This document shows, one piece after another, positions 1 to 49,602 of a stretch of DNA of 49,602 bases (position 1 is its first letter; each line of letters begins with the position of its first letter). This DNA comes from Candidatus Levybacteria bacterium CG2_30_37_29 (GTDB taxonomy: Bacteria; Patescibacteriota; Microgenomatia; Levybacterales; GWA1-39-11). The DNA lies in the NCBI GenBank assembly GCA_001873215.1, contig MNYS01000006.1, positions 122,839 to 172,440 of the forward strand. Direction: 5' to 3'. Both the position numbers and the translations under genes were made by a program. The notes under the pieces were generated by a model. The model made no database searches, was not told the DNA's origin, and saw only the letters and a list, made by a program, of their open reading frames with translations.

Positions 1-609
1 GAGATGGACGCGGCAATTATTCACTATATTCGTCTGCGACACGGCCTTCTAATTGGTGAAAAAACCGCAGAGGAGGTAAAAATAAAAATAGGAAGCGCCT
101 ACAATAAAAAACCCCGTCCCAAAACCACATCTATGGGCAGACAGGTCAAGATTAAAGAAGCAAAAGATGATATTTCTACAGCTCTTGATAATAAGGAAGA
201 AGAAATACATACTGAGACAGATTTAATCGTGGAAGAAGGAAAAAAAGGAGAGAAAGTTGCAGTTATTCGCGGTCGGGATATTGAGTCCGGTCTACCAAAG
301 AGTTTGCGAATCTCAGAAACAGAAATACGTGAGGCGATAGGACCGGTGATTTCTCAAATTGTTGATATGGTGATGGAGGTAATTGAGGAGACGCCGCCGG
401 AGCTGACAAGTGATATTTTAGAACATGGAATTTTATTGACGGGCGGAGGCAGTCTTCTTCCCGGAGTTGACGATTTGATAATCGAGAGAACAAGAATTCC
501 GGTGACAGTTGTTGATGATCCTCTTACAACAGTTGTTCGCGGAACCGCAAAACTTCTTGACGATGCCGCAATGCTTTCGCGTGTCAAAGTAACCGGCGGA
601 CTTAGATAA
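1..609 (+). CDS. mreB: Rod shape-determining actin-like protein MreB, 3' part (5'-truncated by the window)
   Basis: Motifs IGEKTAEEVKIKIGSA, IRGRD..SGLP, LEETPPEL-like IEETPPEL, GILLTGGGSLL, DPLTTVVRG. Confidence 0.95.
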   Translation, partial: EMDAAIIHYIRLRHGLLIGEKTAEEVKIKIGSAYNKKPRPKTTSMGRQVKIKEAKDDISTALDNKEEEIHTETDLIVEEGKKGEKVAVIRGRDIESGLPKSLRISETEIREAIGPVISQIVDMVMEVIEETPPELTSDILEHGILLTGGGSLLPGVDDLIIERTRIPVTVVDDPLTTVVRGTAKLLDDAAMLSRVKVTGGLR

Positions 610-637
610 AAATAAGTTTGGTATAATCGAATTATAT

Positions 638-1333
638 ATGGAAGACAACTATGACCATTTACAAATACCAGAGTCAAGAATCGAGGAAGTGGTTGTCTCT
701 TCAGACGAATTTGCAGGAATAATAAATTCAGAAAAGTTTTCAAAAGCACTTGCTCTCGCTAGTAAAACAACTAAAAAAACGAGCCGCGAAACCGGGTTCA
801 GCGTTAGAATTGATAACAACAATAAAGTGTTTATAGGAGAAATCACAGCAGGAGCATTTGATGAAATTTCAAATGAAGTCGATACTCAAATTATATCCAA
901 GATGGATACAAATGAAATAGATATGGATTGGGAACAAAATATATGTTCGACTCCTTTATTAAATTTTCATTTTCATCCAGATTCGGAGGGTGCAGTAATA
1001 CCATCTAATGCCGATATAAGTAATTTTTTACGTGAAGAATCGCAAGCTTCTATAGGAGTAGGGCACGTGTTAAAAGACGGATCAGTAGACCTTCTTATAG
1101 TCAAACCTAAGAATTACCCTTTATATAGAGATCTACTCGAGGAATACGCTGATCAATTTGCCCACAGACCGACACAAGCAGAAATAATTCAGGGTCTTGA
1201 GAAAGCAGGGCTGTCCAGTATAGTTGTGCATTTTACTAATAAAAACGGGAAATTATCTCTCGACCCAGAGTCGGCAAAAAAAATTAATGAGTTGGGCAAG
1301 CTGAAGTTTAGTAAAGATAGTTTTTTATTTTAA
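638..1333 (+). CDS. Hypothetical protein with JAB/MPN+ metalloprotease-like motif
   Basis: ETGF upstream Glu plus HFHP-x6-PSNAD (HxH-x7-S-x2-D type); TATAAT just upstream of ATG. Confidence 0.55.
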   Translation: MEDNYDHLQIPESRIEEVVVSSDEFAGIINSEKFSKALALASKTTKKTSRETGFSVRIDNNNKVFIGEITAGAFDEISNEVDTQIISKMDTNEIDMDWEQNICSTPLLNFHFHPDSEGAVIPSNADISNFLREESQASIGVGHVLKDGSVDLLIVKPKNYPLYRDLLEEYADQFAHRPTQAEIIQGLEKAGLSSIVVHFTNKNGKLSLDPESAKKINELGKLKFSKDSFLF

Positions 1334-1430
1334 GAATAACTAAACAACTATCAATTCATTGATTTGTTGGTTGTTGACTCGGCATTCCTAAATCAGCTGA
1401 AAGTCACCGGTGGATTAAGATGAATTTAAT

Positions 1431-2417
1431 ATGCGATATGAATATGTTTATGATACACACGCGTCTTCCCGTCGCCTAAGACAAAGGCGTCTTAAGAGAA
1501 TAAGGAAATTTTTTTTCTCCCTTTTTATACTTTTAATTTGTCTTGTAATTTTTTTATTTATTTTTAAAAAAGCTAGAAGTAACAATTTAAGCCAAGAAAT
1601 TATTTCTCCTCTTGCGCAATCTTTTAACGCATCAGTTGATACTGTCAAAAAAATTATTAATCCATCATCTCTGGATTCTGTTGTAAAAAAATCGCTTAAT
1701 AATACTAATGGAACATATGCTGTTGCTATAAAAAATCTAAAAACCGGCGAAGCGTATTATCTGTCTAAAAACAAAAAATTTGAATCGGCAAGTCTTTATA
1801 AGTTGTGGGTTATGGTAGTTGCTTTTCGGCTAATAGAAAAAGGTCAACTTGATCCTGATAAAGTTTTGGTCGAAGATATTACCGATTTAAATATCGAATT
1901 TAATATTGCAACCGATGATGCGGAATTAACAGAAGGAACGTTTGAGTTAAGCGTAGAAAGAGCAATTAAGCAAATGATAGTTGTCTCAAATAATTATGCG
2001 GCACTATCTTTGATAAACGAAATCAGATCTTCTAATATAGAAAAATTTTTGAAAGACGAAGGATTTATTAATTCCACGACTAACCCATTGCCTACAACTA
2101 CGGCTTCGGATATTGCGTCTTTTTTTGAAAAATTGTATGTTGGAAAACTTGCCGGTAAAGAGTCAACTGCAAAAATGATCGAAATTCTTAAAAATCAACA
2201 GATAAACGATAGGCTCCCAAAATATTTGCCTGAAAAAATTGAAGTAGCGCATAAAACAGGAGAGTTAGATAAAGTAAAACACGACGGCGGAATTGTATTT
2301 ACACAAAAAGGGGATTATGTAATTGTTGTATTGTCAGAAAGCGATTCTCCGAAAAAAGCAGCGGAACGCGAAGCCCAACTTTCAAAATCCGTATATGAAT
2401 ATTTTGAGAAGAGGTAA
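1431..2417 (+). CDS. Membrane-anchored class A beta-lactamase-like serine hydrolase / PBP-A type
   Basis: N-terminal TM helix; SxxK (ASLYK), SxN (SNN), KTG (HKTG) and HDGG motifs. Confidence 0.85.
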   Translation: MRYEYVYDTHASSRRLRQRRLKRIRKFFFSLFILLICLVIFLFIFKKARSNNLSQEIISPLAQSFNASVDTVKKIINPSSLDSVVKKSLNNTNGTYAVAIKNLKTGEAYYLSKNKKFESASLYKLWVMVVAFRLIEKGQLDPDKVLVEDITDLNIEFNIATDDAELTEGTFELSVERAIKQMIVVSNNYAALSLINEIRSSNIEKFLKDEGFINSTTNPLPTTTASDIASFFEKLYVGKLAGKESTAKMIEILKNQQINDRLPKYLPEKIEVAHKTGELDKVKHDGGIVFTQKGDYVIVVLSESDSPKKAAEREAQLSKSVYEYFEKR

Positions 2418-2629
2418 GTTTAAAATACAGAAAATTTAACGGAGAATTCCGATAAATTAATACGCAAACCTCTAACTATCCGAACCATTAATTTCAAACA
2501 ACTAATAATTTGCATAACTAATCTTGTTATATTATATTTATATATACGTAATTACATTGTAATTACAAAAATACTAGGTTCTTAAAAGTTTGAATTCAGA
2601 GAATTGGGATAAAAAAATTACGAGGGGAT

Positions 2630-3457
2630 TTAGGAATAATCTGTTTTGTTTTGTGACCCCTTGAGAGTTTCATTATCGGGTACTTCGTTTCGAGTATCTT
2701 TCTCTACTTTTGTATTCTCTGCACTAGCAGTTCTTCCGTATTCTTGACCATGAAGTTTATATATGGCTTTTTTTACAGTTTCACTGTCCGCAGCTTTCGC
2801 TACGTCTTCTGCGCTTACCGAGAATTTGTCTCCAAGTCTAAAGATTGCTTCTTTTGTCGCTTCTTCGCTTTCTCCTATTTCTCTGCCTTCTTTCACTCTG
2901 GCAATAATAGCATCTTCTAAGGTTTGAGGAGTATCTTCTGTTGATCCTCCTTGATCGGAAGCGTCTTTTGTTCGCGGCAGCATTTTTTTCAACAGAGTAT
3001 TTATGTGATCAAGAGTGCCTTTTCCCGTAAATACATTTTTTTTATAAATTTCTTTTAATACATCAGGAAGTTTTTCCTCTTCTTCTTTTTCCATCATCCT
3101 TCTGTATTCAAAATCTTGTAATCGGGAACTAAGAAACATAAATCTTTCGAGAACAACTGGATCTGCATTTTTCAAGCCTTCACCCTGTGCGGCGGATTCG
3201 GCGGCAAGTTGGCGGATAAGATCAAGAGAGGCATTCATCATTTGGTCCCTTCTAATCTCAATGAGTTGATCCATTTCTTCATCTGTAAAAGGTGTGCCAT
3301 CAGGTTTGGATTGCGGAAACATTTCTTGCGCTTCAGCAAGCCATTGTTTTCTAATTTCAACCATCTCTTCAGGAGTTCGTGTTTTTGATAGTTCCGGCGC
3401 TCTGTCTGAAAGACTTGGATGTTCTGTGGGTGTTTGTTTTTCTCCTTCTTCTCCCAT
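2630..3457 (-). CDS. Hypothetical acidic helical protein
   Basis: 275-aa ORF with TATAAT-like/AT-rich upstream region; no recognisable motif. Confidence 0.7.
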   Translation of the reverse strand: MGEEGEKQTPTEHPSLSDRAPELSKTRTPEEMVEIRKQWLAEAQEMFPQSKPDGTPFTDEEMDQLIEIRRDQMMNASLDLIRQLAAESAAQGEGLKNADPVVLERFMFLSSRLQDFEYRRMMEKEEEEKLPDVLKEIYKKNVFTGKGTLDHINTLLKKMLPRTKDASDQGGSTEDTPQTLEDAIIARVKEGREIGESEEATKEAIFRLGDKFSVSAEDVAKAADSETVKKAIYKLHGQEYGRTASAENTKVEKDTRNEVPDNETLKGSQNKTDYS

Positions 3458-3532
3458 ATAATTCTATTTAAGTATATCAGTAAACAGTTTGTCAATTAGT
3501 AAAAGGTTTATATTTATAAGTTTTGTTTGTTG

Positions 3533-3561
3533 TTGACAAAACTTCACTGGTGGGATATCAT
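3533..3561 (+). promoter_or_regulatory. Sigma70-type promoter of the 16S rRNA gene
   Basis: TTGACA (3533-3538), 17 nt, TATCAT (3556-3561), ~370 nt upstream of the 16S. Confidence 0.75.
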
Positions 3562-3757
3562 ATATAGGTAAAGTTGCGAGATTTAAATATTTCTTGATTT
3601 TTAAGAAATGATACGAGCTATAACTACACAGTTTTCTTCGTAAAAGCGCTAGAAGCTTTTTTGCTTCTGACGTAAATCTCCCAACTCTGATATTTGAAGT
3701 TCGGTAACCCTTCGATATACTCAGGGTCATCGGTGCTTCGCACCTTGACAAGCAAGA

Positions 3758-3782
3758 AAAGATGTTCAGACAGTGGTAGGAA
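3758..3782 (+). promoter_or_regulatory. 5' strand of the 16S precursor processing stem
   Basis: AAAGATGTTCAGACAGTGGTAGGAA is complementary (2 mismatches) to TTCCTACCACTATCTGAACACCTTT at 6738-6762. Confidence 0.8.
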
Positions 3783-3997
3783 CCTCCGCCTTTGGCGGAG
3801 AACCCTGCCTCGCTTCGCGAGGTAGGAATTTTTCCGATTAATTTCGGAGTTCTTTCCCTGTTTCTTAGAAACAGGATTTTAAATTTAGCGGAGTTGTCCG
3901 CCTCTTCGGCGAATTTAACTTCGTTAAATTTTTTTGAGAATTTGATCCTGGTTCAGGATGAACGCTAGCGGCGTGCTTTAGGTATGCAAGTCGAACG

Positions 3998-4313
3998 GCT
4001 CACTCTTTTTGGTTAGTATTTGATACGATAGTTGTATGTACTACGTATATGTTTTAAAAAGCCAAAAATACAAAACTATTAAAATCTATATTGGATTTAC
4101 TTCAGATTTGAAAAGACGAGTTGAGCAGCATAATAGTTTAGAAACAAAATCAACAAGGTTTGGGATTCCCTGGAAGCTTGTTTATTATGAAGCGTTTTTA
4201 AACAAAATAGATGCTGTACAACGCGAATTACAATTAAAAACAGGAAGTGGTTCAATTGGCTTTTTAAAACGTAGAATTAAAAAGTCTTTGGATACTAGTT
4301 GAAAAGAGTGAGC
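3998..4313 (+). mobile_element. Intervening sequence in 16S helix 6 (V1): long stem enclosing an ORF
   Basis: GCTCACTCTTTTTGGTTAGTATTTGA (3998-4023) pairs with TTGGATACTAGTTGAAAAGAGTGAGC (4288-4313) using G-U pairs. Confidence 0.9.
4036..4302 (+). CDS. Small GIY-YIG nuclease family protein inside the 16S gene
   Basis: YYVYVLKS...IYIGFTSDLKRRVEQHN...PWKLVYYEAF...RELQLK. Confidence 0.92.
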   Translation: MYYVYVLKSQKYKTIKIYIGFTSDLKRRVEQHNSLETKSTRFGIPWKLVYYEAFLNKIDAVQRELQLKTGSGSIGFLKRRIKKSLDTS

Positions 4314-5002
4314 AGTGGCAGACGGGTGAGTAACGCGTAAGAATCTACCTTTCAGTGGGGCACAACAGTCCGAAAGGATTGCTAATTCCCCATAATATCT
4401 CCGGATTAAAGGACTTAACTGTCCGCTGAAAGAGGAGCTTGCGCCCTATCAGCTTGTTGGTGAGGTAAAGGCTCACCAAGGCTATGACGGGTAGCTGGAC
4501 TGAGAGGTCGGCCAGCCACAGGGGCACTGAGACACGGGCTCCACACCTACGGGTGGCAGCAACCAGGAATATTGGGCAATGGACGGAAGTCTGACCCAGC
4601 GACGCCGCGTGGAGGATGAAGGTTTTCGGATCGTAAACTCCTTTTGCCAAGCCTTTCACAGCTTGGAGAATAAGCATCTACTAACTACGTGCCAGAAGTC
4701 TCGGTAATACGTAGGATGCAAGCGTTATCCGGATTTATTGGGCGTAAAGAGTGTGTAGGCGGTTTTTTAAGTCGCGATTTAAAGCCTGTGGCTTAACCAC
4801 AGTGTTGGTCGCGATACTGAAAAACTAGAGGGATGTTTGGGGTACAGGAACAGTTGGTGTAGCGGTGAAATGCGTTGATATCAACTGGAACACCGAAGGC
4901 GAAGGCATGTACCTGTAACTCTCCTGACGCTGAGACACGAAAGCTAGGGTAGCGAAACAGATTAGAGACCTGTGTAGTCCTAGCCGTAAACTATGGATGC
5001 TA

Positions 5003-5157
5003 GATACCCCGGAACCAAGTGCATAAACTTGGAATTTTCAATTTTAAATTTTTAATTTACAATAAATGTTTCAATGTTTGAAAACTTCAAATTCACTGAA
5101 AATTGTAAATTGAGAATTGGAAATTTCCAAAAGCTGTGCTTTTGGTTTTGGGGTGTC
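5003..5157 (+). other. Expanded 16S helix 26 (V5) with non-coding AT-rich hairpin insertion
   Basis: GATACCCC/GGGGTGTC basal stem encloses ~140 nt with nested inverted repeats (TTGGAA/TTCCAA; AATTTACAAT/ATTGTAAATT). Confidence 0.85.
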
Positions 5158-5179
5158 GTAAGCTAACGCGTTAAGCATC

Positions 5180-5239
<60 letters not shown>

Positions 5240-5363
5240 CCAGTGGAGCGTGTGGTTCAATTTGAGACGAAACAAAAAACCTCACCAAGGTTTGACATGC
5301 TATCGTTTTATACTTTATGAAAGTTTAGTAGATCTATAGAAATATAGATGATAGCACAGGTGT

Positions 5364-5398
<35 letters not shown>

Positions 5399-5695
5399 CC
5401 CTTAAGTGGGGAAACGAGTGCAACCCCTATCCTGTGTTACATATCACAGGAGACTGCCCCGACTTTGTCGGGGAGGAAGGCGGGGCGGACGTCAAGTCAG
5501 CATGACCCTTATACCTTGGGCTACACACACACTACAATGGCGAAAAACAATGGGTTGCAAGCTCGCAAGAGCAAGCTAATCCCTCAAATTTCGCCTCAGT
5601 TCAGATTGGGGTCTGAAACCCGACCCCATGAAGTCGGAATTGGTAGTAATCGCGGATCAGCGTGCCGCGGTGAATACGTTCTCGGGTCTTGTACA

Positions 5696-6550
5696 AATTA
5701 AATGCGCCTGGCAGTTTAATAAGTCTCGCTGATAGTTTTCAGTCGGGATCCCGCACGAATATGAAATTCGTCGGGGCAAGATGGTGGAAATCCATCTTAA
5801 TAGTTGAAGAACAGTCCCGATGGGTAACCAATCGGGATGAAGGGTTCGATGTATCGAAAAGCAGCCTAAAATAAAAAAAGCATTTCGACCTTTAAGTGTA
5901 CTAAGGGGAAGAAATATACAAAAAGCTTTTTAGGATGTTTGAAACTGTTTATTAAATGACCCAGGGAGATCCTATGTGCATCAGAACTATAATAGGCCAT
6001 AGGAAGTCAGCTGATTCCATAGTACCTTCAGATTATGTATAATTTTAATGTGGAGGGAAGGGATGAACTCTAAATTAAACCCTTATTATTTAGTAGGTTT
6101 AGTTGATGGCGAAGGTTGCTTTAGCGTAACCTTTAATAATCACAAAAGCAACCGCTTAATAGAAGTGAGATTGATTTTTGAGATTGAGCTAAGAGAGGAT
6201 GATAAAGAAATTTTAGAGAGAGTAAAAGAAACTTTTGAATGTGGGAATTTATACAATCTTCAATATGAGAGATACAAAAAATGGAGACCACATTATAAAT
6301 ACAAGGTTTCAAACTTGAGTGATATTACTAAAAAAGTAATATCTTTCTTTAAAAAATATCCTCTTCAGGCAAAGAAGAAAAAGAGTTTTGAGTTGTTTGC
6401 TCAAGTAGCAAAACTTATTACTCAGAAACGCCACTTAACCCGCGAAGGGGTAGAAGAAATTAGATTACTAAAAGAGGATTTAGCAAGAGACTCGCTGGAT
6501 GCGGGAAACCCGCACGTCCAGTGGGGAGCGGAATAGTTCTTAACCGCGAT
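5696..6550 (+). mobile_element. Group II intron in 16S after A1396 (E. coli numbering), encoding a LAGLIDADG endonuclease
   Basis: Removal restores CTTGTACA|CACCGCCCGTCA; domain V CGCTGGATGCGGGAAACCCGCACGTCCAGTG (6493-6523); ends in AT; EBS1 TGTAC (5897-5901) in a stem-loop is complementary to exon end GTACA. Confidence 0.9.
6048..6536 (+). CDS. Single-motif LAGLIDADG homing endonuclease (start may be 6063)
   Basis: YLVGLVDGEGCFSV motif; F..YPLQ.KK..F..F and HLT.EG..I C-terminal pattern. Confidence 0.93.
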   Translation: MWREGMNSKLNPYYLVGLVDGEGCFSVTFNNHKSNRLIEVRLIFEIELREDDKEILERVKETFECGNLYNLQYERYKKWRPHYKYKVSNLSDITKKVISFFKKYPLQAKKKKSFELFAQVAKLITQKRHLTREGVEEIRLLKEDLARDSLDAGNPHVQWGAE

Positions 6551-6822
6551 CACCGCCCGTCAAGGCAGCAAAGTCGGTAGCTATTGAACCCCGATTATTC
6601 GGGGGAGATAGAGATCGGTGATGAAGCTTAAGTCGTAACAAGGTATCCCTAGCCGAAGCTGGGGATGGATCACCTCCTTTCTAAAAAAACTTTTCTTCCC
6701 GATTTATTTGGAAAGAAGTTTAAATTTTTAGATTTCTTTCCTACCACTATCTGAACACCTTTGAAATTTAATGCGATGATAAGGGCAGCCTTTGGCTACC
6801 ACTATCTAAGCATCTTTTTATT

Positions 6823-6851
6823 AAAAAAACCCGATTAACTCGGGTTTTTTT
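6823..6851. terminator. Intrinsic terminator after 16S (potentially bidirectional)
   Basis: AAAAAAACCCGA-TTAAC-TCGGGTTTTTTT. Confidence 0.85.
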
Positions 6852-6954
6852 GTAGAAAAATAAGCGTTTAAAAATAGCTTAGTTAAAACTCCTAACTACG
6901 CATTTCGTTGAATTTGTATTGCTTCTATGAGACACTAAGTAAGTATTTATTTTT

Positions 6955-7794
6955 ATGGATGTTCTTTTTTTAGTTTTCTCTGTATTAGCTTTTTGGATTA
7001 TTATAGGGTCTTTATATATTAGATTCATCATTTATCCTTTTCGGTTACTGAAACCTTTCCGTTTATCGAAAATGTTCTTAATATCTGTAATAATTTCTAC
7101 AAGTCTTTTTCTTTTGAATTTTTTCCGTCTAACTTACCTATTGAGCCGAATTAGTGGGGGATACGGACAAGATTGGGTTGGTCTTGGTCTTGGTATCGAG
7201 CTTTTAGTTTCAACACCCTTATTAATACCCCTAATTTTATTAGCGAATCTCGCTGGTAAAATGGCTCGCGATACAAAAGAGAGTAGTAAAGTTAGGTCTA
7301 CAAGTTTACTAATTAAAAGGGTCGCTACTAAATTCATTATTTTTATATTAATTATGTTAATCATCACGCCTTATTTAGTTGGATTTTATGAAAGTCTGGC
7401 AAAATACAAATCTCTATTTTCTTCAAATAAACAATCAACACCAATAGAACGTTTTGATGACACAACTGGATATAAATACGTTGGAGAAATGTTATGGATG
7501 AAAATAGAATCATTTAAAATTGAAGAAGGAGGGGCAGCAAAGATTAGAGTTGATACTATTCTCAAGGGGAGCTTTGAAAAAGATATAGATTTATCATATA
7601 TCCATATGGATTTTACACCCCCTGGTGGAAAGCCGGTTTCCAATGCTCCCATACCAACAGTTACAAAATATCATATGAAACCGCCGCAAAAATTAACAAT
7701 GGATTTAGAGTATAATGCGATTGGAAAAGGTCCAAATTATACATTTAATTACAATAATTTTGGTTCTACTGTTTCGTTGGGAACGTTTCGTTAA
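6955..7794 (+). CDS. Hypothetical membrane protein (about 4 TM helices plus soluble beta-rich C-terminal domain)
   Basis: 279-aa ORF with hydrophobic N-terminal half. Confidence 0.7.
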   Translation: MDVLFLVFSVLAFWIIIGSLYIRFIIYPFRLLKPFRLSKMFLISVIISTSLFLLNFFRLTYLLSRISGGYGQDWVGLGLGIELLVSTPLLIPLILLANLAGKMARDTKESSKVRSTSLLIKRVATKFIIFILIMLIITPYLVGFYESLAKYKSLFSSNKQSTPIERFDDTTGYKYVGEMLWMKIESFKIEEGGAAKIRVDTILKGSFEKDIDLSYIHMDFTPPGGKPVSNAPIPTVTKYHMKPPQKLTMDLEYNAIGKGPNYTFNYNNFGSTVSLGTFR

Positions 7795-7855
7795 AAAACC
7801 TATTAGTTTTTCCTGACACTTTTCAAGCATCCAAATACTTAGTTAAAAACACGAC

Positions 7856-7883
7856 CCCCGATTCTATTGGGTTTTTTTGTGGC
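7856..7883 (+). repeat. 28-bp direct repeat, copy 1 (terminator-like)
   Basis: CCCCGATTCTATTGGGTTTTTTTGTGGC, identical to 11442-11469. Confidence 0.9.
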
Positions 7884-7952
7884 CTGCCCGCTAATGCCTG
7901 AACATAGCGATTGCAGGCGGGGGAAAAACTTGTATCTACTACTTTTCAAACA

Positions 7953-10900
7953 TTAAAGATGAAAGCTTATATCCCTTAACTTATTAAAGTCAAAAATATC
8001 AATTATATTATCTTGTTTGCAATCTGAGTCTTTACTAGTTTTTGTTGTTCCCAAGAATTCATCTTTCCACCAATCAAAGTCAAGATTGTCGACTTTTCCT
8101 GACGATTCACCCTTGGCAGGGTCACAGGTGGGGATTAATGTTGGTGTTGCGACAGAAGGGGTAGCTGTAGGTGTTGCGATGGGACCGGTTGTGGGTGTAG
8201 CGGTAGGTACAGGAGTGTTTGTTGGGAATGAAGTCGGGGTAGGAGTTGGAGTGGCTGTGGGGTTTATAGATGAAAAATTGCGCCCAAAATACCAAACAGA
8301 TTTACCAGAAGTAAAAGGACTTCTTGTTATATGAACCGTTTCAAACCAATTTTTTCCAGGTGCAGGTTGTGTTGTTAGCCATGGTGTAAAGCGAATTTCA
8401 GCTATAATTTCATCTTGGTCACCAAGCGGGGCTTCAACGGATTGGTACTGTGCGACTTCGCTATCTCCCCAGAACGTTACTTTGTTATCAAGTGGATGTT
8501 CAAGACCAATAAATCTTCCTAAAGTTAGGTATCCATCAGGATTGGGTTTTGGATAGGTAAGAGCATCGTATGTCATATTGTTTATTTTAATATATCTGAC
8601 CAAGTCAACAAGTCCGTAATAATTTCCTAGAGCTAACGCCTCAACCGGACTGGAATCATCGTTAAGGACGACCTGAAATTTAACTTTTTGTTCGCCGTTG
8701 TTAATTGTCATCAATAGATAAAAATGTGCTCCGTTTGGAAAACGAGAAAATTGATATTTAGCAACGGTTTGCGTAGAAGTTTGAGAAACAATGCTTTGGA
8801 TTATGGTTGCTCCATCAATTTCGGCATTTCCCCATACTCCTCCAACTCGGGCAATTGGGACTATATTATTATATTGTTGCCAGCTTCCGCTTGAAGTCTT
8901 GTAGAAAAGATCAATGATTCCGGTAATAGATGGAGAAGGTATAATGCGGATATATTCATTTTCATAATATGGTGGAGGTGTGGGTGTAGGACTTGCGACA
9001 TTTACTCCAAAAAGCTTCTTTGCGAGATTAAAATTTTCTTCTCCATCCTCAGTTGTTGGAGCAAAGGCATATCCCTCTGTGAACCCGTTCCAAATATCAA
9101 GAGTAATTCCTGCAGTTTCATATTTTTTGGCAAGATTTTCGACCGAACTTCTCCATGCAGAATTATCTCCATAAACAGTGCCTGGTGGACGAACTAGATG
9201 ATCATCATAACCGGGTAGGACATTTGCCATTAAAGGAATGTTTGAAGATTTCCACCTTTCAAGGATTTCTTCCGCTTTAGTTAATCTTTCATTCTCGGTA
9301 TTACCGTCGGAAGTAATATTAAAAGGATTTATTGCAAGAAGCGATTGGGTATTTTGCAATGCATTTACATCGGGACCTTCATATGACCCGTTTGCGGGAA
9401 GCGGGGTAGGGTCGATAATAAAACCGATTTTCTGTCCTGTTTCAGACTCAATTTTGTTTGCTACTGTATCAAATGCTTGGGCAAATTCTTGTGTATTTAC
9501 AGAACCGGCATGGATTGTTTCGATTAGCCAAATTACTTTCCTCTCCTGTCCATTTTTATCATATATTTTTAACCAATTTAAGTATGTTCCGTAAGTTGAG
9601 AGCAGCGATTTAATTCTTGCTTCCAGTTTTGATGTATCTTGCGGAAAGTCTTTCCAGAACTCAAAACTTTGCATTGGATTGTCTGTATTTGTAACTACTT
9701 CAATGAGAGGTGCAACCATGAGTTGTCTTGCAGCAGCTTTTTCAAAGGTTTTTTTGTTAGCGTCGATTGTGCTTTGGGTCGGAGCATACTGCAAATTTTC
9801 ATTGTTTGGCCCCCACCATGAAAGTTTTATTGTATTTGCGCCTGCGTTTTTTATCTGGTCAAAAGTTTGGTTAAGATACGATTCTTCTGTCGTGTAAGGA
9901 GGATAATATTGGAGTAGAGGATGTCTGGTATAAAATTGTTTAACATTGTTATTTGGTAATCCGCCAAAAAAGAAAACGCCTTTAACTTTTTGCCCTGAAA
10001 ATTCTGTGTTTGCAATTCTCCCCCAGTTATTTGTCGGTGATGGAGTAGGAGCAGCCTCACATCTATTTGTTGCTGGATTACAAAAAGTACAATTATTTTG
10101 AGCTACATTGCAATCAGTCGGGCAACTCGCTAAAGTTTCGCCAGCATCACAAATTCCATTGCCGCAGTAAGATGCAAATAACAAGGTATTCATAACAGTT
10201 GAATATGATGCTTTAGGAGTTCCATCCTTTTTCATAATGCCAAACGTATTTTCACAATTGTATAGAGGATCAGCAAAAGCAGGGTTATCTCTATATTCAA
10301 AAATGAGCACTGAATCCGCGCCACCTTGCCTTGCTCGTTCAATGTATTGCGGTAGTAATCTTTTCTGATCTTCCTCAGTCCATGTAGAGCTTCCAGTGCA
10401 TAAACCTGTCTCAGTAACTATTACAGGTTTGCCATATGTGGCTTTTAGGTCTGCAGTATTCGCAGTTATAGCTTGTATTTCTGCTGAATCATTGTCAGGG
10501 TAAATATCAACAGAAATAACATCTAGATTAGAACCGATGGAATTAAAGTACAATTTCCAGCGGTCACGAAGAGCGGAATTGTAAGGCCAGCCTCCGCTAG
10601 TTGTTGTGATTTGAGCATTCGGATCTATGCTTCGAAGAGTAGTTCTTGCCTGGCCTAATACTGCATTTAGCTGGGAAAGATACGCATCACTTAGGGGAGA
10701 TTTGCTGACATCATTGCTGAATTTATCAAATGCATGCAAATCAGATTCGCCTAATACTAGCCAAAGTCTCAATTTAGCTGTAAATCGAATGCCAAGCTCG
10801 CGATAATATGCGTCAGTTATTGTAAGATATTGAGATTGCGTATATTTGGTTTCATGCGAGCCAGACGCGTCAGAATAAAGTTTTGCCCACTGCGGAACGT

Positions 10901-11387
10901 TAGTTACAAGTTCAACCTGGAATCCTTTGCCGCGAGCATAATCGATTGCCTGGCTATATTGATCAAGACGACTAGGATTGCAGTTTATTGGTGAAGCGAC
11001 TGAACAATCGATGGTTGCAGATGACGGGTCTGTTCTTGGGAAAGCCTCCCAGTCCCAGATGGGGAACCGTATTAGAATCGGTTTTAATCCGGCTGCAGCT
11101 TTTATGGCGTCGATATCCTGCTTAAAAACCTCATAAGTGAGAGGATTAGGATCATTGATAAAAGAAGTATCGAAATTAATGTGAGTGTTGAAACCAGCTG
11201 ATGCCAGTGGAGGCAAAGCACAATCCGCCTGCTTATTGCATAGTGCATTGCATGCATTAAATTCTTGTGCTGCTCTTTGCCTGATGTCTTGTGATTTTCG
11301 ATTAAGTAACAATGTAACCGGTATTGAGATGATAAGTAAGACAGTAAGCAGTGTGCCAATTACCTTCTTTTTGGATAATAAATTCAT
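7953..11387 (-). CDS. Large surface protein: TM + QDIRQRA, clan GH-A-like barrel, GH99-like domain, unknown domain, PT linker, dockerin-like C-terminus
   Basis: LGESD acid/base-like and VIVTETG nucleophile-like motifs, FG....DGTPKASY; LSWWG, PGYDD..RP, WNGFTEG; terminal DNLDFDWW...DCKQDNIIDIFDF. Confidence 0.75.
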   Translation of the reverse strand: MNLLSKKKVIGTLLTVLLIISIPVTLLLNRKSQDIRQRAAQEFNACNALCNKQADCALPPLASAGFNTHINFDTSFINDPNPLTYEVFKQDIDAIKAAAGLKPILIRFPIWDWEAFPRTDPSSATIDCSVASPINCNPSRLDQYSQAIDYARGKGFQVELVTNVPQWAKLYSDASGSHETKYTQSQYLTITDAYYRELGIRFTAKLRLWLVLGESDLHAFDKFSNDVSKSPLSDAYLSQLNAVLGQARTTLRSIDPNAQITTTSGGWPYNSALRDRWKLYFNSIGSNLDVISVDIYPDNDSAEIQAITANTADLKATYGKPVIVTETGLCTGSSTWTEEDQKRLLPQYIERARQGGADSVLIFEYRDNPAFADPLYNCENTFGIMKKDGTPKASYSTVMNTLLFASYCGNGICDAGETLASCPTDCNVAQNNCTFCNPATNRCEAAPTPSPTNNWGRIANTEFSGQKVKGVFFFGGLPNNNVKQFYTRHPLLQYYPPYTTEESYLNQTFDQIKNAGANTIKLSWWGPNNENLQYAPTQSTIDANKKTFEKAAARQLMVAPLIEVVTNTDNPMQSFEFWKDFPQDTSKLEARIKSLLSTYGTYLNWLKIYDKNGQERKVIWLIETIHAGSVNTQEFAQAFDTVANKIESETGQKIGFIIDPTPLPANGSYEGPDVNALQNTQSLLAINPFNITSDGNTENERLTKAEEILERWKSSNIPLMANVLPGYDDHLVRPPGTVYGDNSAWRSSVENLAKKYETAGITLDIWNGFTEGYAFAPTTEDGEENFNLAKKLFGVNVASPTPTPPPYYENEYIRIIPSPSITGIIDLFYKTSSGSWQQYNNIVPIARVGGVWGNAEIDGATIIQSIVSQTSTQTVAKYQFSRFPNGAHFYLLMTINNGEQKVKFQVVLNDDSSPVEALALGNYYGLVDLVRYIKINNMTYDALTYPKPNPDGYLTLGRFIGLEHPLDNKVTFWGDSEVAQYQSVEAPLGDQDEIIAEIRFTPWLTTQPAPGKNWFETVHITRSPFTSGKSVWYFGRNFSSINPTATPTPTPTSFPTNTPVPTATPTTGPIATPTATPSVATPTLIPTCDPAKGESSGKVDNLDFDWWKDEFLGTTKTSKDSDCKQDNIIDIFDFNKLRDISFHL

Positions 11388-11441
11388 ATACAAAGATAAT
11401 TAATAATACCACTTTTAAACATATGCAGGCTTAGATCAAAA

Positions 11442-11469
11442 CCCCGATTCTATTGGGTTTTTTTGTGGC
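11442..11469 (+). repeat. 28-bp direct repeat, copy 2
   Basis: Identical to 7856-7883. Confidence 0.9.
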
Positions 11470-11527
11470 TAAAAAATGTAGTTTAAAACTTTTAATCAGC
11501 CACGTTTTATGCTAAACTTCTATTCAT

Positions 11528-11778
11528 GGCGCGGTGGCCTACCTGCCGGCAGGCAGGCGAAGTTCCGCCAAGGGCGGACAGGGTTCATGCGAGAGTTGGG
11601 AATTTTCTAAACTTGGTGCGATGGCGAAGTGGTAACGCGGCGGTCTGCAAAACCGCTATGCACGGGTTCGAATCCCGTTCGCACCTCATTAAGAAAAGTG
11701 CGGGACAAAACTTTTACTCCGATAAAATCGGAGGTAGCTGAAAGCGTTAGCGAGGGTTCAATTCCCTTCCGCGCCTCA
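11528..11778 (+). pseudogene. Split tRNA-Cys-like shell enclosing the intact tRNA-Cys
   Basis: GGCGCGG (11528-11534) complementary to CCGCGCC (11769-11775), preceded by T-arm GAGGG-TTCAATT-CCCTT and followed by TCA. Confidence 0.55.
11615..11686 (+). tRNA. tRNA-Cys(GCA)
   Basis: Acceptor GGTGCGA/TCGCACC, anticodon arm GCGGT-CTGCAAA-ACCGC, T-loop TTCGAAT, U discriminator; CCA not encoded. Confidence 0.96.
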
Positions 11779-11847
11779 AAACTGTTACATATTTATGAGT
11801 CTTTTGTAAAGAAGAATTTCCTCTTCGTGCTATAATAAACCTCAGAT

Positions 11848-12021
11848 ATGCCAAACGCAGAAAGACAGCTCGGATATTTCAGAAAAGTTGAAGCAGATGT
11901 AGAAAAAGCAGGAGGACTTGTATTGGCAGTTTTTGGTATTTTTACACATGAGCTTCAGCCCGTTGCAATGGGATTGCTAATACATTTAATAGGTAAATGG
12001 CGGACTCCTAAAACTGCATGA
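11848..12021 (+). CDS. Small 57-aa membrane protein, not in the supplied ORF track
   Basis: MPNAERQLGYFRKVEADVEKAGGLVLAVFGIFTHELQPVAMGLLIHLIGKWRTPKTA; TATAAT at 11831; stop overlaps next ATG (ATGA). Confidence 0.6.
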   Translation: MPNAERQLGYFRKVEADVEKAGGLVLAVFGIFTHELQPVAMGLLIHLIGKWRTPKTA

Positions 12022-12389
12022 TGGAAGAAAATCAAAAAAATTCAGAGCAGCAAAATTCCGGTCAAGAAAATAGAAAAGCAGAATCCCGTCTTCAAGAAGA
12101 AATACAAGCCGGTGAATGGCAGCGTTTGAGTAACTTTGAAATCTACAGAACCCGAAGCCGTCAAGGGAAAATTATCGCAACGCATCAGGCGCTTGCAAAT
12201 AGAATAAAGCAACTCGAAACATTATTCTATCAGTTGGTAAAAAATCATCCGCAAAAATCAGTAAAACTACTCGCGGAAATAAAACGTTTGAGAATTTTGC
12301 TTGAATATCTTCTCCAAGCACTTATTTGGGAAGAAAAAGGAGAGCTTGAAGAACACCGGAGCCCTGAAGAATTGGAAGGGATGATTTAA
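12018..12389 (+). CDS. Hypothetical helical protein
   Basis: 123-aa ORF coupled to upstream ORF. Confidence 0.7.
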   Translation: MMEENQKNSEQQNSGQENRKAESRLQEEIQAGEWQRLSNFEIYRTRSRQGKIIATHQALANRIKQLETLFYQLVKNHPQKSVKLLAEIKRLRILLEYLLQALIWEEKGELEEHRSPEELEGMI

Positions 12390-12437
12390 TCCTTATTATT
12401 GTTTTCAAGCTTACATCTCTGGTAAAATATAATGTCT

Positions 12438-12510
12438 GGGCATCTAGTTCATCGGTTAGAACGCTTTCCTGATAAGAAAGAGGTGCATGGTTCGATTCCA
12501 TGGATGCCCA
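12438..12510 (+). tRNA. tRNA-Ile(GAT)
   Basis: Acceptor GGGCATC/GATGCCC, anticodon arm CTTTC-CTGATAA-GAAAG, T-loop TTCGATT. Confidence 0.96.
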
Positions 12511-12569
12511 CAATTTTTTTCTAAACCCCGTTTAAACTTTTCTCAGAAACCTTTTGTTCGTTCAAGATG

Positions 12570-13160
12570 TTATTTCGCTGGCTGTTGGAGTGTAATTTCC
12601 AGAGGAGTTGTTTGTTTTAATACCGATTCTGAGACTCCAAATTTTGTAACCATTGTTTTATTAACAAAGCTGATAAACGTTTGGGCGGGAAGGAGAGCAG
12701 TTGTTGCTTTTTGAAATGTCACTGTTGCAATTTTTCCGGCACCCTTTATTCCTTTTTGATTGGAGTTGGTAAAAAAGAAATATGATACTCTTCCAAGCGT
12801 AGGGTCAACTTCAGACAAAAGAACTTTGCCAAGCCCAAAAAACGAGGCGTCAAGTGGGGCGGCAATCTTAACGTTTGTTATAACTTTTGGATCGTAAGTC
12901 AATTCTACTTGAATACCTGAAATCTCATCATTTGACGTATCGGCAAGGATATCTACGCTTACCGGAGTTGAGCCGGAAGCATCAATAAGCGCGGGCGCAA
13001 AAGACAGTGTTGTTGATTTTACAACGGCGGCGATTGTTGGTGCAATAGAAGGTTTCTGAACAACCGGTTTTATTGATTGATCTGATGTTATTGCAAGAAT
13101 TACCAAAACTGTTGTAGTAATTGCAAGAATAATTATAAGAAGTGTAGTTTTTTTGGGCAT
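12570..13160 (-). CDS. Membrane-anchored cohesin-domain protein
   Basis: TM helix; LSFAP...VSVDILADT..EISGIQVELTYDPKVI...G.GKIATVTF cohesin-like pattern. Confidence 0.75.
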   Translation of the reverse strand: MPKKTTLLIIILAITTTVLVILAITSDQSIKPVVQKPSIAPTIAAVVKSTTLSFAPALIDASGSTPVSVDILADTSNDEISGIQVELTYDPKVITNVKIAAPLDASFFGLGKVLLSEVDPTLGRVSYFFFTNSNQKGIKGAGKIATVTFQKATTALLPAQTFISFVNKTMVTKFGVSESVLKQTTPLEITLQQPAK

Positions 13161-13212
13161 ATACTATCAATTATCAATTATCAATTTTAAATTTTCAAGT
13201 ACTCAATTTAGT

Positions 13213-14496
13213 TTAGTCGCCTTTTCTTCTCGAAAATCCTGTATAGAGAATACTCAAGTCAATTGAATCAACAAGCCCATCGTCATTAATATCAGCTCTT
13301 GATTTTATGGCAGCTGTACAGTTGTCGCGGGAATTTGTACAATCAAGCATCGCGTTGTAGTCTGCCAAATTAAGCTCGTTATCGTGGGCAGAATCAATAT
13401 CTCCCGTTATAAGTTCTACTGTTGAGGTTGGTGTATAAACGGCCTTAGCAAGATTTACGATTACAGGAAGTACTTTTCGCAAAGAATTTGTAGTTCGAAT
13501 TTTTACAAGATAAGGCTTTGCTGGTATTGGACCAAGATTTACCGACGCTTCGTATTTGCCGTTAATGTAAAACGCGACTGTTTCTTTGGCTAAAATTGCG
13601 TCTCCGTCAATTACCTCAATTTCAGTATTCCGTCCAAAAGCTTGCGGATTATTATTTTGTCCCCCACTTGTATTTGTACCAATTCCGGGAAGTGTGTATT
13701 CAATCTTAATTCCGACATCATTCTGGCCAAGCACTGGAGTTGGAGTAGGAGTTTTTGGCGTCGTCGGTGTGACGCTGGGACCTGATGTTGGTGTTGGAGT
13801 CGCGGTCGGTGTTGGAGTTAGTGTTGGTGTTGGTGTTGGGCAATTGCCGTTGAAGTCTCCAGGTGTACATGTTGGTGTTGGATTACCAGTTACCGTAGGT
13901 GTTAGGGTTGGTGTTGGGGTGGTGTTTGTGTCAACGACAGTAATATTTGCAACGCCGGGGAGACCCGTGACCGGTATATTTCCTGAAATTCCTGAAGCTG
14001 CAATTTTCACAGCCACTTGATGGCTAAAGGCGATAGCCATACTTCCTGTATCCAGAGCCTTAAATTTAAAAATTACGACATTAACATTTTCACCGGAGAT
14101 AGGGGTGGAAGTTTGATTGATAAGAATTATTCTTTGCAATCTGGTAGTACTTTGTTGAGAATTTGCTCCATCAATTAATGTATAACTTTCGTGGGCCTTT
14201 GTGCCAATAAGTTCAAACTTTGTTGAATTATATTCCAGTACACCATCTATTGCAGAAATATCATTTCCTTTAGTATCCATGGTAAGCGTAAGTTCAAAAT
14301 CTTCCCCCTTATTTACTGTTTTTGAACTTGGTGAAAAAGATAAAGTTACCGGAGCTCCGGTTGATGCTCTTTGGCGGATATCTTGTTGTTTTAGAACTTG
14401 GGAAACAATAATGGGAATTGATAATACTAAAATTCCCAAAGCCGCGAGAGTAATTGGCCTTTTATGTGTTTTGTAAAATTCAATTATTTTTTCCAT
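13213..14496 (-). CDS. Surface protein: TM + QQDIRQRA, cohesin, PT linker, beta domain, dockerin
   Basis: LSFSPSS..V.KGEDF...DISAIDGVLEYN; duplicated Ca-binding loops GDID..DNELNLADY and ADINDDGLVDSIDLS. Confidence 0.8.
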   Translation of the reverse strand: MEKIIEFYKTHKRPITLAALGILVLSIPIIVSQVLKQQDIRQRASTGAPVTLSFSPSSKTVNKGEDFELTLTMDTKGNDISAIDGVLEYNSTKFELIGTKAHESYTLIDGANSQQSTTRLQRIILINQTSTPISGENVNVVIFKFKALDTGSMAIAFSHQVAVKIAASGISGNIPVTGLPGVANITVVDTNTTPTPTLTPTVTGNPTPTCTPGDFNGNCPTPTPTLTPTPTATPTPTSGPSVTPTTPKTPTPTPVLGQNDVGIKIEYTLPGIGTNTSGGQNNNPQAFGRNTEIEVIDGDAILAKETVAFYINGKYEASVNLGPIPAKPYLVKIRTTNSLRKVLPVIVNLAKAVYTPTSTVELITGDIDSAHDNELNLADYNAMLDCTNSRDNCTAAIKSRADINDDGLVDSIDLSILYTGFSRRKGD

Positions 14497-14498
14497 AC

Positions 14499-15650
14499 TT
14501 AATACAAAAGCCCCGGCCAGCGCAAATCCCTCATTTTATTAAAGTCAAAAATATCAATTATATTATCTTGTTTGCAGTCTGAAAGTTTGTTGGTATATGT
14601 GGAAACACCTAGTAATTCATTTTTCCACCATGCAAAGTCAAGATCATTAATTATATGATTCGAGGCATCACTTTTATCAGGATCACAGGTAGAAGGTAGT
14701 GGTGCAGTTGTTGGTGTTGGTGTTGTGGTGGACACCCTCATCCTGTAAAGATATCCATTATTAGGCCATGCCGTCCAGGGAATAGTTGCATCAACTAAGT
14801 TGTAAGTTGTTGTGCCGGAAGGCGGAGGTGAGGTTGTTATAATATATCCAAAACCGTCATCCTGTGTTTCTGTAGGTCCGGGCTGATAAGAGCTTTTCAT
14901 GCAAAGACCAACATTAGTACCCATAGGCGCGCTGGCGCATAGGAGGTCATTAGTTTCGATAAAGACTAAGTCTGATGTCATGTTCGATGGTCTATACCAA
15001 CTTTTCCAAGTTCCCGCTGGGAAATTTCCCCTTGAAAGTGCTGAAACGCCAGAGGCAAGTGTTGTTGCAAAGTTGGATACAGGGATGGTCTGGCCGCTGT
15101 ATGCAAAACAATATTTACCGTTATTTGTGGCGGTTACAACTACGGGCACGCTTCCAGTGGTACAGTTTAAGGGGGCTAAAGTGGGGGTTGGGGTTATTGT
15201 AGGGGTGGGTGTGGTGGTAGGCGTTGAAGTAGGGGGAGGGGGGTTTGCGCATATATGCGAATCATTACAGTACATACTTGAACAATTGCTGTTGGCATCG
15301 CATTGACATCCAATCGCCCGCCCCCACTGACTAGTGATGCAGTAGTTGGGTGGTGGATCATAAACAACTCCGGGATTGCAAAACTGACAAGTAGATGTGG
15401 CGATGTTGCATTCTCCTCCCATTGGAGACCAGGATCCCGTTCCTCCCTGTACCGTGGTACATGTTTCTCCTAAGCTACCGGGGCGGCATGATACGAAAAC
15501 CTCACCAACAGCGGAATTGTACTTGATTTGTCTTTCGTCTGGATTCGGGCACGTAGCTGCATAAACCTTAGAAGAATAGATATTGCTAAAGATAAATAAA
15601 GTAAAAATAAATGAACTTAACAATAACAACCTCAATAATTTATTTCCCAT
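14499..15650 (-). CDS. Secreted Cys-rich protein with PT linkers and dockerin-like C-terminus
   Basis: Signal peptide ending KVYA|A; Cys-rich modules; C-terminus nearly identical to that of 7953-11387. Confidence 0.75.
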   Translation of the reverse strand: MGNKLLRLLLLSSFIFTLFIFSNIYSSKVYAATCPNPDERQIKYNSAVGEVFVSCRPGSLGETCTTVQGGTGSWSPMGGECNIATSTCQFCNPGVVYDPPPNYCITSQWGRAIGCQCDANSNCSSMYCNDSHICANPPPPTSTPTTTPTPTITPTPTLAPLNCTTGSVPVVVTATNNGKYCFAYSGQTIPVSNFATTLASGVSALSRGNFPAGTWKSWYRPSNMTSDLVFIETNDLLCASAPMGTNVGLCMKSSYQPGPTETQDDGFGYIITTSPPPSGTTTYNLVDATIPWTAWPNNGYLYRMRVSTTTPTPTTAPLPSTCDPDKSDASNHIINDLDFAWWKNELLGVSTYTNKLSDCKQDNIIDIFDFNKMRDLRWPGLLY

Positions 15651-15772
15651 AATAAATACAGCAATTATTCTAATAATAGAAGTATTTAATGTGGTTGTCA
15701 ATCCTTATTTCAAGCAATTTAATAACAAGATTTTTTTCCGGTCTGGTAGTTATGTCTTCAATTCTGCAGTTC

Positions 15773-15791
15773 TGCAGGGTCGGACCCTGCA
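15773..15791. repeat. REP-like palindrome family A
   Basis: TGCAGGGTC-G-GACCCTGCA downstream of the transposase. Confidence 0.9.
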
Positions 15792-15824
15792 AGAACTATT
15801 TGGAACTTGTCGATTACAAAAAAG

Positions 15825-16487
15825 TTAATCGATAATTAGTTCTTTGGGTAAGATTTTTAAATTATCTTTAAGATCCATAAAATCTTTATAAAGAGGTATT
15901 CTTCTCAAGCGCTTATCGCTTAAAAGTTCAAGAACGAAACTTGGTTTTACCCATACTGCTTTTTTACTACCAATATAATATTGATAGCTGGAATACGGAT
16001 ATTCTACAGGGTCCGACCCTGCAAACAGATGTTGCGGATTTAAGTGAATATATTTAGAAAGATAAAGAAGATAATTGTCGTCTAGCACTAGCGATGCTTT
16101 GTAATTTCCCTGAAATAAAGAACCTACCCTTTCGTATTTTTTGTTAAAGTACATAGTATATGAAGTTGAAGCCGCCCTCATAAACTCCGTAATTGAGTTT
16201 TTATTTTTTTGGTGAACGAGAAGATGAAAATGATTTGGCATAAGACAAAAAGCCAAAAGATCAACTTCTTCATGAAATGTTTTTTTTATTCTAAAATTGA
16301 AATCAACACCGTTTTTTGCCAAAGGGTGGGGTAAGTTAAATAAGGGGGAAAGATAGAATTTTAAAAGACCGAGGAATACAATGTAATCTTGTGTATCGAC
16401 ATAAATAATTCTTTTTTCTACACCTCTGTTGTAAATATGATAATAGCCATTTTCAATATATGTTTTTATTCGATTTTTTGCCGGCAT
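15825..16487 (-). CDS. REP-associated tyrosine transposase (Y1/HUH, IS200-like TnpA)
   Basis: YYHIYNRG, FCLMPNHFHLL (HUH), GSLFQG.YK, YIHLNP, YPYSSY; start reassigned to MPAKNR behind TTGACA-17-TACACT (16526-16498, minus). Confidence 0.92.
   Translation of the reverse strand: MPAKNRIKTYIENGYYHIYNRGVEKRIIYVDTQDYIVFLGLLKFYLSPLFNLPHPLAKNGVDFNFRIKKTFHEEVDLLAFCLMPNHFHLLVHQKNKNSITEFMRAASTSYTMYFNKKYERVGSLFQGNYKASLVLDDNYLLYLSKYIHLNPQHLFAGSDPVEYPYSSYQYYIGSKKAVWVKPSFVLELLSDKRLRRIPLYKDFMDLKDNLKILPKELIID
16007..16021. repeat. REP-like palindrome family A inside the transposase ORF
   Basis: CAGGGTCCGACCCTG, translated within AGSDPV. Confidence 0.88.
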
Positions 16488-16526
16488 ACCTAGAAAGAGT
16501 GTAGTACTTCTTTTTTCTCTTGTCAA

Positions 16527-16559
16527 CAGGGTCCGACCCTGGCAGGGTCGGACCCTGCA
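16527..16559. repeat. Two adjacent, oppositely oriented REP-like palindromes, family A
   Basis: CAGGGTCCGACCCTG followed by GCAGGGTCGGACCCTGCA. Confidence 0.9.
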
Positions 16560-16605
16560 AGCAAGCATTTACAAATGTGAAAGTTTTGGGTATCATCTTT
16601 GTTGC

Positions 16606-17154
16606 ATGTTATTGTCTGACCGCGATATTAAAAAAGCCCTTGCCGAAAAGAAAATTATCATAAAACCCGCACCGGATATTGAAACTGCGCTTGGGTCGTG
16701 TTCTATTGATTTATGCTTAGGCAACAAATTTCGAATATTTGATTATAGCAAGCATTCTTTAGTAGACCCAAATAAAAAATCTATCGGCGTAGAAATTACA
16801 AGAAAGGTAAAAATAAAAAAGGGAGACGCATTTATTATGCAGCCGGGAGATTTTGTTTTGGCAGCAACTTTGGAAAGCGTTACTATTTCAGATGATCTTC
16901 TTGGAAGACTTGAGGGAAGGTCATCTCTTGGACGACTTGGAATCGTAGTGCATTCTACAGCGTCAATTTTTGATCCGGGATGGAGTGGAAATTGCGTTTT
17001 GGAATTGGGAAATTTAGGAAGAATTCCCGTTGCATTATATCCCGGAATGAGAATTTGCGCGATGACTTTTGAAGAGCTTTCGAGCAGAGCAGAAAGACCT
17101 TATAACAAAAAAAGGGGGGCAAAGTATCTTCTCCAAACAGGTCCCAAAATTTAA
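16606..17154 (+). CDS. dcd: dCTP deaminase
   Basis: MLLSDRDI, SIDL.LG, LEGRSSLGRLG..VHSTA..DPGW.G..VLELGN, YPGMRI. Confidence 0.95.
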   Translation: MLLSDRDIKKALAEKKIIIKPAPDIETALGSCSIDLCLGNKFRIFDYSKHSLVDPNKKSIGVEITRKVKIKKGDAFIMQPGDFVLAATLESVTISDDLLGRLEGRSSLGRLGIVVHSTASIFDPGWSGNCVLELGNLGRIPVALYPGMRICAMTFEELSSRAERPYNKKRGAKYLLQTGPKI

Positions 17155-17179
17155 GTAACTATTAGTCCTTCAAGAAAGA

Positions 17180-17863
17180 TTATTTCTTTTTTAAGGCAAC
17201 CTTTTTTCCAGCTTTTTTTGCAACAGATTCTGTTGAAGATTTTTTTTCTCCCAATTTTCTATATACATAAACTTCTGCCATCATGCCCAAAGGAATAGTT
17301 ATAAAAAGTCCTACAATAAAAGCAATTGCTCCAAGAATATTTATTCCTCCAATAAAAAGACGAAGAAAAAATAAATTCCATTTTACTCCGTTTGTGATTT
17401 TTGCGGAGGATTTTAGCGCTTCTATTGGTCCTAGCTCTTTATCAACAATGAAGTAAGAAAAATATTGAAATTTTATAGCCCAAACAATTCCCGGAATAAT
17501 AAGAAGTATAAGTCCTACCACAACAATTAGGCCATACAAAAAACTTGACGCTATATATTTTAAAAGGAGATGAGCGCCATAAAAAAGGTCGCTAAATTTT
17601 TTTCTTTTGTTGTCATGTATCTCAAGGGCAATTTTTATAACTCCCATTGCAACGATGAGTTCTAAAATCCAGCCCAAAATACTTATCACAAAAGAGAGAA
17701 TAGACGCGCCATTTTTCGAAGGGTCAAAAAGATTTTGTAGGATTCCCGGCAAGATTTGGACGAGAAATAAAAGTAGAAGCAGTGGGATAAAAAATCCCAA
17801 ATGTTTTTTTGACTCACCAAAACCATACGACAGTGCAGCTTTTTTTGAAAATGATTTCTTCAC
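17180..17863 (-). CDS. Integral membrane protein (DUF975-like)
   Basis: GLILLIIPGI.WAIKF.Y..YFIVDK..GPIEALK.S...T.G.KW pattern. Confidence 0.7.
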   Translation of the reverse strand: MKKSFSKKAALSYGFGESKKHLGFFIPLLLLLFLVQILPGILQNLFDPSKNGASILSFVISILGWILELIVAMGVIKIALEIHDNKRKKFSDLFYGAHLLLKYIASSFLYGLIVVVGLILLIIPGIVWAIKFQYFSYFIVDKELGPIEALKSSAKITNGVKWNLFFLRLFIGGINILGAIAFIVGLFITIPLGMMAEVYVYRKLGEKKSSTESVAKKAGKKVALKKK

Positions 17864-17909
17864 TAATTCTATTATTATTTATCAAAATAAAAATTTCAAG
17901 AGGTTAGTG

Positions 17910-19160
17910 CTAACTGCGGGTCGCGATGACATTGAGCCAGTCACTTTCAATGGGATTGAAAGGATTTTTAAAAAGTGTGCCGCCAAATTGTCCACCATAA
18001 AACTCAATTTTGTTAAATCCGTGTTGTTTTAATAATTTCTCAATTTTTTCTTGTGTTATGTGTGCAATGCTTGTTGAATTTAAAGCTCTATGTTTCCATT
18101 TTTTTCCGTCAAAATCCAAAATTTCCATATTAAGAGTAAGCATTTCTTTTGAGTTATCCGGGCTGTAGAATTCCAAAAATGCGTGGTCAAATTTCATGCC
18201 AGCTTTTGATGTGCCGTAATTTACTTCAAGAAACCCTTTTTTTTCTCTAAAAACTTTTTCATAATTTATTATTTGAAATACCAATACGGGATTTTTTGGA
18301 TCAAGTGCACCAACAACAGAAGAGAGAATTTTTATGTAGTTTTCTGCTGTATGCGCAAATGCATTTCCCAAAAAAATTGCGGCTTGAAATTCTCCCTTTT
18401 TATTTTTTAAAATTTCGTCATATTTACCGTGGACAAATTCTAATTTTTCAGATATATTTTTTGGTAATTTTTCAAGTTTTTGTTTTGCGGCATTAAGCAT
18501 CAGACGGCTTGCTTCAACCCCCAAAACGCTAAAGCCATTTTTTACCAAAGCTATATCATGTTCTCCGGTTCCAAAACCTATGTCAAGAATATTTGTCACT
18601 TTCTCTTTTTTAAATAACGAAACCAAGTCAGGTATTTCGTTTCCAAGACGTTTTTCCCAATCAACAAAGACATCATAATGTCTTGAAAGCCAGTCGTGAT
18701 ATTCTTCTTCGGAGTTTACGGGTATTTGATCTCCGACGGCAGCTCTAAAAATATCGCTGGTTGTGATAATTCCTTTTAAATTTCCATCTTCGTCAACGAC
18801 GGAAAGTCTTCTGACAGCATTAATCAGCATCAAAGATTGAGCTTTCATAAGAGGTGTATCAGCGGTTACCGTGACAGGTTTACTCATTATCTTTTTTGCA
18901 GGAAAATTTAGAATATCTTTTATCTTTTTCTCCATCTCTTCGAAGTCTCCGGAGATAAGAGGTTCTTCTACGAACTCTTTAATGCTGGGGAAAAATTGCC
19001 TGAGGATATCGCTTTCTGAAATAAAACCAACGACTTTTTTATTTTCACAAACAGGAACACCATTTATTCCAGCTCCAAAAATAAGTTTGGCAGCGTCCTT
19101 GAGTTTTACGTTGACAGATACGTAGCTTACCTTATGTGACATCGCGTCTGCTACTTTCAT
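17910..19160 (-). CDS. CBS-pair domain fused to class I SAM-dependent methyltransferase (glycine/sarcosine N-MTase-like)
   Basis: [27 protein letters not shown]; [11 protein letters not shown]; FLGNAFAH. Confidence 0.85.
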
Positions 19161-19220
19161 AATTCGAAGCAAAATCTATGCTACTTTAACATCAAAAAGA
19201 AGAAATAGCAAGAGAATTAG

Positions 19221-19979
19221 TTAATTTGTGTCTGTTATTGTTCCCTGGAGCATATTAAGTTGCTGTCTCATTTCCCATTGCTTTCTTCTTAAATAATATC
19301 TTTCGACCGGTTTATCGAAATCCTTTCCTTTAATTTTTATAACTGCTTGCTCTGGGAGTCTCATTTTCCCATCGAAGTCTGAGTTTTCTAATAAGTGAAT
19401 CATTCTTTCATGATTTGGAACTTCCATAATTACCGCTGCGTGAAGGCTTTTTCTTTGCCGCCCGTCGTACATTGGCGTTGTGAAGGCCCACCTGACAACT
19501 TTATCAAGAGCTTGTTTTCCAACATGTTTTGGTCCGTCTTCTTGTTTTCTGTTTTGCAAACTATTGACTATAACAAATTTATTAAGCCAGCTGTCATTTT
19601 GGTCTCTTTCAGCATCGCCTATAATCGCAAATCCGGCAATCTGACCGAGTTTATTAAATACTGCGAGCCCATGATTTCCGTCTATTTTAAGATAAGTTTT
19701 AAATTCCTCAACGTTTTCCGGAATTCCAGTAAAGTGATGTTTGTTTGATTCTGTGTTAAGAACTGCCAGATATAATTTTGCATATTCAGAAAGTGCCTCG
19801 TCATTATCTGTATCAATTTCATCAACTCTATCTATGATTGCTCTTTGTCTTTCTTGCACGGGATCCTGCACCGGTTCGCTTAATTGAAAATAGGGAATTC
19901 CTAGCATAGATTTTAATTCACCTGTTGAAAAAAATTCTTCAGGAAACCTATTTTGTACTGGAAATTCAGGTGTTGCCAT
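19221..19979 (-). CDS. Hypothetical protein with GNAT-like fold
   Basis: IAGFAII...WLNKFVIVNSLQ...HVGKQAL..VVRWAF resembles GNAT motif A. Confidence 0.55.
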   Translation of the reverse strand: MATPEFPVQNRFPEEFFSTGELKSMLGIPYFQLSEPVQDPVQERQRAIIDRVDEIDTDNDEALSEYAKLYLAVLNTESNKHHFTGIPENVEEFKTYLKIDGNHGLAVFNKLGQIAGFAIIGDAERDQNDSWLNKFVIVNSLQNRKQEDGPKHVGKQALDKVVRWAFTTPMYDGRQRKSLHAAVIMEVPNHERMIHLLENSDFDGKMRLPEQAVIKIKGKDFDKPVERYYLRRKQWEMRQQLNMLQGTITDTN

Positions 19980-20057
19980 GTTTTTTTTAAATACAAATGT
20001 TGCGAGCCTTATTATATAGGATGTATTATGAGTTGTCAAAGAATGGGGAGGATTAAG

Positions 20058-21380
20058 TCAGGGTAAAGGAAACTTTGAAGTGAAAGATTTTACCTCATTA
20101 CAAATTTTTAAAAGTTCTTGGTTTTTCAAAGCCCGTTTTTTAAAGTCTTTCATGAATACCGAACGTTCTTCTTTGTTTTCCGGAAGTCTCTCATTCTTTA
20201 CTTGCTCAATCGCGCGATTTATCCAAGCAGCAACCCTTATCATGTCTTTTTCCTTCATACCTCGGGTTGTAATCGCGGGCGTTCCAAGCCTTATTCCGCC
20301 CGGATAGAACGGGGGATTGGTATCAAAGGGAATACCGTTTTTATTAACAACAATGCCTGCAACTTCAAGCGCAAAGGCGGCTATCGCACCGTTGACGCCT
20401 TTGTTTGATAAATCTATAAGAATAAGGTGGTTATCGGTTCCGTTTGAAACAAGTTTAAACTTAAATTTTATTAATTCATCCGAAAGAGCTTTTGCATTTT
20501 TTACAATTTGTTTTGCATATTGTTTAAACTTAAGACTTGACGCTTCAAGAAGCGCAACAGCAATTGCTGCTGTTTGATTATCATGAGGTCCGCCCTGAAG
20601 TCCCGGAATAATTGCAGTGTCAATTTTTTTTGAAAGCTCGGGATCTTTTTCCAAACCCTTTTTTGTTACCATAATAAGCGCGCCGCGGGGCCCGCGAAGT
20701 GTTTTATGTGTTGTTGTTGTGACAATATGAGCATAGGGAACAGGGCTTGGGTGAGCGCCTCCTACAATAAGTCCTGCAATATGAGATATGTCAGCAAGGA
20801 GAATTGCCCCCGCCTTATCCGCTATTTGAGCGAATTGTTTGAAATCAACAATCCGTGGATATGCTGTAAAACCACAAACTATAATGTCTGGTTTTTCGGC
20901 TATTGCTTGCTGTTCGATTTTCTCATAATCCAATTTTCCGTCTTCTCCAAGCGTATACAAAACAGATTTAAAAAATTTTCCGCTTGCTGACATCTTTTGT
21001 CCGTGAGTAAGATGTCCTCCGAAGGCAAGCGATAGTCCCATTATTTTCCCCTTCAATGGTTCAAGTGTTGCAAAATAAACAGCAAGATTCATAACAGATC
21101 CTGACAGTGCTTGAACATTTACATAAGGAACGCCAAACAATTTTTTTGCGCGGTCCTGCGCAAGAAGTTCAACTGAGTCCGCAACCGCATTTCCCTGGTA
21201 ATATCTTTTTTTGGGATAACCTTCGGAATATTTATTGTTTAGTACCGTTCCAAGCGCTTCCAAGACAGCAGAGGAAGCATAATTTTCAGACGGAATCATT
21301 TCCAAAACCTCTTTTTGCCGCTTCTCTTCAAGTTTTATTAGATTATAAATTTGTGGATCAATCTTCCTAAGCGTTTTCAT
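20058..21380 (-). CDS. glyA: Serine hydroxymethyltransferase
   Basis: NKYSEGYP.KRYY.G, GGHLTHG, TTTTHKTLRGPRG, QGGP, GTDNHL, GIRLGTPAITTRG. Confidence 0.98.
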   Translation of the reverse strand: MKTLRKIDPQIYNLIKLEEKRQKEVLEMIPSENYASSAVLEALGTVLNNKYSEGYPKKRYYQGNAVADSVELLAQDRAKKLFGVPYVNVQALSGSVMNLAVYFATLEPLKGKIMGLSLAFGGHLTHGQKMSASGKFFKSVLYTLGEDGKLDYEKIEQQAIAEKPDIIVCGFTAYPRIVDFKQFAQIADKAGAILLADISHIAGLIVGGAHPSPVPYAHIVTTTTHKTLRGPRGALIMVTKKGLEKDPELSKKIDTAIIPGLQGGPHDNQTAAIAVALLEASSLKFKQYAKQIVKNAKALSDELIKFKFKLVSNGTDNHLILIDLSNKGVNGAIAAFALEVAGIVVNKNGIPFDTNPPFYPGGIRLGTPAITTRGMKEKDMIRVAAWINRAIEQVKNERLPENKEERSVFMKDFKKRALKNQELLKICNEVKSFTSKFPLP

Positions 21381-21512
21381 TACGACCTATTATATATAGG
21401 TAGGTTTCAAATTCCAAGAGGAAGTTTGCGAATAAGTTTGGGAAGCTGTTATTTGCTTTCACAATGTTTGTGTTTTAAAATATAACAATTCGGGCAAACT
21501 AAGCCCAATTAT

Positions 21513-21583
21513 ATGGATAAGCAAAGCTTTCCGTTGGATAAGAAAATCTTTCTGTTAGATAAGAAAATCTTTCCGATGGATAA
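21513..21583 (+). repeat. 21-bp tandem repeat (~3.4 copies) at uppS 5' end
   Basis: ATGGATAAGCAAAGCTTTCCG / TTGGATAAGAAAATCTTTCTG / TTAGATAAGAAAATCTTTCCG / ATGGATAA. Confidence 0.9.
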
Positions 21584-22271
21584 ATCAGAAATACCCGCGC
21601 ATGTCGCAATTATTCCTGATGGGAATAGGCGATGGGCAAAAGCGCATAAGCTTTCATCTCTTCAAGGCCACAAAAAGGGATTTGATATTGCCGTAATTTT
21701 ATGCAGAAAACTTAGGGAGCTTGGAGTCTCTACTGTAACCCTCTGGGCTTTTTCGACTGAAAATTGGAGCAGGACGCCCCGGGAAGTTTCTTACCTTATG
21801 CGTTTGTACGGATTTCTTGCGGATAAATATCTGTCAGAGGCAATGAAAGACAAAATAAAAATAACACATCTTGGAAGAAAAGATAGATTGCCAAAAAACC
21901 TTCTTAACAAAATTATTAACATGGAAGAAAAAACAAAAAATTTCACCAATTACTTTATAAATATTGCGCTTGATTACGGAGGGCGGGATGAGATAATTCG
22001 AGGCATAAAAAAAGCGGGCGAAAAAGGAGTGGCGCAAGAAATATCGGTTGAAAATTTCAACAACTTTTTAGATACTTCAGGCCAGCCTTATCCTGACCCC
22101 GATTTAATAATAAGGACAAGCGGTGAATTTAGGACTTCAGGATTTATGCCATGGCAGGGAGCATACTCCGAATATTTATATTTGGATAAATATTTTCCCG
22201 CGCTTTTGCCACGCGACATGGAAGATGCCCTGCAAGAATATGCAAGCCGGAAAAGAAGATTTGGAAAGTAA
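21513..22271 (+). CDS. uppS: Undecaprenyl diphosphate synthase (cis-prenyltransferase)
   Basis: HVAIIPDGNRRWA, WAFSTENW.R, DYGGRDEI, PDLIIRTSGE.R.SGF. Confidence 0.96.
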   Translation: MDKQSFPLDKKIFLLDKKIFPMDKSEIPAHVAIIPDGNRRWAKAHKLSSLQGHKKGFDIAVILCRKLRELGVSTVTLWAFSTENWSRTPREVSYLMRLYGFLADKYLSEAMKDKIKITHLGRKDRLPKNLLNKIINMEEKTKNFTNYFINIALDYGGRDEIIRGIKKAGEKGVAQEISVENFNNFLDTSGQPYPDPDLIIRTSGEFRTSGFMPWQGAYSEYLYLDKYFPALLPRDMEDALQEYASRKRRFGK

Positions 22272-22329
22272 CACCTTCCAGTTAAAACGCCTTGACGAAT
22301 AATAACCGCTGTGAAATACTTATTTTAGA

Positions 22330-22533
22330 ATGGAAAAAATAATTGAGAGGTTTGGATGGTTAAAAACCTCAATAATTCTTATAATAATAGGTGTTATCTT
22401 TTTGGTTTATTCAATATATTCTACAATGCAGATAGCAAGAATTTATACTGCAAAAAAACCACCGCAGTCCCCGGCGCAAAAAACACCCGAAATTAAGCAA
22501 AATATTAATATTTTTCCGAGTATCACAAAGTAA
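22330..22533 (+). CDS. Small single-TM protein
   Basis: 67 aa; TTGACG...AATACT promoter-like sequence upstream. Confidence 0.6.
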   Translation: MEKIIERFGWLKTSIILIIIGVIFLVYSIYSTMQIARIYTAKKPPQSPAQKTPEIKQNINIFPSITK

Positions 22534-22542
22534 ATTAAGGAC

Positions 22543-22752
22543 TTAAATTATTGGAGTTGGTGTAGGAGTGGGCGTTGCGCCTCCGGGTAAAAGAATAGGT
22601 ACAGGAGTGATAGTTGGTGTTGCATCAGAGCCTACCCGTTTTAGTTCTGTAATTTTAAAAAGAGATTTGCCGGAAACAAAAAAAACGGCAAAAACAAGGA
22701 CAACAAGAAGTAAATAAATTTCCGTATCTCCGCGGGTACTATTTTTTTTCAT
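22543..22752 (-). CDS. Small pilin-like protein with PT tail
   Basis: MKKNSTRG|DTEIYLLLVVLVFAVFFVSG leader. Confidence 0.6.
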   Translation of the reverse strand: MKKNSTRGDTEIYLLLVVLVFAVFFVSGKSLFKITELKRVGSDATPTITPVPILLPGGATPTPTPTPII

Positions 22753-22758
22753 AATCTT

Positions 22759-24186
22759 TTACATGAAGCAGGAGAAAGGATGATTTTTGTCTTTTTTAAA
22801 TATTCCTCCCCATTCAACGACCGTGAATCCACTTCTTTTAATTGGCGTAATTACCGGCTGGGTAATATCAATTTTATTTTCCAGCGCTTCAAAATAAAGA
22901 GTAACGCGGATAACAGTATTTGGGGTGGGGGAGATAGAAAGTGGAGCAATTGAATTTAGGTTTGATTGTGAGACAATACCTATAAAATAATAAGGAGAAT
23001 CGGGCAAAGCTTTTATCCAGTAATTTTTAAATTCATCAGCTTCTTTTTTATTCAATGAAAGCTTGGGAAGAATTTCCGTCAAAAAGCTGGCAAGATCATT
23101 TTTTGCAACAACAAATCCTTTATCCGGTTTTTCTATATTACTATCAGGAATTTCCGCCTCGTAGTAAAGATAGTCATAACTCTTGTTTTGGTATGAAAGA
23201 ATTCCATTTGGCTGGGCTTGTACGTCCCAGCCGCTTTGTGGATATTGTGGGTCCGTATACAACATTTTTCCAACCGGCGCAACTTTTACATTTACATTTG
23301 TTGTGGTTGTGGGATACAGGTAGATTGCGGGCTTGCAAAGAGGCGAAAGCCATGGAATCGAAATGCCCTCCTGTTCTACTGTAAAAGTCCGTAATTGGAG
23401 GTTCGTTTTCCCGGGATAATCCGTAGGTAGTATTATTTTCTGGCCCGACCCTTTTGCAGGAGTATCGGGCCCAAAATTTTTATCGCAGTTTTTAATAAAA
23501 TCCGGCATTCCGGAAGAATCATATTCTGATATTTTATAATAAGCATCATAAACTGTTTTATCTGTTCCATAGCAAGATATATCAGCCGCAGGATTGGGCC
23601 ACGTGCATGCAGCGGCAGTACAATTTTGCTTGCAGATAAAAATAAGGTTGTCGTTTGGAATTGCGTCGCAGTATTTTTGTATATCAGCATTTGTATAGTT
23701 TCGTTTCATAAACATATATGGATCAGGCGGATTTTTTTTAAAGTACAAATCTTTTGGATGACCGATAGGATCTGGTCTGTTACAAAAGCTTTTTACAGCA
23801 GGATTATCAACGGCATGTGTATCTGAAGAGTTAAGGATAATTGGTTTTCCGTCAGGTGTTGTTATTCCGCTGTCTTTTAAGTGAAGATTCCCTTCGGTAA
23901 GAACACTGTTTGTTCTAAGAAGTCCGTATCTTTCTCCATTGAACGTTATTACCTGGTTTTTGCTCTCGTCTCTTTGTGGTTGGCAGGCGTCTCCGTCTCC
24001 GGTATCACAGCATGTTGTTGAAGTGCTAAATCCAATCGGAGAATTTCCACGATTTTGACCGAAAAGTCCGCCTCCAATAATAAATCCGAAAATAACCGCG
24101 AAAATCAGGATAATAATTTCAACCCCGCCTCTCGTGGTTAAGCGCTTCTTTTGAATTTTCTTTCTTTTTTTTATTTTTGGCATCAC
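22759..24186 (-). CDS. Pilin-like-leader protein with Cys-rich region and conserved KPxIYLYP...GFTVVEWGG domain of unknown function
   Basis: TTRG|GVEIIILIF leader; KPAIYLYP, GW.V.A.PNG, YLYYEA, YW...L, RSGFTVVEWGG. Confidence 0.75.
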   Translation of the reverse strand: MMPKIKKRKKIQKKRLTTRGGVEIIILIFAVIFGFIIGGGLFGQNRGNSPIGFSTSTTCCDTGDGDACQPQRDESKNQVITFNGERYGLLRTNSVLTEGNLHLKDSGITTPDGKPIILNSSDTHAVDNPAVKSFCNRPDPIGHPKDLYFKKNPPDPYMFMKRNYTNADIQKYCDAIPNDNLIFICKQNCTAAACTWPNPAADISCYGTDKTVYDAYYKISEYDSSGMPDFIKNCDKNFGPDTPAKGSGQKIILPTDYPGKTNLQLRTFTVEQEGISIPWLSPLCKPAIYLYPTTTTNVNVKVAPVGKMLYTDPQYPQSGWDVQAQPNGILSYQNKSYDYLYYEAEIPDSNIEKPDKGFVVAKNDLASFLTEILPKLSLNKKEADEFKNYWIKALPDSPYYFIGIVSQSNLNSIAPLSISPTPNTVIRVTLYFEALENKIDITQPVITPIKRSGFTVVEWGGIFKKDKNHPFSCFM

Positions 24187-24216
24187 TAATTATAGTATGG
24201 CTAACTAATCGTTGTG

Positions 24217-24603
24217 TCAACTGCCATAATCAGGTGTTGGTGTGGGTGGAGGAGGGGTAGGAGTATGGGTTGGTCCACTTCCAGGCGGAGGAGTCGGAGT
24301 TGGAGTCGGTGTAGGGCCGGGAGGATTTGTGGGGGTAGGTGTTGTCGGCGGCAAAGTAGGTGGGATAGGAGTCGGAGTGGGGGAAATAAATTTCAGGGTT
24401 CCGATTTGGAGATTTTTTTTAGGACCAATAATCCCTGAGTCAACAGGAATACCGGCCGGTTCAGTTGAATTAGGGGTAATTTTTCGGGTATAAACGCCGC
24501 CGACTAAAAATATGCTTCCTACAACAACTGCCGCAACAATTAAATAAATAATCCCCTGACCTTGTGTTTTTAAAAAAAATTGTTGCCTCTTCTTTCTTAG
24601 CAT
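24217..24603 (-). CDS. Pilin-like-leader protein with Pro/Thr-rich tail
   Basis: KTQG|QGIIYLIVAAVVVGSIFLVGG; KKNLQIGTLKF motif. Confidence 0.65.
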   Translation of the reverse strand: MLRKKRQQFFLKTQGQGIIYLIVAAVVVGSIFLVGGVYTRKITPNSTEPAGIPVDSGIIGPKKNLQIGTLKFISPTPTPIPPTLPPTTPTPTNPPGPTPTPTPTPPPGSGPTHTPTPPPPTPTPDYGS

Positions 24604-24612
24604 GAGAAATTA

Positions 24613-25584
24613 TCAGGTGCAAATTTTCTGGGAAATACTTTTGAAAATAGCTTTAAAATCGGTAGCGTCGTTTGCTAAGAAATAGTCGGTAGCGGGATCT
24701 GTGGTAATAGTTTTCATCATATTTTCGATTTTGCTTCTGAAATGTTCATCTGCAGCACTAATAATAACTATTGAGAATATTCTGACATTTTTACCGCCAC
24801 CGCTTACTAAGCTTTTTATTTCCGCTGATATATTGCTACCGGCTGTTGGGTCTTCATTTGGATCAAAACACCTGCATTTTCCGGTGGTCGGACTTGCGGT
24901 GCATGACGGTCCTCCTATGCTCCCCGGACAAATTTTGTTATTTTCTCCTGTTTCCGGTATTCCGTCAGTAAAGAAAATAAGATTGAAATTGTAGGTATTA
25001 AATTTAGTATTTGCCACAGCTGCCCTAAGGTCATCAAGCTCAGCGCTAAAAGCTGTTCTTGTCATCGTACCGAAATTGGCTGAAAGTGAATTTACTGTTT
25101 GGTTATATGCGCTTCTATTTTTTGAATAAAAATCAATTGGGACAAGACGGGACGTAGGAGGCAATCCAGAATCATTCGTGCTGCTGAAACGCCTTATGCC
25201 TACAGCTGTTTTGTCGTTAAAATTGGCGGCAAAATTTTGCATAGCTTGTTTTAGATTTGCAAGCTTTACTCCTCCATCAAAAGCCATGGATCCGGATGTG
25301 TCTATAAGAAAATCGATTGCCGCTTGATCGCTGCATTTTTTAAATTTGAATGTTTCAATTTTAAGGGATTTGCCATTTTGATTTGTCGGGACAGAGGTTA
25401 AGTCTACTTCCCCGACATCATCCATATTTACTTTTGAGTCGTCAAGTTCCGGAAAAATGCCCCCTGCCAAAATAATCGCGCCGAGAACAACGACACCCAA
25501 GATAAGCGTAATTGCGATATCCCCACGCCTCAAAAAACTAAAAAAAGATTTTTTCCTTTGACGTACAACCCGTTTTTTCCTCAT
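24613..25584 (-). CDS. von Willebrand factor A domain protein with pilin-like leader
   Basis: MIDAS DTSGSM, FGT.T, IFFTDG; RRG|DIAITLILGVVVLG leader. Confidence 0.85.
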   Translation of the reverse strand: MRKKRVVRQRKKSFFSFLRRGDIAITLILGVVVLGAIILAGGIFPELDDSKVNMDDVGEVDLTSVPTNQNGKSLKIETFKFKKCSDQAAIDFLIDTSGSMAFDGGVKLANLKQAMQNFAANFNDKTAVGIRRFSSTNDSGLPPTSRLVPIDFYSKNRSAYNQTVNSLSANFGTMTRTAFSAELDDLRAAVANTKFNTYNFNLIFFTDGIPETGENNKICPGSIGGPSCTASPTTGKCRCFDPNEDPTAGSNISAEIKSLVSGGGKNVRIFSIVIISAADEHFRSKIENMMKTITTDPATDYFLANDATDFKAIFKSISQKICT

Positions 25585-25638
25585 ATACTCTAAGTGTAAT
25601 ACATATTTTTTTCGCGTGTCAAGGAAAAAAATAGCTTA

Positions 25639-25653
25639 CAGGGTCCGACCCTG
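25639..25653. repeat. Dispersed REP-like palindrome family A
   Basis: CAGGGTCCGACCCTG, intergenic, 9 kb from the transposase. Confidence 0.88.
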
Positions 25654-25700
25654 CTATTCCAAATGTAAATTATGAGTCAATGCACGGTTTCGTATTATGT

Positions 25701-26351
25701 TTATCGTGGAATAGAGGTGCTGTCTTGGAGAAAGGTGATTTCAAGGTCTGTTTTCTCAAATTTTACTTGTTTACCCAAATTAATAAGGGCGGTTAATGAA
25801 GTTATCTGGATTCCAAACTTTTCTTTATTTGATAAATTTACAACATCATATTTTATTGTCGCCAATTTCCCTTTTCCTGTTTTTGGCGTATCAGTATTAG
25901 TATTATTTAAGGCAAGAGTGATGAAAGCTTTTCCTTTTTCCTGATTTACGATTGTCTGGTCAACCCTGAATTCTGAAAATGGAGAAGTTAGATCATCTGT
26001 TTTATTTACGCTTACATTTGAAATCATACTTGGGTCAAATGACAATTCCATTTGTACTATCGCAACACCTTTTCCTTGTGTGTCAAGAACAATATCAGAC
26101 GAGATCCCATTCTGTTTTTTCTGAAGTAGCTTTATTGACGGAGGAGAGAAGTAGAGAAATGCAGGGTTTTTTCTAATCACAGTTTCCGAAGTTTTATTTG
26201 GTTTCGTAAAATCATTTTTATCCGTTTTTAATTGTGAAAGCACAACAACAATTACGGTTAGCAAAACCAAAATTCCCACACAAACAAGAGCAATAATTAT
26301 ATTTTTTTTACTCAAAATCTGTTTTTCTTCTATTTCTATATCATTTTCCAT
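25701..26351 (-). CDS. Membrane-anchored cohesin-like protein
   Basis: TM; LYFSPPS...DIVLDT.GKGV..VQMELSFDP...G.GKLATI. Confidence 0.7.
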   Translation of the reverse strand: MENDIEIEEKQILSKKNIIIALVCVGILVLLTVIVVVLSQLKTDKNDFTKPNKTSETVIRKNPAFLYFSPPSIKLLQKKQNGISSDIVLDTQGKGVAIVQMELSFDPSMISNVSVNKTDDLTSPFSEFRVDQTIVNQEKGKAFITLALNNTNTDTPKTGKGKLATIKYDVVNLSNKEKFGIQITSLTALINLGKQVKFEKTDLEITFLQDSTSIPR

Positions 26352-26354
26352 AAT

Positions 26355-28607
26355 TTAGTTACACTTCCAATCATGTGCAAAGTCAGTACATGTTCCGTTT
26401 GGACACCATCTTGAAGATGCTCCGTCACAGCAGCCGCTACCCGAACCTGGTGGTACTTGAATTACACATGCAAGATTATTATTACAATTACCCATCTTAC
26501 ATGGACCTCCAAGAACAGATGAATATGGTTCCGTAGTCGGTGTTGGGGTAGGAGTTGGTGTTTTGGTCGGCGTGGCAGTAGCACTAGGAACTGTTGTTGG
26601 GGTAGGAGTTGGTGTTCCCGTTGTGTGCGGTGCGGGGGTTAATGTTGTATTTGGTCTTAGACAACAGGCTTTATATTTATTACCCGTAAACGGATTTGTT
26701 GTATCTTTGCATGCTTGGTCAGCAGCGTTATTCTTTGCATTTTCTGCAGGAGGATAAGGCTTGCCTCTTTGTGGTGAAAATTCCGTGCAGAGTTTTTCTT
26801 CACAAGAACTTGAAGAAGGTGGGCAGTATCTGTAATCCGGCGTTGGTGTCGGGGTTCCCGGACCAGGAGTAGGTCCAAGGCACCAAGGAGACTTCCAGCA
26901 GGGATTTTGATCCTTATCATTATCATCCCAGCCGTATTCTCTAGGATCTGTTCCGCTAACGCATTGGTATACGTCAGTGTAATGCTTACCACAGTATTTT
27001 CCGGCGTAGGCATCTGCCATATCGTAAGGCTGGCCGTCGCATTTTGGAATTAGCGGATGGGGGTTATCTTCAGGTTTGGGAAGTCCCCCAGCGTTTTTAC
27101 ATACCTGTGAATCTTCAAGAATTATTGTTAGATCTTTGCAAACCCAACATACGCTGTTAGCCCCATTCTTTGCTTTACAATCTGCGCTACCTTTATCATC
27201 TGTATATCTATGCCATGTTTTTGGGTAAGTGGGGCATGCATCGTTTTCGTTGTGGGCTGTTAGAGGTTCACAAGAGCCAGAACAAGGCTTAGGAGTTGGA
27301 GTTGGGGTAGGGGATGACGTCGGCGTTGCCGTCGCACCACCAGGCGTCGTACTCACAGGTGTTGGTGTTGGTGTTGGAGATGAGGAGATTGCGCAAACAA
27401 CTTTATATTTGCACGTACCAGTGTTGTCAGAGTAGTTATTAGGATCAAAATCTGAAGAGAATGATAATTTGTCAGCAGAAATTATAATAGGCTGGAGTCC
27501 TCCTCCTGGATCATTGACCTGAGGACATTCTAGAGGACATCTACTTGAATTTGTATTGTCGGCGCTCCAAGCGCACCATCCTCCGGAGTCTTTAGTTGCT
27601 GAGCTAATAGGGCCATTTGTTGTAGCATTAATAGGTTTCTTCATGTCGAAACTTACAAAAGCCCCAACATCTCCATTACATGTTATGGGTATATTATTTC
27701 CAGATGTCGGGGTTGGCGTCGGTGTTCCGGTCGTATTAGGCGTGGGGGTTGGTGTTTTGCTCGGGGCTGGAGTTGTGTTGGAATCCGTAACATCAACGCT
27801 TGCATCTTTTTCTATGATTTGACCATCAGCATCAACAGTGACTTTTGTATGAATAGTAATCTTTGGTTTATCTGAATCTTCGACTTTATATGAAGGAGTG
27901 CAGTCACCTCCGCCTACACCGTTATTAGATTCGTTAAAAAACGGTGTTGTTTGTGGTGGCGCTGGAGCTGTTTGTGTCATTTTTATATGAAACGGAGTAT
28001 TTGCAGGAGTTAGATTGTAGCAGATCATTATATCATCACCGACCTTATAAGATGCTTCTTTATCAAAGGATACAACTAAGGTGTAATTTCCTGCGGCGCT
28101 TTGCGTTACTTTCGCTCCCTCCCCCAAGTTGTGGCGTTGGAACCAACCTTGGTTTACCTCAAGTGCGCGTCGGTAGGGAGCCTTTGGTGTAATGGGCGTT
28201 AAATCATTTGGTATTCCATCTTTTAGCTCGAGGATTTTTCCCGAAGCGTCAAGGAAGGCAATTGTCAGCGGAATTTTGGTATTTTTCATGTGGAACGCGA
28301 AGCTTACATCATCGGGAAAGACAAAAAGCATTCCGTGATCTTCAGGCATGCTGGTACGGTTCATAAGCCCATTCTCCCATTCAGCCTGTGTTGTAGCTAG
28401 CTCAACATAGATTTTTTCCGAAACGCCCGCATCAGTAATAGTTAGCGTACTACTACCGGCTGCTTGTTGGCGGGTGTCCTGCTGTTGACCCACCAGTTTT
28501 AGTGTTATCGGTATTGCCAGAAGTGTTATTGCGGCAATAATAATTGGAATCGGCGCAAACCCTCGGTTGGAGTTAAATTTGTTAAAATATTTAAACACAC
28601 CACTCAT
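26355..28607 (-). CDS. Modular surface protein: leader + QQDTRQQA, DUF192 domain, several Cys-rich modules with PT linkers
   Basis: VELATT..E...GLM.R...GMLFVF...FHMKNT.IPL.IAFLD...ALEVN.G (DUF192). Confidence 0.8.
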   Translation of the reverse strand: MSGVFKYFNKFNSNRGFAPIPIIIAAITLLAIPITLKLVGQQQDTRQQAAGSSTLTITDAGVSEKIYVELATTQAEWENGLMNRTSMPEDHGMLFVFPDDVSFAFHMKNTKIPLTIAFLDASGKILELKDGIPNDLTPITPKAPYRRALEVNQGWFQRHNLGEGAKVTQSAAGNYTLVVSFDKEASYKVGDDIMICYNLTPANTPFHIKMTQTAPAPPQTTPFFNESNNGVGGGDCTPSYKVEDSDKPKITIHTKVTVDADGQIIEKDASVDVTDSNTTPAPSKTPTPTPNTTGTPTPTPTSGNNIPITCNGDVGAFVSFDMKKPINATTNGPISSATKDSGGWCAWSADNTNSSRCPLECPQVNDPGGGLQPIIISADKLSFSSDFDPNNYSDNTGTCKYKVVCAISSSPTPTPTPVSTTPGGATATPTSSPTPTPTPKPCSGSCEPLTAHNENDACPTYPKTWHRYTDDKGSADCKAKNGANSVCWVCKDLTIILEDSQVCKNAGGLPKPEDNPHPLIPKCDGQPYDMADAYAGKYCGKHYTDVYQCVSGTDPREYGWDDNDKDQNPCWKSPWCLGPTPGPGTPTPTPDYRYCPPSSSSCEEKLCTEFSPQRGKPYPPAENAKNNAADQACKDTTNPFTGNKYKACCLRPNTTLTPAPHTTGTPTPTPTTVPSATATPTKTPTPTPTPTTEPYSSVLGGPCKMGNCNNNLACVIQVPPGSGSGCCDGASSRWCPNGTCTDFAHDWKCN

Positions 28608-28733
28608 ATACGATAAGTTCGCAATTAAGTAAATAATATATCTTAAGACAGGCCAGTGTCAATTAGGGGTTTGAACCAGAGCTCCGAGGATGAAAATCAA
28701 CTATTAACTAATCCCTATTCACTATTGACTAAT

Positions 28734-29204
28734 TTACGGGCAGGGGTGTGATGTATTATCGGTTTTAGCTTTTTCGTCTCCGTCCGGTCTTTGTCCTCCG
28801 CTGTTTGCTCCCTGAAAAAGCCTCACTCTCCAAGGTTTTGTATTAAATTCAGAACTCTTTGGTAGGGTCATAGCCGCCCAAACAGAAGGGTTGTGTGTAA
28901 ATTCATCAGATGACATTGTTTGAAATCCGCTTCCTTTATTAATCTCGAGAGTAATGTATCCCGTATCCGGTCCTTTTGCAGTAATTTCTATTTGTTCGCC
29001 AAGAGGTGCGCAGCCTTTTGTAACATAACTAATGTCCCATGTGGCGGTTCCACCGCCCGGAGTTGGAGTAGGGGTCGAAGAACTGCCGCCTGGTGTCGAA
29101 GATGAGGGAAGGACGTAATCGTTTCCTTGATAAGTTGCGCCGCCAATCAAGAAAGCCCCCAGAATAATAATTATAAGAATAACAATCTCACCGCCGACCT
29201 TCAT
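28734..29204 (-). CDS. Pilin-like-leader secreted protein
   Basis: MKVG|GEIVILIIIILGAFLIGG; S/T/P linker; small beta domain with 2 Cys. Confidence 0.65.
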   Translation of the reverse strand: MKVGGEIVILIIIILGAFLIGGATYQGNDYVLPSSSTPGGSSSTPTPTPGGGTATWDISYVTKGCAPLGEQIEITAKGPDTGYITLEINKGSGFQTMSSDEFTHNPSVWAAMTLPKSSEFNTKPWRVRLFQGANSGGQRPDGDEKAKTDNTSHPCP

Positions 29205-29271
29205 ATATATAAAGTATATCTCAATTAATTGAAAATTGAAAACCCGTTAATACATACCGTTAATAATTAAT

Positions 29272-29286
29272 ACACCCCGAAGGTGT
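29272..29286. repeat. REP-like palindrome family B, upstream copy
   Basis: ACACC-CCGAA-GGTGT. Confidence 0.85.
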
Positions 29287-29327
29287 TTATTGTTGACACA
29301 TGACGAAATATTTGCTTTATTGAATAT

Positions 29328-29972
29328 ATGGCTTCAAGAAAAGTACCTTTAGCAACCGGAGAACACTATCATGTCTTTAACCGCGGCGTTGCCAAAATGC
29401 GTATTTTCAATAATGTTTATGATTGCAACAGATTTTTAAGATGTGTTCTCTATTACCAAATCGATGGATCTAAGCCAAGATTCTCTGTATTTACACCCGA
29501 AACTCATGAGTTAAATTCGGCCAAAAAGATCGTCGATATAATTTCTTATTGCTTTATGCCGAATCATTTTCATTTCTTGCTGAAACAAGTAAGAGACGGT
29601 GGGATTTCTGAATTTATTAGCAAAATAAGTAATAGCTACACCAAATATTTCAATATCAAAAATGATCGAATTGGCCCACTTTTACAAGGGGATTTCAAAG
29701 CCGTACACATTGAATCAAACGAGCAATTGCTCCATGTTGGACGGTATATTCATCTTAATCCCGTGATTGGTTTTGTGACAAAAGATTTAGAATTATATAA
29801 GTGGTCTTCGTATCCAGAATATATTGATCTTATTAAAGATAGCATCTGTGAAAAAGAAATCATTCTTAGCCAGTTCGAAACCAAAAACGACTATAAACAA
29901 TTTGTTTTAAACCACGTTGACTATGCACAGAAACACGACCAGGTAAAACATCTTTTGTTAGACTTTGAATAA
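29328..29972 (+). CDS. Second REP-associated tyrosine transposase (Y1/HUH)
   Basis: HYHVFNRG, YCFMPNHFHFLL, GPLLQG.FK, RYIHLNP, YKWSSY. Confidence 0.92.
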   Translation: MASRKVPLATGEHYHVFNRGVAKMRIFNNVYDCNRFLRCVLYYQIDGSKPRFSVFTPETHELNSAKKIVDIISYCFMPNHFHFLLKQVRDGGISEFISKISNSYTKYFNIKNDRIGPLLQGDFKAVHIESNEQLLHVGRYIHLNPVIGFVTKDLELYKWSSYPEYIDLIKDSICEKEIILSQFETKNDYKQFVLNHVDYAQKHDQVKHLLLDFE

Positions 29973-30011
29973 GAGAGGGTTTGACTATTAATCCCCGCGT
30001 GCAATCGTAAG

Positions 30012-30026
30012 ACACCCCGAAGGTGT
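30012..30026. repeat. REP-like palindrome family B, downstream copy
   Basis: ACACCCCGAAGGTGT, same orientation as 29272. Confidence 0.85.
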
Positions 30027-30084
30027 TGTTATGTATTAATCAGTTTCGTTAGAAACAAATTGGAAGCTAGCTACGAAGTGGGGG

Positions 30085-30393
30085 TTAGTGGATTTCAAGC
30101 GCAGCAATTCTTTTCTCGTGGTTGTCAGTTGTAACTGTTAATCTTCTCATCTGAAGTGTTCCGGCGGCATTCTCCGCATCAAGATCATCAAGACGTTTCA
30201 TAATTTTATCTGCAGATGTAAGAATCTTGTCGTTTATTTCATTAAACCTTTCATCAACACGTTCAATAATTGTTTCGCTCATGTCAAAAATGTTATCCTT
30301 AGTAGCAAATTTCTTTTCAAGTTTTTTTTCGAATTCGTCAAACTCTTTCTTTAGTTCATTATTGGATACTGGTTTGTCGGTTTGTTTTTTCAT
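30085..30393 (-). CDS. Small coiled-coil hypothetical protein
   Basis: FATKD...HEKRIAALE heptad pattern. Confidence 0.7.
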   Translation of the reverse strand: MKKQTDKPVSNNELKKEFDEFEKKLEKKFATKDNIFDMSETIIERVDERFNEINDKILTSADKIMKRLDDLDAENAAGTLQMRRLTVTTDNHEKRIAALEIH

Positions 30394-30434
30394 ATTAAAA
30401 CATATTAAAAATAGAATAACATTTCACTTGCGGT

Positions 30435-30463
30435 TTGACAATATGACAAACTATTTATATAAT
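30435..30463 (+). promoter_or_regulatory. Consensus sigma70 promoter of rpsB-tsf
   Basis: TTGACA-17-TATAAT exactly. Confidence 0.88.
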
Positions 30464-30469
30464 AGTCAG

Positions 30470-30546
30470 ATCAGACACACTTGGGGCATTTGTCCTGAAT
30501 CTTACGGCTCAAGTGGGTGGTTAAGGACAATTAAATCTTTAAATAT
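30470..30546 (+). ncRNA. Structured rpsB leader (probable S2 autoregulatory element)
   Basis: CACTTGGG/CTCAAGTG and TTGTCCT/AGGACAA complementary pairs, interleaved. Confidence 0.55.
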
Positions 30547-31398
30547 ATGAGAGATATTACACTTGAAGAATTGCTCGAAGCAGGTTGCCATTTTGGCCAC
30601 CAAGTAAATAGACGAAATCCCAAAGCGGATGAGTATATTTTTGAGGAACGATCCGGAGTTCATATCATTGATCTTGATAAAACTCGCGACGGAATCGTAT
30701 CCGCAGGAAAATATATGAAAGACCTTTCCCGTTCAGGCGGATATGTTGTTTTGGTCGGGACCAAAAGGCAGGCAAAGCAAATTGTAAAAGACGAAGTTGA
30801 GCGCGCAAGAAATGCTGGAACAAAAGGAATTTTTTACGTTATAACTCGTTGGGTCGGTGGAACTCTCACCAATTTTTCAGAAGTTTCAAAAAACTTCAAA
30901 AAGCTCCGTGACCTAAATGATTTTCTTTCAGGTGATAAAAAAAGCGAATACACAAAAAGAGAAATTCTTCTTATGGAAAGAGAAAGGGATAAGCTAAGAC
31001 ATTTATATGAGGGAATTATTGATATGGATAGAATTCCCGATGCTCTTTGTATTATCGGAACACAACTTGAGAAAACTGCTGTTTCTGAAGCAAAAAGCAA
31101 TGGAATAGAGGTTGTGGGAATTGTTGATACAAATTCAGATCCGACGCAAATTCAATATCCGATTCCGGCAAATGACGATGCTGTCGGTTCTATAAAACTA
31201 ATTACAGCATATTTGACAGATGCTTGGATAGAAGGAGCTTCTCAAAAGCAAGAACAAGAGGAAAAGGATGCAAAAACAGAAGCGGAAAAAGCAGCAAAAC
31301 CGGCAGTTGAAAAAAAAGAGGTAAAACCAAAAAAAGAAGTCGTGAAAGTAAAAAAGCAAAAGCCTCCAAAGAAAAAAGCAAAGAAAGCGTCTAGTTAG
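30547..31398 (+). CDS. rpsB: 30S ribosomal protein S2 with K/E-rich tail
   Basis: LLEAGCHFGH, HIIDL.KT, VGTK.QA, RWVGGTLTN, IVDTNSDP, PANDDA. Confidence 0.98.
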   Translation: MRDITLEELLEAGCHFGHQVNRRNPKADEYIFEERSGVHIIDLDKTRDGIVSAGKYMKDLSRSGGYVVLVGTKRQAKQIVKDEVERARNAGTKGIFYVITRWVGGTLTNFSEVSKNFKKLRDLNDFLSGDKKSEYTKREILLMERERDKLRHLYEGIIDMDRIPDALCIIGTQLEKTAVSEAKSNGIEVVGIVDTNSDPTQIQYPIPANDDAVGSIKLITAYLTDAWIEGASQKQEQEEKDAKTEAEKAAKPAVEKKEVKPKKEVVKVKKQKPPKKKAKKASS

Positions 31399-31468
31399 GA
31401 AGCGTTTAGGGTTTAGTTAATTTAAGGTAAACTAAACGCTAAGTCCTAAACCCTAATAACTTTTGAAT

Positions 31469-31924
31469 ATGGTTAATACTAATTTAATTAAGGAATTGCG
31501 GGATAAAACCAGCGCAGGAATTGCGGATTGCCGTGTTGCTCTGGAAGAGGCAAATGGTGATATTAAAAAAGCAACAGAAATTTTGCAAAAAAAGGGATTT
31601 GAAAAAGCGGCAAAAAAATCCGACAGGCAAACAGGAGAAGGATTGGTTGAAAGTTATATTCATCAAACAGGAAAAGTCGGCGTTTTAATTTCATTATTGT
31701 GCGAAACGGATTTCGTAGCAAGAACTGACGAATTCAAAACTTTGGCTCATGAAATAGCGATGCAAATTGCCGCAATGAATCCAAAAGATTCTAAGAGTTT
31801 ACTTTCACAAGAATATATAAGAGACGGATCAAAAACAATCAATGATTTGATTCAGGAAACAATAGCAAAACTGGGTGAGAATATTAAGATTGGAACGTTC
31901 TCCCGGATACAAATTTCCAAATAG
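31469..31924 (+). CDS. tsf: Elongation factor Ts (short form, 151 aa)
   Basis: IKELR.KT.AGI.DC..AL, EGLVESYIH, CETDFVAR, IAKLGENI. Confidence 0.96.
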   Translation: MVNTNLIKELRDKTSAGIADCRVALEEANGDIKKATEILQKKGFEKAAKKSDRQTGEGLVESYIHQTGKVGVLISLLCETDFVARTDEFKTLAHEIAMQIAAMNPKDSKSLLSQEYIRDGSKTINDLIQETIAKLGENIKIGTFSRIQISK

Positions 31925-31981
31925 CAGGAATAATTAAGGGTAATTTTGATTTTTTCCATCACTTCTGTATAATAACTTGAT

Positions 31982-33091
31982 ATGCTTATAACAACCATTT
32001 TAGCTTTTATTGCTATCCTCTCGGTTTTGGTCATTATCCATGAATTAGGACATTTTATTCTCGCAAAAAAATTCGGTGTAAAAGTTGAAGAGTTTGGTTT
32101 TGGATTTCCCCCGCGTATTTTTGGAATTAAAAAAGGTGAAACTCTTTATTCGATAAATCTTTTGCCGGTTGGCGGTTTTGTAAAACTTTATGGGGAAGAT
32201 GCCGCAGGAGGAGGGCAAGTTAAAAGTTCAAAGTTAAAAGTTAAAAGTCATGATTTGAAGCGCGCTTTTTTTGCGCGCAGCGCAGGGCAGCGCGCCGCAA
32301 TTGTTCTGGCAGGGGTTGTTATGAATTTTTTGCTTGCTGTTGTTTTGATATCTTTTCTTTTTGCAACTCAAGGCGTTTCTATTCCGACAAAAAATATTCG
32401 CGTTGTCGAAGTCCTTTCTGACGGACCGTCATTTGTCTCGGGTATTAAGATAGACGACATAATTCTATCGCTAAATTCTAAACCAATTCAAAAGACAGAA
32501 GATTTTATTTCTCAAACCAAATCACATCTGGGAGAGCAAGTTATTCTTAAAATCAAACGTGGTGAAAAAATCATGACTATAATGCTTATTCCCCGTAAAG
32601 TATTTCCAAAAGGTGAGGGGCCTTTGGGTATTGCGATTACTAATATCGAGATTAAAAAATATTCTATTATAGAGGCGCCTTTTTTTGGAACGCTGGAAGC
32701 ATTCAAATTTTCTTATCTTATAGGGAATGGTCTTTTGGATATGGTTGTTAATCTTGTTTTGCATGGACAAAAACCAACGGGAATTGCAGGACCCATTGGA
32801 GTTGCCCAGCTTACAGGTCAAGCAGTATCTTACGGTATTGGTGCAACGCTGTGGTTTGCAGCGCTTCTTTCTCTTAATTTAGCCGTATTAAATGTTTTGC
32901 CTATTCCGGCTCTTGACGGTGGTAGACTCTTTTTTATTTTAATAGAACTTGTAACGGGTAAAAAAGTTAACCAAAAATATGAAACCTATGCACACGCAAT
33001 AGGTCTTATTGCCCTCTTGGGTTTGATTGTATTAGTTACTGTTCTTGACGTATTGCGTATTTTTTCAGGAAAAAGTATACTACAGCCGTAA
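31982..33091 (+). CDS. rseP: Site-2 (M50) zinc metalloprotease with PDZ domain
   Basis: HELGH, F.FGFPP, GGFVKLYGE, NVLPIPALDGG. Confidence 0.95.
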   Translation: MLITTILAFIAILSVLVIIHELGHFILAKKFGVKVEEFGFGFPPRIFGIKKGETLYSINLLPVGGFVKLYGEDAAGGGQVKSSKLKVKSHDLKRAFFARSAGQRAAIVLAGVVMNFLLAVVLISFLFATQGVSIPTKNIRVVEVLSDGPSFVSGIKIDDIILSLNSKPIQKTEDFISQTKSHLGEQVILKIKRGEKIMTIMLIPRKVFPKGEGPLGIAITNIEIKKYSIIEAPFFGTLEAFKFSYLIGNGLLDMVVNLVLHGQKPTGIAGPIGVAQLTGQAVSYGIGATLWFAALLSLNLAVLNVLPIPALDGGRLFFILIELVTGKKVNQKYETYAHAIGLIALLGLIVLVTVLDVLRIFSGKSILQP

Positions 33092-33529
33092 ATGCGAAAC
33101 GAAGCTCCTCCTTATACTTCTTCCATCCGTCCGCATGAAGACTCAAAAGACTGGAATCCCATACTTGAAATTTTTGAAACCGCTCATGCCCTGGCGCGTC
33201 ACATGAAGGATAAAACAAGAGATTCTAAGCACGAAAAGGAAGACGCAGAAAGCGCAAATAAGAAATTCAGAGACCATCATATAGACGAAATAATTGATGT
33301 TGTAATTAATGATGTTTTGTATTTAATTCAGGGGAAAGAAGACGAGGGATTGCAGAGACACGAGTTGCCGCACAAGGGAGAATATGAAGGATTTAGGGAG
33401 ATCGAAATTAATGGAGCAGCTGGTTGGTTTGTGGGGTTAAAAGGTGATACTGGAATATTGATTCCTGTCGGAGAGTTAAAAAGCACCGCACAAATTGTAT
33501 CTTTTAAGCCTACCCCAAAGGACAAATAA
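33092..33529 (+). CDS. Hypothetical protein
   Basis: 145-aa ORF directly after rseP stop. Confidence 0.6.
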   Translation: MRNEAPPYTSSIRPHEDSKDWNPILEIFETAHALARHMKDKTRDSKHEKEDAESANKKFRDHHIDEIIDVVINDVLYLIQGKEDEGLQRHELPHKGEYEGFREIEINGAAGWFVGLKGDTGILIPVGELKSTAQIVSFKPTPKDK

Positions 33530-33575
33530 AACACTTGCCAAATGACCTAATTTTTGATACTCTTGTTAACAACAG

Positions 33576-34136
33576 ATGGATCCTCAAATAAAAATTGTCC
33601 ACGATAAAATGCAGAGAGCATTTGAAGTTTTGCATCAGGATTTTGCGACTGTTAGAACCGGAAAAGCCTCGCCGTCTCTTATTGAAAATATAACCATAAA
33701 CGCTTACGGCGGGACAACTCCTCTAAAAGTTTTGGAGTTGGCAACTATTCATGCATCAGATCCGCAAACGCTTGTTATAACCCCTTTTGATAGCAGTATT
33801 ATTTCTGAAATTGAAAGAGGAATTGCCAATGCGGACGTAGGCCTTAATCCGATTGTTGACGGAAATATATTAAGAATAAATCTTCCACCTCTTACCGAAG
33901 AGAGAAGACTTGAATTTACAAAAGTTATAGCTCAAAAAGCCGAAAACGGAAAAGTAATGATAAGGCAAATTCGGCATGAAGCAATGGAAACAATTAAAAA
34001 AAATGCAGAGGTTAGTGGTCTATCGGAAGATTCGGTTACGCGCCTTGAAAAAGAAGTTCAAAAAACAACAGATGACTATATGGAAAAAATAGATACTTTA
34101 CGAAGTGAAAAAGAAAAAGAATTGATGAAATTATAG
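33576..34136 (+). CDS. frr: Ribosome recycling factor
   Basis: VRTGKASP.L, YGG..PL..LA, GLNP..DG, PPLTEERR, IRQIR, EKEKELM. Confidence 0.97.
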   Translation: MDPQIKIVHDKMQRAFEVLHQDFATVRTGKASPSLIENITINAYGGTTPLKVLELATIHASDPQTLVITPFDSSIISEIERGIANADVGLNPIVDGNILRINLPPLTEERRLEFTKVIAQKAENGKVMIRQIRHEAMETIKKNAEVSGLSEDSVTRLEKEVQKTTDDYMEKIDTLRSEKEKELMKL

Positions 34137-34203
34137 TTTTGGTTTAGGAAATTAGGAAAGCAAACATAGGTCAACCTTCCTATATATAATATATCTTTGC
34201 ATC

Positions 34204-34806
34204 ATGAGACTTCCCAAAGCCATTGAAAAAGTTATTGAAAGTTTTGAAAGACTCCCCGGAGTGGGACCAAAAACAGCACAGCGCCTGACTTTTTATCTGC
34301 TTCACGTTCCGCAAAGCGATTTGGAAGACATGGCAGAAGCGCTAACAATGCTTAAAAAAGAAACAGTTATGTGTTCTGTATGCGCAAATATCGGAGAGAA
34401 TGATCCATGCTGGATTTGTACAGATAGCAGCCGGGATAGGGATACGATATGTATTGTTGAAGACCCACTTGATGTTTTGGCTATCGAAAAAGGGGGAAAG
34501 TATAAAGGCGTATATCATGTTCTTCATGGAGTGATAGATCCGCTGAATAGCATGGGGCCTGATGACATTTATATTCCCCAACTCATAGTGCGTCTTAAAA
34601 AAGATAAAGCGAGCGAGCTTATTCTGGCGACAAATCCTACAGTTGAGGGAGAGGCAACAGCTCTTTATATTGTGCGGGAAGTTGGAAAAATGTTTGATGG
34701 TATAAAGATTACTCGCATAGGCCGGGGGCTCCCCATTGGCGCAGATTTAGAGTATGCGGATGAAACAACAATCGAGCGGGCGCTTGAAGGGAGAAGAGAG
34801 TATTAG
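34204..34806 (+). CDS. recR: Recombination mediator RecR
   Basis: LPGVGPKTAQRL, C4 zinc finger, YHVLHG, ATNPTVEGEATA, GADLEYAD. Confidence 0.97.
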   Translation: MRLPKAIEKVIESFERLPGVGPKTAQRLTFYLLHVPQSDLEDMAEALTMLKKETVMCSVCANIGENDPCWICTDSSRDRDTICIVEDPLDVLAIEKGGKYKGVYHVLHGVIDPLNSMGPDDIYIPQLIVRLKKDKASELILATNPTVEGEATALYIVREVGKMFDGIKITRIGRGLPIGADLEYADETTIERALEGRREY

Positions 34807-34930
34807 GTTTTAGGTAATAGGTTATAGGGGAATAGTGAATAGTGAATAGGTTTAGTTTATATGGCATAGATATGTGGGTTTAGTAGGCTGTTGCTTTACT
34901 TCGGGATATATTTTGATATAATACCGGTTA

Positions 34931-35398
34931 ATGAAACAGATTTTCCTTATTACTGCGGGTATACTTGCTTTTGTTATTATAGTTTTTGTTATTTCAAGCG
35001 CTTTGCGTCCGGTTTTATCACCAATTTTTAGAATAGGGCGTTCTAGTATTACTCCAACTCCAACAATTCAAAAGTTACCTTCAACAGAAGAAAAACAAAA
35101 ATCACCTCAGATATCCGGACTTGAAGGGCAAACTGTTTTTCTGACCCAGACAAAAATACAGAGTATTATATCAGGAGTTGCATTTTGGACAGGACCGATA
35201 AGCAGTAAGGAAAAGTCGCTTTTGGTAATAACAAGTAACGGAGGCGCAAAGAATTTTCGGCCGGGACAAATCGTAAAAGTTACGGGAACACTTCGAAAAT
35301 ATAGCGAAAATAGCGTTTGGGGTCTTTCCGGCGAAGATATTAAAAAAGTTAAAACACAAGGAATGTATCTTGACGCGACCTTAATCCAAAACCCCTAA
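34931..35398 (+). CDS. Membrane-anchored hypothetical protein, possible OB fold
   Basis: N-terminal TM; PGQIVKVTGTLR. Confidence 0.6.
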   Translation: MKQIFLITAGILAFVIIVFVISSALRPVLSPIFRIGRSSITPTPTIQKLPSTEEKQKSPQISGLEGQTVFLTQTKIQSIISGVAFWTGPISSKEKSLLVITSNGGAKNFRPGQIVKVTGTLRKYSENSVWGLSGEDIKKVKTQGMYLDATLIQNP

Positions 35399-35500
35399 AC
35401 AATAACTCATTTGTTTTAATCTCTTTTATCTCTTGATAAGACAATCTTTTTTGTGTTACATTAAATATATATTAACTAGTTTGAAAGGAGGTGAAAAATA

Positions 35501-35746
35501 ATGCAAGACGATAACAATTCAAATCAGCCAACAATGCCGGGTGCGGGTGGACAACCTGTAACTCCGGTAACACCGGTGAATCCGGTAACACCAGTGACGC
35601 CAGTTGTACCGCCAACCCCAGAACCAGCAATGCCGGCGCCGGAAGTGCCAACAGTAGAGGCTCCAGTAGTGGGTGTGTCAACGCCGCCATCTACACAACC
35701 AACAGCTCCAACAGGTATCACAACGCCTGAAGAGCCAAAAATGTAA
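35501..35746 (+). CDS. Pro/Val/Thr-rich low-complexity peptide
   Basis: Strong SD GAAAGGAGGTGA, (PVT)n repeats, followed by terminator. Confidence 0.75.
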   Translation: MQDDNNSNQPTMPGAGGQPVTPVTPVNPVTPVTPVVPPTPEPAMPAPEVPTVEAPVVGVSTPPSTQPTAPTGITTPEEPKM

Positions 35747-35762
35747 AACTTGAAATTTTGCA

Positions 35763-35791
35763 ATATATCCCCGTTTTAAACGGGGATATAT
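35763..35791. terminator. Intrinsic terminator-like hairpin
   Basis: ATATATCCCCGTTT-T-AAACGGGGATATAT. Confidence 0.75.
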
Positions 35792-35797
35792 TTGTTG

Positions 35798-35813
35798 TGT
35801 GACGTGAATCACT
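35798..35813. promoter_or_regulatory. Crp/Fnr-type binding site
   Basis: TGTGA-CGTGAA-TCACT centred 41.5 nt upstream of GTG 35847; -10 TACAGT at 35835-35840. Confidence 0.65.
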
Positions 35814-35846
35814 GCACGAAGAAAAAAAACAAATTACAGTAAAGTA

Positions 35847-36218
35847 GTGGTTAGACTTATTTTAAAGGGTGATTATAAACTAATTGAAACCAAAAGAGGG
35901 ACAAATATTTTGATTTTGGATAAAAGGAGAAAATTTGTTTGGATTAATGCGGCGCGAATAGGGGAAATTCTTGTTGCAGCTCACGAAGCCCATAAAACAG
36001 ATCATCAGCTCGCAAACGGACAGTATAGATTGTATTCAGTCGAGGATGAGCCAGATCTTTCTGACCTTATTCATTTAGAATTGCATACAGGAAAAGGACA
36101 ATGGCAGGGATATATTTTACCTCTCGGTTTTCCGTCTAGAAAAAAAATACGCAGAAAAATTATTCCAACCGAGGAAACGATAACGTATTCTTCAAATAAT
36201 ATAAAAATTGTTATATAG
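35847..36218 (+). CDS. Hypothetical protein (probably leaderless)
   Basis: 123-aa ORF convergent with the Crp-family gene. Confidence 0.75.
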   Translation: MVRLILKGDYKLIETKRGTNILILDKRRKFVWINAARIGEILVAAHEAHKTDHQLANGQYRLYSVEDEPDLSDLIHLELHTGKGQWQGYILPLGFPSRKKIRRKIIPTEETITYSSNNIKIVI

Positions 36219-36879
36219 GAATACGTTCGTAATTTTTGTAAAGTTCACGCTCTAATTTTTTTAAATCATTTATTACTATTTTCCTATCCTCGTAGCCCGC
36301 AAGTCCCTTATTCTTCAGTTTTTCAAACTCTCTGCTTGCGGTTTCTCTTGTCATATTTATTGAGTTTGCAATGTCTTTATGCGTGATTGGAATATTAATA
36401 ATTGTTTTCCCATATTTTTTTATTCCAAAACGTTCTGCTAAAAATAAAAGCATTGAGACAAACCTTGGGTAAGCTTTAGTTATCTCAAGACTGTTGACTC
36501 TTTCAACAAAAATGTTAACCACGCCTGCCAGGTAAGTAGTAATAAAAATAAGCGTATCGGGATCGGATTTTAAGAAATCCAGAAATTCATCTTTTTTAGC
36601 ACACCTTAAAATTGAAGATTCAAGAGCTTCATAATAAACGTTTTTCAAAGTACCTTTAAATATCCATGTTAATGGAAAAAATTCTCCAACTGCATAAATA
36701 ATATGTAATTTTTCTTCTCCGTCTTCAGTAATATAATAGACTTTTATGCTTCCTTTTTGTATATAAAAAACTCCTGGGGGGCTCTGGTCCGGACGAAGGA
36801 TTATTTCATTTTTTTTTAAGAAAATAGGTTTTTTTTCTTCAAAGAATTTCTCAATCTTTTTAAGAGAATTTTGCGTCAT
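36211..36879 (-). CDS. Crp/Fnr family transcriptional regulator
   Basis: cNMP domain (FYIQKG.IKVY...DGEE...GEFF) and HTH ITHKDIANSINMTRETASR. Confidence 0.93.
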   Translation of the reverse strand: MTQNSLKKIEKFFEEKKPIFLKKNEIILRPDQSPPGVFYIQKGSIKVYYITEDGEEKLHIIYAVGEFFPLTWIFKGTLKNVYYEALESSILRCAKKDEFLDFLKSDPDTLIFITTYLAGVVNIFVERVNSLEITKAYPRFVSMLLFLAERFGIKKYGKTIINIPITHKDIANSINMTRETASREFEKLKNKGLAGYEDRKIVINDLKKLERELYKNYERIPI

Positions 36880-36931
36880 GTTGTTGATATATATCCAGTT
36901 TAAGAAATGGTAATACATTATATCAAATTTT

Positions 36932-36947
36932 AGTGATTATACTCACA
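36932..36947. promoter_or_regulatory. Crp/Fnr-type binding site upstream of the regulator gene
   Basis: AGTGA-TTATAC-TCACA; minus-strand TATAAT at 36922-36917. Confidence 0.6.
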
Positions 36948-37023
36948 CACATTTTGTATTTTTTGTCACTGACATAAATTATTTATTTTAATAAACTCTT
37001 ACAAGAAAGATGGGAGGTGAAAA

Positions 37024-37116
37024 ATGAAAATTTTATTAATACTCTTGGAAGAAATAAAAGAGGAAATAAAAATGATATTAGATCCTTGGAAAAAAATTTT
37101 AAATGCCAATCTTTAA
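37024..37116 (+). CDS. 30-aa peptide, not in ORF track
   Basis: SD GGGAGGTGA; MKILLILLEEIKEEIKMILDPWKKILNANL. Confidence 0.6.
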   Translation: MKILLILLEEIKEEIKMILDPWKKILNANL

Positions 37117-37134
37117 AAAAAGGAGGTGAAAAGC

Positions 37135-37284
37135 GTGAAGATAAAAGAGGAGGCGGGATATAGTAGGGGAAGAGATTTGGAAAAAGTAGAAAAGAAAAAT
37201 GAAATATTGGAAGATGAATTATGGAAAGAAAAAGTGGTTATGGATTCAATAATGCTTCCCCGAAGAATGTATAGGTGGGTTTAA
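37135..37284 (+). CDS. 49-aa peptide, not in ORF track
   Basis: SD AAAGGAGGTGA, GTG start; ends ...MDSIMLPRRMYRWV. Confidence 0.6.
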   Translation: MKIKEEAGYSRGRDLEKVEKKNEILEDELWKEKVVMDSIMLPRRMYRWV

Positions 37285-37303
37285 CAAAAAAAACAATGAT
37301 GAA

Positions 37304-37642
37304 TTATTGTTGTATTTTGAGAAGTTCTACTTCAAAGACCAGAGTTGCGTCCGGAGGAATTATGTTTCCTGCTCCAGATGAGCCATATCCAAATATAGGT
37401 GGAATAGTAAGTTTTCGGATGCCTCCGACTTTTATTCCGCAAACACCCATGTCCCAACCCTTTATTACATGTCCTACTCCGATTATTGTTTCAAAAGGTT
37501 CTTTTCTGTCACGTGATGAGTCAAATTTTGTTCCGTCCAGAAGCCATCCGGTATAGTGCATGATAACCGTATTTCCGGAAACAACTTCTTGGCCTGTTCC
37601 AACTTTTATATCTTCTATTTTAAAACCTGATGCATCCTGCAT
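37304..37642 (-). CDS. FKBP-type peptidyl-prolyl cis-trans isomerase
   Basis: [41 protein letters not shown]. Confidence 0.96.
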
Positions 37643-37713
37643 TGTTAAGAGTATAGCAGATTTTGTTAATAAGATTATTGACTAACCGCTTATCAAAGTT
37701 TAGAATTACAAAC

Positions 37714-38283
37714 ATGTTAGAAAGAAGAATAGATATATTTACGGAGGATGATAGAAAAGCATTAAGGCAATTTCTCGGTTTGCCTCCTTTTGATATTACT
37801 TCTGACGCGGCCGATGATTTTGTCCGATGTCTACCAATACCGGAAATTAAAGATTCTCCCGATGTTACTCCTTCTGAAGATTTAAATTTTATTTTGAACG
37901 GTGAAATCTTTATGAAACATTTTTTGGAAGACTATTTTTCCTTTGAGAGCAATCATAGCTTAAAAAAAGAAGCACAGTTGATGTATGGGAGTTTTTATAT
38001 TTGGCAGGAAAGTTGCGTTCAAGACTTTATTAATAAAGGTGATCCTATTTCTATGGAAGCGGCGGATATTATTTTTTCGCTGACTCTTCAAAAAATTTAT
38101 GAGTTTACAAATAACCAAGAAGCAAAATACAGGGAAGTAAGCGGGAATGTGTCATATGGAACAACGGAACACACAGAATTAAAAAATAAAACACATAGAT
38201 GGGCTAAATATAGGCGCATAAGTATGGGAGCTGCAAATATAGAAAAGCACCAATTTGAAAAAGACAATGGATTATCTCTCTGA
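37714..38283 (+). CDS. Hypothetical protein
   Basis: ORF with TAGAAT -10 just upstream of ATG 37714. Confidence 0.65.
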   Translation: MLERRIDIFTEDDRKALRQFLGLPPFDITSDAADDFVRCLPIPEIKDSPDVTPSEDLNFILNGEIFMKHFLEDYFSFESNHSLKKEAQLMYGSFYIWQESCVQDFINKGDPISMEAADIIFSLTLQKIYEFTNNQEAKYREVSGNVSYGTTEHTELKNKTHRWAKYRRISMGAANIEKHQFEKDNGLSL

Positions 38284-38986
38284 TCTACATCATGAAGTGC
38301 GATCAATCGCAAATCCCGGAAAAGCTAAAATTCTTTCCGGGTTTTTTAAAACAGGAAAAGGTGAATATGGAGAAGGAGATATTTTTTTAGGACTTACTGT
38401 TCCACAGTCGCGGAAAATAGTATTTAAGTATAAAAATTTATCTATTAACGAAGTTAAAATTCTTTTAAGTTCGAAAATTCACGAAGAACGGCTAATTGCA
38501 CTTTTAATTTTGGTTCATAATTTTGAAAAAGGATCGGATAAAGAAAAAGAAGCAGCATATAAGATTTATCTTCAAAATACACAATACATAAACAATTGGG
38601 ATCTGGTAGATTTGACGGCACCAAAAATCGTTGGTGAATGGTTAATAAATAAAAATCGTTCAATTCTTACAAAGCTTGCTCGCTCAAAAAACCTTTGGGA
38701 GAGGCGTATTGCAATGATCGCAACACACCAGTTTATTTGTAAAAATAAAACAGAAAAGGACACGTTTGAAATTGCAGAAATTTTGATTGACGACAAACAT
38801 GATCTTATACAAAAAGCAGTAGGATGGATGCTTCGCGAAGTTGGTAAGCGCATTGGTCAAGGAGTAGAGGAAGAGTTTTTAAAAAAACATTACAAGAAAA
38901 TGGGTAGAACATCTCTTCGGTACGCAATAGAGCGTTTCCCCGAAAAGATCCGCAAACAATACCTTCTCTCAAAAATTCAAGCTTGA
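38267..38986 (+). CDS. alkD: DNA alkylation repair protein (AlkD family glycosylase)
   Basis: FFKTGKGEYGEGD.FLG..VP, INNWDLVD, WERR, KAVGWMLREVGK, RYAIE. Confidence 0.93.
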   Translation: MDYLSDLHHEVRSIANPGKAKILSGFFKTGKGEYGEGDIFLGLTVPQSRKIVFKYKNLSINEVKILLSSKIHEERLIALLILVHNFEKGSDKEKEAAYKIYLQNTQYINNWDLVDLTAPKIVGEWLINKNRSILTKLARSKNLWERRIAMIATHQFICKNKTEKDTFEIAEILIDDKHDLIQKAVGWMLREVGKRIGQGVEEEFLKKHYKKMGRTSLRYAIERFPEKIRKQYLLSKIQA

Positions 38987-39018
38987 CAAGCATTTACTTT
39001 TTCTGCATTAATTTACCT

Positions 39019-39192
39019 ATGGCAAGAAAATGGGAAGGTAGAAAATTTAGCAAAAATAAACTTGTTACTTTTTATTGGATAATTGCGGCGCTTACCGTTT
39101 TTTTTATTCAAGGAGCCAATGCTAGGGGTGTTATGTGGGTTTTTTTGGTTTTTGCTTTTTTTACTTATTACACCCTCAAAAACTACAAGTAA
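39019..39192 (+). CDS. Small two-TM membrane protein
   Basis: TTGACA promoter at 38983; hydrophobic hairpin. Confidence 0.6.
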   Translation: MARKWEGRKFSKNKLVTFYWIIAALTVFFIQGANARGVMWVFLVFAFFTYYTLKNYK

Positions 39193-39194
39193 TT

Positions 39195-40352
39195 TTATAT
39201 CTGTTTTTTTGATCGCATCTTTTGGTAATAATCTTTTTCAGAAACCAAAAATGCGCCCATTGCCATAAGTCCTAATACTGTATTAACAATCCATCCTACA
39301 ACTGGGACATATGACAGAAGCGAAAAAATTACTACGCCAAGCACATACATCCAAGCAAGAGAAATTTTCTTTCCCAAATATGGAGCAACTCTTTTACCAA
39401 TAGCCATTGCAGCAAGAATTTTGGAGTAGGAAAGAAGCAGAAAAAAGAAAATAAGAGTAAGAAATGCAAGCGGTATTCCAAGAATTGTTGCAAAAAATAA
39501 CACAAAAAGTATTGGTGTAATAATTATTGCAACAAGTCCTACGATAAATGTTCTGCCCGGAGATCCCCAGACAAGCGCCGCTGTTTTTTCAGTATACACT
39601 GGCATAAAATAAATAAGAAGAAGCCCCACAATTAAAAGTGCTAAAAATCCTACTATTTTTGACCAAAGTAAAAATGCGGTAAGCGATTTGTTTATTGAAA
39701 TTTTAGCTTTTTCTATTTCCGGCGGGGGAGAGTGCTTTTCTATTTTCCCCGTGATAGCAGCGTCTTTTGAAATAGTTGCTTTGTTGTTGCTCCAGTAAAT
39801 AACACTGCCTCCTACTTTTGCATTTTTTCCAAAAGAAAGTGTGCCAACTGCGCCTCTTATGTCTTGTGAAACAGAGTTTTCAAATGTTGCATTCGCTACT
39901 ACAAGATGTACTCCCTTACCGATTGGCGATTTTACTTCAAGTTTTTCTGCTATGGCCACAAGGCTTCCGGTAATATCTGCGGGATCTGTAATTTTTACGT
40001 TTTGGGCGACAAGAGTTATATTTCCTCCGACTTTTGACGTAATGATAACATTACCACCAATTGCTCTAATATTTCCCTTGACGTCTCCTTTTACGGTTAT
40101 TGTTGCGCCGGTTGCAAGGAGATCACCATTTACAGCACCGTTTACAACTACTGTTTTTCCAGCAAGATATGCGTCGCCATTTACACTACCGTTAAGAGTT
40201 ACAGAATTTCCTGCTGCAAAATAGTCCTTTTCAATAGTTAACTCGCTTGGTAATAAAATTGGTTTGGTTGGTGAATATTGAGCAAAAGCAGGAAAAGAGA
40301 ATTGTGTTAGTAGGGCAAGAGTAAAAATAAAAACATAAAGAATTTTTTTCAT
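39195..40352 (-). CDS. Beta-helix (polymer-forming/bactofilin-like repeat) membrane protein
   Basis: Signal peptide, repeats of V.GD...AG..V...G, C-terminal multi-TM domain with TILGIPLA and VPVVGW. Confidence 0.8.
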   Translation of the reverse strand: MKKILYVFIFTLALLTQFSFPAFAQYSPTKPILLPSELTIEKDYFAAGNSVTLNGSVNGDAYLAGKTVVVNGAVNGDLLATGATITVKGDVKGNIRAIGGNVIITSKVGGNITLVAQNVKITDPADITGSLVAIAEKLEVKSPIGKGVHLVVANATFENSVSQDIRGAVGTLSFGKNAKVGGSVIYWSNNKATISKDAAITGKIEKHSPPPEIEKAKISINKSLTAFLLWSKIVGFLALLIVGLLLIYFMPVYTEKTAALVWGSPGRTFIVGLVAIIITPILFVLFFATILGIPLAFLTLIFFFLLLSYSKILAAMAIGKRVAPYLGKKISLAWMYVLGVVIFSLLSYVPVVGWIVNTVLGLMAMGAFLVSEKDYYQKMRSKKQI

Positions 40353-40524
40353 CCGAAATCTTTCAGTCTTTGTATACCAAATAAAAAATTCCTTGTCAAG
40401 ACAGAACTTTTTGAAATGTTTAAATAAACGGTGAGGAACTGGTTTATTTGTTCCTATTTGAGGTGCCACCTCAATTACGCACGAATTTTAAAAGTGTTGC
40501 AAAAAGTGCTTGTTAATCGTTGAA

Positions 40525-41067
40525 TTATTCTTCCTTTTCTTCCGGGGGTAAAAATTCTTCGCCTGTTTTTTCGTATTCTCCAGGGCGCAACCACTGTACA
40601 TAATCGCATCCTGTTGCGTGTTTATTTTCTCTATCCCATCCTGAAGTGCTGCATTTTTTCATTCGTTTTCCTGAAGCCGTTGTATAAAGTACTAGCTTTT
40701 TTCCGCATTGAGGACAATCTTCATCAAGTTCTTCGGTTGTTCCGTTTATCCATTCTACAAAATCACATCCTGTTGCGGTTTTGGTTGCCGCATCCCATCC
40801 CCCCGTCGTACATTTTTTCATCTTTTTACCAAACCTTGTCATTGCCATGACCAAAGGAGAACCGCATTTTGGACATTTTTCATCCAATGTTTGAGGTTCA
40901 AAAGGCAGCCATTTTACATAATCGCAGCCTTCTGTTTTTCTGGTTGTCGGGTTCCATGATCCTGCGGTGCATCTTTGTAATTTTCTTCCGTTTGCGGTTG
41001 TTGTGACATCCGAAAGTGCGCTTCCGCATTTTGGACAAACTTCTTTTTCGACTTTTTCTTCTGGCAT
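40525..41067 (-). CDS. Stand-alone triple topoisomerase-type C4 zinc-ribbon protein
   Basis: Three repeats CP.CG...C...W....GCD[YF]V.W. Confidence 0.85.
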   Translation of the reverse strand: MPEEKVEKEVCPKCGSALSDVTTTANGRKLQRCTAGSWNPTTRKTEGCDYVKWLPFEPQTLDEKCPKCGSPLVMAMTRFGKKMKKCTTGGWDAATKTATGCDFVEWINGTTEELDEDCPQCGKKLVLYTTASGKRMKKCSTSGWDRENKHATGCDYVQWLRPGEYEKTGEEFLPPEEKEE

Positions 41068-41179
41068 AGACTTTATACTAACTTAAATAATAAAGGGTTG
41101 TCAATACATAATTTTCCATCAAAAGTTTCAAGAGTTTTGCCAAGTTGCATTTTCTGTCTTATTCTTCTATATTCATCAT

Positions 41180-41914
41180 GTGAAAGTACGCGCTATCAAA
41201 ACCGAAAAAGTTACATCAAAAAGTATAAGCTTAGAACTTCTTTTAAATAAATATCTTCCCAAAATTTTTGAGAACTCCATTGTTGTTATAACTTCAAAAA
41301 TTGTATCGCTTTGCGAGGGTAGAGTTGTCGCGATCGAAGATGTTGACAAAAATGAATTAATAAAAAAAGAAGCAAACTTTTTTATTCCTCCTGAAAAAAA
41401 TCAGTACGGAATTACTCTTACTTTAAAAAACGGAATGCTTGTTGCAACAGCAGGAATTGACGAGTCAAATGGTAACGGGTATTACATCTTGTGGCCGGAA
41501 AGCGCGCAGAAAACGGCAAACAATATACGTTCTTATTTATGCAAAAGATTTGGGCTAACAAATATCGGCGTTATAATTTCCGACAGTAGAACTACGCCTC
41601 TCCGGTGGGGGACAACAGGTTTTGGGCTCGCGTATAGCGGTTTTAACCCCATTAAAAATTATATTGGAACGCCGGATTTATTTGGGAAAATTCTAAAAAT
41701 TACTAAAAGCAATGTTTTGGATGCGCTTTCAGTTGCAGCAGTAATGGAAATGGGGGAAGGGCTGGAGCAAACCCCAATTGCCCTTATAACAAATATCCCT
41801 TATGTTGAATTTTTGTCACGCAATCCTACAAAAAAAGAGCTTGACCAGATGCGAGTTAAGCTCGACGAGGATTTATATTCTATTTTTTTTGAAAACGCTC
41901 CGTGGGAAACTTGA
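41180..41914 (+). CDS. CofE-family gamma-glutamyl ligase (probably folate-related)
   Basis: VITSKIVSLCEGR, AGIDESN, GVIISDS..TPLR.G, MGEG.EQTP. Confidence 0.88.
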   Translation: MKVRAIKTEKVTSKSISLELLLNKYLPKIFENSIVVITSKIVSLCEGRVVAIEDVDKNELIKKEANFFIPPEKNQYGITLTLKNGMLVATAGIDESNGNGYYILWPESAQKTANNIRSYLCKRFGLTNIGVIISDSRTTPLRWGTTGFGLAYSGFNPIKNYIGTPDLFGKILKITKSNVLDALSVAAVMEMGEGLEQTPIALITNIPYVEFLSRNPTKKELDQMRVKLDEDLYSIFFENAPWET

Positions 41915-42048
41915 TATAATATTTCAATGGAGCAAAAAGATAAAAATGGATCAAGCAATAAGATTGTTTTTATAGTTCAGATAAAATTTGAAATGTCTTC
42001 GAAATAATTTATCTAATTTGCTGCGGTGTGGTAAACTATAATTCTGAC

Positions 42049-42582
42049 ATGAATGCTTTTCTTAAAGAACTTAAATTTCCTTCGACAAAACACACATACA
42101 TAAAAGATATTACCGGTGTGGTAAACAAGAGCATAAAAAAAGTTGGTGCAAAACAAGGTTTTGTAATTATAAATAGTAAGCATACGACATTGGGAGTAAT
42201 TGTTAATGAAATCGCAGAGCCAAATCTTTTACAGGATATGATAGAGCATACTCTAAAACATATACCTGAAGATAGGCGTTCAACAAAAGTCCACAAAAAC
42301 TACGTACACCCCACAGTTGACTACAAACACCGTTGTCAGGATAATCCATATTGCAATGAAATAGATGAAGATTATAATGCGGCGGCTCACATCCGCGCGT
42401 TAACATTCTCTCACGCGAGTGTTACGCTTCCTGTTCGGAATGGGAAACTTGAATTAGGAAAATACCAGCAGGTTGCGATTTTTGAACACGATGGGCGAGA
42501 CGGAAAAGGGAAAAATCCAATCAGACAAAGAACAGTCCAAATATGGATTTATCCAGCTAATGATTTTTCCGTCTTATCTTAA
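42049..42582 (+). CDS. yjbQ: YjbQ/UPF0047 family protein
   Basis: HTT.G..VNE, NAAAHIRA, G.L.LG.YQ....EHDG. Confidence 0.88.
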   Translation: MNAFLKELKFPSTKHTYIKDITGVVNKSIKKVGAKQGFVIINSKHTTLGVIVNEIAEPNLLQDMIEHTLKHIPEDRRSTKVHKNYVHPTVDYKHRCQDNPYCNEIDEDYNAAAHIRALTFSHASVTLPVRNGKLELGKYQQVAIFEHDGRDGKGKNPIRQRTVQIWIYPANDFSVLS

Positions 42583-42598
42583 GAGGTAAGGAAATGTT

Positions 42599-43153
42599 AT
42601 GGTAATGAACAAGATCACATTGACACATTTAAATATTAGACAAAGTGTTTCTATACTTATAGCAAAACTTTTTTTGACCGATTTATTATCAGTAATAATT
42701 ATTATTTCTTTTTATTTTGCGCTTGTACGGGGTGAACAAATTATTAATTTTGCCTTTTCAAGCGCCCCAATTTTTTTGACAGTTTTTATACTTCTTGGAT
42801 TTTTTAAAGTTTTAACCGGTATATATATAATTCTTTCGTGGCTTAACGAATACTATGAAATAACTTCTGAGTGCATTTTTCATAAAAAAGGGATAATCTT
42901 TAAAAAAACAGAACAGTATAGATTGGATCATTTAAGAGTGATGCATGTTCAAGATAGTTTGATTGGGGAACTACTTAATTTTGGAACCATATCGCTTTTT
43001 GACATAAGATTAAATAAATATCTTGATATGTACCTGATTCATAATCCGAAAAGATATGCTCGCATAATTAAAGAATTAAGACCGGAGCTTGAAACAAAAC
43101 AAGAACGTACAAACCTACCATTTGTTCCCAAAGAGGACGAAGAGGAATGGTAA
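42599..43153 (+). CDS. Membrane-flanked bacterial PH domain protein
   Basis: Two TMs; YEIT...I..KKGIIF...V.DSLIG.LLNFGTI. Confidence 0.8.
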   Translation: MVMNKITLTHLNIRQSVSILIAKLFLTDLLSVIIIISFYFALVRGEQIINFAFSSAPIFLTVFILLGFFKVLTGIYIILSWLNEYYEITSECIFHKKGIIFKKTEQYRLDHLRVMHVQDSLIGELLNFGTISLFDIRLNKYLDMYLIHNPKRYARIIKELRPELETKQERTNLPFVPKEDEEEW

Positions 43154-43209
43154 TCATTAAGATTAGTATTTTTTTATTTTTAAAGTTGAGAAAACCTTAG
43201 GCGTAAAAA

Positions 43210-43869
43210 TTATTTAACAAATACAAATATTGCACTTTTATTATCATGTTCCCATCTGCGATTAAATTCCGCGTTTGGAAGAATTCTTTTTTCTCCAATT
43301 TTTGGATCGTAAATTGTTGTTTCTGTTGAATTTATTTCTTGTAGGGTAACCATGTGTCCGCCGTCAGCCCTGGTCCAGGAAGAAAAAGGAAGAAACACAA
43401 ATAATTTATAAGAAGGATTTGTTTTATTTTTTGTCGTTTTAATTATGTCTGACATTTCAGCAAGAGAAAGAGTTCTTCTATATGCTACTGTGATATCAGA
43501 AGAAGGAAATTTTTGCTTAAATTCAGGCGTGGAAAATACATTTAAAACAAAAGGTAAAACCTTTATTCCCTCGCTATCTCTTTCTGTAAGCCTGTGTTTT
43601 AAAGCGGTTTGCAAAAATCCTTCATATAGTTCCGGTGTGATAGAGGCTCCTGTTATTTCACTGAAAACACTCATAACTGCTGCGCCGACACAATCAGAAC
43701 CATTTCTCTGCATAACTTCATTTATAGGACCAAGAGTAACAGGAATAACGTTCTGATCAGAAGATTTGTGAGATAATTTTTGAACCAATTTTCTTCCCGT
43801 ACCCAATTTCCATGGGGGCATACCGAAAGGAAAGTTTCCTTCAAATCTGTTGTCCATTCCTCCATACAT
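43210..43869 (-). CDS. Papain-fold C39-like cysteine peptidase
   Basis: Q..GSDCVGAA, GGHMVTL, IYDP..G, EF.RRW; start uncertain. Confidence 0.7.
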   Translation of the reverse strand: MYGGMDNRFEGNFPFGMPPWKLGTGRKLVQKLSHKSSDQNVIPVTLGPINEVMQRNGSDCVGAAVMSVFSEITGASITPELYEGFLQTALKHRLTERDSEGIKVLPFVLNVFSTPEFKQKFPSSDITVAYRRTLSLAEMSDIIKTTKNKTNPSYKLFVFLPFSSWTRADGGHMVTLQEINSTETTIYDPKIGEKRILPNAEFNRRWEHDNKSAIFVFVK

Positions 43870-44039
43870 TTTTGGCAATCTTATGAATCCTTTATTAAAT
43901 AGATTAAGCAGGGAAGTAACATCATTAGGATCTGAATTTTCCTAATTTTTTTCAGCCGTAAAATTTGTAGATAAATTGCCGAGGGTTATTTCTGAAGATT
44001 CACCTGTTATTGTTTTATAATAACATAAAGCATGGTTTG

Positions 44040-44270
44040 TTAATTTTCAATAATCTCAAAAAGCTTGTTCTTCGATTTTCGTCCTGATATGAAGTTTATA
44101 TTCCTCTTTTTTACTTTAAAATGTTTTGCCAGTGCTTCAATGACCGCGATGTTGGCCCGATTTTCAAGCGGCGGTTCACTGACATAGACATGCAAAGTCC
44201 CCAGCAAATCCGGTTCGACTCTTGGCTTTTTACTATTCACATGCGCGATAACGGAAATTTTCACATACAT
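44040..44270 (-). CDS. DUF167 (YggU/UPF0235) protein
   Basis: V.EPP.ENRAN.AVI..LAKHF.V...I..ISG.KSKNK. Confidence 0.9.
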   Translation of the reverse strand: MYVKISVIAHVNSKKPRVEPDLLGTLHVYVSEPPLENRANIAVIEALAKHFKVKKRNINFISGRKSKNKLFEIIEN

Positions 44271-44321
44271 ATTATAACTAATATATTGATATGAAAAAGC
44301 AGTTGTGATAGTTTATCGGTA

Positions 44322-44722
44322 ATGAGCGTAGAAATTGAAGGAACGGAAAGTTCAGAAAAACCAAACATAATAAACTCCACCGTTTTGATAGATGAAAAGG
44401 AAGTTGTAATTCCAACGCTTAATGGTAGAGCATATAGAGAAAAAGTAGTGGCTCAATTGGGAAAAAGATTTGTCTGCAAGCAGACAATAGAAACTACTTC
44501 AACCCGCGAAGAGACCGACCCTCAAACAGGAAAGACTAGAGTAGCAACATCAAAAACAGTAAATTATTTTGGTGGGTTAATGGAAGACGTGAACGGAATG
44601 GTGTTTATTTAGGATGCGGCACGGAAGTTTTAACAATAAAACCTTCTTCTGAAGCAAAATTACTTTGTTGCGGTATCGCCATGTCTTTATTGCAGCCGCA
44701 AACTCTCCCCACCGCGGATTAA
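44322..44722 (+). pseudogene. Frameshifted desulforedoxin-like (CxxC...CC) gene
   Basis: ORF 44322-44612 has AQLGKRFVC; -1 frame 44612-44722 gives GCGTEVLTIKPSSEAKLLCCGIAMSLLQPQTLPTAD*. Confidence 0.6.
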
Positions 44723-44785
44723 AATTTTAAAAACTATTCATAGATTTTGAATTGCTTCTGGTTCTGTTCAGTCTATTTAAAAAAC

Positions 44786-44801
44786 GGTGATTATGATCAC
44801 T
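44786..44801. promoter_or_regulatory. Possible Crp/Fnr-type site
   Basis: GGTGA-TTATGA-TCACT upstream of 44855. Confidence 0.45.
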
Positions 44802-44854
44802 GTTGTTTAATATATATAATAATCTTATTAAGAAGAACGAAGTGAGATGAGATA

Positions 44855-45121
44855 ATGAAAGAGCTTGATATACAAAAGACTGCATTAACTTTCGGCGTAT
44901 TTATCGGCGCATGGCATCTTGTTTGGAGTATTCTCATCCTTACAGGTTTTGCACAACAACTCTTAAATTTTGTTTTTTGGATGCATATGATTATATCGCC
45001 ATACCAAGTCACTGCATTTACCCTGACCCAATCACTTATTCTTATCGTTGTGACATTTGTGATGGGTTATGTTGGAGGATGGGTATTTGCTACGATTTGG
45101 AACAGAATGCACCATAAGTAA
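44855..45121 (+). CDS. Small conserved-type membrane protein
   Basis: WHLVWS.L..TG.AQ.LLNFVFWMHMI...GYVGGW.FA.IWN. Confidence 0.75.
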   Translation: MKELDIQKTALTFGVFIGAWHLVWSILILTGFAQQLLNFVFWMHMIISPYQVTAFTLTQSLILIVVTFVMGYVGGWVFATIWNRMHHK

Positions 45122-45216
45122 ATAAAGAAATCTAATGCCTAATAAAGTTTGGGTTAAGATGTTCGATAGTTTTTAGATTGATTATTTAAAAAACCGAGAG
45201 TATAATTCTTGCAAAT

Positions 45217-45504
45217 ATGTTAAAAGAACAACTGTTGCCAATTGCTATCGAATTTACACCTTTAGAATACTTTAGGGAAATGAGAGTTGTTGCAGCTGCA
45301 AATGAACAGCAGGCGGAGAACCTACAAGCGCGTTTGCAAAGTGGAGTTATAAAACGCTTTGGAAAAGATTTTCCGTTAACCCCAAGACAAAGATTAAGAA
45401 GAGAAAGACATTTGTGGGATCTAAAAGTCAGGGTTGAAGAAGACGTAATATCTATAAATATAGCGTTTGGTGTACCTCACAGGAAAAAATTGAGAAATAG
45501 TTGA
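45217..45504 (+). CDS. Hypothetical protein
   Basis: 95 aa; TATAAT shortly upstream. Confidence 0.55.
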   Translation: MLKEQLLPIAIEFTPLEYFREMRVVAAANEQQAENLQARLQSGVIKRFGKDFPLTPRQRLRRERHLWDLKVRVEEDVISINIAFGVPHRKKLRNS

Positions 45505-45633
45505 AAGATAAGATCGGAATAATAATATCCTCAAGACCATTATAAATCCAACTTGTAACAACCATAAGTAAATAGTTCAAGGCTTATATTTTCAGTATGA
45601 TTTTTGATACACTGGTATATAGGTAAAGAGAAT

Positions 45634-48603
45634 ATGGATGAAGAACCGCAACCATCATCACCATCAAAATTTAGTGGATTAAAAAGAGTGTTTGGTAGGG
45701 CAGAACCTACCAAACCAAATTCTGGCGGTGAAATAAAAGCACCCGCAGTAGAAAATGGCAAGAAGATTGAGGGAGTTGCAACAGACCAGAAATTACTGCA
45801 GTTTTTCTATGAGCTGAAAGGCGTTGATGCTCATGCTATTGCTACTGATAGTTTTCTAGATAAATCCCGTGACGAGTATAATGCAGCATGGTTAACACGG
45901 GAGTTGGTGCAAAATTTTGTTGACCATAACCCTCAATATCCAGGAACACTTGACGGAGTTAGTTTTACTAGCGAGCCTCTGAAAAGTGGTGGAAGAAGAT
46001 TTCGTATTGAAGGTGGTTGGCCTTTTGAAGATCCTACAGGCGTTTTAAGTCCGCATTCGGATAAGCCAGAAGATAGAAATACTGCAGGGGGAAATGGTAT
46101 TGGTCTCAAGCAAACCGCTATTCGTCTGATAAGAGATTTTGGTGTACAAAGATTTGAAATTGATGGTGAAGGCTGGGTTGCTAATTATCGTTTGGCCAAA
46201 GCAGCTGACGTAAATGATGATTGGGCAAATATGCCCGGACAAGTCCCTTTGCATAAAGTTAAACACGACTGGTTATTAGCAGACATTAAAAAGAGCAAAC
46301 CTACGGGTAGAAACGCATATATTATTGAAACAGCTAACCCTGATGTAATCAAAGCACTTGAACAATTACCTACGCTTGGAGTATCTAACGAGAACCCCTA
46401 TCTACAGAATATGGATTTCCAAAATAAGTTTGGAGGTATTAAGTGGCTTCCTAAATCTGAAGGAATTGAGCCAGATAAAGGACGCCTTTTTATTAATGGG
46501 CAGGTCATGAATTATAAAGAAAAAGGCGCTACTGCAGAAGATTATTGGGTAGGTCCTGAATCCGCTACGATTCAGCTTAACAACTTAAAATACAAAATGA
46601 GTATCGATAGACCTCCAGTTAATCCATTTGAACTAAGTCGCTATCTGGATGATATGGTTCAAGCTATGTCAAAAGATGAAATGGTAGAGCAGTTAAAACG
46701 CTCCGAACATTTGTGGGCAGGACATGTAGATTCTAAATATGGAACCGATAGGCAAGGAGCCTTTGTGGTTGTTGAGAAATTAGCAAGGACTCTTCCTTAT
46801 AAAGGTTACGACCGTGGAGAGTGGCAGAAACATTTTGCTGGTAAAAATTATATAGCGCGGGATAGAGGTGTAAGCGACAGCCAGGTAAGAGAATTAGAAG
46901 AGCAGGGATTTATTGTTTGCCCTGGATATTTGGAACAAGTAGGAATGCCGTCAGCTAGCAGTAAGTTAAGCAATGAAGAAACAGCCAGTAATGAAACCCC
47001 ACAAGTTCCTCAACACAAACGAGAACAATTTGTTCAAGAGTATGGTATGGAAGTAGCTTGTGAGGAATTTCCTGATATTAAAGACCCCTCTCAATTCATT
47101 AGCGTGATTAGTAAAAAGTTGGGTGGCCAAGTCACTGCAATAGAAGGAAATGGTAGCAATCCTAATGTTGTTCGTTTGATGTTAAAAGGAGACATACCGA
47201 GAGAATTACTATTTCATGCATTACCAAAGCCAAAAGAAGATAACCAGAAATTAGTATACCTATTAAGAGGAATGGCAGCTTACGGATTAGAGAAAGGTAT
47301 ATTTAAAAAAATATTCACATCACAAGGAGATTTTTTAACAACATTTGGTTTGAATTATGATTTTGTTACTAAAGAAAATAATCTGCTCGTGCGCAATATA
47401 CCAAACGGAAGCGACAAAGGTGTATTCGTAGAAATAGAGTTAAATGATAAATATTTGCAGAAGTTTCAAAATGCTTTTACGCAAGATGAGGCCGCAAGAG
47501 CAAGTGGAAAAACAAAGGAAATGGTATCTAGGGAAGCTCCGTTACCAACCGGAGAACTAAATATCTCCTCAACAGGCAGTGATAGCAAACAATCAGTAGA
47601 AGTAGATATCACTAGAGCGATTGAAGTTAAAGCATGGACTAATGAGCAAGAACAAATTTATCAAGCAGCTGTAAGAAAAAACCCTACAGAATTGTCAGAC
47701 CAAGAAAAACTTATTATTCAGAAACGAGAACAATTAAAACAAGAATTTGGTCGTGTGCCGGTGGCGCAACCTGAAATTCCCGATATTGAAAAGAAAGGAA
47801 ATATTATTCAAAAGGAAGCAACTATGTCTAACTCTGAAAAAACACGAGTATCACAAATGGAAGCTCAATTACCAGGAATACTTGAAGCAGTAAACAAGCT
47901 GGAGGAAATGGTACCAGAGCCAACTGTAGCAGAACTTACTGGACAAAGTCCTGTTGAAAAATACCTACAGTGGCGACAATCTGACCAATTTTATGGTCAA
48001 TTAGGAGATAATGCTGGATACTTAACAGGGAAACATTTAATCGAATTGATTGAAGAACAAAACCAAGCAGATATTTCAAGCGTAGAATCTATCCGTGAAG
48101 AATCACCAGAGGATATAATTCTTGGTGCTCTGCGAAGTAAGCTAAAGAAAATAGTAGAGAGAATGAATCCAGCTGAAGACGAAGTTGATGATTTTGAAAT
48201 TGTTCTTGAGCCAACAGAAAAGCAGCTGGCACAACTTGGGTTATTAAGATTATATTCACAGTTAACTACAAATGTTGCATTACCTAATGACCTTTTCGTT
48301 TATAAGGGAACTGGTAGTAAAGGAATAAATCTTGGTCAAAAGGCGATTGGTATACACGAATCTCTCTTTGGCGTTAAATTCACTGAAGCTATGAGAACAT
48401 TCACACATGAGGTAGCACATAATTATCCTGAAGCTGAAGATCATGGGAACATGTTCCGTCATGCTATGGAATCTTTGTTTGCAGCTACAATTGATAGAGT
48501 CACCAATATAGCCATAAAGTTAGATTCTGGTCAGGCTACGACATCCGAAGAAAGAGTAATTTTGGATATGCAAAGAGAATGGGATAGCATCCTTGCTACA
48601 TAA
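45634..48603 (+). CDS. Large protein: N-terminal GHKL-like ATPase plus C-terminal HExxH zincin domain
   Basis: RELVQNFVD (N box), GGNGIGLK (G2 box); THEVAH...HG..F. Confidence 0.7.
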   Translation: MDEEPQPSSPSKFSGLKRVFGRAEPTKPNSGGEIKAPAVENGKKIEGVATDQKLLQFFYELKGVDAHAIATDSFLDKSRDEYNAAWLTRELVQNFVDHNPQYPGTLDGVSFTSEPLKSGGRRFRIEGGWPFEDPTGVLSPHSDKPEDRNTAGGNGIGLKQTAIRLIRDFGVQRFEIDGEGWVANYRLAKAADVNDDWANMPGQVPLHKVKHDWLLADIKKSKPTGRNAYIIETANPDVIKALEQLPTLGVSNENPYLQNMDFQNKFGGIKWLPKSEGIEPDKGRLFINGQVMNYKEKGATAEDYWVGPESATIQLNNLKYKMSIDRPPVNPFELSRYLDDMVQAMSKDEMVEQLKRSEHLWAGHVDSKYGTDRQGAFVVVEKLARTLPYKGYDRGEWQKHFAGKNYIARDRGVSDSQVRELEEQGFIVCPGYLEQVGMPSASSKLSNEETASNETPQVPQHKREQFVQEYGMEVACEEFPDIKDPSQFISVISKKLGGQVTAIEGNGSNPNVVRLMLKGDIPRELLFHALPKPKEDNQKLVYLLRGMAAYGLEKGIFKKIFTSQGDFLTTFGLNYDFVTKENNLLVRNIPNGSDKGVFVEIELNDKYLQKFQNAFTQDEAARASGKTKEMVSREAPLPTGELNISSTGSDSKQSVEVDITRAIEVKAWTNEQEQIYQAAVRKNPTELSDQEKLIIQKREQLKQEFGRVPVAQPEIPDIEKKGNIIQKEATMSNSEKTRVSQMEAQLPGILEAVNKLEEMVPEPTVAELTGQSPVEKYLQWRQSDQFYGQLGDNAGYLTGKHLIELIEEQNQADISSVESIREESPEDIILGALRSKLKKIVERMNPAEDEVDDFEIVLEPTEKQLAQLGLLRLYSQLTTNVALPNDLFVYKGTGSKGINLGQKAIGIHESLFGVKFTEAMRTFTHEVAHNYPEAEDHGNMFRHAMESLFAATIDRVTNIAIKLDSGQATTSEERVILDMQREWDSILAT

Positions 48604-48694
48604 ACTTATTTATTACCGCTATAATTTTTACCCACTCTCAAGCTCACTATTTTTTTCTATTTAATATTTAGCTTCAATAAGGTACAATAGTCAA

Positions 48695-48802
48695 ATGAAT
48701 CTATCTGTTGGAATTGTCGGGTTGCCGAATGTGGGGAAATCCACTTTGTTTAACGCGCTTTTGAAAAAGCAGCATATTATTATCTATGCAAGTATATGTT
48801 AA
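48695..48802 (+). pseudogene. ychF: 5' fragment of ychF (Obg-like ATPase)
   Basis: MNLSVGIVGLPNVGKSTLFNALLKKQ (26 codons) then unrelated sequence and stop. Confidence 0.9.
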
Positions 48803-49302
48803 GTGAAGAAGAGTTAAAATATTTAAAAAAAATCCCGCAAAATAAAAAGGTAAATTTTTTTCCTTACGATTCTAAAACTACACAACTTGTAGATAATATT
48901 ATTAAAAAAATTAAAATCAAAATTCTTGACCTAGAGATAAAATTTATAGGTGCCAGTGCGCTAAAAATTTCAGGTCAAGGAGATTTTGACATTTATGTTC
49001 TTTGTCAAAGAGAAAAATTTAAACATTATGTTACTAAGCTAATAGATATTTTTGGAAAACCTATTTTTCAGGGTGATTATATTCAATGGGAGTTTAAAGT
49101 TGGCAGTCACGACGTAGAGCTATATTTAACTGATCCGTCTGATGAAACTGTAAAAGACCAATTTAAGATATTTGAAATGTTAACAAAAGACAAAAAACTT
49201 CTTCTTAAATATGAACATCTAAAGGAAGCGGCAAAAGATTTGCCTTACAAAGAATATCAAAGAAAAAAATATGAATTTTATAATAAGTTACTTGATAAAT
49301 AA
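48796..49302 (+). CDS. GrpB/UPF0157 family nucleotidyltransferase-like protein
   Basis: PYD, FIGASAL.ISGQGDFDI, YEHLK, YQRKKYEF. Confidence 0.8.
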   Translation: MLSEEELKYLKKIPQNKKVNFFPYDSKTTQLVDNIIKKIKIKILDLEIKFIGASALKISGQGDFDIYVLCQREKFKHYVTKLIDIFGKPIFQGDYIQWEFKVGSHDVELYLTDPSDETVKDQFKIFEMLTKDKKLLLKYEHLKEAAKDLPYKEYQRKKYEFYNKLLDK

Positions 49303-49384
49303 ACTTTAAAGTACAATGTTTAAAAATAATACGCTTTTAAATTAGCGTTCAAAAGTGGTAGTATACAAGTATAATATTTACCTT

Positions 49385-49602
49385 GGGTCTAGACAACTTT
49401 AGAGCGAATTTTCTCTAAAGTTTTTCAGTAACTCCTTATACATAATACCACCTCTGTTATTAAAACGGAACTCTGATTCTTTTAAGTGGAGAAGAAATTT
49501 GGTTTTATGGATACCATTAAGTTTATTCATCCGTCTTTTAGTATATGACCAAAATGATTCAATCCCATTGACATGGTTTTTTCCTCGGGCAAATTCATTC
49601 TC
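49385..49602 (-). mobile_element. Right end of IS1595-family element; transposase C-terminus 49602-49399 (partial, not in ORF track)
   Basis: ENEFARGKNHVNGIESFWSYTKRRMNKLNGIHKTKFLLHLKESEFRFNNR...*; putative terminal IR GGGTCTAGACAAC at 49385. Confidence 0.88.

Follow-up and report, generated by a model that had tools for sequence, protein, structure and literature searches.

How does a bacterium make ribosomes when its only 16S rRNA gene is split in the decoding-centre strand, and what kind of element has split it? The question is raised by a 49,602-nt stretch of DNA from Candidatus Levybacteria bacterium CG2_30_37_29 (contig MNYS01000006.1, positions 122,839 to 172,440; hereafter the window), in which an 855-nt insertion (5696–6550) separates GTACA from CACCG in the genome's single 16S gene. 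We conclude that the insertion is very probably a compact group II intron of a CPR/Patescibacteria lineage at 16S positions 1395–1400 (called 16IS9 and resembling rns-1396), with predicted splicing and predicted LAGLIDADG homing.

The insertion and its host gene

Exon 1 ends with ...CTTGTACA at 5695 and exon 2 starts with CACCGCCCGTCA at 6551, and excision of 5696–6550 in silico restored the universal 16S sequence. To define the junction in relatives, we surveyed 29 loci, of which three were not assessable and were left out. Among the remaining 26, the junction was uninterrupted in 24, and the other two carried an intron 2 bases downstream. The exact exon restoration (GTACA/CACCG) claimed in a first-pass annotation, made from the sequence alone, is thus confirmed both by the sequence and by 24 relatives with the same uninterrupted junction. 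We take the last base of exon 1 to be E. coli A1396, in agreement with the family name rns-1396, and the start of exon 2 to be the strand with C1400 to A1408 (E. coli numbering).

A search of the whole genome, which is 99.6% complete, gave a single 16S match, and this indirectly supports the claim that the intron must splice for the ribosomes to work. With an intron in the decoding-centre strand and a single rRNA operon, every ribosome would depend on intron removal, and the locus is a clear-cut natural example of a ribozyme that is essential in a minimal genome, here that of a tiny groundwater bacterium. The coordinates of all features are collected in Table 1.

Table 1. Features of the interrupted 16S gene, in window coordinates
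Feature	Position	Strand	Basis
Host 16S rRNA gene, with several insertions	3930–6681	+	Rfam SSU_rRNA_bacteria, 1195.5 bits from 3930; 3′ end ...GGATCACCTCCTTTC
IBS1 GUACA, last five bases of exon 1	5691–5695	+	Complementary to EBS1 loop; exon and loop co-vary in relatives
Group II intron (probable), 855 nt	5696–6550	+	Ends set by 24 intronless relatives; Rfam; covariation
5′-terminal linker AAUUAA, from splice site to 5′ motif	5696–5701	+	5–7-nt A/U-rich linker in 25/25 introns with defined ends
AUGCG, displaced and altered counterpart of GUGYG	5702–5706	+	Family alignment columns A-N-G-Y-G
Domain I, basal stem CCUGG 5707–5711 / CCAGG 5961–5965	5707–5965	+	2–10 compensatory sequences per basal-stem pair
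Nested double-hairpin repeat, 53 nt (UCYCG-hairpin-CGGGA, UCCCG-hairpin-CGGGG)	5724–5776	+	In single-stranded junction of domain I
EBS1 hairpin; 7-nt loop 5895–5901; EBS1 UGUAC 5897–5901	5889–5907	+	Stem covaries; loop matches exon
Domain II, stem UCCUAU / AUAGGA	5970–6004	+	5/7 stem pairs compensatory in 3 to 12 of 23 sequences
J2/3 and domain III (GAAGUCAGC ... GAAGGG)	6005–6062	+	Rfam group-II-D1D4-1; block invariant in alignment
GGAGG ribosome-binding site	6052–6056	+	Within J2/3–domain III block
Single-motif LAGLIDADG gene, 157 aa, intact, in domain IV	6063–6536	+	Pfam LAGLIDADG_1 1.8e-22; PDB matches
Domain V	6493–6523	+	CGC triad 6493–6495; GAAA(C) loop 6505–6509; AC bulge 6514–6515
Domain VI, bulged AA 6542–6543	6528–6547	+	Compensatory changes in 4/4 lower-stem pairs
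Exon 2 start (CACCGCCCGUCA), decoding-centre strand	6551–6562	+	Directly after exon 1 in 24 relatives

Features of a group II ribozyme

The first-pass annotation had described a domain V with a CGC triad, a GAAA-type loop and an AC bulge, together with a terminal AT, and all of these were present. The terminal AT lies at 6549–6550 (AU in RNA, which fits AY), and A6543, counted eighth from the 3′ end, has the canonical place of a branch point; an A occupies position −8 in all 21 introns with unambiguous ends. The Infernal check with the Rfam Intron_gpII model that had been proposed held as to place, with a match at exactly 6490–6550, but not as to score, since its 34.3 bits (E 9.9e-5 in a 1.1-kb search) fall below the gathering score of 40. 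A second model, Rfam group-II-D1D4-1, matched 5988–6063 with 35.5 bits, only just above its gathering score of 35.

A domain V/VI model built from the family itself (R1) found the element in 33 of 44 sources searched, and its matches adjoin 30 of 41 LAGLIDADG loci. Across the 33 homologues, 98.9% of domain V cells were paired and 6 of 12 pairs showed compensatory changes, as measured on a model-fitted alignment (A2) that leans towards the structure used for fitting. Slid controls for domain V gave 29–46% paired cells, and none of 500 shuffles reached the observed domain V/VI pairing or covariation. Alignment A2 replaced a MAFFT alignment of domain VI in which the 1398-type introns were one column out of register. 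The recurrence of the R1 match in 33 of 44 sources and the failure of all 500 shuffles to reach the fold indicate that the element is more than chance. Upstream, compensatory changes were found in 44 of 55 predicted pairs of domains I–II (RNAalifold consensus of 23 sequences), with the remaining two of the seven domain II stem pairs invariant, and the internal hairpins of domain I include one at 5815–5837 with a GUAA loop.

These data also bear on a different class assignment, namely that the insertion is a group I intron, or belongs to no recognised class, and only happens to contain a domain-V-like hairpin. In CPR rRNA genes LAGLIDADG genes are carried most often by group I introns, more than half of the CPR rRNA insertions in one survey are described there as group-I-like (PMC11270868), and the 16S gene of one relative (L013) has a group I intron further 3′ (Rfam Intron_gpI, 57.8 bits). 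Against this, two separate group II models match the insertion, and the helices of domains I to VI covary, as does EBS1, so that we give this assignment almost no weight. A group I intron as such was rejected on the group II covariation and because no group I model matched 5600–6720 at E up to 10.

At the 5′ end, the canonical GUGYG is absent from the splice site; the intron begins with AAUUAA followed by AUGCG, and all family members start with A. Replacement of GUGYG by a linker and an altered motif is a variant documented in the published descriptions of related introns (PMC4424553; PMC13190283). The earlier reading is refined here, in that the intron 5′ end is non-canonical, with a 6-nt linker and AUGCG in place of GUGYG.

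Pairing of the intron with its 5′ exon

The predicted display of EBS1 TGTAC in a 7-nt loop (5895–5901) was borne out, and in relatives inserted at 1395, 1398 or 1399 the loop alters along with the 5′ exon. In 20 of the 21 unambiguous introns, the homologous loop complements the last five exon bases exactly, and the remaining one (L042) has one G-U wobble. By site, the pairs in these 21 introns are GUACA/UGUAC at 1396, ACACA/UGUGU and ACUCA/UGAGU at 1398, and CUCAC/GUGAG at 1399. Four further introns (L010, L048, L068 and L070) have ends that are ambiguous by one base; their register was picked by EBS1 and the −8 A, and they were excluded from the 21-intron counts. Domain V, the bulged A of domain VI and EBS1 are kept and, whatever the insertion register, covary with the exon, which indicates that ribozyme-guided choice of the splice site is under selection.

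The same observation weighs on the reading that the ribozyme is a relic without self-splicing, in which host factors remove the insertion or RNase III-type processing cuts it out and the 16S rRNA stays in pieces, a fate known for the intervening sequences of some bacterial rRNA genes. In keeping with a relic, the 5′ end is non-canonical (linker and AUGCG), the Intron_gpII score lies under its gathering threshold, a foreign 53-nt hairpin element breaks domain I in this copy only, and the same 16S gene has other, non-intron insertions, for example a GIY-YIG ORF in the helix-6 loop. However, besides the covariation with the exon, the nested insert occupies an unpaired junction, structure prediction has it fold as a separate unit, and a break at 1396 would cut the decoding-centre strand off the 16S body. 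We therefore regard a relic as unlikely and favour a ribozyme that splices.

The 53-nt segment is missing from all 28 other aligned introns and is not ribozyme-family sequence. It could impair folding, and to that extent it counts against the intron reading.

A single-motif LAGLIDADG gene in domain IV

The ORF matched Pfam LAGLIDADG_1 with 80.6 bits against a cut-off of 23.1 (E 1.8e-22) and retains the acidic residues of its motif, LVGLVDGEG. In a PDB search, it matched each half of I-PanMI, I-AabMI and I-OnuI (best E 1.9e-39). An additional in-frame ATG lies upstream at 6048, and the final 44 nt of the ORF (6493–6536) run through domain V into domain VI. The 16S target is weakly palindromic around TGTACA (by eye), a modest fit for a homodimeric enzyme.

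The ORF is full-length and 68–81% identical to its 11 nearest relatives. It appears from these comparisons to be under purifying selection, with dN at 0.14–0.20; synonymous sites were saturated in seven of seven comparisons and no dN/dS value is therefore given. Some relatives carry damaged genes, one of 50 aa (L047) and two with altered C-termini (L040 and L041), and these truncated or frameshifted ORFs indicate that endonuclease decay occurs within the family. Two ORF-less intron copies of ~390 nt (L072 and L073) indicate that the ribozyme persists without the protein.

An intact endonuclease gene under apparent purifying selection and a patchy distribution, in which 24 of 26 assessable relatives are intronless, suggest that the intron would spread by DNA-level homing. 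Purifying selection on the ORF would also fit a protein that is now mainly a splicing helper (maturase) rather than a DNA endonuclease, in an intron that is passed on vertically and has lost its mobility. No RT/maturase is available in the genome, and maturases are known among the LAGLIDADG proteins of group I introns, a point also mentioned in PMC4424553. Yet the motif has kept its acidic residues, the intron is patchily distributed, with most assessable relatives intronless and its closest copies in other genomes, ORF-less copies exist, and the protein of a fungal LAGLIDADG group II intron, as reported in the same source, did not aid splicing (PMC4424553). A role as a homing endonuclease is accordingly the better candidate, and a dedicated maturase seems very unlikely.

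Reverse transcriptase and RNA searches

The intron had been annotated as a LAGLIDADG ORF without a reverse transcriptase (RT). Pfam confirmed this, with no RT domain found inside the intron. The genome's only RVT_1 gene adjoins a pair of 127-nt repeats. Of the 26 mismatches between them, 23 are at adenines in one copy, and the gene together with this adenine-biased repeat pair points to a diversity-generating retroelement rather than an intron maturase. A trans-acting maturase was rejected on this ground, since this sole RVT_1 gene belongs to the retroelement. Taken with the Rfam matches and the covariation found in all tested domains, the Pfam results support the overall claim of an RT-less LAGLIDADG group II ribozyme placed after 16S A1396.

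In six metatranscriptome runs, only 7–9% of the sampled words were present, and the three that were mapped onto the locus covered conserved 16S stretches only, in contigs of 41–81 nt. In DNA runs, up to 100% of the words of the locus were present. Joints linking 5695 directly to 6551 were seen in RNA (sides of 18–23 nt) and in a DNA run (side of 40 nt); in these runs the joints derive from other, intronless organisms. None of the RNA was attributable to this organism, and the missing RNA cover over the intron carries no weight either way.

Proposed route of splicing and homing

These features allow us to propose how the intron may act. Once the sole rRNA operon is transcribed, the ribozyme would fold, and its EBS1 loop UGUAC would pair with the exon-end GUACA. 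The cut would then fall six bases upstream of the altered 5′ motif (AAUUAA and AUGCG), and ligation of A1396 to C1397 would restore the decoding-centre strand. Branching is possible given the conserved bulged A at −8, while the 5′ linker recalls introns that use hydrolysis. As a homodimer, the 157-aa single-motif enzyme would cleave 16S alleles that lack the intron, and repair would copy the intron in, so that mobility would consist of DNA-level homing without reverse transcriptase.

Relation to known introns

The element is a further member of a kind already reported in CPR bacteria (PMC11270868) and in giant sulfur bacteria (PMC13190283), insofar as these reports describe their introns, and is itself therefore no surprise to specialists. 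Among known LAGLIDADG-bearing group II introns, the first-pass annotation had listed those of fungal mitochondrial rRNA and of giant sulfur bacteria 16S, which stand, but it had omitted the closest, namely the group-II-like insertions with LAGLIDADG genes at ~1400 (site 16IS9) of CPR 16S genes described by Tsurumaki et al. 2024 (PMC11270868), where Brown et al. 2015 is cited for CPR 16S insertions. As described there, single-domain LAGLIDADG_1 proteins predominate (39 of 53) and no RT is carried (PMC11270868). The likeness extends to the same gene and site, a group II-like assignment by Rfam, mostly single-domain LAGLIDADG_1 proteins and the same host group, the nearest relatives in our search lying in Candidatus Levybacteria/Levyibacteriota MAGs. 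In its account of classification, that report relies on Rfam matches and gives no description of a 5′ linker, a retained branch-point A, a nested hairpin repeat or an EBS1 that shifts with insertion register (1395/1396/1398/1399). The present analysis adds comparative proof of selection on the ribozyme, in that EBS1 follows the exon over four neighbouring insertion registers.

The rns-1396 LAGLIDADG group II introns of Thiotrichaceae (Salman et al. 2012; Liu et al. 2026, PMC13190283) share, by their described features, insertion after 16S 1396, a 5′ linker in all members and a single-motif LAGLIDADG gene in domain IV; IBS1 and IBS3 are the only such sites given for them. Their endonuclease is described as allied to a fungal mitochondrial lineage, and the top PDB matches of the ORF described here are I-PanMI, I-AabMI and I-OnuI. 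Of the IIC features given for rns-1396, the CGC triad and a small ribozyme (~390 nt in the ORF-less copies) are seen here (PMC13190283). The difference lies in the host phylum, as the bacteria of that survey are Thiotrichaceae only. The terms ‘CPR’ and ‘Patescibacteria’ have no occurrence in its text, and a survey without CPR hosts leaves its Thiotrichaceae-only conclusion for bacteria incomplete (PMC13190283).

Fungal mitochondrial rRNA LAGLIDADG group II introns with 5′-terminal insertions (Toor & Zimmerly 2002; Li et al. 2011; Mullineux et al. 2010, all via PMC4424553) likewise interrupt rRNA genes and have a LAGLIDADG gene in place of one for an RT. They splice 1–33 nt upstream of a GUGYG-like motif, and in the two cases reported as tested there their endonucleases cut intronless targets. 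Unlike the intron described here, they are of class IIB1 with mostly double-motif enzymes, and they are described as typically having lost the branch-site motif on gaining the linker, whereas the CPR family keeps a bulged A at −8 (PMC4424553). A 5′ linker together with a retained branch-point adenosine is an unusual combination in this CPR lineage.

The nested hairpin and small GIY-YIG genes

The nested repeat and the small GIY-YIG genes provide a lead of wider interest on the spread of hairpin repeats. We consider, while leaning slightly against it, that the 16S locus may be a three-layer nest of selfish elements, with an endonuclease gene in the ribozyme and a hairpin in its domain I, the hairpin being the cognate of an Ssn-like GIY-YIG subfamily that inserts precisely, without target duplication, into structured-RNA genes of the order. 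If this is true, Ssn-type hairpins would be mobile DNA that favours RNA genes, and ribozymes and tmRNA would tolerate them. Separately from this, the linker with the retained branch-point A would make the intron family a natural test of branching in linker-bearing group II introns.

A model of the repeat (R2) matched the window at 5722–5782 with 69.8 bits, and the same double-hairpin element was found in 40 of 151 genomes of the order, at two places in this genome and at up to about nine (≤~9) in relatives. The sites seen are domain I of the group II intron (here), the pseudoknot-1 region of tmRNA (in a relative) and, in at least 10 genomes, the D-loop of a duplicated 5′ half of tRNA-Glu. For the double hairpin itself, Rfam gave no identity at E ≤ 1 in 14 loci and none at the gathering score in 20 more. 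A full-text literature search, the Ssn paper aside, returned no hairpin/GIY-YIG/tRNA-Glu cassette in CPR.

The closest likeness is to the Ssn nucleases and their NTS/SRM sequences, as they are presented in PMC11893778. In both, a small single-domain GIY-YIG gene (83–88 aa here, 94 aa for SsnA) lies beside a hairpin repeat with a TTCCCG...CGGGAA-like core, and several dispersed copies occur per genome. In contrast to that system as described, copies here are few instead of hundreds, the hairpin is double, and it lies inside structured RNA genes (PMC11893778).

Elsewhere, the double-hairpin repeat adjoins small GIY-YIG genes (83–88 aa), and for the tRNA-Glu-linked orthologue (at least 60% identity) the repeat lies 14–80 nt from the ORF in 12 of 12 genomes. 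The 88-aa GIY-YIG protein matched PF01541 and T5orf172 only, and its best solved relative is the uncharacterised UPF0213 protein BH0048 (E 1.6e-4).

Boundaries of the insertion in the 16S rRNA gene

Exon 1 of the 16S rRNA gene ends with ...CTTGTACA at 5695, and exon 2 restarts with CACCGCCCGTCA at 6551. When 5560–6680 was used as a query against 40 relatives, the exon halves abutted exactly in 24 of the 29 returned loci that were inspected (3 were not assessable), so the insertion spans 5696–6550, 855 nt, exactly as the first-pass annotation had drawn it. In the other two loci (L010 and L013) an insertion lies two bases downstream of the window's site; the distribution of the intron is patchy. 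The insertion point is after A1396 in E. coli 16S numbering. This position agrees with the name of rns-1396, an intron family of Thiotrichaceae, and with 'position 1400' in PMC11270868. The genome (1.0 Mb, 99.6% complete) carries a single rRNA operon, with one 16S gene found in a genome-wide search.

Elsewhere in this gene, an AT-rich block of ~130 nt with many aatttt-type repeats expands ~5010–5150, and an enlarged variable helix forms another expansion at ~5300–5350. The relative's locus L013 has a group I intron near the 16S 3′ end (378–589, minus strand; Rfam Intron_gpI, 57.8 bits). Contigs from a groundwater DNA sequencing run (X11) share exon 1 and then diverge into differing intron sequences at one site (window 5697, 5703); several intron variants therefore coexist in the groundwater community.

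Features of the intron, its host gene and related loci
Feature	Position	Detail
16S rRNA gene	3930 to ~6681	Rfam SSU_rRNA_bacteria, 1195.5 bits; GGATCACCTCCTTTC at ~6681
88-aa GIY-YIG ORF	4036–4302	16S helix 6 loop; Pfam 9.7e-14
Domain I basal stem	5707–5711 with 5961–5965	CCUGG with CCAGG; RNAalifold prediction
Double hairpin, 53 nt	5724–5776	unpaired junction from domain I second stem to next hairpin
Domain I internal hairpins		one with GUAA cap; RNAalifold prediction
EBS1 hairpin		among the helices predicted by RNAalifold
Domain II	5970–6004	RNAalifold prediction
GGAGG upstream of LAGLIDADG ORF	6052–6056	
LAGLIDADG ORF	6063–6536	157 aa; one LAGLIDADG_1 domain (1.8e-22); motif LVGLVDGEG
Cassette with the genome's second double hairpin	L002 (contig 8), ~1149–1543, minus strand	hairpin at the D-loop position of a duplicated tRNA-Glu 5′ half
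Diversity-generating retroelement	L124 (contig 10), 218–2319	RT ORF 1288–2319, 343 aa

Evidence for a group II ribozyme

The first-pass annotation had called for a search with the group II model, and Intron_gpII matches exactly 6490–6550 with 34.3 bits, below its gathering score of 40 (E 9.9e-5, 1.1-kb search). Rfam group-II-D1D4-1 matches 5988–6063 with 35.5 bits versus a gathering score of 35, and no group I model matched the intron region at E up to 10 in the 1.1-kb Rfam search. As these scores are borderline, relatives were gathered for a comparative test. Searching the genome collection with the endonuclease protein returned 41 loci, many of them from MAGs whose titles name Candidatus Levybacteria, Daviesbacteria, Shapirobacteria, Campbellbacteria or further CPR groups. 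A covariance model of domains V and VI, built from 20 sequences of these loci, gave hits in 33 of 44 searched sources, among them 30 of the 41 endonuclease loci. Among loci L033, L035, L036, L040, L041, L043, L048 and L070, several contigs are titled 'uncultured Gammaproteobacteria' or 'Saccharibacteria'; their sequence at the 16S exon ends is the same as in Levybacteria-titled contigs, and the titles look unreliable.

The domain V/VI structure is conserved and covaries. On the alignment fitted to the model, which is biased toward the modelled structure, domain V is 98.9% paired with compensatory changes at 6 of 12 pairs, and all four pairs of the domain VI lower stem are compensatory. Observed pairing is 93.8% versus 29–46% with partners slid by 1–3 columns, and none of 500 shuffles attained the pairing or covariation score. 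A MAFFT alignment not fitted to the model agreed, with 92.6% pairing and 0/500 shuffles. RNAalifold, run on 23 sequences, predicted 55 pairs in the 5′ two-fifths of the intron, and 44 of these show compensatory changes. This comparative evidence identifies 5696–6550 as a group II ribozyme.

Exon recognition across splice-site registers

EBS1, the domain I loop that pairs with the exon end (IBS1), had been assigned to UGUAC at 5897–5901 in a 7-nt loop (5895–5901); it complements the last five exon bases, GUACA, and covaries in relatives. Among 21 introns with unambiguous ends, 14 are inserted after 1396, 4 after 1398 and 3 after 1399. At register 1396 the exon end GUACA faces UGUAC in the homologous loop, at 1398 ACACA faces UGUGU and ACUCA faces UGAGU, and at 1399 CUCAC faces GUGAG. 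The loop is the exact complement of the exon end in 20/21 introns, with one G–U wobble (UGUAU) in L042. Four introns with ends ambiguous by one base (L010, L048, L068 and L070) were excluded from this count because their register would be picked by the EBS1 match itself. Such covariation is the strongest sign of selection on the ribozyme's splice-site choice, and the lineage has repeatedly changed site along the same 16S strand. The first-pass reading of a group II ribozyme is thus supported by Rfam, by covariation and by an EBS1 that tracks the exon. A smaller hint comes from the candidate gamma base in J2/3 (GAAGUC-A-GC): introns ending in U all have A here, and L048 and L070, with a terminal A, have U. 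As close kin, these two count as one event. Neighbouring registers (1395 or 1396, 1398, 1399, possibly 1400) are occupied in L010, L013, L048, L052–L059, L068 and L070, with EBS1 matching each.

A 5′ linker and a retained candidate branch-point adenosine

The window's intron begins with AAUUAA, followed by AUGCG. Every member of the family has an A/U-rich linker of 5–7 nt and then A-N-G-Y-G, and none has GUGYG. A 5′ linker is described for all members of rns-1396 (PMC13190283), and fungal rRNA introns with such a linker are described as splicing 1–33 nt upstream of GUGYG (PMC4424553). In the fungal introns the linker accompanies branch-site loss, whereas the present family keeps a bulged A at the eighth base from the 3′ end (21/21 unambiguous introns; A6543 in the window), flanked by domain VI stems that covary. 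Given both the linker and the retained adenosine, the first splicing step may therefore be branching or hydrolysis.

A LAGLIDADG endonuclease gene and no reverse transcriptase

The 157-aa protein matches each half of the solved structures I-PanMI, I-AabMI, I-OnuI and I-SmaMI, which are double-motif fungal mitochondrial enzymes (best E 1.9e-39, two stretches per chain), a pattern consistent with a half-size enzyme that would act as a homodimer. These matches agree with PMC13190283, where the enzymes of rns-1396 are placed next to the fungal lineage. Compared with the endonucleases of seven relatives, dN is 0.14–0.20 and synonymous sites are saturated, indicating purifying selection on the protein. 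The ORF's final 44 nt extend across domain V and reach domain VI. Some relatives have an ORF that ends before domain V or is truncated; the tail is thus read-through of the RNA element, outside the enzyme proper. Two relatives' introns, L072 and L073, are ORF-less copies of ~390 nt that represent clean ORF losses from domain IV; they retain the endonuclease gene's first 13 nt and last few codons.

No reverse transcriptase lies within the intron, which bears out the first-pass description of an RT-less, LAGLIDADG-bearing group II intron in 16S. The genome has one RVT_1 gene only (343 aa; best NCBIfam match under cut-off). Beside it, a 127-nt repeat pair (218–344 and 747–873) has 26 mismatches, 23 of them A in the second copy, the adenine-biased signature of a diversity-generating retroelement.

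Published relatives and a proposed mechanism

Tsurumaki et al. 2024 describe 53 group-II-like insertions in 16S genes of CPR bacteria, at position 1400 (16IS9) only, of which 39 encode LAGLIDADG proteins and none an RT, and propose DNA-based homing (PMC11270868). They credit Brown et al. 2015 with an earlier sighting of such insertions, missing from transcripts (PMC11270868). As defined by Liu et al. 2026, introns of rns-1396 have a IIC backbone with a 5′ linker, lack EBS2 and encode a single-motif enzyme in domain IV; Thiotrichaceae are the only bacterial hosts listed, and the words 'CPR' and 'Patescibacteria' are absent from the text (PMC13190283). The window's intron resembles rns-1396 in its insertion site, its 5′ linker and its single-motif LAGLIDADG gene in domain IV, the IIC features compared being the CGC triad and the small ribozyme size. 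The element is thus of a kind already in print and ordinary for its host group; what it offers is the comparative detail, with the nested hairpin as a further lead.

We infer that, most likely, the transcribed ribozyme excises itself and rejoins A1396 to C1397, and that the endonuclease would cleave intronless 16S alleles, into which repair would copy the intron. Metatranscriptomes yielded short contigs only, from conserved 16S of other organisms; their exon joint also occurs in a DNA run.

A nested double hairpin associated with small GIY-YIG genes

The 53-nt insert is confined to the window's copy, being absent from 28/28 other aligned introns, and folds into two hairpins with the common stem base UCCCG...CGGGA. 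A model built from 17 copies found this double hairpin in 40/151 genomes from the same order, patchily by genus, at up to ~9 places per genome and twice in the present one. Hairpin 1 is 96% paired, with compensatory changes at 4/9 pairs, and no Rfam family matches the double hairpin, either in 14 loci searched at E ≤ 1 or in 20 others searched at gathering score.

The genome's second copy lies in a cassette where it separates the initial 11 nt of tRNA-Glu from the remaining tRNA 5′ half; an 83-aa GIY-YIG ORF, with its stop codon inside the D-loop of the real tRNA-Glu, and the intact tRNA-Glu(CUC) follow in that order. At least 9 other genomes have this cassette, with the hairpins in either orientation, and in 12/12 genomes with a ≥60% identical orthologue of the 83-aa protein a double hairpin lies 14–80 nt from the ORF. 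In a relative's tmRNA (L082, 539–941; Rfam 113 bits; missed by ARAGORN), the double hairpin replaces the short pseudoknot-1 segment (62 nt versus 18 in the model), and a GIY-YIG homologue lies ~120 nt downstream. GIY-YIG matches occur in 140/151 genomes of the order, multi-copy nearly throughout (8 here, up to 16 elsewhere). One sits in the window's 16S gene, in a helix 6 insertion (3998–4313) that is closed by an inverted repeat (3998–4010/4301–4313) and is not intron-like. Small single-domain GIY-YIG nucleases with flanking hairpin repeats, core TTCCCG...CGGGAA-like, are described as 'Ssn' in PMC11893778. The double hairpin and small GIY-YIG genes match that nuclease/hairpin-repeat pairing, making these genes candidate Ssn-like nucleases.

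Follow-up and report, generated by a model that had tools for sequence, protein, structure and literature searches.

A probable two-tier cohesin-dockerin system for non-cellulosomal surface display in a Microgenomates-type CPR bacterium

The results described here suggest that a groundwater CPR bacterium of the Microgenomates type, with a genome of ~1 Mb, probably possesses a non-cellulosomal, two-tier cohesin-dockerin system for cell-surface display, the core of which lies in the window (the whole stretch of 49,602 nucleotides that was analyzed). In the predicted mechanism, a small anchor protein (P0002) would be inserted into the cytoplasmic membrane through its N-terminal helix and expose a single type II-like cohesin on the outside; an exported adaptor (P0003) would plug its rigid type II-like X-dockerin dyad into that cohesin in a calcium-dependent manner, holding its own type I-like cohesin outward on a Pro/Thr linker; and secreted cargo proteins with a 'Cys-pair' dockerin (P0004 and P0001) would in turn be held by the adaptor cohesin. 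Two other proteins, one with a CAP domain and one an M64-type peptidase, may plug straight into anchor cohesins via their X-dockerins. With a single cohesin per scaffold, such a system would place individual proteins on the surface rather than form a multi-enzyme cellulose-degrading machine, and the scheme is most likely a one-socket-per-protein miniature of cellulosome anchoring that hangs varied secreted proteins on the cell's own surface. We infer the assignment of plugs to sockets, the cleavage of the adaptor helix, and the calcium dependence; the displayed surface enzymes or adhesins may serve an attached or scavenging lifestyle. The modular, membrane-anchored, not cellulose-degrading assembly put forward in the original prediction finds good support in profiles, folds, the conserved order of the genes, and a single complex prediction run with controls, and the role then proposed for it, host attachment or host-glycan remodelling, would be in keeping with the cargo types and known CPR lifestyles.

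The cohesin- and dockerin-coding span 7953-28607, formerly treated as one unit, falls into two gene clusters with housekeeping genes between them (15825-22271: an IS200-like gene, dCTP deaminase, DUF975, CBS-methyltransferase, SHMT, and UppS); all that links the second cluster (22759-29204) to the first is a cohesin and a common N-terminal signal. The core operon, 15650-12570 on the minus strand, runs from cargo P0004 through the adaptor to the anchor, with spacers of 2 nt (P0004/P0003) and 52 nt (P0003/P0002). Plus-strand tRNA-Cys and tRNA-Ile genes sit between this operon and P0001 (7953-11393), which is a transcription unit of its own. ATG 15650 and ATG 11387 are probably the start codons of P0004 and P0001, respectively, because homologues begin there; TTG 15701 instead falls in the -35 hexamer of a promoter-like site just 5' of the P0004 ATG (15673-15701, minus strand; sigma-70 hexamers 11/12, 17-nt spacer). 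Since the region holds 14 promoter-like sites against 10.8 +/- 3.1 in shuffles, this consensus match is by itself weak evidence; another such match lies within the P0003/P0002 spacer (13198-13170, minus strand).

The adaptor P0003 (427 aa; 13213-14496, minus strand) comprises an N-terminal signal/TM segment (14365-14496), a cohesin (13921-14364), a PT linker (13732-13920), an X module (13402-13731), and a dockerin (13216-13401), so that one protein does hold both kinds of module, as had been noticed from its sequence. Its cohesin reaches 27.4 bits by hmmscan (30 bits in the whole-genome scan) against the Pfam Cohesin family PF00963, whose cut-off is 24.1 bits. The cohesin profile finds cohesins in 7 of 8 PDB matches, covering the type I cohesins of CipC over their full length (1g1k_A, E 0.0022), with no type II match at E<=1. 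In the full-length AlphaFold model, the cohesin region (pLDDT about 80-90) fits solved cohesins over about 130 residues with Z 16.9-11 and rmsd 2-3 Å, cohesins making up 49 of the 50 structural matches among the entries listed; type I and C. perfringens-type cohesins score Z 16.9-14 and type II cohesins 13.2-11.5. Foldseek places CipA CohI9-X-DocII constructs at the top for the full-length model (4fl4_L, 6.9e-12; 3kcp_A, 5.7e-11). The X-dockerin half, modelled with pLDDT 92.9 and pTM 0.87, has type II X-Doc dyads of cellulosomal scaffoldins as its ten best PDB matches (E 1.3e-6 to 3.7e-5, TM 0.52-0.63, 164-173 columns), the next match standing at 1.6e-3, and its family profile matches the CipA X-dockerin II (2b59_B) at E 2.4e-10. 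A close paralogue encoded on contig C3 scores 32.2 bits (genome scan) or 28 bits (hmmscan) with Pfam Dockerin_1. Profiles and models together show that P0003 combines a type I-like cohesin with a type II-like X-dockerin.

Both modules being on one polypeptide, P0003 might instead polymerize head to tail into a fibre or matrix on the cell surface, rooted on the small cohesin, a chaining that the original prediction had also entertained. Full-length homologues (7 in one alignment, 19 in another) retain the cohesin-X-dockerin architecture, and two cohesin-bearing genes stand in tandem in some relatives (L014), both consistent with a polymer. However, the X-Doc is type II-like, whereas the adaptor's own cohesin lies nearer type I (Z 14-17 versus 11.5-13.2) and its profile lacks type II matches, and a distinct type of dockerin, the other obvious ligand for this cohesin, is always encoded just upstream. 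Type I and type II cohesin-dockerin pairs are not known to cross-react in the systems described so far. Because the cohesin and the X-dockerin resemble different binding classes, chaining appears less likely than the adaptor role, and we regard the polymer as quite improbable. The adaptor would also be self-anchored, making a separate anchor redundant, if its own hydrophobic N-terminal helix were left uncleaved.

In the putative anchor P0002 (196 aa; 12570-13160, minus strand), a Lys-rich N-terminus and one hydrophobic helix precede a single cohesin at ~12573-13022. P0005 (216 aa; 25701-26351, minus strand) is a second small membrane-anchored cohesin. As single sequences, both fall just under the Pfam cut-off by hmmscan (21.1 and 24.0 bits, respectively), the whole-genome scan giving 21.5 and 24.8 bits. 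Their family profiles are more specific: cohesins provide 15 of the 16 PDB matches at E<=1 for P0002 (alignment of 12 sequences) and 14 of 16 for P0005 (best 5aoz_A, 6.7e-4). The P0002 profile best matches type II cohesins (3l8q_A, 1.8e-4; 5g5d_A, 2.6e-4) and also the SdbA chains 2bm3_A and 2b59_A at about 2e-3, so that its cohesin resembles type II, at modest E-values of 1.8e-4 to 2e-3. It is homologous to the P0003 cohesin (hhalign probability 96%, E 1.6e-9). The three cohesin-like proteins recognized earlier are therefore genuine on the grounds of Pfam scores, PDB-profile matches, and the P0003 fold. The whole-genome scan adds a fourth cohesin on contig C3, and no protein with two or more cohesins was found in this Pfam scan of the genome.

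In the cargo protein P0004 (383 aa from the ATG; 14499-15650, minus strand), a classical signal peptide is combined with Cys-rich modules, PT linkers, and a middle domain, and a diverged 'Cys-pair' dockerin forms the C-terminal tail (14502-14699); hmmscan gave no Pfam match anywhere along the protein, the middle domain included. The second cargo, P0001 (1144 aa from the ATG; 7953-11387, minus strand), carries an N-terminal signal, two glycoside hydrolase (GH)-like domains, and a diverged dockerin (7956-8135) resembling the P0004 tail (phmmer E 1e-17 to 1e-20). Its translation further contains the 8199-8996 region, a PT linker, and a Cys-rich piece between the GH-like domains; the Cys-rich modules on Pro/Thr linkers described before are plain in the translations. 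The GH-like pair stands in part: a clan-A-like TIM barrel (about 10134-11216) just passes the Pfam threshold as Glyco_hydro_53 (25.4 bits, cut-off 24; GH5, GH42, and GH_cc weaker), whereas the second, at residues 455-800 (8994-10031), is a candidate that a language-model search links with a score of 0.94 to clusters of GH99/WbsX/GH71. The same language-model search gave no lead for residues 800-1065.

The tails of P0001 and P0004 give no Pfam match, and the P0003 tail scores 18.3 bits, under the Dockerin_1 cut-off of 22.9. The three dockerin-like C-termini are nevertheless genuine, that of P0003 by its X-Doc profile and model, and those of P0001 and P0004 as a diverged dockerin lineage with a conserved Cys pair, to which profile comparisons suggest that they belong. 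The best PDB matches of the tail profile are type I dockerins (5nrk_B, E 0.0017), dockerins forming 5 of 9 matches and one type I dockerin match spanning both repeats; among the orthologous tails of related genomes there is a gradual transition to canonical duplicated EF-hand loops, and 4 of 16 relatives give a sub-threshold Dockerin_1 match with no rival family competing. Resemblance to the X-Doc dockerins is weak in profile-profile comparison (local P 0.003, probability 10%, 20 columns). In both tails the first calcium loop has an insertion of 3-4 residues and position 3 of the second is Lys, not an acid or amide, and calcium binding may therefore be altered; the helix residues forming the interface are kept in the dockerin repeats.

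Five dockerin-bearing proteins were found in the genome: P0001, P0003, P0004, and, encoded elsewhere, the CAP-domain protein and the M64-type peptidase, both of which share the X-dockerin dyad of P0003 (three X-Doc and two Cys-pair dockerins in all). This inventory bears on whether the complex is a true minimal cellulosome breaking down plant or other environmental polysaccharide, a reading that we consider unlikely. The barrel of P0001 at the Pfam threshold, the GH99/WbsX lead, and the Cellulase (P0027, PF00150) or GH18 (P0062, PF00704) domains in some relatives with the same X-Doc speak for it, and for Ca. Shapirobacterales PMC9123182, in the part available, interprets expressed cohesin and dockerin genes as encoding cellulosome components. 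However, GH-like domains occur in only one of the five dockerin-bearing proteins, neither domain of P0001 fits a cellulase family convincingly, no carbohydrate-binding module (CBM) was found in any scanned protein, and the definition quoted in the accessible text of PMC13487519 requires a scaffoldin with at least two cohesins. The CAP protein, the M64 peptidase, and the Cys-rich cargo argue against a cellulosome in the strict sense.

Docking of the P0004 tail on the adaptor was addressed by predicting one pairing, the P0003 cohesin (residues 45-192) with the P0004 tail and two Ca. Three runs scored 0.86, 0.85, and 0.85 against 0.02 for the best control, the controls being unrelated proteins, so that the score does not discriminate among the four cohesins as partners of the tail. 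The score mark is passed by 116 of 157 solved complexes and 2 of 215 mismatched pairs, a calibration from which our custom alignments and added calcium depart. At least 98% of contacts agree among the runs, with partner pLDDT of at least 84, and the least-error contacts involve positions 10, 11, 13, 14, 17, and 18 of the second repeat, which we take to be the classical dockerin recognition positions. The diverged P0004 tail is thus predicted to dock on the P0003 cohesin through canonical dockerin positions, although such a score can come from memorized solved cohesin-dockerin complexes. Correlation of distance matrices over 11 loci (Spearman 0.52 for the tail and adaptor cohesin versus 0.35 for the small cohesin) only weakly favours this pairing, being confounded by common ancestry.

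Gene order in related genomes is in agreement with the proposed tiers. A tail-bearing gene lies directly upstream of the cohesin-X-Doc gene, on the same strand, in all 13 related loci examined, and a P0002-like small cohesin directly follows the latter in 11; these loci are a non-random set, six found via tail matches and seven via matches to the cohesin half. P0003 is matched in 48 of 48 family genomes, its X-Doc half being covered in 46 and its signal-plus-cohesin half in 29 among the matches listed, while a single-sequence search found the tail in 6 of the 48. In a sample of 300 genomes of the phylum, dockerin and cohesin profiles both matched in 8 (about 1.9 expected if independent), the two matches lying <2 kb apart in 5 of these. 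It might still be argued that the modules are vestigial or play a purely structural part as Ig-like and EF-hand domains, each protein acting alone without docking, as the marginal single-sequence Pfam scores of P0002, P0005, and the P0003 tail, the silence of Pfam on the other two tails, and the partly degenerate calcium loops of the latter would allow. Against this stand the conserved gene order, the co-occurrence and adjacency in the phylum-wide sample, the retained interface residues, and a predicted complex exceeding controls by 0.83. In the models, the modules also take up the specific folds of a cohesin and a type II X-dockerin rather than generic Ig or EF-hand folds, the high-confidence X-Doc model having only X-Doc dyads among its top matches, and the relic reading appears very unlikely.

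The display system is worth comparing with known cohesin-dockerin systems. P0003 has the same order, cohesin-linker-X-dockerin, as the CohI9-X-DocII end of CipA from Clostridium (Acetivibrio) thermocellum, for whose anchoring to SdbA/OlpB/Orf2p the reference structures are PDB 2B59, 3KCP, 4FL4, and 5G5D. SdbA is the natural partner of the CipA X-DocII, and it is SdbA-type type II cohesins that the P0002 family profile matches; in both systems each of the two tiers has a dockerin class of its own. However, CipA has nine cohesins and a CBM3, whereas P0003 has one cohesin and no CBM3; the C. thermocellum anchor has SLH repeats for a Gram-positive wall, P0002 a bare N-terminal membrane helix; the cargo here is mostly not carbohydrate-active and its dockerin is diverged with a conserved Cys pair; and the P0003 X-Doc shares only 16-22% sequence identity with type II dyads. 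Like ScaC of Ruminococcus flavefaciens, with one cohesin and one dockerin per protein, P0003 may recruit a dockerin class that the base cohesin would not recognize, but ScaC plugs into a multi-cohesin primary scaffoldin in a large cellulosome and P0003 is proposed to plug directly into a membrane anchor. Adaptor scaffoldins are 'generally monovalent' according to the accessible part of PMC4959524.

Cohesins and dockerins outside cellulose degraders, mostly on non-catalytic or non-cellulase proteins, form a further parallel (Archaeoglobus fulgidus, 2XDH; Clostridium perfringens glycosidases, 2VO8, 2JH2, and 2W1N), and 2vo8 (Z 16.9) and 2xdh (Z 14.3) are among the best structural matches of the P0003 cohesin. 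Such non-cellulosomal cohesin- and dockerin-like modules are reportedly the subject of Peer et al. 2009 (FEMS Microbiol Lett 291:1). No account of a conserved operon combining a type I-like and a type II-like tier, or of a membrane-helix anchor, was found in the literature consulted, outside which Peer et al. 2009 lies. Nearer relatives include Ca. Shapirobacterales, which likewise belongs to the superclass Microgenomates and expresses genes for type I/II cohesins and type III dockerins (PMC9123182, as excerpted), and, in the same superphylum, the cultivated Saccharibacterium Southlakia epibionticum, whose essential dockerin-domain envelope protein SEML1_0315 was guessed to target host glycans (PMC10633639, as excerpted). 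In the parts available, however, both sources give one-sentence annotations that describe no operon, adaptor, or anchor and neither type the modules nor assign partners to them. Cellulosilyticum lentocellum, in the available part of PMC13487519, likewise pairs a single-cohesin protein with dockerin cargo, below the two-cohesin definition, but is a one-tier system of a Firmicute.

In the second cluster, P0006 (750 aa; 26355-28607, minus strand) ends 3 nt upstream of the P0005 cohesin gene and contains a DUF192 domain (95 bits), PT linkers, several Cys-rich modules, and the adaptor-type signal; no dockerin was found in it by Pfam or in its translation, and it is suspected to be part of the display system. 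Downstream of P0005 follow three N-terminally anchored envelope genes on the minus strand, encoding a VWA protein (24613-25584), a PT-rich protein (24217-24603), and a Cys-rich protein with a conserved C-terminal motif (22759-24186), in which a search for cohesins and dockerins found none. P0005-like small cohesins occupy matching neighbourhoods in related genomes, and paralogues of the Cys-rich protein adjoin them in four loci (L013, L015, L016, and L019). The N-terminal signal profile has only five strong ORF matches genome-wide, four of them with a cohesin or dockerin and the fifth being P0006, which abuts a cohesin gene; to judge from this profile, a class-restricted N-terminal signal marks the cohesin-dockerin set.

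The cohesin–dockerin system encoded in the window is real; we consider the identities of its modules and its conserved gene order solid, its two-tier wiring plausible, and its biological role inferred. The span 7953–28607, treated in the original prediction as one cohesin–dockerin surface complex, is however not a single unit, because its envelope genes form two minus-strand clusters separated by other, housekeeping-type genes (dCTP deaminase, DUF975, CBS-methyltransferase, SHMT, and UppS) and an IS200-like gene. Cluster A is composed of the Cys-rich cargo protein P0004 (listed as 14499–15701), the adaptor P0003 (13213–14496), and the small membrane-anchored cohesin P0002 (12570–13160), all on the minus strand with spacers of 2 nt and 52 nt; P0004 probably starts at the ATG at 15650 rather than at the listed 15701. 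Near-consensus promoter-like sites, based on consensus matches alone, occur just upstream of this ATG and before P0002. Cluster B (29204–22759, minus strand) encodes a small anchored protein, the DUF192 protein P0006 (26355–28607), the second small cohesin P0005 (25701–26351), a VWA protein, a PT-rich protein, and a Cys-rich protein. P0001, the second, glycoside hydrolase (GH)-like cargo (listed as 7953–11393, probably starting at 11387, minus strand), lies outside the cluster A operon, since two plus-strand tRNA genes intervene, tRNA-Cys (11615–11687) and tRNA-Ile (12438–12511). An NCBIfam scan of 11 proteins of both clusters gave no meaningful match. IS200/Y1-transposase-like ORFs are present at 15825–16568 (minus strand) and 29328–29972 (plus strand), each just past the upstream end of one envelope cluster.

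The three cohesins originally counted in this span are upheld by Pfam, by family profiles searched against the PDB, and by the predicted fold of P0003, with P0002 passing through its family only. Relative to the curated cut-off of Pfam Cohesin (PF00963, 24.1 bits), the P0003 cohesin scores 27.4 bits in the protein scan and 30 bits in the genome scan, P0005 is borderline (24.0 bits by hmmscan, 24.8 bits in the genome scan), and P0002 as a single sequence stays below (21.1 and 21.5 bits). In profile searches against the PDB, cohesins account for 15 of the 16 matches at E ≤ 1 of the P0002 family (12 sequences), for 14 of 16 at the same threshold of the P0005 family (7 sequences), and for 7 of 8 of the P0003 cohesin (13 sequences), the one non-cohesin match of the latter being 7urp_A (1e-4 over 48 residues). 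Comparison by hhalign shows the cohesins of the P0002 family to be homologous to those of the P0003 family (96%, E 1.6e-9). The AlphaFold model of P0003, based on a 7-sequence alignment (mean pLDDT 64.8, about 80–90 in the cohesin region), superposes on solved cohesins with Z-scores from 16.9 (2vo8, rmsd 2.0 Å, 131 residues) down to 11, and cohesins make up 49 of the 50 structural matches listed; P0003 alone was examined in this way, and its predicted cohesin has the nine-stranded jelly-roll beta sandwich. With Z-scores of 14–17 against type I and C. perfringens/A. fulgidus-type cohesins, vs 11.5–13.2 against type II, the adaptor cohesin is type I-like as modeled. The P0002 family profile favors anchoring cohesins of type II; one of these is SdbA, to which the CipA X-DocII (X module plus dockerin) binds. 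A whole-genome scan detected a fourth cohesin on another contig of the same genome (C3:484–720, 19 bits). The protein carrying it (G000:C3:208–1479; L024:244–1482) has the N-terminal signal described below; its cohesin is accompanied by a PKD domain and, after a Gly-rich motif, by a hydrophobic helix at the C-terminus. Relatives with the same two-ended layout are found near the operon in L015, L016, and L018–L020; proteins of this type may be an alternative, C-terminally anchored socket.

The original count of three dockerin tails was sustained for the adaptor through its family, and for the two cargo proteins it needs to be recast, as none of the tails reaches the cut-off of Pfam Dockerin_1 (PF00404, 22.9 bits): P0003 scores 18.3 bits, and P0001 (7953) and P0004 (14499) give no match. 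The P0003 tail resembles two C3 proteins within the genome (phmmer 7e-26 and 9e-12), and is assigned as a dockerin because it is a close relative (7e-26) of a C3 paralogue that passes Dockerin_1 (32.2 bits in the genome scan, 28 bits by hmmscan). Full-length P0003 homologues share the order of signal, cohesin, PT linker, a beta-rich module of ~100 residues, and two EF-hand repeats. As read from the alignments, the P0003 dockerin has tandem repeats of ~22 residues, each a 12-residue EF-hand-type loop plus helix; the two calcium-type loops have an acid or an amide at positions 1, 3, 5, 9, and 12, and loop 1 carries a 2-residue insertion. By phmmer, P0003 gave weak dockerin pieces only against the PDB (best E 0.053). 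The profile of its X-Doc dyad (last ~172 residues, 15 sequences) retrieved the CipA X-DocII 2b59_B at 2.4e-10, with an alignment spanning the X module into the dockerin, followed by 3kcp_A, 5g5d_B, and A. cellulolyticus ScaA X-Docs. Folded alone, the X-Doc piece was predicted with a pLDDT of 92.9 and a pTM of 0.87, and type II X-Doc dyads take all of the first ten places among the Foldseek matches of the model (E 1.3e-6 to 3.7e-5, TM 0.52–0.63, identity 16–22%; the eleventh match drops to 1.6e-3), the dyads matched being 5g5d_B, 3kcp_A, 2b59_B, 4fl4, 5k39_B, 4u3s_B, 4wi0_B, and 5m0y_B. As in these dyads, an Ig-like X module packs on the dockerin as a rigid unit in the predicted model. The full-length P0003 model best matches the CipA CohI9–X-DocII constructs 4fl4 and 3kcp over ~400 columns. 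P0003 therefore corresponds to the C-terminal end of CipA, with one cohesin; monovalent adaptors have been described for cellulosomes (PMC4959524). On a further contig (G000:C8:10216–10665, plus strand), the linker/X-module part of P0003 has a weak match (E 7.7e-8) that is broken by a single TGA, possibly the remnant of a paralogue.

The C-termini of P0001 and P0004 share a module of ~60 residues (Cys-pair tail), for which Pfam gives no family at E up to 10. Among 1.84 billion representatives searched exhaustively with HMMER, just 22 proteins match it at E ≤ 1e-3, most of them small, Cys-rich, and secreted, with the module at the C-terminus. The tail consists of a loop and a helix repeated twice, with two conserved cysteines. 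In P0001 and P0004, loop 1 carries a 3–4 residue insertion and position 3 of loop 2 is Lys; the canonical 12-residue calcium loop is present in some family members, including the tail orthologues of the loci L012, L014, L021, and L022. In the more distant family genomes (L014, L021, and L022), the orthologous tails are plain duplicated EF-hand dockerin repeats matching both the tail HMM and the X-Doc dockerin HMM. Sub-threshold Dockerin_1 matches occur in 4 of 16 tail relatives (E 0.002–0.058), with no competing family. Against the PDB, type I dockerins are the best matches of the 16-sequence tail profile (5nrk_B at 0.0017, and 5nrm_B at 0.0045, the latter over both repeats), dockerins amounting to 5 of its 9 matches and the remainder being EF-hand or other proteins. 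Compared directly by hhalign, by contrast, the tail family and the X-Doc dockerins show little similarity (global probability 1%; local 10%, P 0.003, 20 columns), and we give this comparison no weight as support. We read the Cys-pair tail as a diverged dockerin lineage outside Pfam membership. The two conserved cysteines of the tail are placed differently from those in the X-Doc family, where the linker between the dockerin repeats (13216–13401 in P0003) has two conserved cysteines, one invariant; extracellular disulfides are plausible in both dockerin types.

The order of the genes was compared in five related genomes with the best tail matches and in eight further loci, seven of which were picked for a match to the cohesin half of P0003 and one of which was the sixth tail match. 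Each of the 13 loci has a gene with the tail immediately upstream of the cohesin–X-Doc gene and on the same strand, with the variants that the cohesin–X-Doc gene is split into two ORFs in L022, an extra cohesin gene lies between the two in L014, and the tail protein itself also bears a cohesin in L021. A P0002-like small cohesin is directly next downstream in 11 of the 13; it is 7 kb off in L012 and was not seen in L011 on its 8.4-kb contig with a masked stretch. P0003 is matched in every one of the 48 other family genomes at E ≤ 1e-5 (the X-Doc half in 46 and the signal-plus-cohesin half in 29, as counted from the listed rows), and a single-sequence search finds the tail in only 6 of 48, so that a profile was needed. 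In these genomes, X-Doc ends ORFs of 211–974 residues, often encoded by tandem genes. Among 300 other genomes drawn evenly from the phylum (16 of the same order or class and 284 from elsewhere), the X-Doc profile matches 23 (6/16 and 17/284, respectively), mostly by the dockerin part only, and the small-cohesin profile matches 25 (5/16 and 20/284). Both occur together in 8 genomes vs ~1.9 expected if independent, an excess inflated by relatedness, and in 5 of these 8 the two matches are at most 2 kb apart or in one ORF.

By analogy with cellulosomes, the type I-like and type II-like likenesses suggest that the Cys-pair tail of the cargo would bind the adaptor cohesin (both type I-like) and that the adaptor X-Doc would in turn bind the membrane cohesin P0002 (both type II-like). 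One of the 20 possible cohesin/dockerin pairings was run through a complex predictor, the input being two calcium ions, the adaptor cohesin (residues 45–192, 19 alignment rows), and the P0004 tail (16-row alignment). The predicted complex scored 0.86, 0.85, and 0.85, with 0.02 for the best of the controls with unrelated proteins; the mark that it passes is attained by 116 of 157 solved complexes and by only 2 of 215 mismatched pairs. Likeness to solved complexes may explain the pass, the use of our own alignments and of calcium lies outside the calibration, and the result carries no information on specificity. Contacts agreed by at least 98% between runs, the pLDDT of the partners was at least 84, and the best-defined contacts are made by positions 10, 11, 13, 14, 17, and 18 in the second repeat of the P0004 tail. 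The correlation of module distances over 11 loci, in the style of a mirror tree, put no pairing clearly ahead (Spearman 0.35–0.65), and we do not use it as evidence. The two-tier wiring is plausible and in part supported by prediction.

It is worth comparing the system with the cellulosome, strictly defined by a scaffoldin with at least two cohesins, as stated in PMC13487519. Each of the four cohesin ORFs in the genome has one cohesin match, and a multi-cohesin scaffoldin was not found in the genome; the Pfam scans of the scanned proteins reported no CBM family. Because both features are missing there, the system falls outside the strict definition. Dockerins end five proteins of the genome, namely, the adaptor, P0004, P0001, a CAP-domain protein (PF00188 at 1.5e-14), and a Peptidase_M64 protein (9.7e-14), the last two being encoded on C3, and only one of these five, P0001, has GH-like domains, so that dockerin-fused GHs with a cellulose-binding module are not the main cargo. 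Neither of the two domains is a convincing cellulase: one is a GH clan-A-like domain at the Pfam threshold, and the other has a GH99/WbsX/GH71 lead from a language-model search alone. A phmmer search of P0001 against the PDB gave no matches at E ≤ 1, and an Atlas look-up of its residues 800–1065, where a binding module could still hide, returned a best value of 0.88 with no common family. Pfam likewise gave no match for the middle domain of P0004, for residues 170–290 of P0006, or for P0087, a protein encoded in cluster B (22759–24186, minus strand). P0087 and its many paralogues (L013, L015–L017, L019, and L020) conserve a GFTAxEWGG-like C-terminal motif without family match; the paralogues cluster beside P0005-like small cohesins and may be another kind of cohesin ligand.

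An N-terminal signal is shared by several of these proteins and runs from a basic stretch through a hydrophobic helix, the core of which is IPxTL-like, to a QQDxRQRA-like motif, with three positions invariant across 18 sequences and no match in Pfam or NCBIfam. Strong matches in the genome (E ≤ 1e-15) are confined to five ORFs, four of which carry a cohesin or a dockerin: P0003 (14365–14496), P0001 (11250–11387), P0006 (28470–28607), the C3 cohesin protein (G000:C3:319–459), and the C3 M64 protein (C3:122956–123078). The signal occurs in all 49 family genomes, with 1–12 matches each, and in the phylum sample in 8 of 16 genomes of the same order or class vs 1 of 284 others. It could be a dedicated sorting or processing mark, and may mark a secretome feeding the system. 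Because P0006 bears it, cluster B is loosely tied to the system as well. It is conceivable, though in our estimation rather improbable, that the operon and the signal, restricted as it is to the class, are parts of one export-and-display pathway specific to Microgenomates. Such a pathway might, just as tentatively, involve processing of the signal-bearing proteins by a dedicated enzyme and their assembly via two orthogonal cohesin–dockerin pairs onto the membrane socket, and the proposal that the Cys-pair dockerin forms a new class, specific for cohesins of its own, is similarly doubtful. If all this were true, wall-poor, host-dependent cells would carry an exchangeable arsenal on their surface, made up of Cys-rich effectors, peptidases, CAP proteins, and glycosidases, with which to touch other cells or feed on them.

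One of the main questions about CPR/Patescibacteria, a vast radiation without cultured members for the most part, is how the cells organize their surface and make contact with others. The compact three-gene cassette, kept across the family, mirrors the type I/type II two-tier logic of cellulosomes, but differs from them in its single-cohesin parts, in the simple membrane helix that serves as anchor, and in a cargo that is not cellulolytic. Should the wiring prove right, it would provide a concrete, testable model of modular surface display in Microgenomates, add a dockerin lineage that current Pfam models overlook, and offer small orthogonal cohesin–dockerin pairs of possible use in protein engineering; it would also caution against taking CPR cohesin/dockerin matches as signs of cellulose degradation. 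The occurrence of such modules outside cellulosomes is established and is traced to Peer et al. 2009 in PMC13487519. Type I/II cohesin and type III dockerin genes are expressed in Ca. Shapirobacterales (Microgenomates), read by the authors as a cellulosome (PMC9123182), and in a Saccharibacterium a protein with a dockerin domain is essential (PMC10633639). In the retrieved literature on cohesins and dockerins of CPR/Patescibacteria/Microgenomates and on noncellulosomal modules, represented mostly by abstracts, this operon is not described, nor are the membrane-helix anchor, the Cys-pair dockerin, and the N-terminal signal.

The genome (1.0 Mb in 10 contigs, 99.6% complete), of which the window is G000:C2:122839–172440, is fairly described as CPR-type, as originally proposed, because named homologues of the window proteins come from Candidatus Levyibacteriota, Daviesbacteria, and Parcubacteria, because all 24 of the listed public sequencing runs containing 12570–15701 are labeled groundwater or aquifer metagenomes (none of the runs listed being an RNA run), and because the 16S rRNA gene contains an insertion. 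This gene (3930–5743, plus strand) is 1814 nt long vs a model of 1533 positions and encloses a GIY-YIG endonuclease ORF (4036–4302); the insertion resembles the intervening sequences that CPR rRNA genes often contain. Upstream of tRNA-Cys is a GC-rich imperfect palindrome (11530–11560, plus strand; ~22 nt with 11 pairs and 1 mismatch, by eye), one frame of which reads LPAGRQ, and an inverted-repeat search of 11450–11700 gave no pair of 16 or more. Close to the 16S rRNA gene on its downstream side, a group II intron D1–D4 match (5988–6063, plus strand; 35.5 bits, cut-off 35) is directly followed by a LAGLIDADG endonuclease ORF (6048–6536, plus strand).

Follow-up and report, generated by a model that had tools for sequence, protein, structure and literature searches.

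What question does the gene cluster at 22543-29204 raise? Its products begin somewhat like prepilins, and the issue is whether they belong to a type IV pilus-like system or are displayed on the cell in another manner. Attachment to other cells is the presumed way of life of the ultrasmall bacteria in this radiation, and beyond type IV pili we know of little about the means by which they achieve it. The window analysed here is a stretch of 49,602 nucleotides from Candidatus Levybacteria bacterium CG2_30_37_29 (contig MNYS01000006.1). A sequence-only reading had singled out six genes in it as a minor-pilin or tip-complex cassette with atypical class III leaders.

The gene cluster and its N-terminal module

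Seven minus-strand genes, all co-oriented, occupy 22543-29204, and six of the seven open with a basic leader, a Gly and a hydrophobic helix. The six N-termini quoted in the sequence-only reading were recovered letter for letter on the minus strand, and the payloads that it had named are present as well, namely a VWA domain in g4, DUF192 in g6, Pro/Thr (PT) tails in g1 and g3 and the "KPAIYLYP" domain in g2. The features are listed below, with a slash after the boundary Gly.

22543-22752, minus strand: g1, 69 aa, TRG/DTE; shared module and short Pro/Thr tail
22759-24186, minus strand: g2, 475 aa, TRG/GVE; shared module, Cys-rich N-domain, LQL strand, C-terminal domain
24217-24603, minus strand: g3, 128 aa, TQG/QGI...VGG; shared module, LQIGTLKF strand, otherwise only a Pro/Thr-rich tail
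24613-25584, minus strand: g4, 323 aa, RRG/DIA; shared module, acidic/Pro-rich linker, VWA domain
25450-25584, minus strand: N-terminal module of g4 (residues 1-45); leader, boundary Gly, 19-residue helix, GG-x-x-P
25701-26351, minus strand: g5, 216 aa; plain Lys-rich anchor without boundary Gly, cohesin-like domain
26355-28607, minus strand: g6, 750 aa, NRG/FAP; DUF192, then Cys-rich modules with PT linkers
28734-29204, minus strand: g7, 156 aa, KVG/GEI; leader of 3-4 residues, Gly, helix, GG, stalk, beta sandwich
28633-28662, minus strand: promoter-like site upstream of g6, 11/12 consensus matches
25593-25622: promoter-like site before g4, consensus match only
24192-24220: promoter-like site before g2, consensus match only
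25638-25654: terminator-like hairpin after g5, consensus match only

Promoter-like sites numbered 23, compared with 18.4 +/- 4.0 in shuffled sequence.

We conclude that g1, g2, g3, g4 and g7 very probably encode extracytoplasmic proteins, all constructed on a single N-terminal module that is specific to the lineage. In order, this module comprises a variable basic leader, a near-invariant Gly, a hydrophobic helix of 19-20 residues with a Gly-rich face, a Gly-Gly (often followed by -x-x-Pro) and a Pro/Thr stalk. Beyond the stalk lies a VWA/MIDAS domain, an Ig-like sandwich or a domain without a solved match, and g1 and g3 carry the PT tail only. The heads of the module proteins are stapled by a Cys at the head start and a second Cys at the extreme C-terminus.

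The boundary itself is distinctive within the genome. The pattern [KR]-x0-1-G-x0-3-helix occurs in 13 of the 263 genome ORFs with an N-terminal hydrophobic segment, five of which are g1, g2, g4, g6 and g7. Outside the cluster it is found in 8 of ~256 anchored proteins, one of them a 282-aa pilus-locus protein that begins NRG/QV... and lacks Glu5. A module profile built from 61 N-termini of other genomes, with none from the present genome, was searched against 9,896 six-frame genome ORFs and placed g4 first (E 6.9e-10), g1 second (1.5e-8), g3 third (0.0026), g7 fourth (0.27) and g2 sixth (1.7). Apart from g4, g1, g3 and g7, no ORF of the genome fell below E 1, and this search found the module nowhere else in the 1.0-Mb genome. 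In a further profile search g1 reached E 2.1e-9 and g3 E 5.8e-5. A leave-one-out profile of the five window N-termini alone was weak, recovering only g1 (E 6.3e-4) and ranking g3 at 3, g2 at 12 and g4 at 113, with g7 not listed; it was superseded by the profile from other genomes.

In the rest of the phylum the module was nearly unfound (3 of 300 genomes). Among related genomes having at least two matches, 18 of 24 have the module genes clustered, and in all likelihood the module-bearing genes form a cassette that keeps together within the order of small-genome bacteria to which the window belongs. A limited literature search returned no earlier description of the module.

Two genes of the cluster stand outside this set. 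The grouping of g6 with the other five leader-bearing genes is not borne out, as g6 matches the module profile only at E 27 and has a different N-terminal motif. This second motif class reads helix-IP(I/L)T-...-QQ(D/E)xRQxA, and in g6 itself helix-IPIT-...-QQQDTRQQA; the motif Q[DE]xR[QSKT]xA occurs five times in the genome, once in g6. Residues 66-168 of g6 match DUF192 (PF02643) at E 3.1e-27, with 95 bits against a cut-off of 27 in Pfam. The g5 protein matches cohesin (PF00963) at E 4.9e-5 with 24.0 bits, just under the cut-off of 24.1, and none of five g5-like anchored proteins (cohesin-like) has a boundary Gly.

Conservation of the boundary Gly and of the heads

In alignment columns of 53 VWA relatives, the boundary Gly (G21 in g4) is kept in 51, the last helix-end Gly (G42) in all 53 and P45 in 48, and K/R stands right before the boundary Gly in 36. 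The g7 relatives keep the boundary Gly in 13 of 13 cases, with K/R at -2 in 9 of the 13. It is likewise present in 13 of 16 g2 relatives (11 by script and two by eye) and in 21 of 21 database VWA relatives (20 by script, the 21st by eye). Among the 53 VWA relatives it persists down to 25% overall identity. The automatic script missed rows in which the uncharged run starts before the Gly or Lys stands at +5; its counts are given as such, and we rely on the column counts of the 53 VWA relatives. The invariant Gly columns of a further alignment (A4) are a product of row selection and are not used as evidence. The sequence-only reading had named loss of the Gly in orthologues, together with a lack of processing, as the finding that would speak for plain membrane anchors; because the Gly is conserved in orthologues (51/53 VWA, 13/13 g7, 13/16 g2), that objection falls away.

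The leader varies from 2 to more than 60 residues in length. In the VWA family the column entropy is 1.77 bits for the module, 2.56 for the leader, 2.77 for the linker and 1.95 for the VWA domain, so that the helix is constrained to the same degree as the VWA domain. Further Gly residues recur at +14 (37/53), +20 (36/53) and +21 (53/53), and the +1 residue is often Q, F, S, G, D or E. Just before K/R-G, VWA relatives conserve hydrophobic or aromatic residues, an uncommon feature in a prepilin leader. In three g2 orthologues from a sister family the leader is short, of MNK type, and has no boundary Gly, while the helix-end Gly is kept; the boundary Gly is thus dispensable for the g2 protein.

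The VWA domain of g4 (PF00092) is matched in Pfam at E 3e-9 and also in 22 of 22 relatives. The predicted MIDAS motif DxSxS is intact (D95, S97, S99), in line with the VWA/MIDAS payload named in the sequence-only reading. In alignment A3 (n=22) G21, G42, C84, D95, S97, S99, T173, D207 and C322 are invariant, and C84, D95 and S99 are each conserved in 53 of 53 VWA relatives; we infer that T173 and D207 would form part of the metal site. An LQL-type strand and Cys84 are conserved before the VWA domain, Cys322 lies at the C-terminus, and the linker from the helix to the VWA core has only ~40 residues.

The g2 protein has a Cys-rich N-domain (CCDxGxG...C) with C284 and C473 invariant, and its "KPAIYLYP" domain is kept in 13 of 13 aligned orthologues (alignment A1). 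Its AF2 model shows a helix at 22-37 followed by a low-confidence loop, and a C-domain (~285-470) with pLDDT ~85-97. A Foldseek comparison of this model with the PDB gave nothing at E<=0.001. In the wide VIA search, in which a 475-residue query has reduced single-domain sensitivity, the best Z was 4.1, for residues 73-224 against lantibiotic immunity proteins, and the C-domain, searched within the same whole model and hence with the same reduced sensitivity, reached 3.4 at best. Against the Atlas, unnamed clusters were matched with TM 0.89-0.90. By BLASTP, g3 resembles the N-terminal ~90 residues of three "KPAIYLYP" paralogues (E 3e-6 to 4.5e-4), and by this similarity it looks like the N-terminal part of such a paralogue minus the head.

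The AF2 model of g7 (mean pLDDT 74) has a helix at 7-20, a segment at 21-56 without secondary structure and mostly of low pLDDT, and strands at 57-150. The predicted head is a seven-strand Ig/FN3-like beta sandwich behind a 35-residue Pro/Ser/Thr stalk, and G22, C65, W125 and C155 are invariant (alignment A2, n=13). In the VIA search the model matched MG/FN3/Ig-like domains with Z 9.2-7.5, and no pilin was among the 50 matches listed. A complex prediction for g4 (70-323) with g7 (52-156) scored 0.00, which speaks neither for nor against binding.

Pilin membership and the competing explanations

The cluster proteins are not type IV pilins in the family sense. A Gly at -1 stands directly before the hydrophobic tract in g1-g4, g6 and g7. 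The N_methyl model (PF07963/IPR012902) matched 0 of 7 window proteins at E<=1 and, at E<=10, nothing in a set of 22 relatives or in another of 13, whereas the positive control gave five matches on contig 7 of the genome, four of them over the cut-off. No pilin model was found in the NCBIfam scan of the cluster proteins. By eye, Glu/Asp at +5 with uncharged +1 to +4 is seen in 0 of 7 window proteins, and by script the PilFind core motif, given as [GAS]-x4-[DE] in PMC3244431, appears in 1 of 16 g2 sequences, 1 of 13 g7 sequences and none of the 68 sequences in the three other type-A sets. The sequence-only reading had noted that F+1/E+5 are mostly missing; no cluster protein has Glu/Asp at +5. 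The AF2 models of g2 and g7 show neither the pilin "lollipop", in which a long helix packs on a beta sheet, nor an alpha1C or pilin head, and no folded pilin module precedes the extra domain in either of them; in g4 only the ~40 linker residues would be available for one. The proposal of minor pilins in the family sense, made in the sequence-only reading, therefore fails, because the two models show a short helix, a disordered stalk and a non-pilin head, in line with the N_methyl result and the missing +5 Glu/Asp.

The pilus machinery is encoded elsewhere. The genome has one PilD, two T2SSE ATPases and five N_methyl pilins, and both the canonical pilus locus and the only PilD lie on another contig than the cluster, PilD at 62973-63743 on the minus strand of contig 7. 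Pilus genes were found beside the cluster neither here nor in ~60 related loci, where a search for canonical pilin starts gave one regex match among 1,586 ORFs, by eye chaperone-like. PilD was found in 59 of 61 relatives, the two without a match being genomes 93% and 92% complete; as PilD is near-universal, its presence discriminates nothing.

What, then, could the module do? We tentatively favour a class III signal of archaeal style, though divergent, which PilD would cut and which would give a bindosome-like display of adhesins. The protein would enter the membrane through Sec, and PilD, the sole prepilin peptidase, would cut after the boundary Gly at the cytoplasmic face. The mature protein would retain an uncharged N-terminal helix tethering the stalked head to the cell, and by way of this helix the type IV pilus machinery, whose genes lie elsewhere, could also lift and display the head, in bindosome fashion or at a pilus tip. 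Through its metal site, the VWA head would bind a ligand carried by a host cell or a surface. The cluster proteins would thus act like class III substrates while standing outside the type IV pilin family. This reading is supported by the boundary Gly after K/R, which is rare in the genome's other anchors and conserved in relatives. The suggestion that the layout resembles archaeal class III signals more than bacterial ones (K/R-G, no Glu5) holds; the residues at -2/-1 are K/R-G in g1, g2, g4 and g6, V-G in g7 and Q-G in g3. According to PMC4371748, class III sites require G/A/S at -1, charge at -2 matters in archaea and Glu5 is near-universal in bacteria only. The Pro/Thr stalk directly behind the helix suggests that the helix is retained, and a pilin of the genome's own pilus locus also has G/Q. 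The same reading is weakened by the missing N_methyl match, Glu5 and pilin head, by the lack of pilus genes near the cluster, by the g2 orthologues without the Gly, by the hydrophobic residues before K/R-G and by a helix end that resembles a signal peptidase I site. In its favour, vWA modules have been described on a tip pilin (PMC8179133), and the large tip pilins PilX1/PilX2 of a cultured relative phylum are described as having no predicted PilD signals (PMC11623550). A wider form of the idea, which we consider rather speculative and by itself unlikely, is that the cassette is a bacterial counterpart of the bindosome, in which non-pilin proteins with K/R-G signals would be cut by PilD and displayed on stalks by the pilus machinery as exchangeable attachment heads, comprising a VWA adhesin, an Ig-like protein, the unmatched domain family and possibly a metallopeptidase.

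The proteins could instead be type II membrane proteins with a specialised, uncleaved anchor, the leader remaining cytoplasmic. A Gly face made up of the boundary, +14 and +20/+21 positions would then pack the helices against one another or bind a putative membrane partner, and would hold the stalked adhesin heads together at the surface. We judge this somewhat less likely. In its favour, the helix is as conserved as a catalytic-type domain, the Gly residues recur (37/53 at +14, 36/53 and 53/53 at +20/+21), a Pro/Thr stalk follows the helix, the genes cluster in 18 of 24 genomes with at least two matches, pilin hallmarks and nearby pilus genes are absent, and hydrophobic residues are conserved before K/R-G in the VWA family. 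However, it gives no reason why K/R-Gly should stand exactly at the boundary in four payload families, nor why a boundary Gly is so rare among the genome's other anchors (8 of ~256) and absent from five cohesin-like neighbours.

Cleavage at the other end of the helix is a further alternative, which we regard as improbable. Here the module would be a Sec signal that signal peptidase I cuts behind the invariant Gly-Gly, the boundary Gly would serve as a YSIRK-like sorting motif, and the heads would be released or held non-covalently. The -3 position is A, V or S in 46 of 53 relatives and -1 is G in 53 of 53, [AVIS]-x-G stands at the same place in g7 relatives, and the sister-family g2 orthologues have an ordinary-looking MNK-plus-hydrophobic signal with AG/SG aligned at the helix-end Gly. 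Yet 19-20 residues make a long hydrophobic core for a signal that is removed, and cleavage would leave a Pro/Thr-rich tail of 25-40 residues without a tether. Since the module proteins end 1-4 residues after the invariant Cys, there is no C-terminal anchor, and a VWA adhesin set free in this way would give the cell no hold on anything. The Pfam scans of the cluster and its relatives, in which HMMER filters drop most weak matches, listed no YSIRK-type family, the YSIRK signal profile included. Chance resemblance, in which a Gly merely happens to follow the basic residues of ordinary anchors, could draw on the weak leave-one-out test of five window sequences and on the noisiness of short hydrophobic profiles. 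It is very improbable given that the Gly is kept in 51/53, 13/13 and 21/21 relatives, that a profile free of sequences from this genome recovers g4, g1 and g3 at E 6.9e-10 to 0.0026, and that the module-bearing genes cluster in relatives.

A compact, conserved N-terminal tag is common to an adhesin-like cassette and is specific enough for searching. If PilD cuts the tag, as in the class III reading, the substrates of bacterial prepilin peptidases would extend to stalked non-pilin payloads without Glu5, and an entire class of surface proteins linked to pili would escape software trained on Glu5. Should PilD leave it uncut, the tag would remain a module for sorting or assembly that is new and confined to this lineage. 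As it resembles a prepilin signal in layout and yet lacks the marks of a genuine pilin, the tag may mark an undescribed way of displaying adhesins.

Comparison with known systems

With bacterial type IV pilins the module shares a basic leader that ends in Gly before a hydrophobic helix of ~20 residues. Its Gly near +14 and the helix breakers near +20 to +24 are comparable to G14 and P22 of type IVa pilins. In contrast to those pilins it has no Glu/Asp at +5, no N_methyl match and mostly no F/M at +1, its helix runs into a disordered stalk instead of a pilin head, and its genes lie outside the pilus locus. A second likeness is to the YSIRK-G/S signal peptides of Gram-positive surface proteins, which combine an aromatic and basic motif with a Gly at the start of the hydrophobic core and serve many payloads. 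YSIRK proteins carry C-terminal sortase anchors, whereas such anchors are absent from the module proteins.

Among proteins with proposed attachment roles, PilB of Streptococcus sanguinis likewise has a vWA domain with the metal-site motif behind a Gly-plus-helix signal, but its class III signal is described as canonical, Glu5 included, and between helix and vWA domain it has a folded pilin module, both of which g4 lacks (PMC8179133). PilX1 and PilX2 of the ultrasmall episymbiont Nanosynbacter lyticus TM7x are a further parallel, being large candidate adhesins with accessory domains for which the authors' software predicts no PilD signal (PMC11623550). Their genes belong to pilus loci and their models include a pilin-like lollipop, while the cluster proteins are encoded outside the locus and have no lollipop. 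The archaeal bindosome, formed by sugar-binding proteins of Sulfolobales, differs in having substrate-binding payloads encoded next to ABC transporters, whereas the payloads here are of VWA/Ig-like adhesin type and the PilD is of bacterial type. As reported in PMC13705601, PMC4371748 and PMC3047682, the genes of bindosome proteins stand apart from those of the filament machinery, and a single machinery has been proposed to serve many payloads. What the cluster shares with the bindosome are large non-pilin payloads behind a conserved N-terminus with a charged -2, a small -1 and a dispensable Glu5.

A seven-gene surface-protein cluster in which five genes have a common N-terminal module

In this genome (1.0 Mb, 99.6% complete), seven minus-strand genes lie head to tail at 22543-29204, with intergenic gaps of 3 to 126 bases:

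g1, 22543-22752, minus strand: 69 aa, no Pfam match
g2, 22759-24186, minus strand: 475 aa, no Pfam match
g3, 24217-24603, minus strand: 128 aa, no Pfam match
g4, 24613-25584, minus strand: 323 aa, VWA protein (Pfam, E 3e-9)
g5, 25701-26351, minus strand: 216 aa, cohesin-like (Pfam, 24.0 bits, just below the cut-off of 24.1); its N-terminus is a Lys-rich anchor without boundary Gly
g6, 26355-28607, minus strand: 750 aa, contains DUF192 (Pfam, E 3.1e-27)
g7, 28734-29204, minus strand: 156 aa, no Pfam match

We consider it very probable that this cassette encodes lineage-specific, stalked, disulfide-stapled surface proteins with one common N-terminal membrane module, namely a variable leader, a boundary Gly, a helix of 19-20 residues, Gly-Gly(-x-x-Pro) and a Pro/Thr stalk. 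Genome-wide, 1,069 non-overlapping ORFs were called and 263 have an N-terminal hydrophobic segment; the pattern [KR]-x0-1-G-x0-3-helix occurs in 13 of these, five of which are g1, g2, g4, g6 and g7. Because a profile built from five window N-termini alone performed poorly in leave-one-out trials, it was replaced by one of 61 distinct N-termini (Gly, 17-22 mostly hydrophobic residues, GlyGly) drawn from genomes of relatives and from the protein database, with no sequence of this genome among them. Against all 9,896 six-frame ORFs, this external profile ranked g4 first (E 6.9e-10), g1 second (E 1.5e-8), g3 third (E 0.0026), g7 fourth (E 0.27) and g2 sixth (E 1.7), and besides the cluster genes no ORF fell below E 1. 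Judged by these ranks and E-values, g1-g4 and g7 have a specific module in common, which is confined to the cluster within the genome. The sequence-only reading had grouped six genes as one leader class; all six N-termini it quoted were found exactly as written and the class holds for g1, g2, g3, g4 and g7, while g6 (E 27) falls outside the module.

Conservation and distribution in related genomes

Relatives of g2, g4 and g7 were found in 41, 38 and 20 of the 61 related genomes, respectively, the window's own counted.

Table. Conserved positions in 53 distinct VWA relatives (MAFFT alignment, 25-80% identity to g4).
Boundary Gly (G21 of g4): 51/53
K/R preceding boundary Gly: 36/53
Gly at +14: 37/53
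G41 of g4: 36/53
G42 of g4: 53/53
P45 of g4: 48/53
L-Q-L strand before VWA domain: 51-52/53
Cys84 of g4: 53/53
MIDAS D95, S97, S99 of g4: 53/53, 47/53, 53/53

Column entropy was 1.77 bits in the module, 1.95 in the VWA domain, 2.56 in the leader and 2.77 in the linker; since a hydrophobic alphabet alone lowers entropy, it is the invariant Gly and Pro positions that bear the argument. Aromatic residues directly before K/R-G are also conserved in this alignment. The strongly conserved strand L-Q-L-K-T-(F/L/I)-K-F, 8-10 residues ahead of the first Cys in VWA proteins, recurs in g2, its paralogues and g3, and is of low confidence in the g2 model. Among g7 relatives the boundary Gly was scored by script in 13 of 13. 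In the alignment of this family, where the Gly of g7 itself is placed one column over, two Cys and the final Gly of the helix do not vary. The boundary Gly is present in 11 of 16 g2 relatives by script (13 by eye), the three without it belonging to a sister family and having a short MNK-type leader, in 11 of 14 paralogues with the g2 C-domain (12 by eye) and in none of five cohesin-like neighbours.

A 42-row module alignment gave matches at E<=0.001 in 38 of 61 relatives, many of them rows of the training alignment itself. In the rest of the phylum, 3 of 300 sampled genomes matched, each across part of the model, which, as the model is short, means not found at this sensitivity. By our count from the search table, 24 related genomes have at least two matches: in 13 every match lies inside 7 kb of a single contig, in five at least two do so, and in six, with fragmented assemblies, matches lie on separate contigs. 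The g4 and g7 genes are directly adjacent in at least 10 relatives; in the window, g5 and g6 intervene. In several genomes the cassette is flanked by serine hydroxymethyltransferase-like and rpsB/tsf-like genes (by eye, from N-termini).

Two relatives encode, beside the g7/g4 pair, proteins of 467-477 aa with a Gly-helix-GG start (L049:3-1403 and L053:2-1432, both minus strand). Their matches to reprolysin-like zinc metallopeptidase families are sub-threshold (best E 2.7e-4, 21.7 bits, cut-off 27), a hint that a module of this type may carry a protease as well. Further features lie at or near the cassette edges:

22330-22533, plus strand: 67-aa single-helix membrane protein at the downstream edge, on the opposite strand; similar proteins starting MEGIIDKLGW or MEKIIERFGW, small or of 205 aa, adjoin g2 orthologues in relatives
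29328-29972, plus strand: protein with an IS200-like Y1 transposase domain (PF01797, E 2.3e-6), adjoining g7; by eye, the ORF 15825-16568 beside the window's other surface-protein cluster resembles it
30085-30393, minus strand: small Lys/Glu-rich protein with KEDL-type repeats, probably coiled-coil; in relatives, counterparts adjoin the cassette or lie within it (L030:16679-17044, L031:1492-1797)

A second N-terminal motif and the 16S rRNA region

Another class of proteins has a hydrophobic helix ending in (S/A)IP(I/L/V)T, about six residues and then QQ(D/E)xRQ(R/Q/K)A. It comprises g6 (26355-28607), 13213-14496 and 7953-11393 in the window, and 208-1479 and 122905-124983 on contig G000:C3 of the same genome. 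The pattern Q[DE]xR[QSKT]xA occurs just five times in the 9,896 ORFs, always directly after an N-terminal helix, and the motif is also seen in relatives. Possibly this is a further signal for sorting or cleavage that is specific to the lineage; to our knowledge it has not been described.

Elsewhere in the window, the 16S rRNA match (3930-5743) spans 1,814 bases against a 1,533-position model and hence holds about 280 inserted bases. Within it lies an ORF of 88 aa (4036-4302). The gene is followed by a match to group II intron D1-D4 (5988-6063, 35.5 bits against a cut-off of 35) and by an ORF of 162 aa (6048-6536). Judged by eye, both ORFs may be of homing-endonuclease types.

Nature of the module and relation to pilins

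The pilus system of the genome is encoded on contig 7, with its sole Peptidase_A24 match (PilD), two T2SSE ATPases, five N_methyl matches, four above the cut-off, with K-G|F-T-L-I-E starts, and a 282-aa protein starting NRG|QV without Glu at +5 (Glu5). One pilin there starts G|QTLIE, which makes it probable that the enzyme tolerates Gln at +1. PilD occurs in 59 of 61 relatives and has no discriminating power.

The sequence-only reading of the cluster as pilin-like was upheld in part: three of four testable pilin features fail (Glu5, N_methyl profile and lollipop fold). The cluster proteins gave no match to pilin families at E<=1 in Pfam or NCBIfam; no canonical pilin was among the best 40 rows of the external profile search, where the NRG|QV protein scored E 18. 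The AF2 model of g7 (mean pLDDT 74) has a helix at 7-20, no structure at 21-56 and a seven-strand sandwich at 57-150, which VIA matched to domains of the macroglobulin, FN3 and Ig-like types (Z 9.2 to 7.5); this fold is widespread, and no pilin is among the 50 rows listed. In the g2 model, residues 22-37 form a helix, the Cys-rich region is of low confidence and the C-domain (about 285-470) is modelled confidently; Foldseek gave no match at E<=0.001 and VIA a best Z of 4.1, and protein atlas matches were unnamed clusters from several phyla (TM 0.89-0.90). In each of the three head families two Cys are invariant, one at the head start and one 1-4 residues from the C-terminus. We infer that they form a disulfide staple, which would locate the heads outside the cytoplasm.

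Tentatively, we propose that the module would act as a class III-like signal cut by PilD after the boundary Gly. Only this reading accounts for a Gly that follows K/R and sits exactly at the boundary in four families of payloads, where the background is 3%. Reviews treat Glu5 as a bacterial habit and no requirement for cleavage (PMC4371748), and archaea are described with class III signals on non-pilin payloads encoded apart from the machinery (PMC4371748, PMC13705601). A specialised uncleaved anchor, in which the Gly residues would form a packing face, seems to us somewhat less probable and leaves that boundary Gly unexplained. Less probable again is a Sec signal that would be cleaved behind A/V/S-x-G where the helix ends: the residues there fit in the VWA relatives (A/V/S at -3 in 46 of 53, G at -1 in 53 of 53) and three sister-family g2 orthologues have ordinary-looking signals, but such cleavage would leave the Pro/Thr tail untethered and the adhesin without an anchor.

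Nor are the cluster proteins modular pilins like PilB, a vWA-bearing pilin of Streptococcus sanguinis, because no pilin module is present. With class III substrates, they have their layout alone in common.
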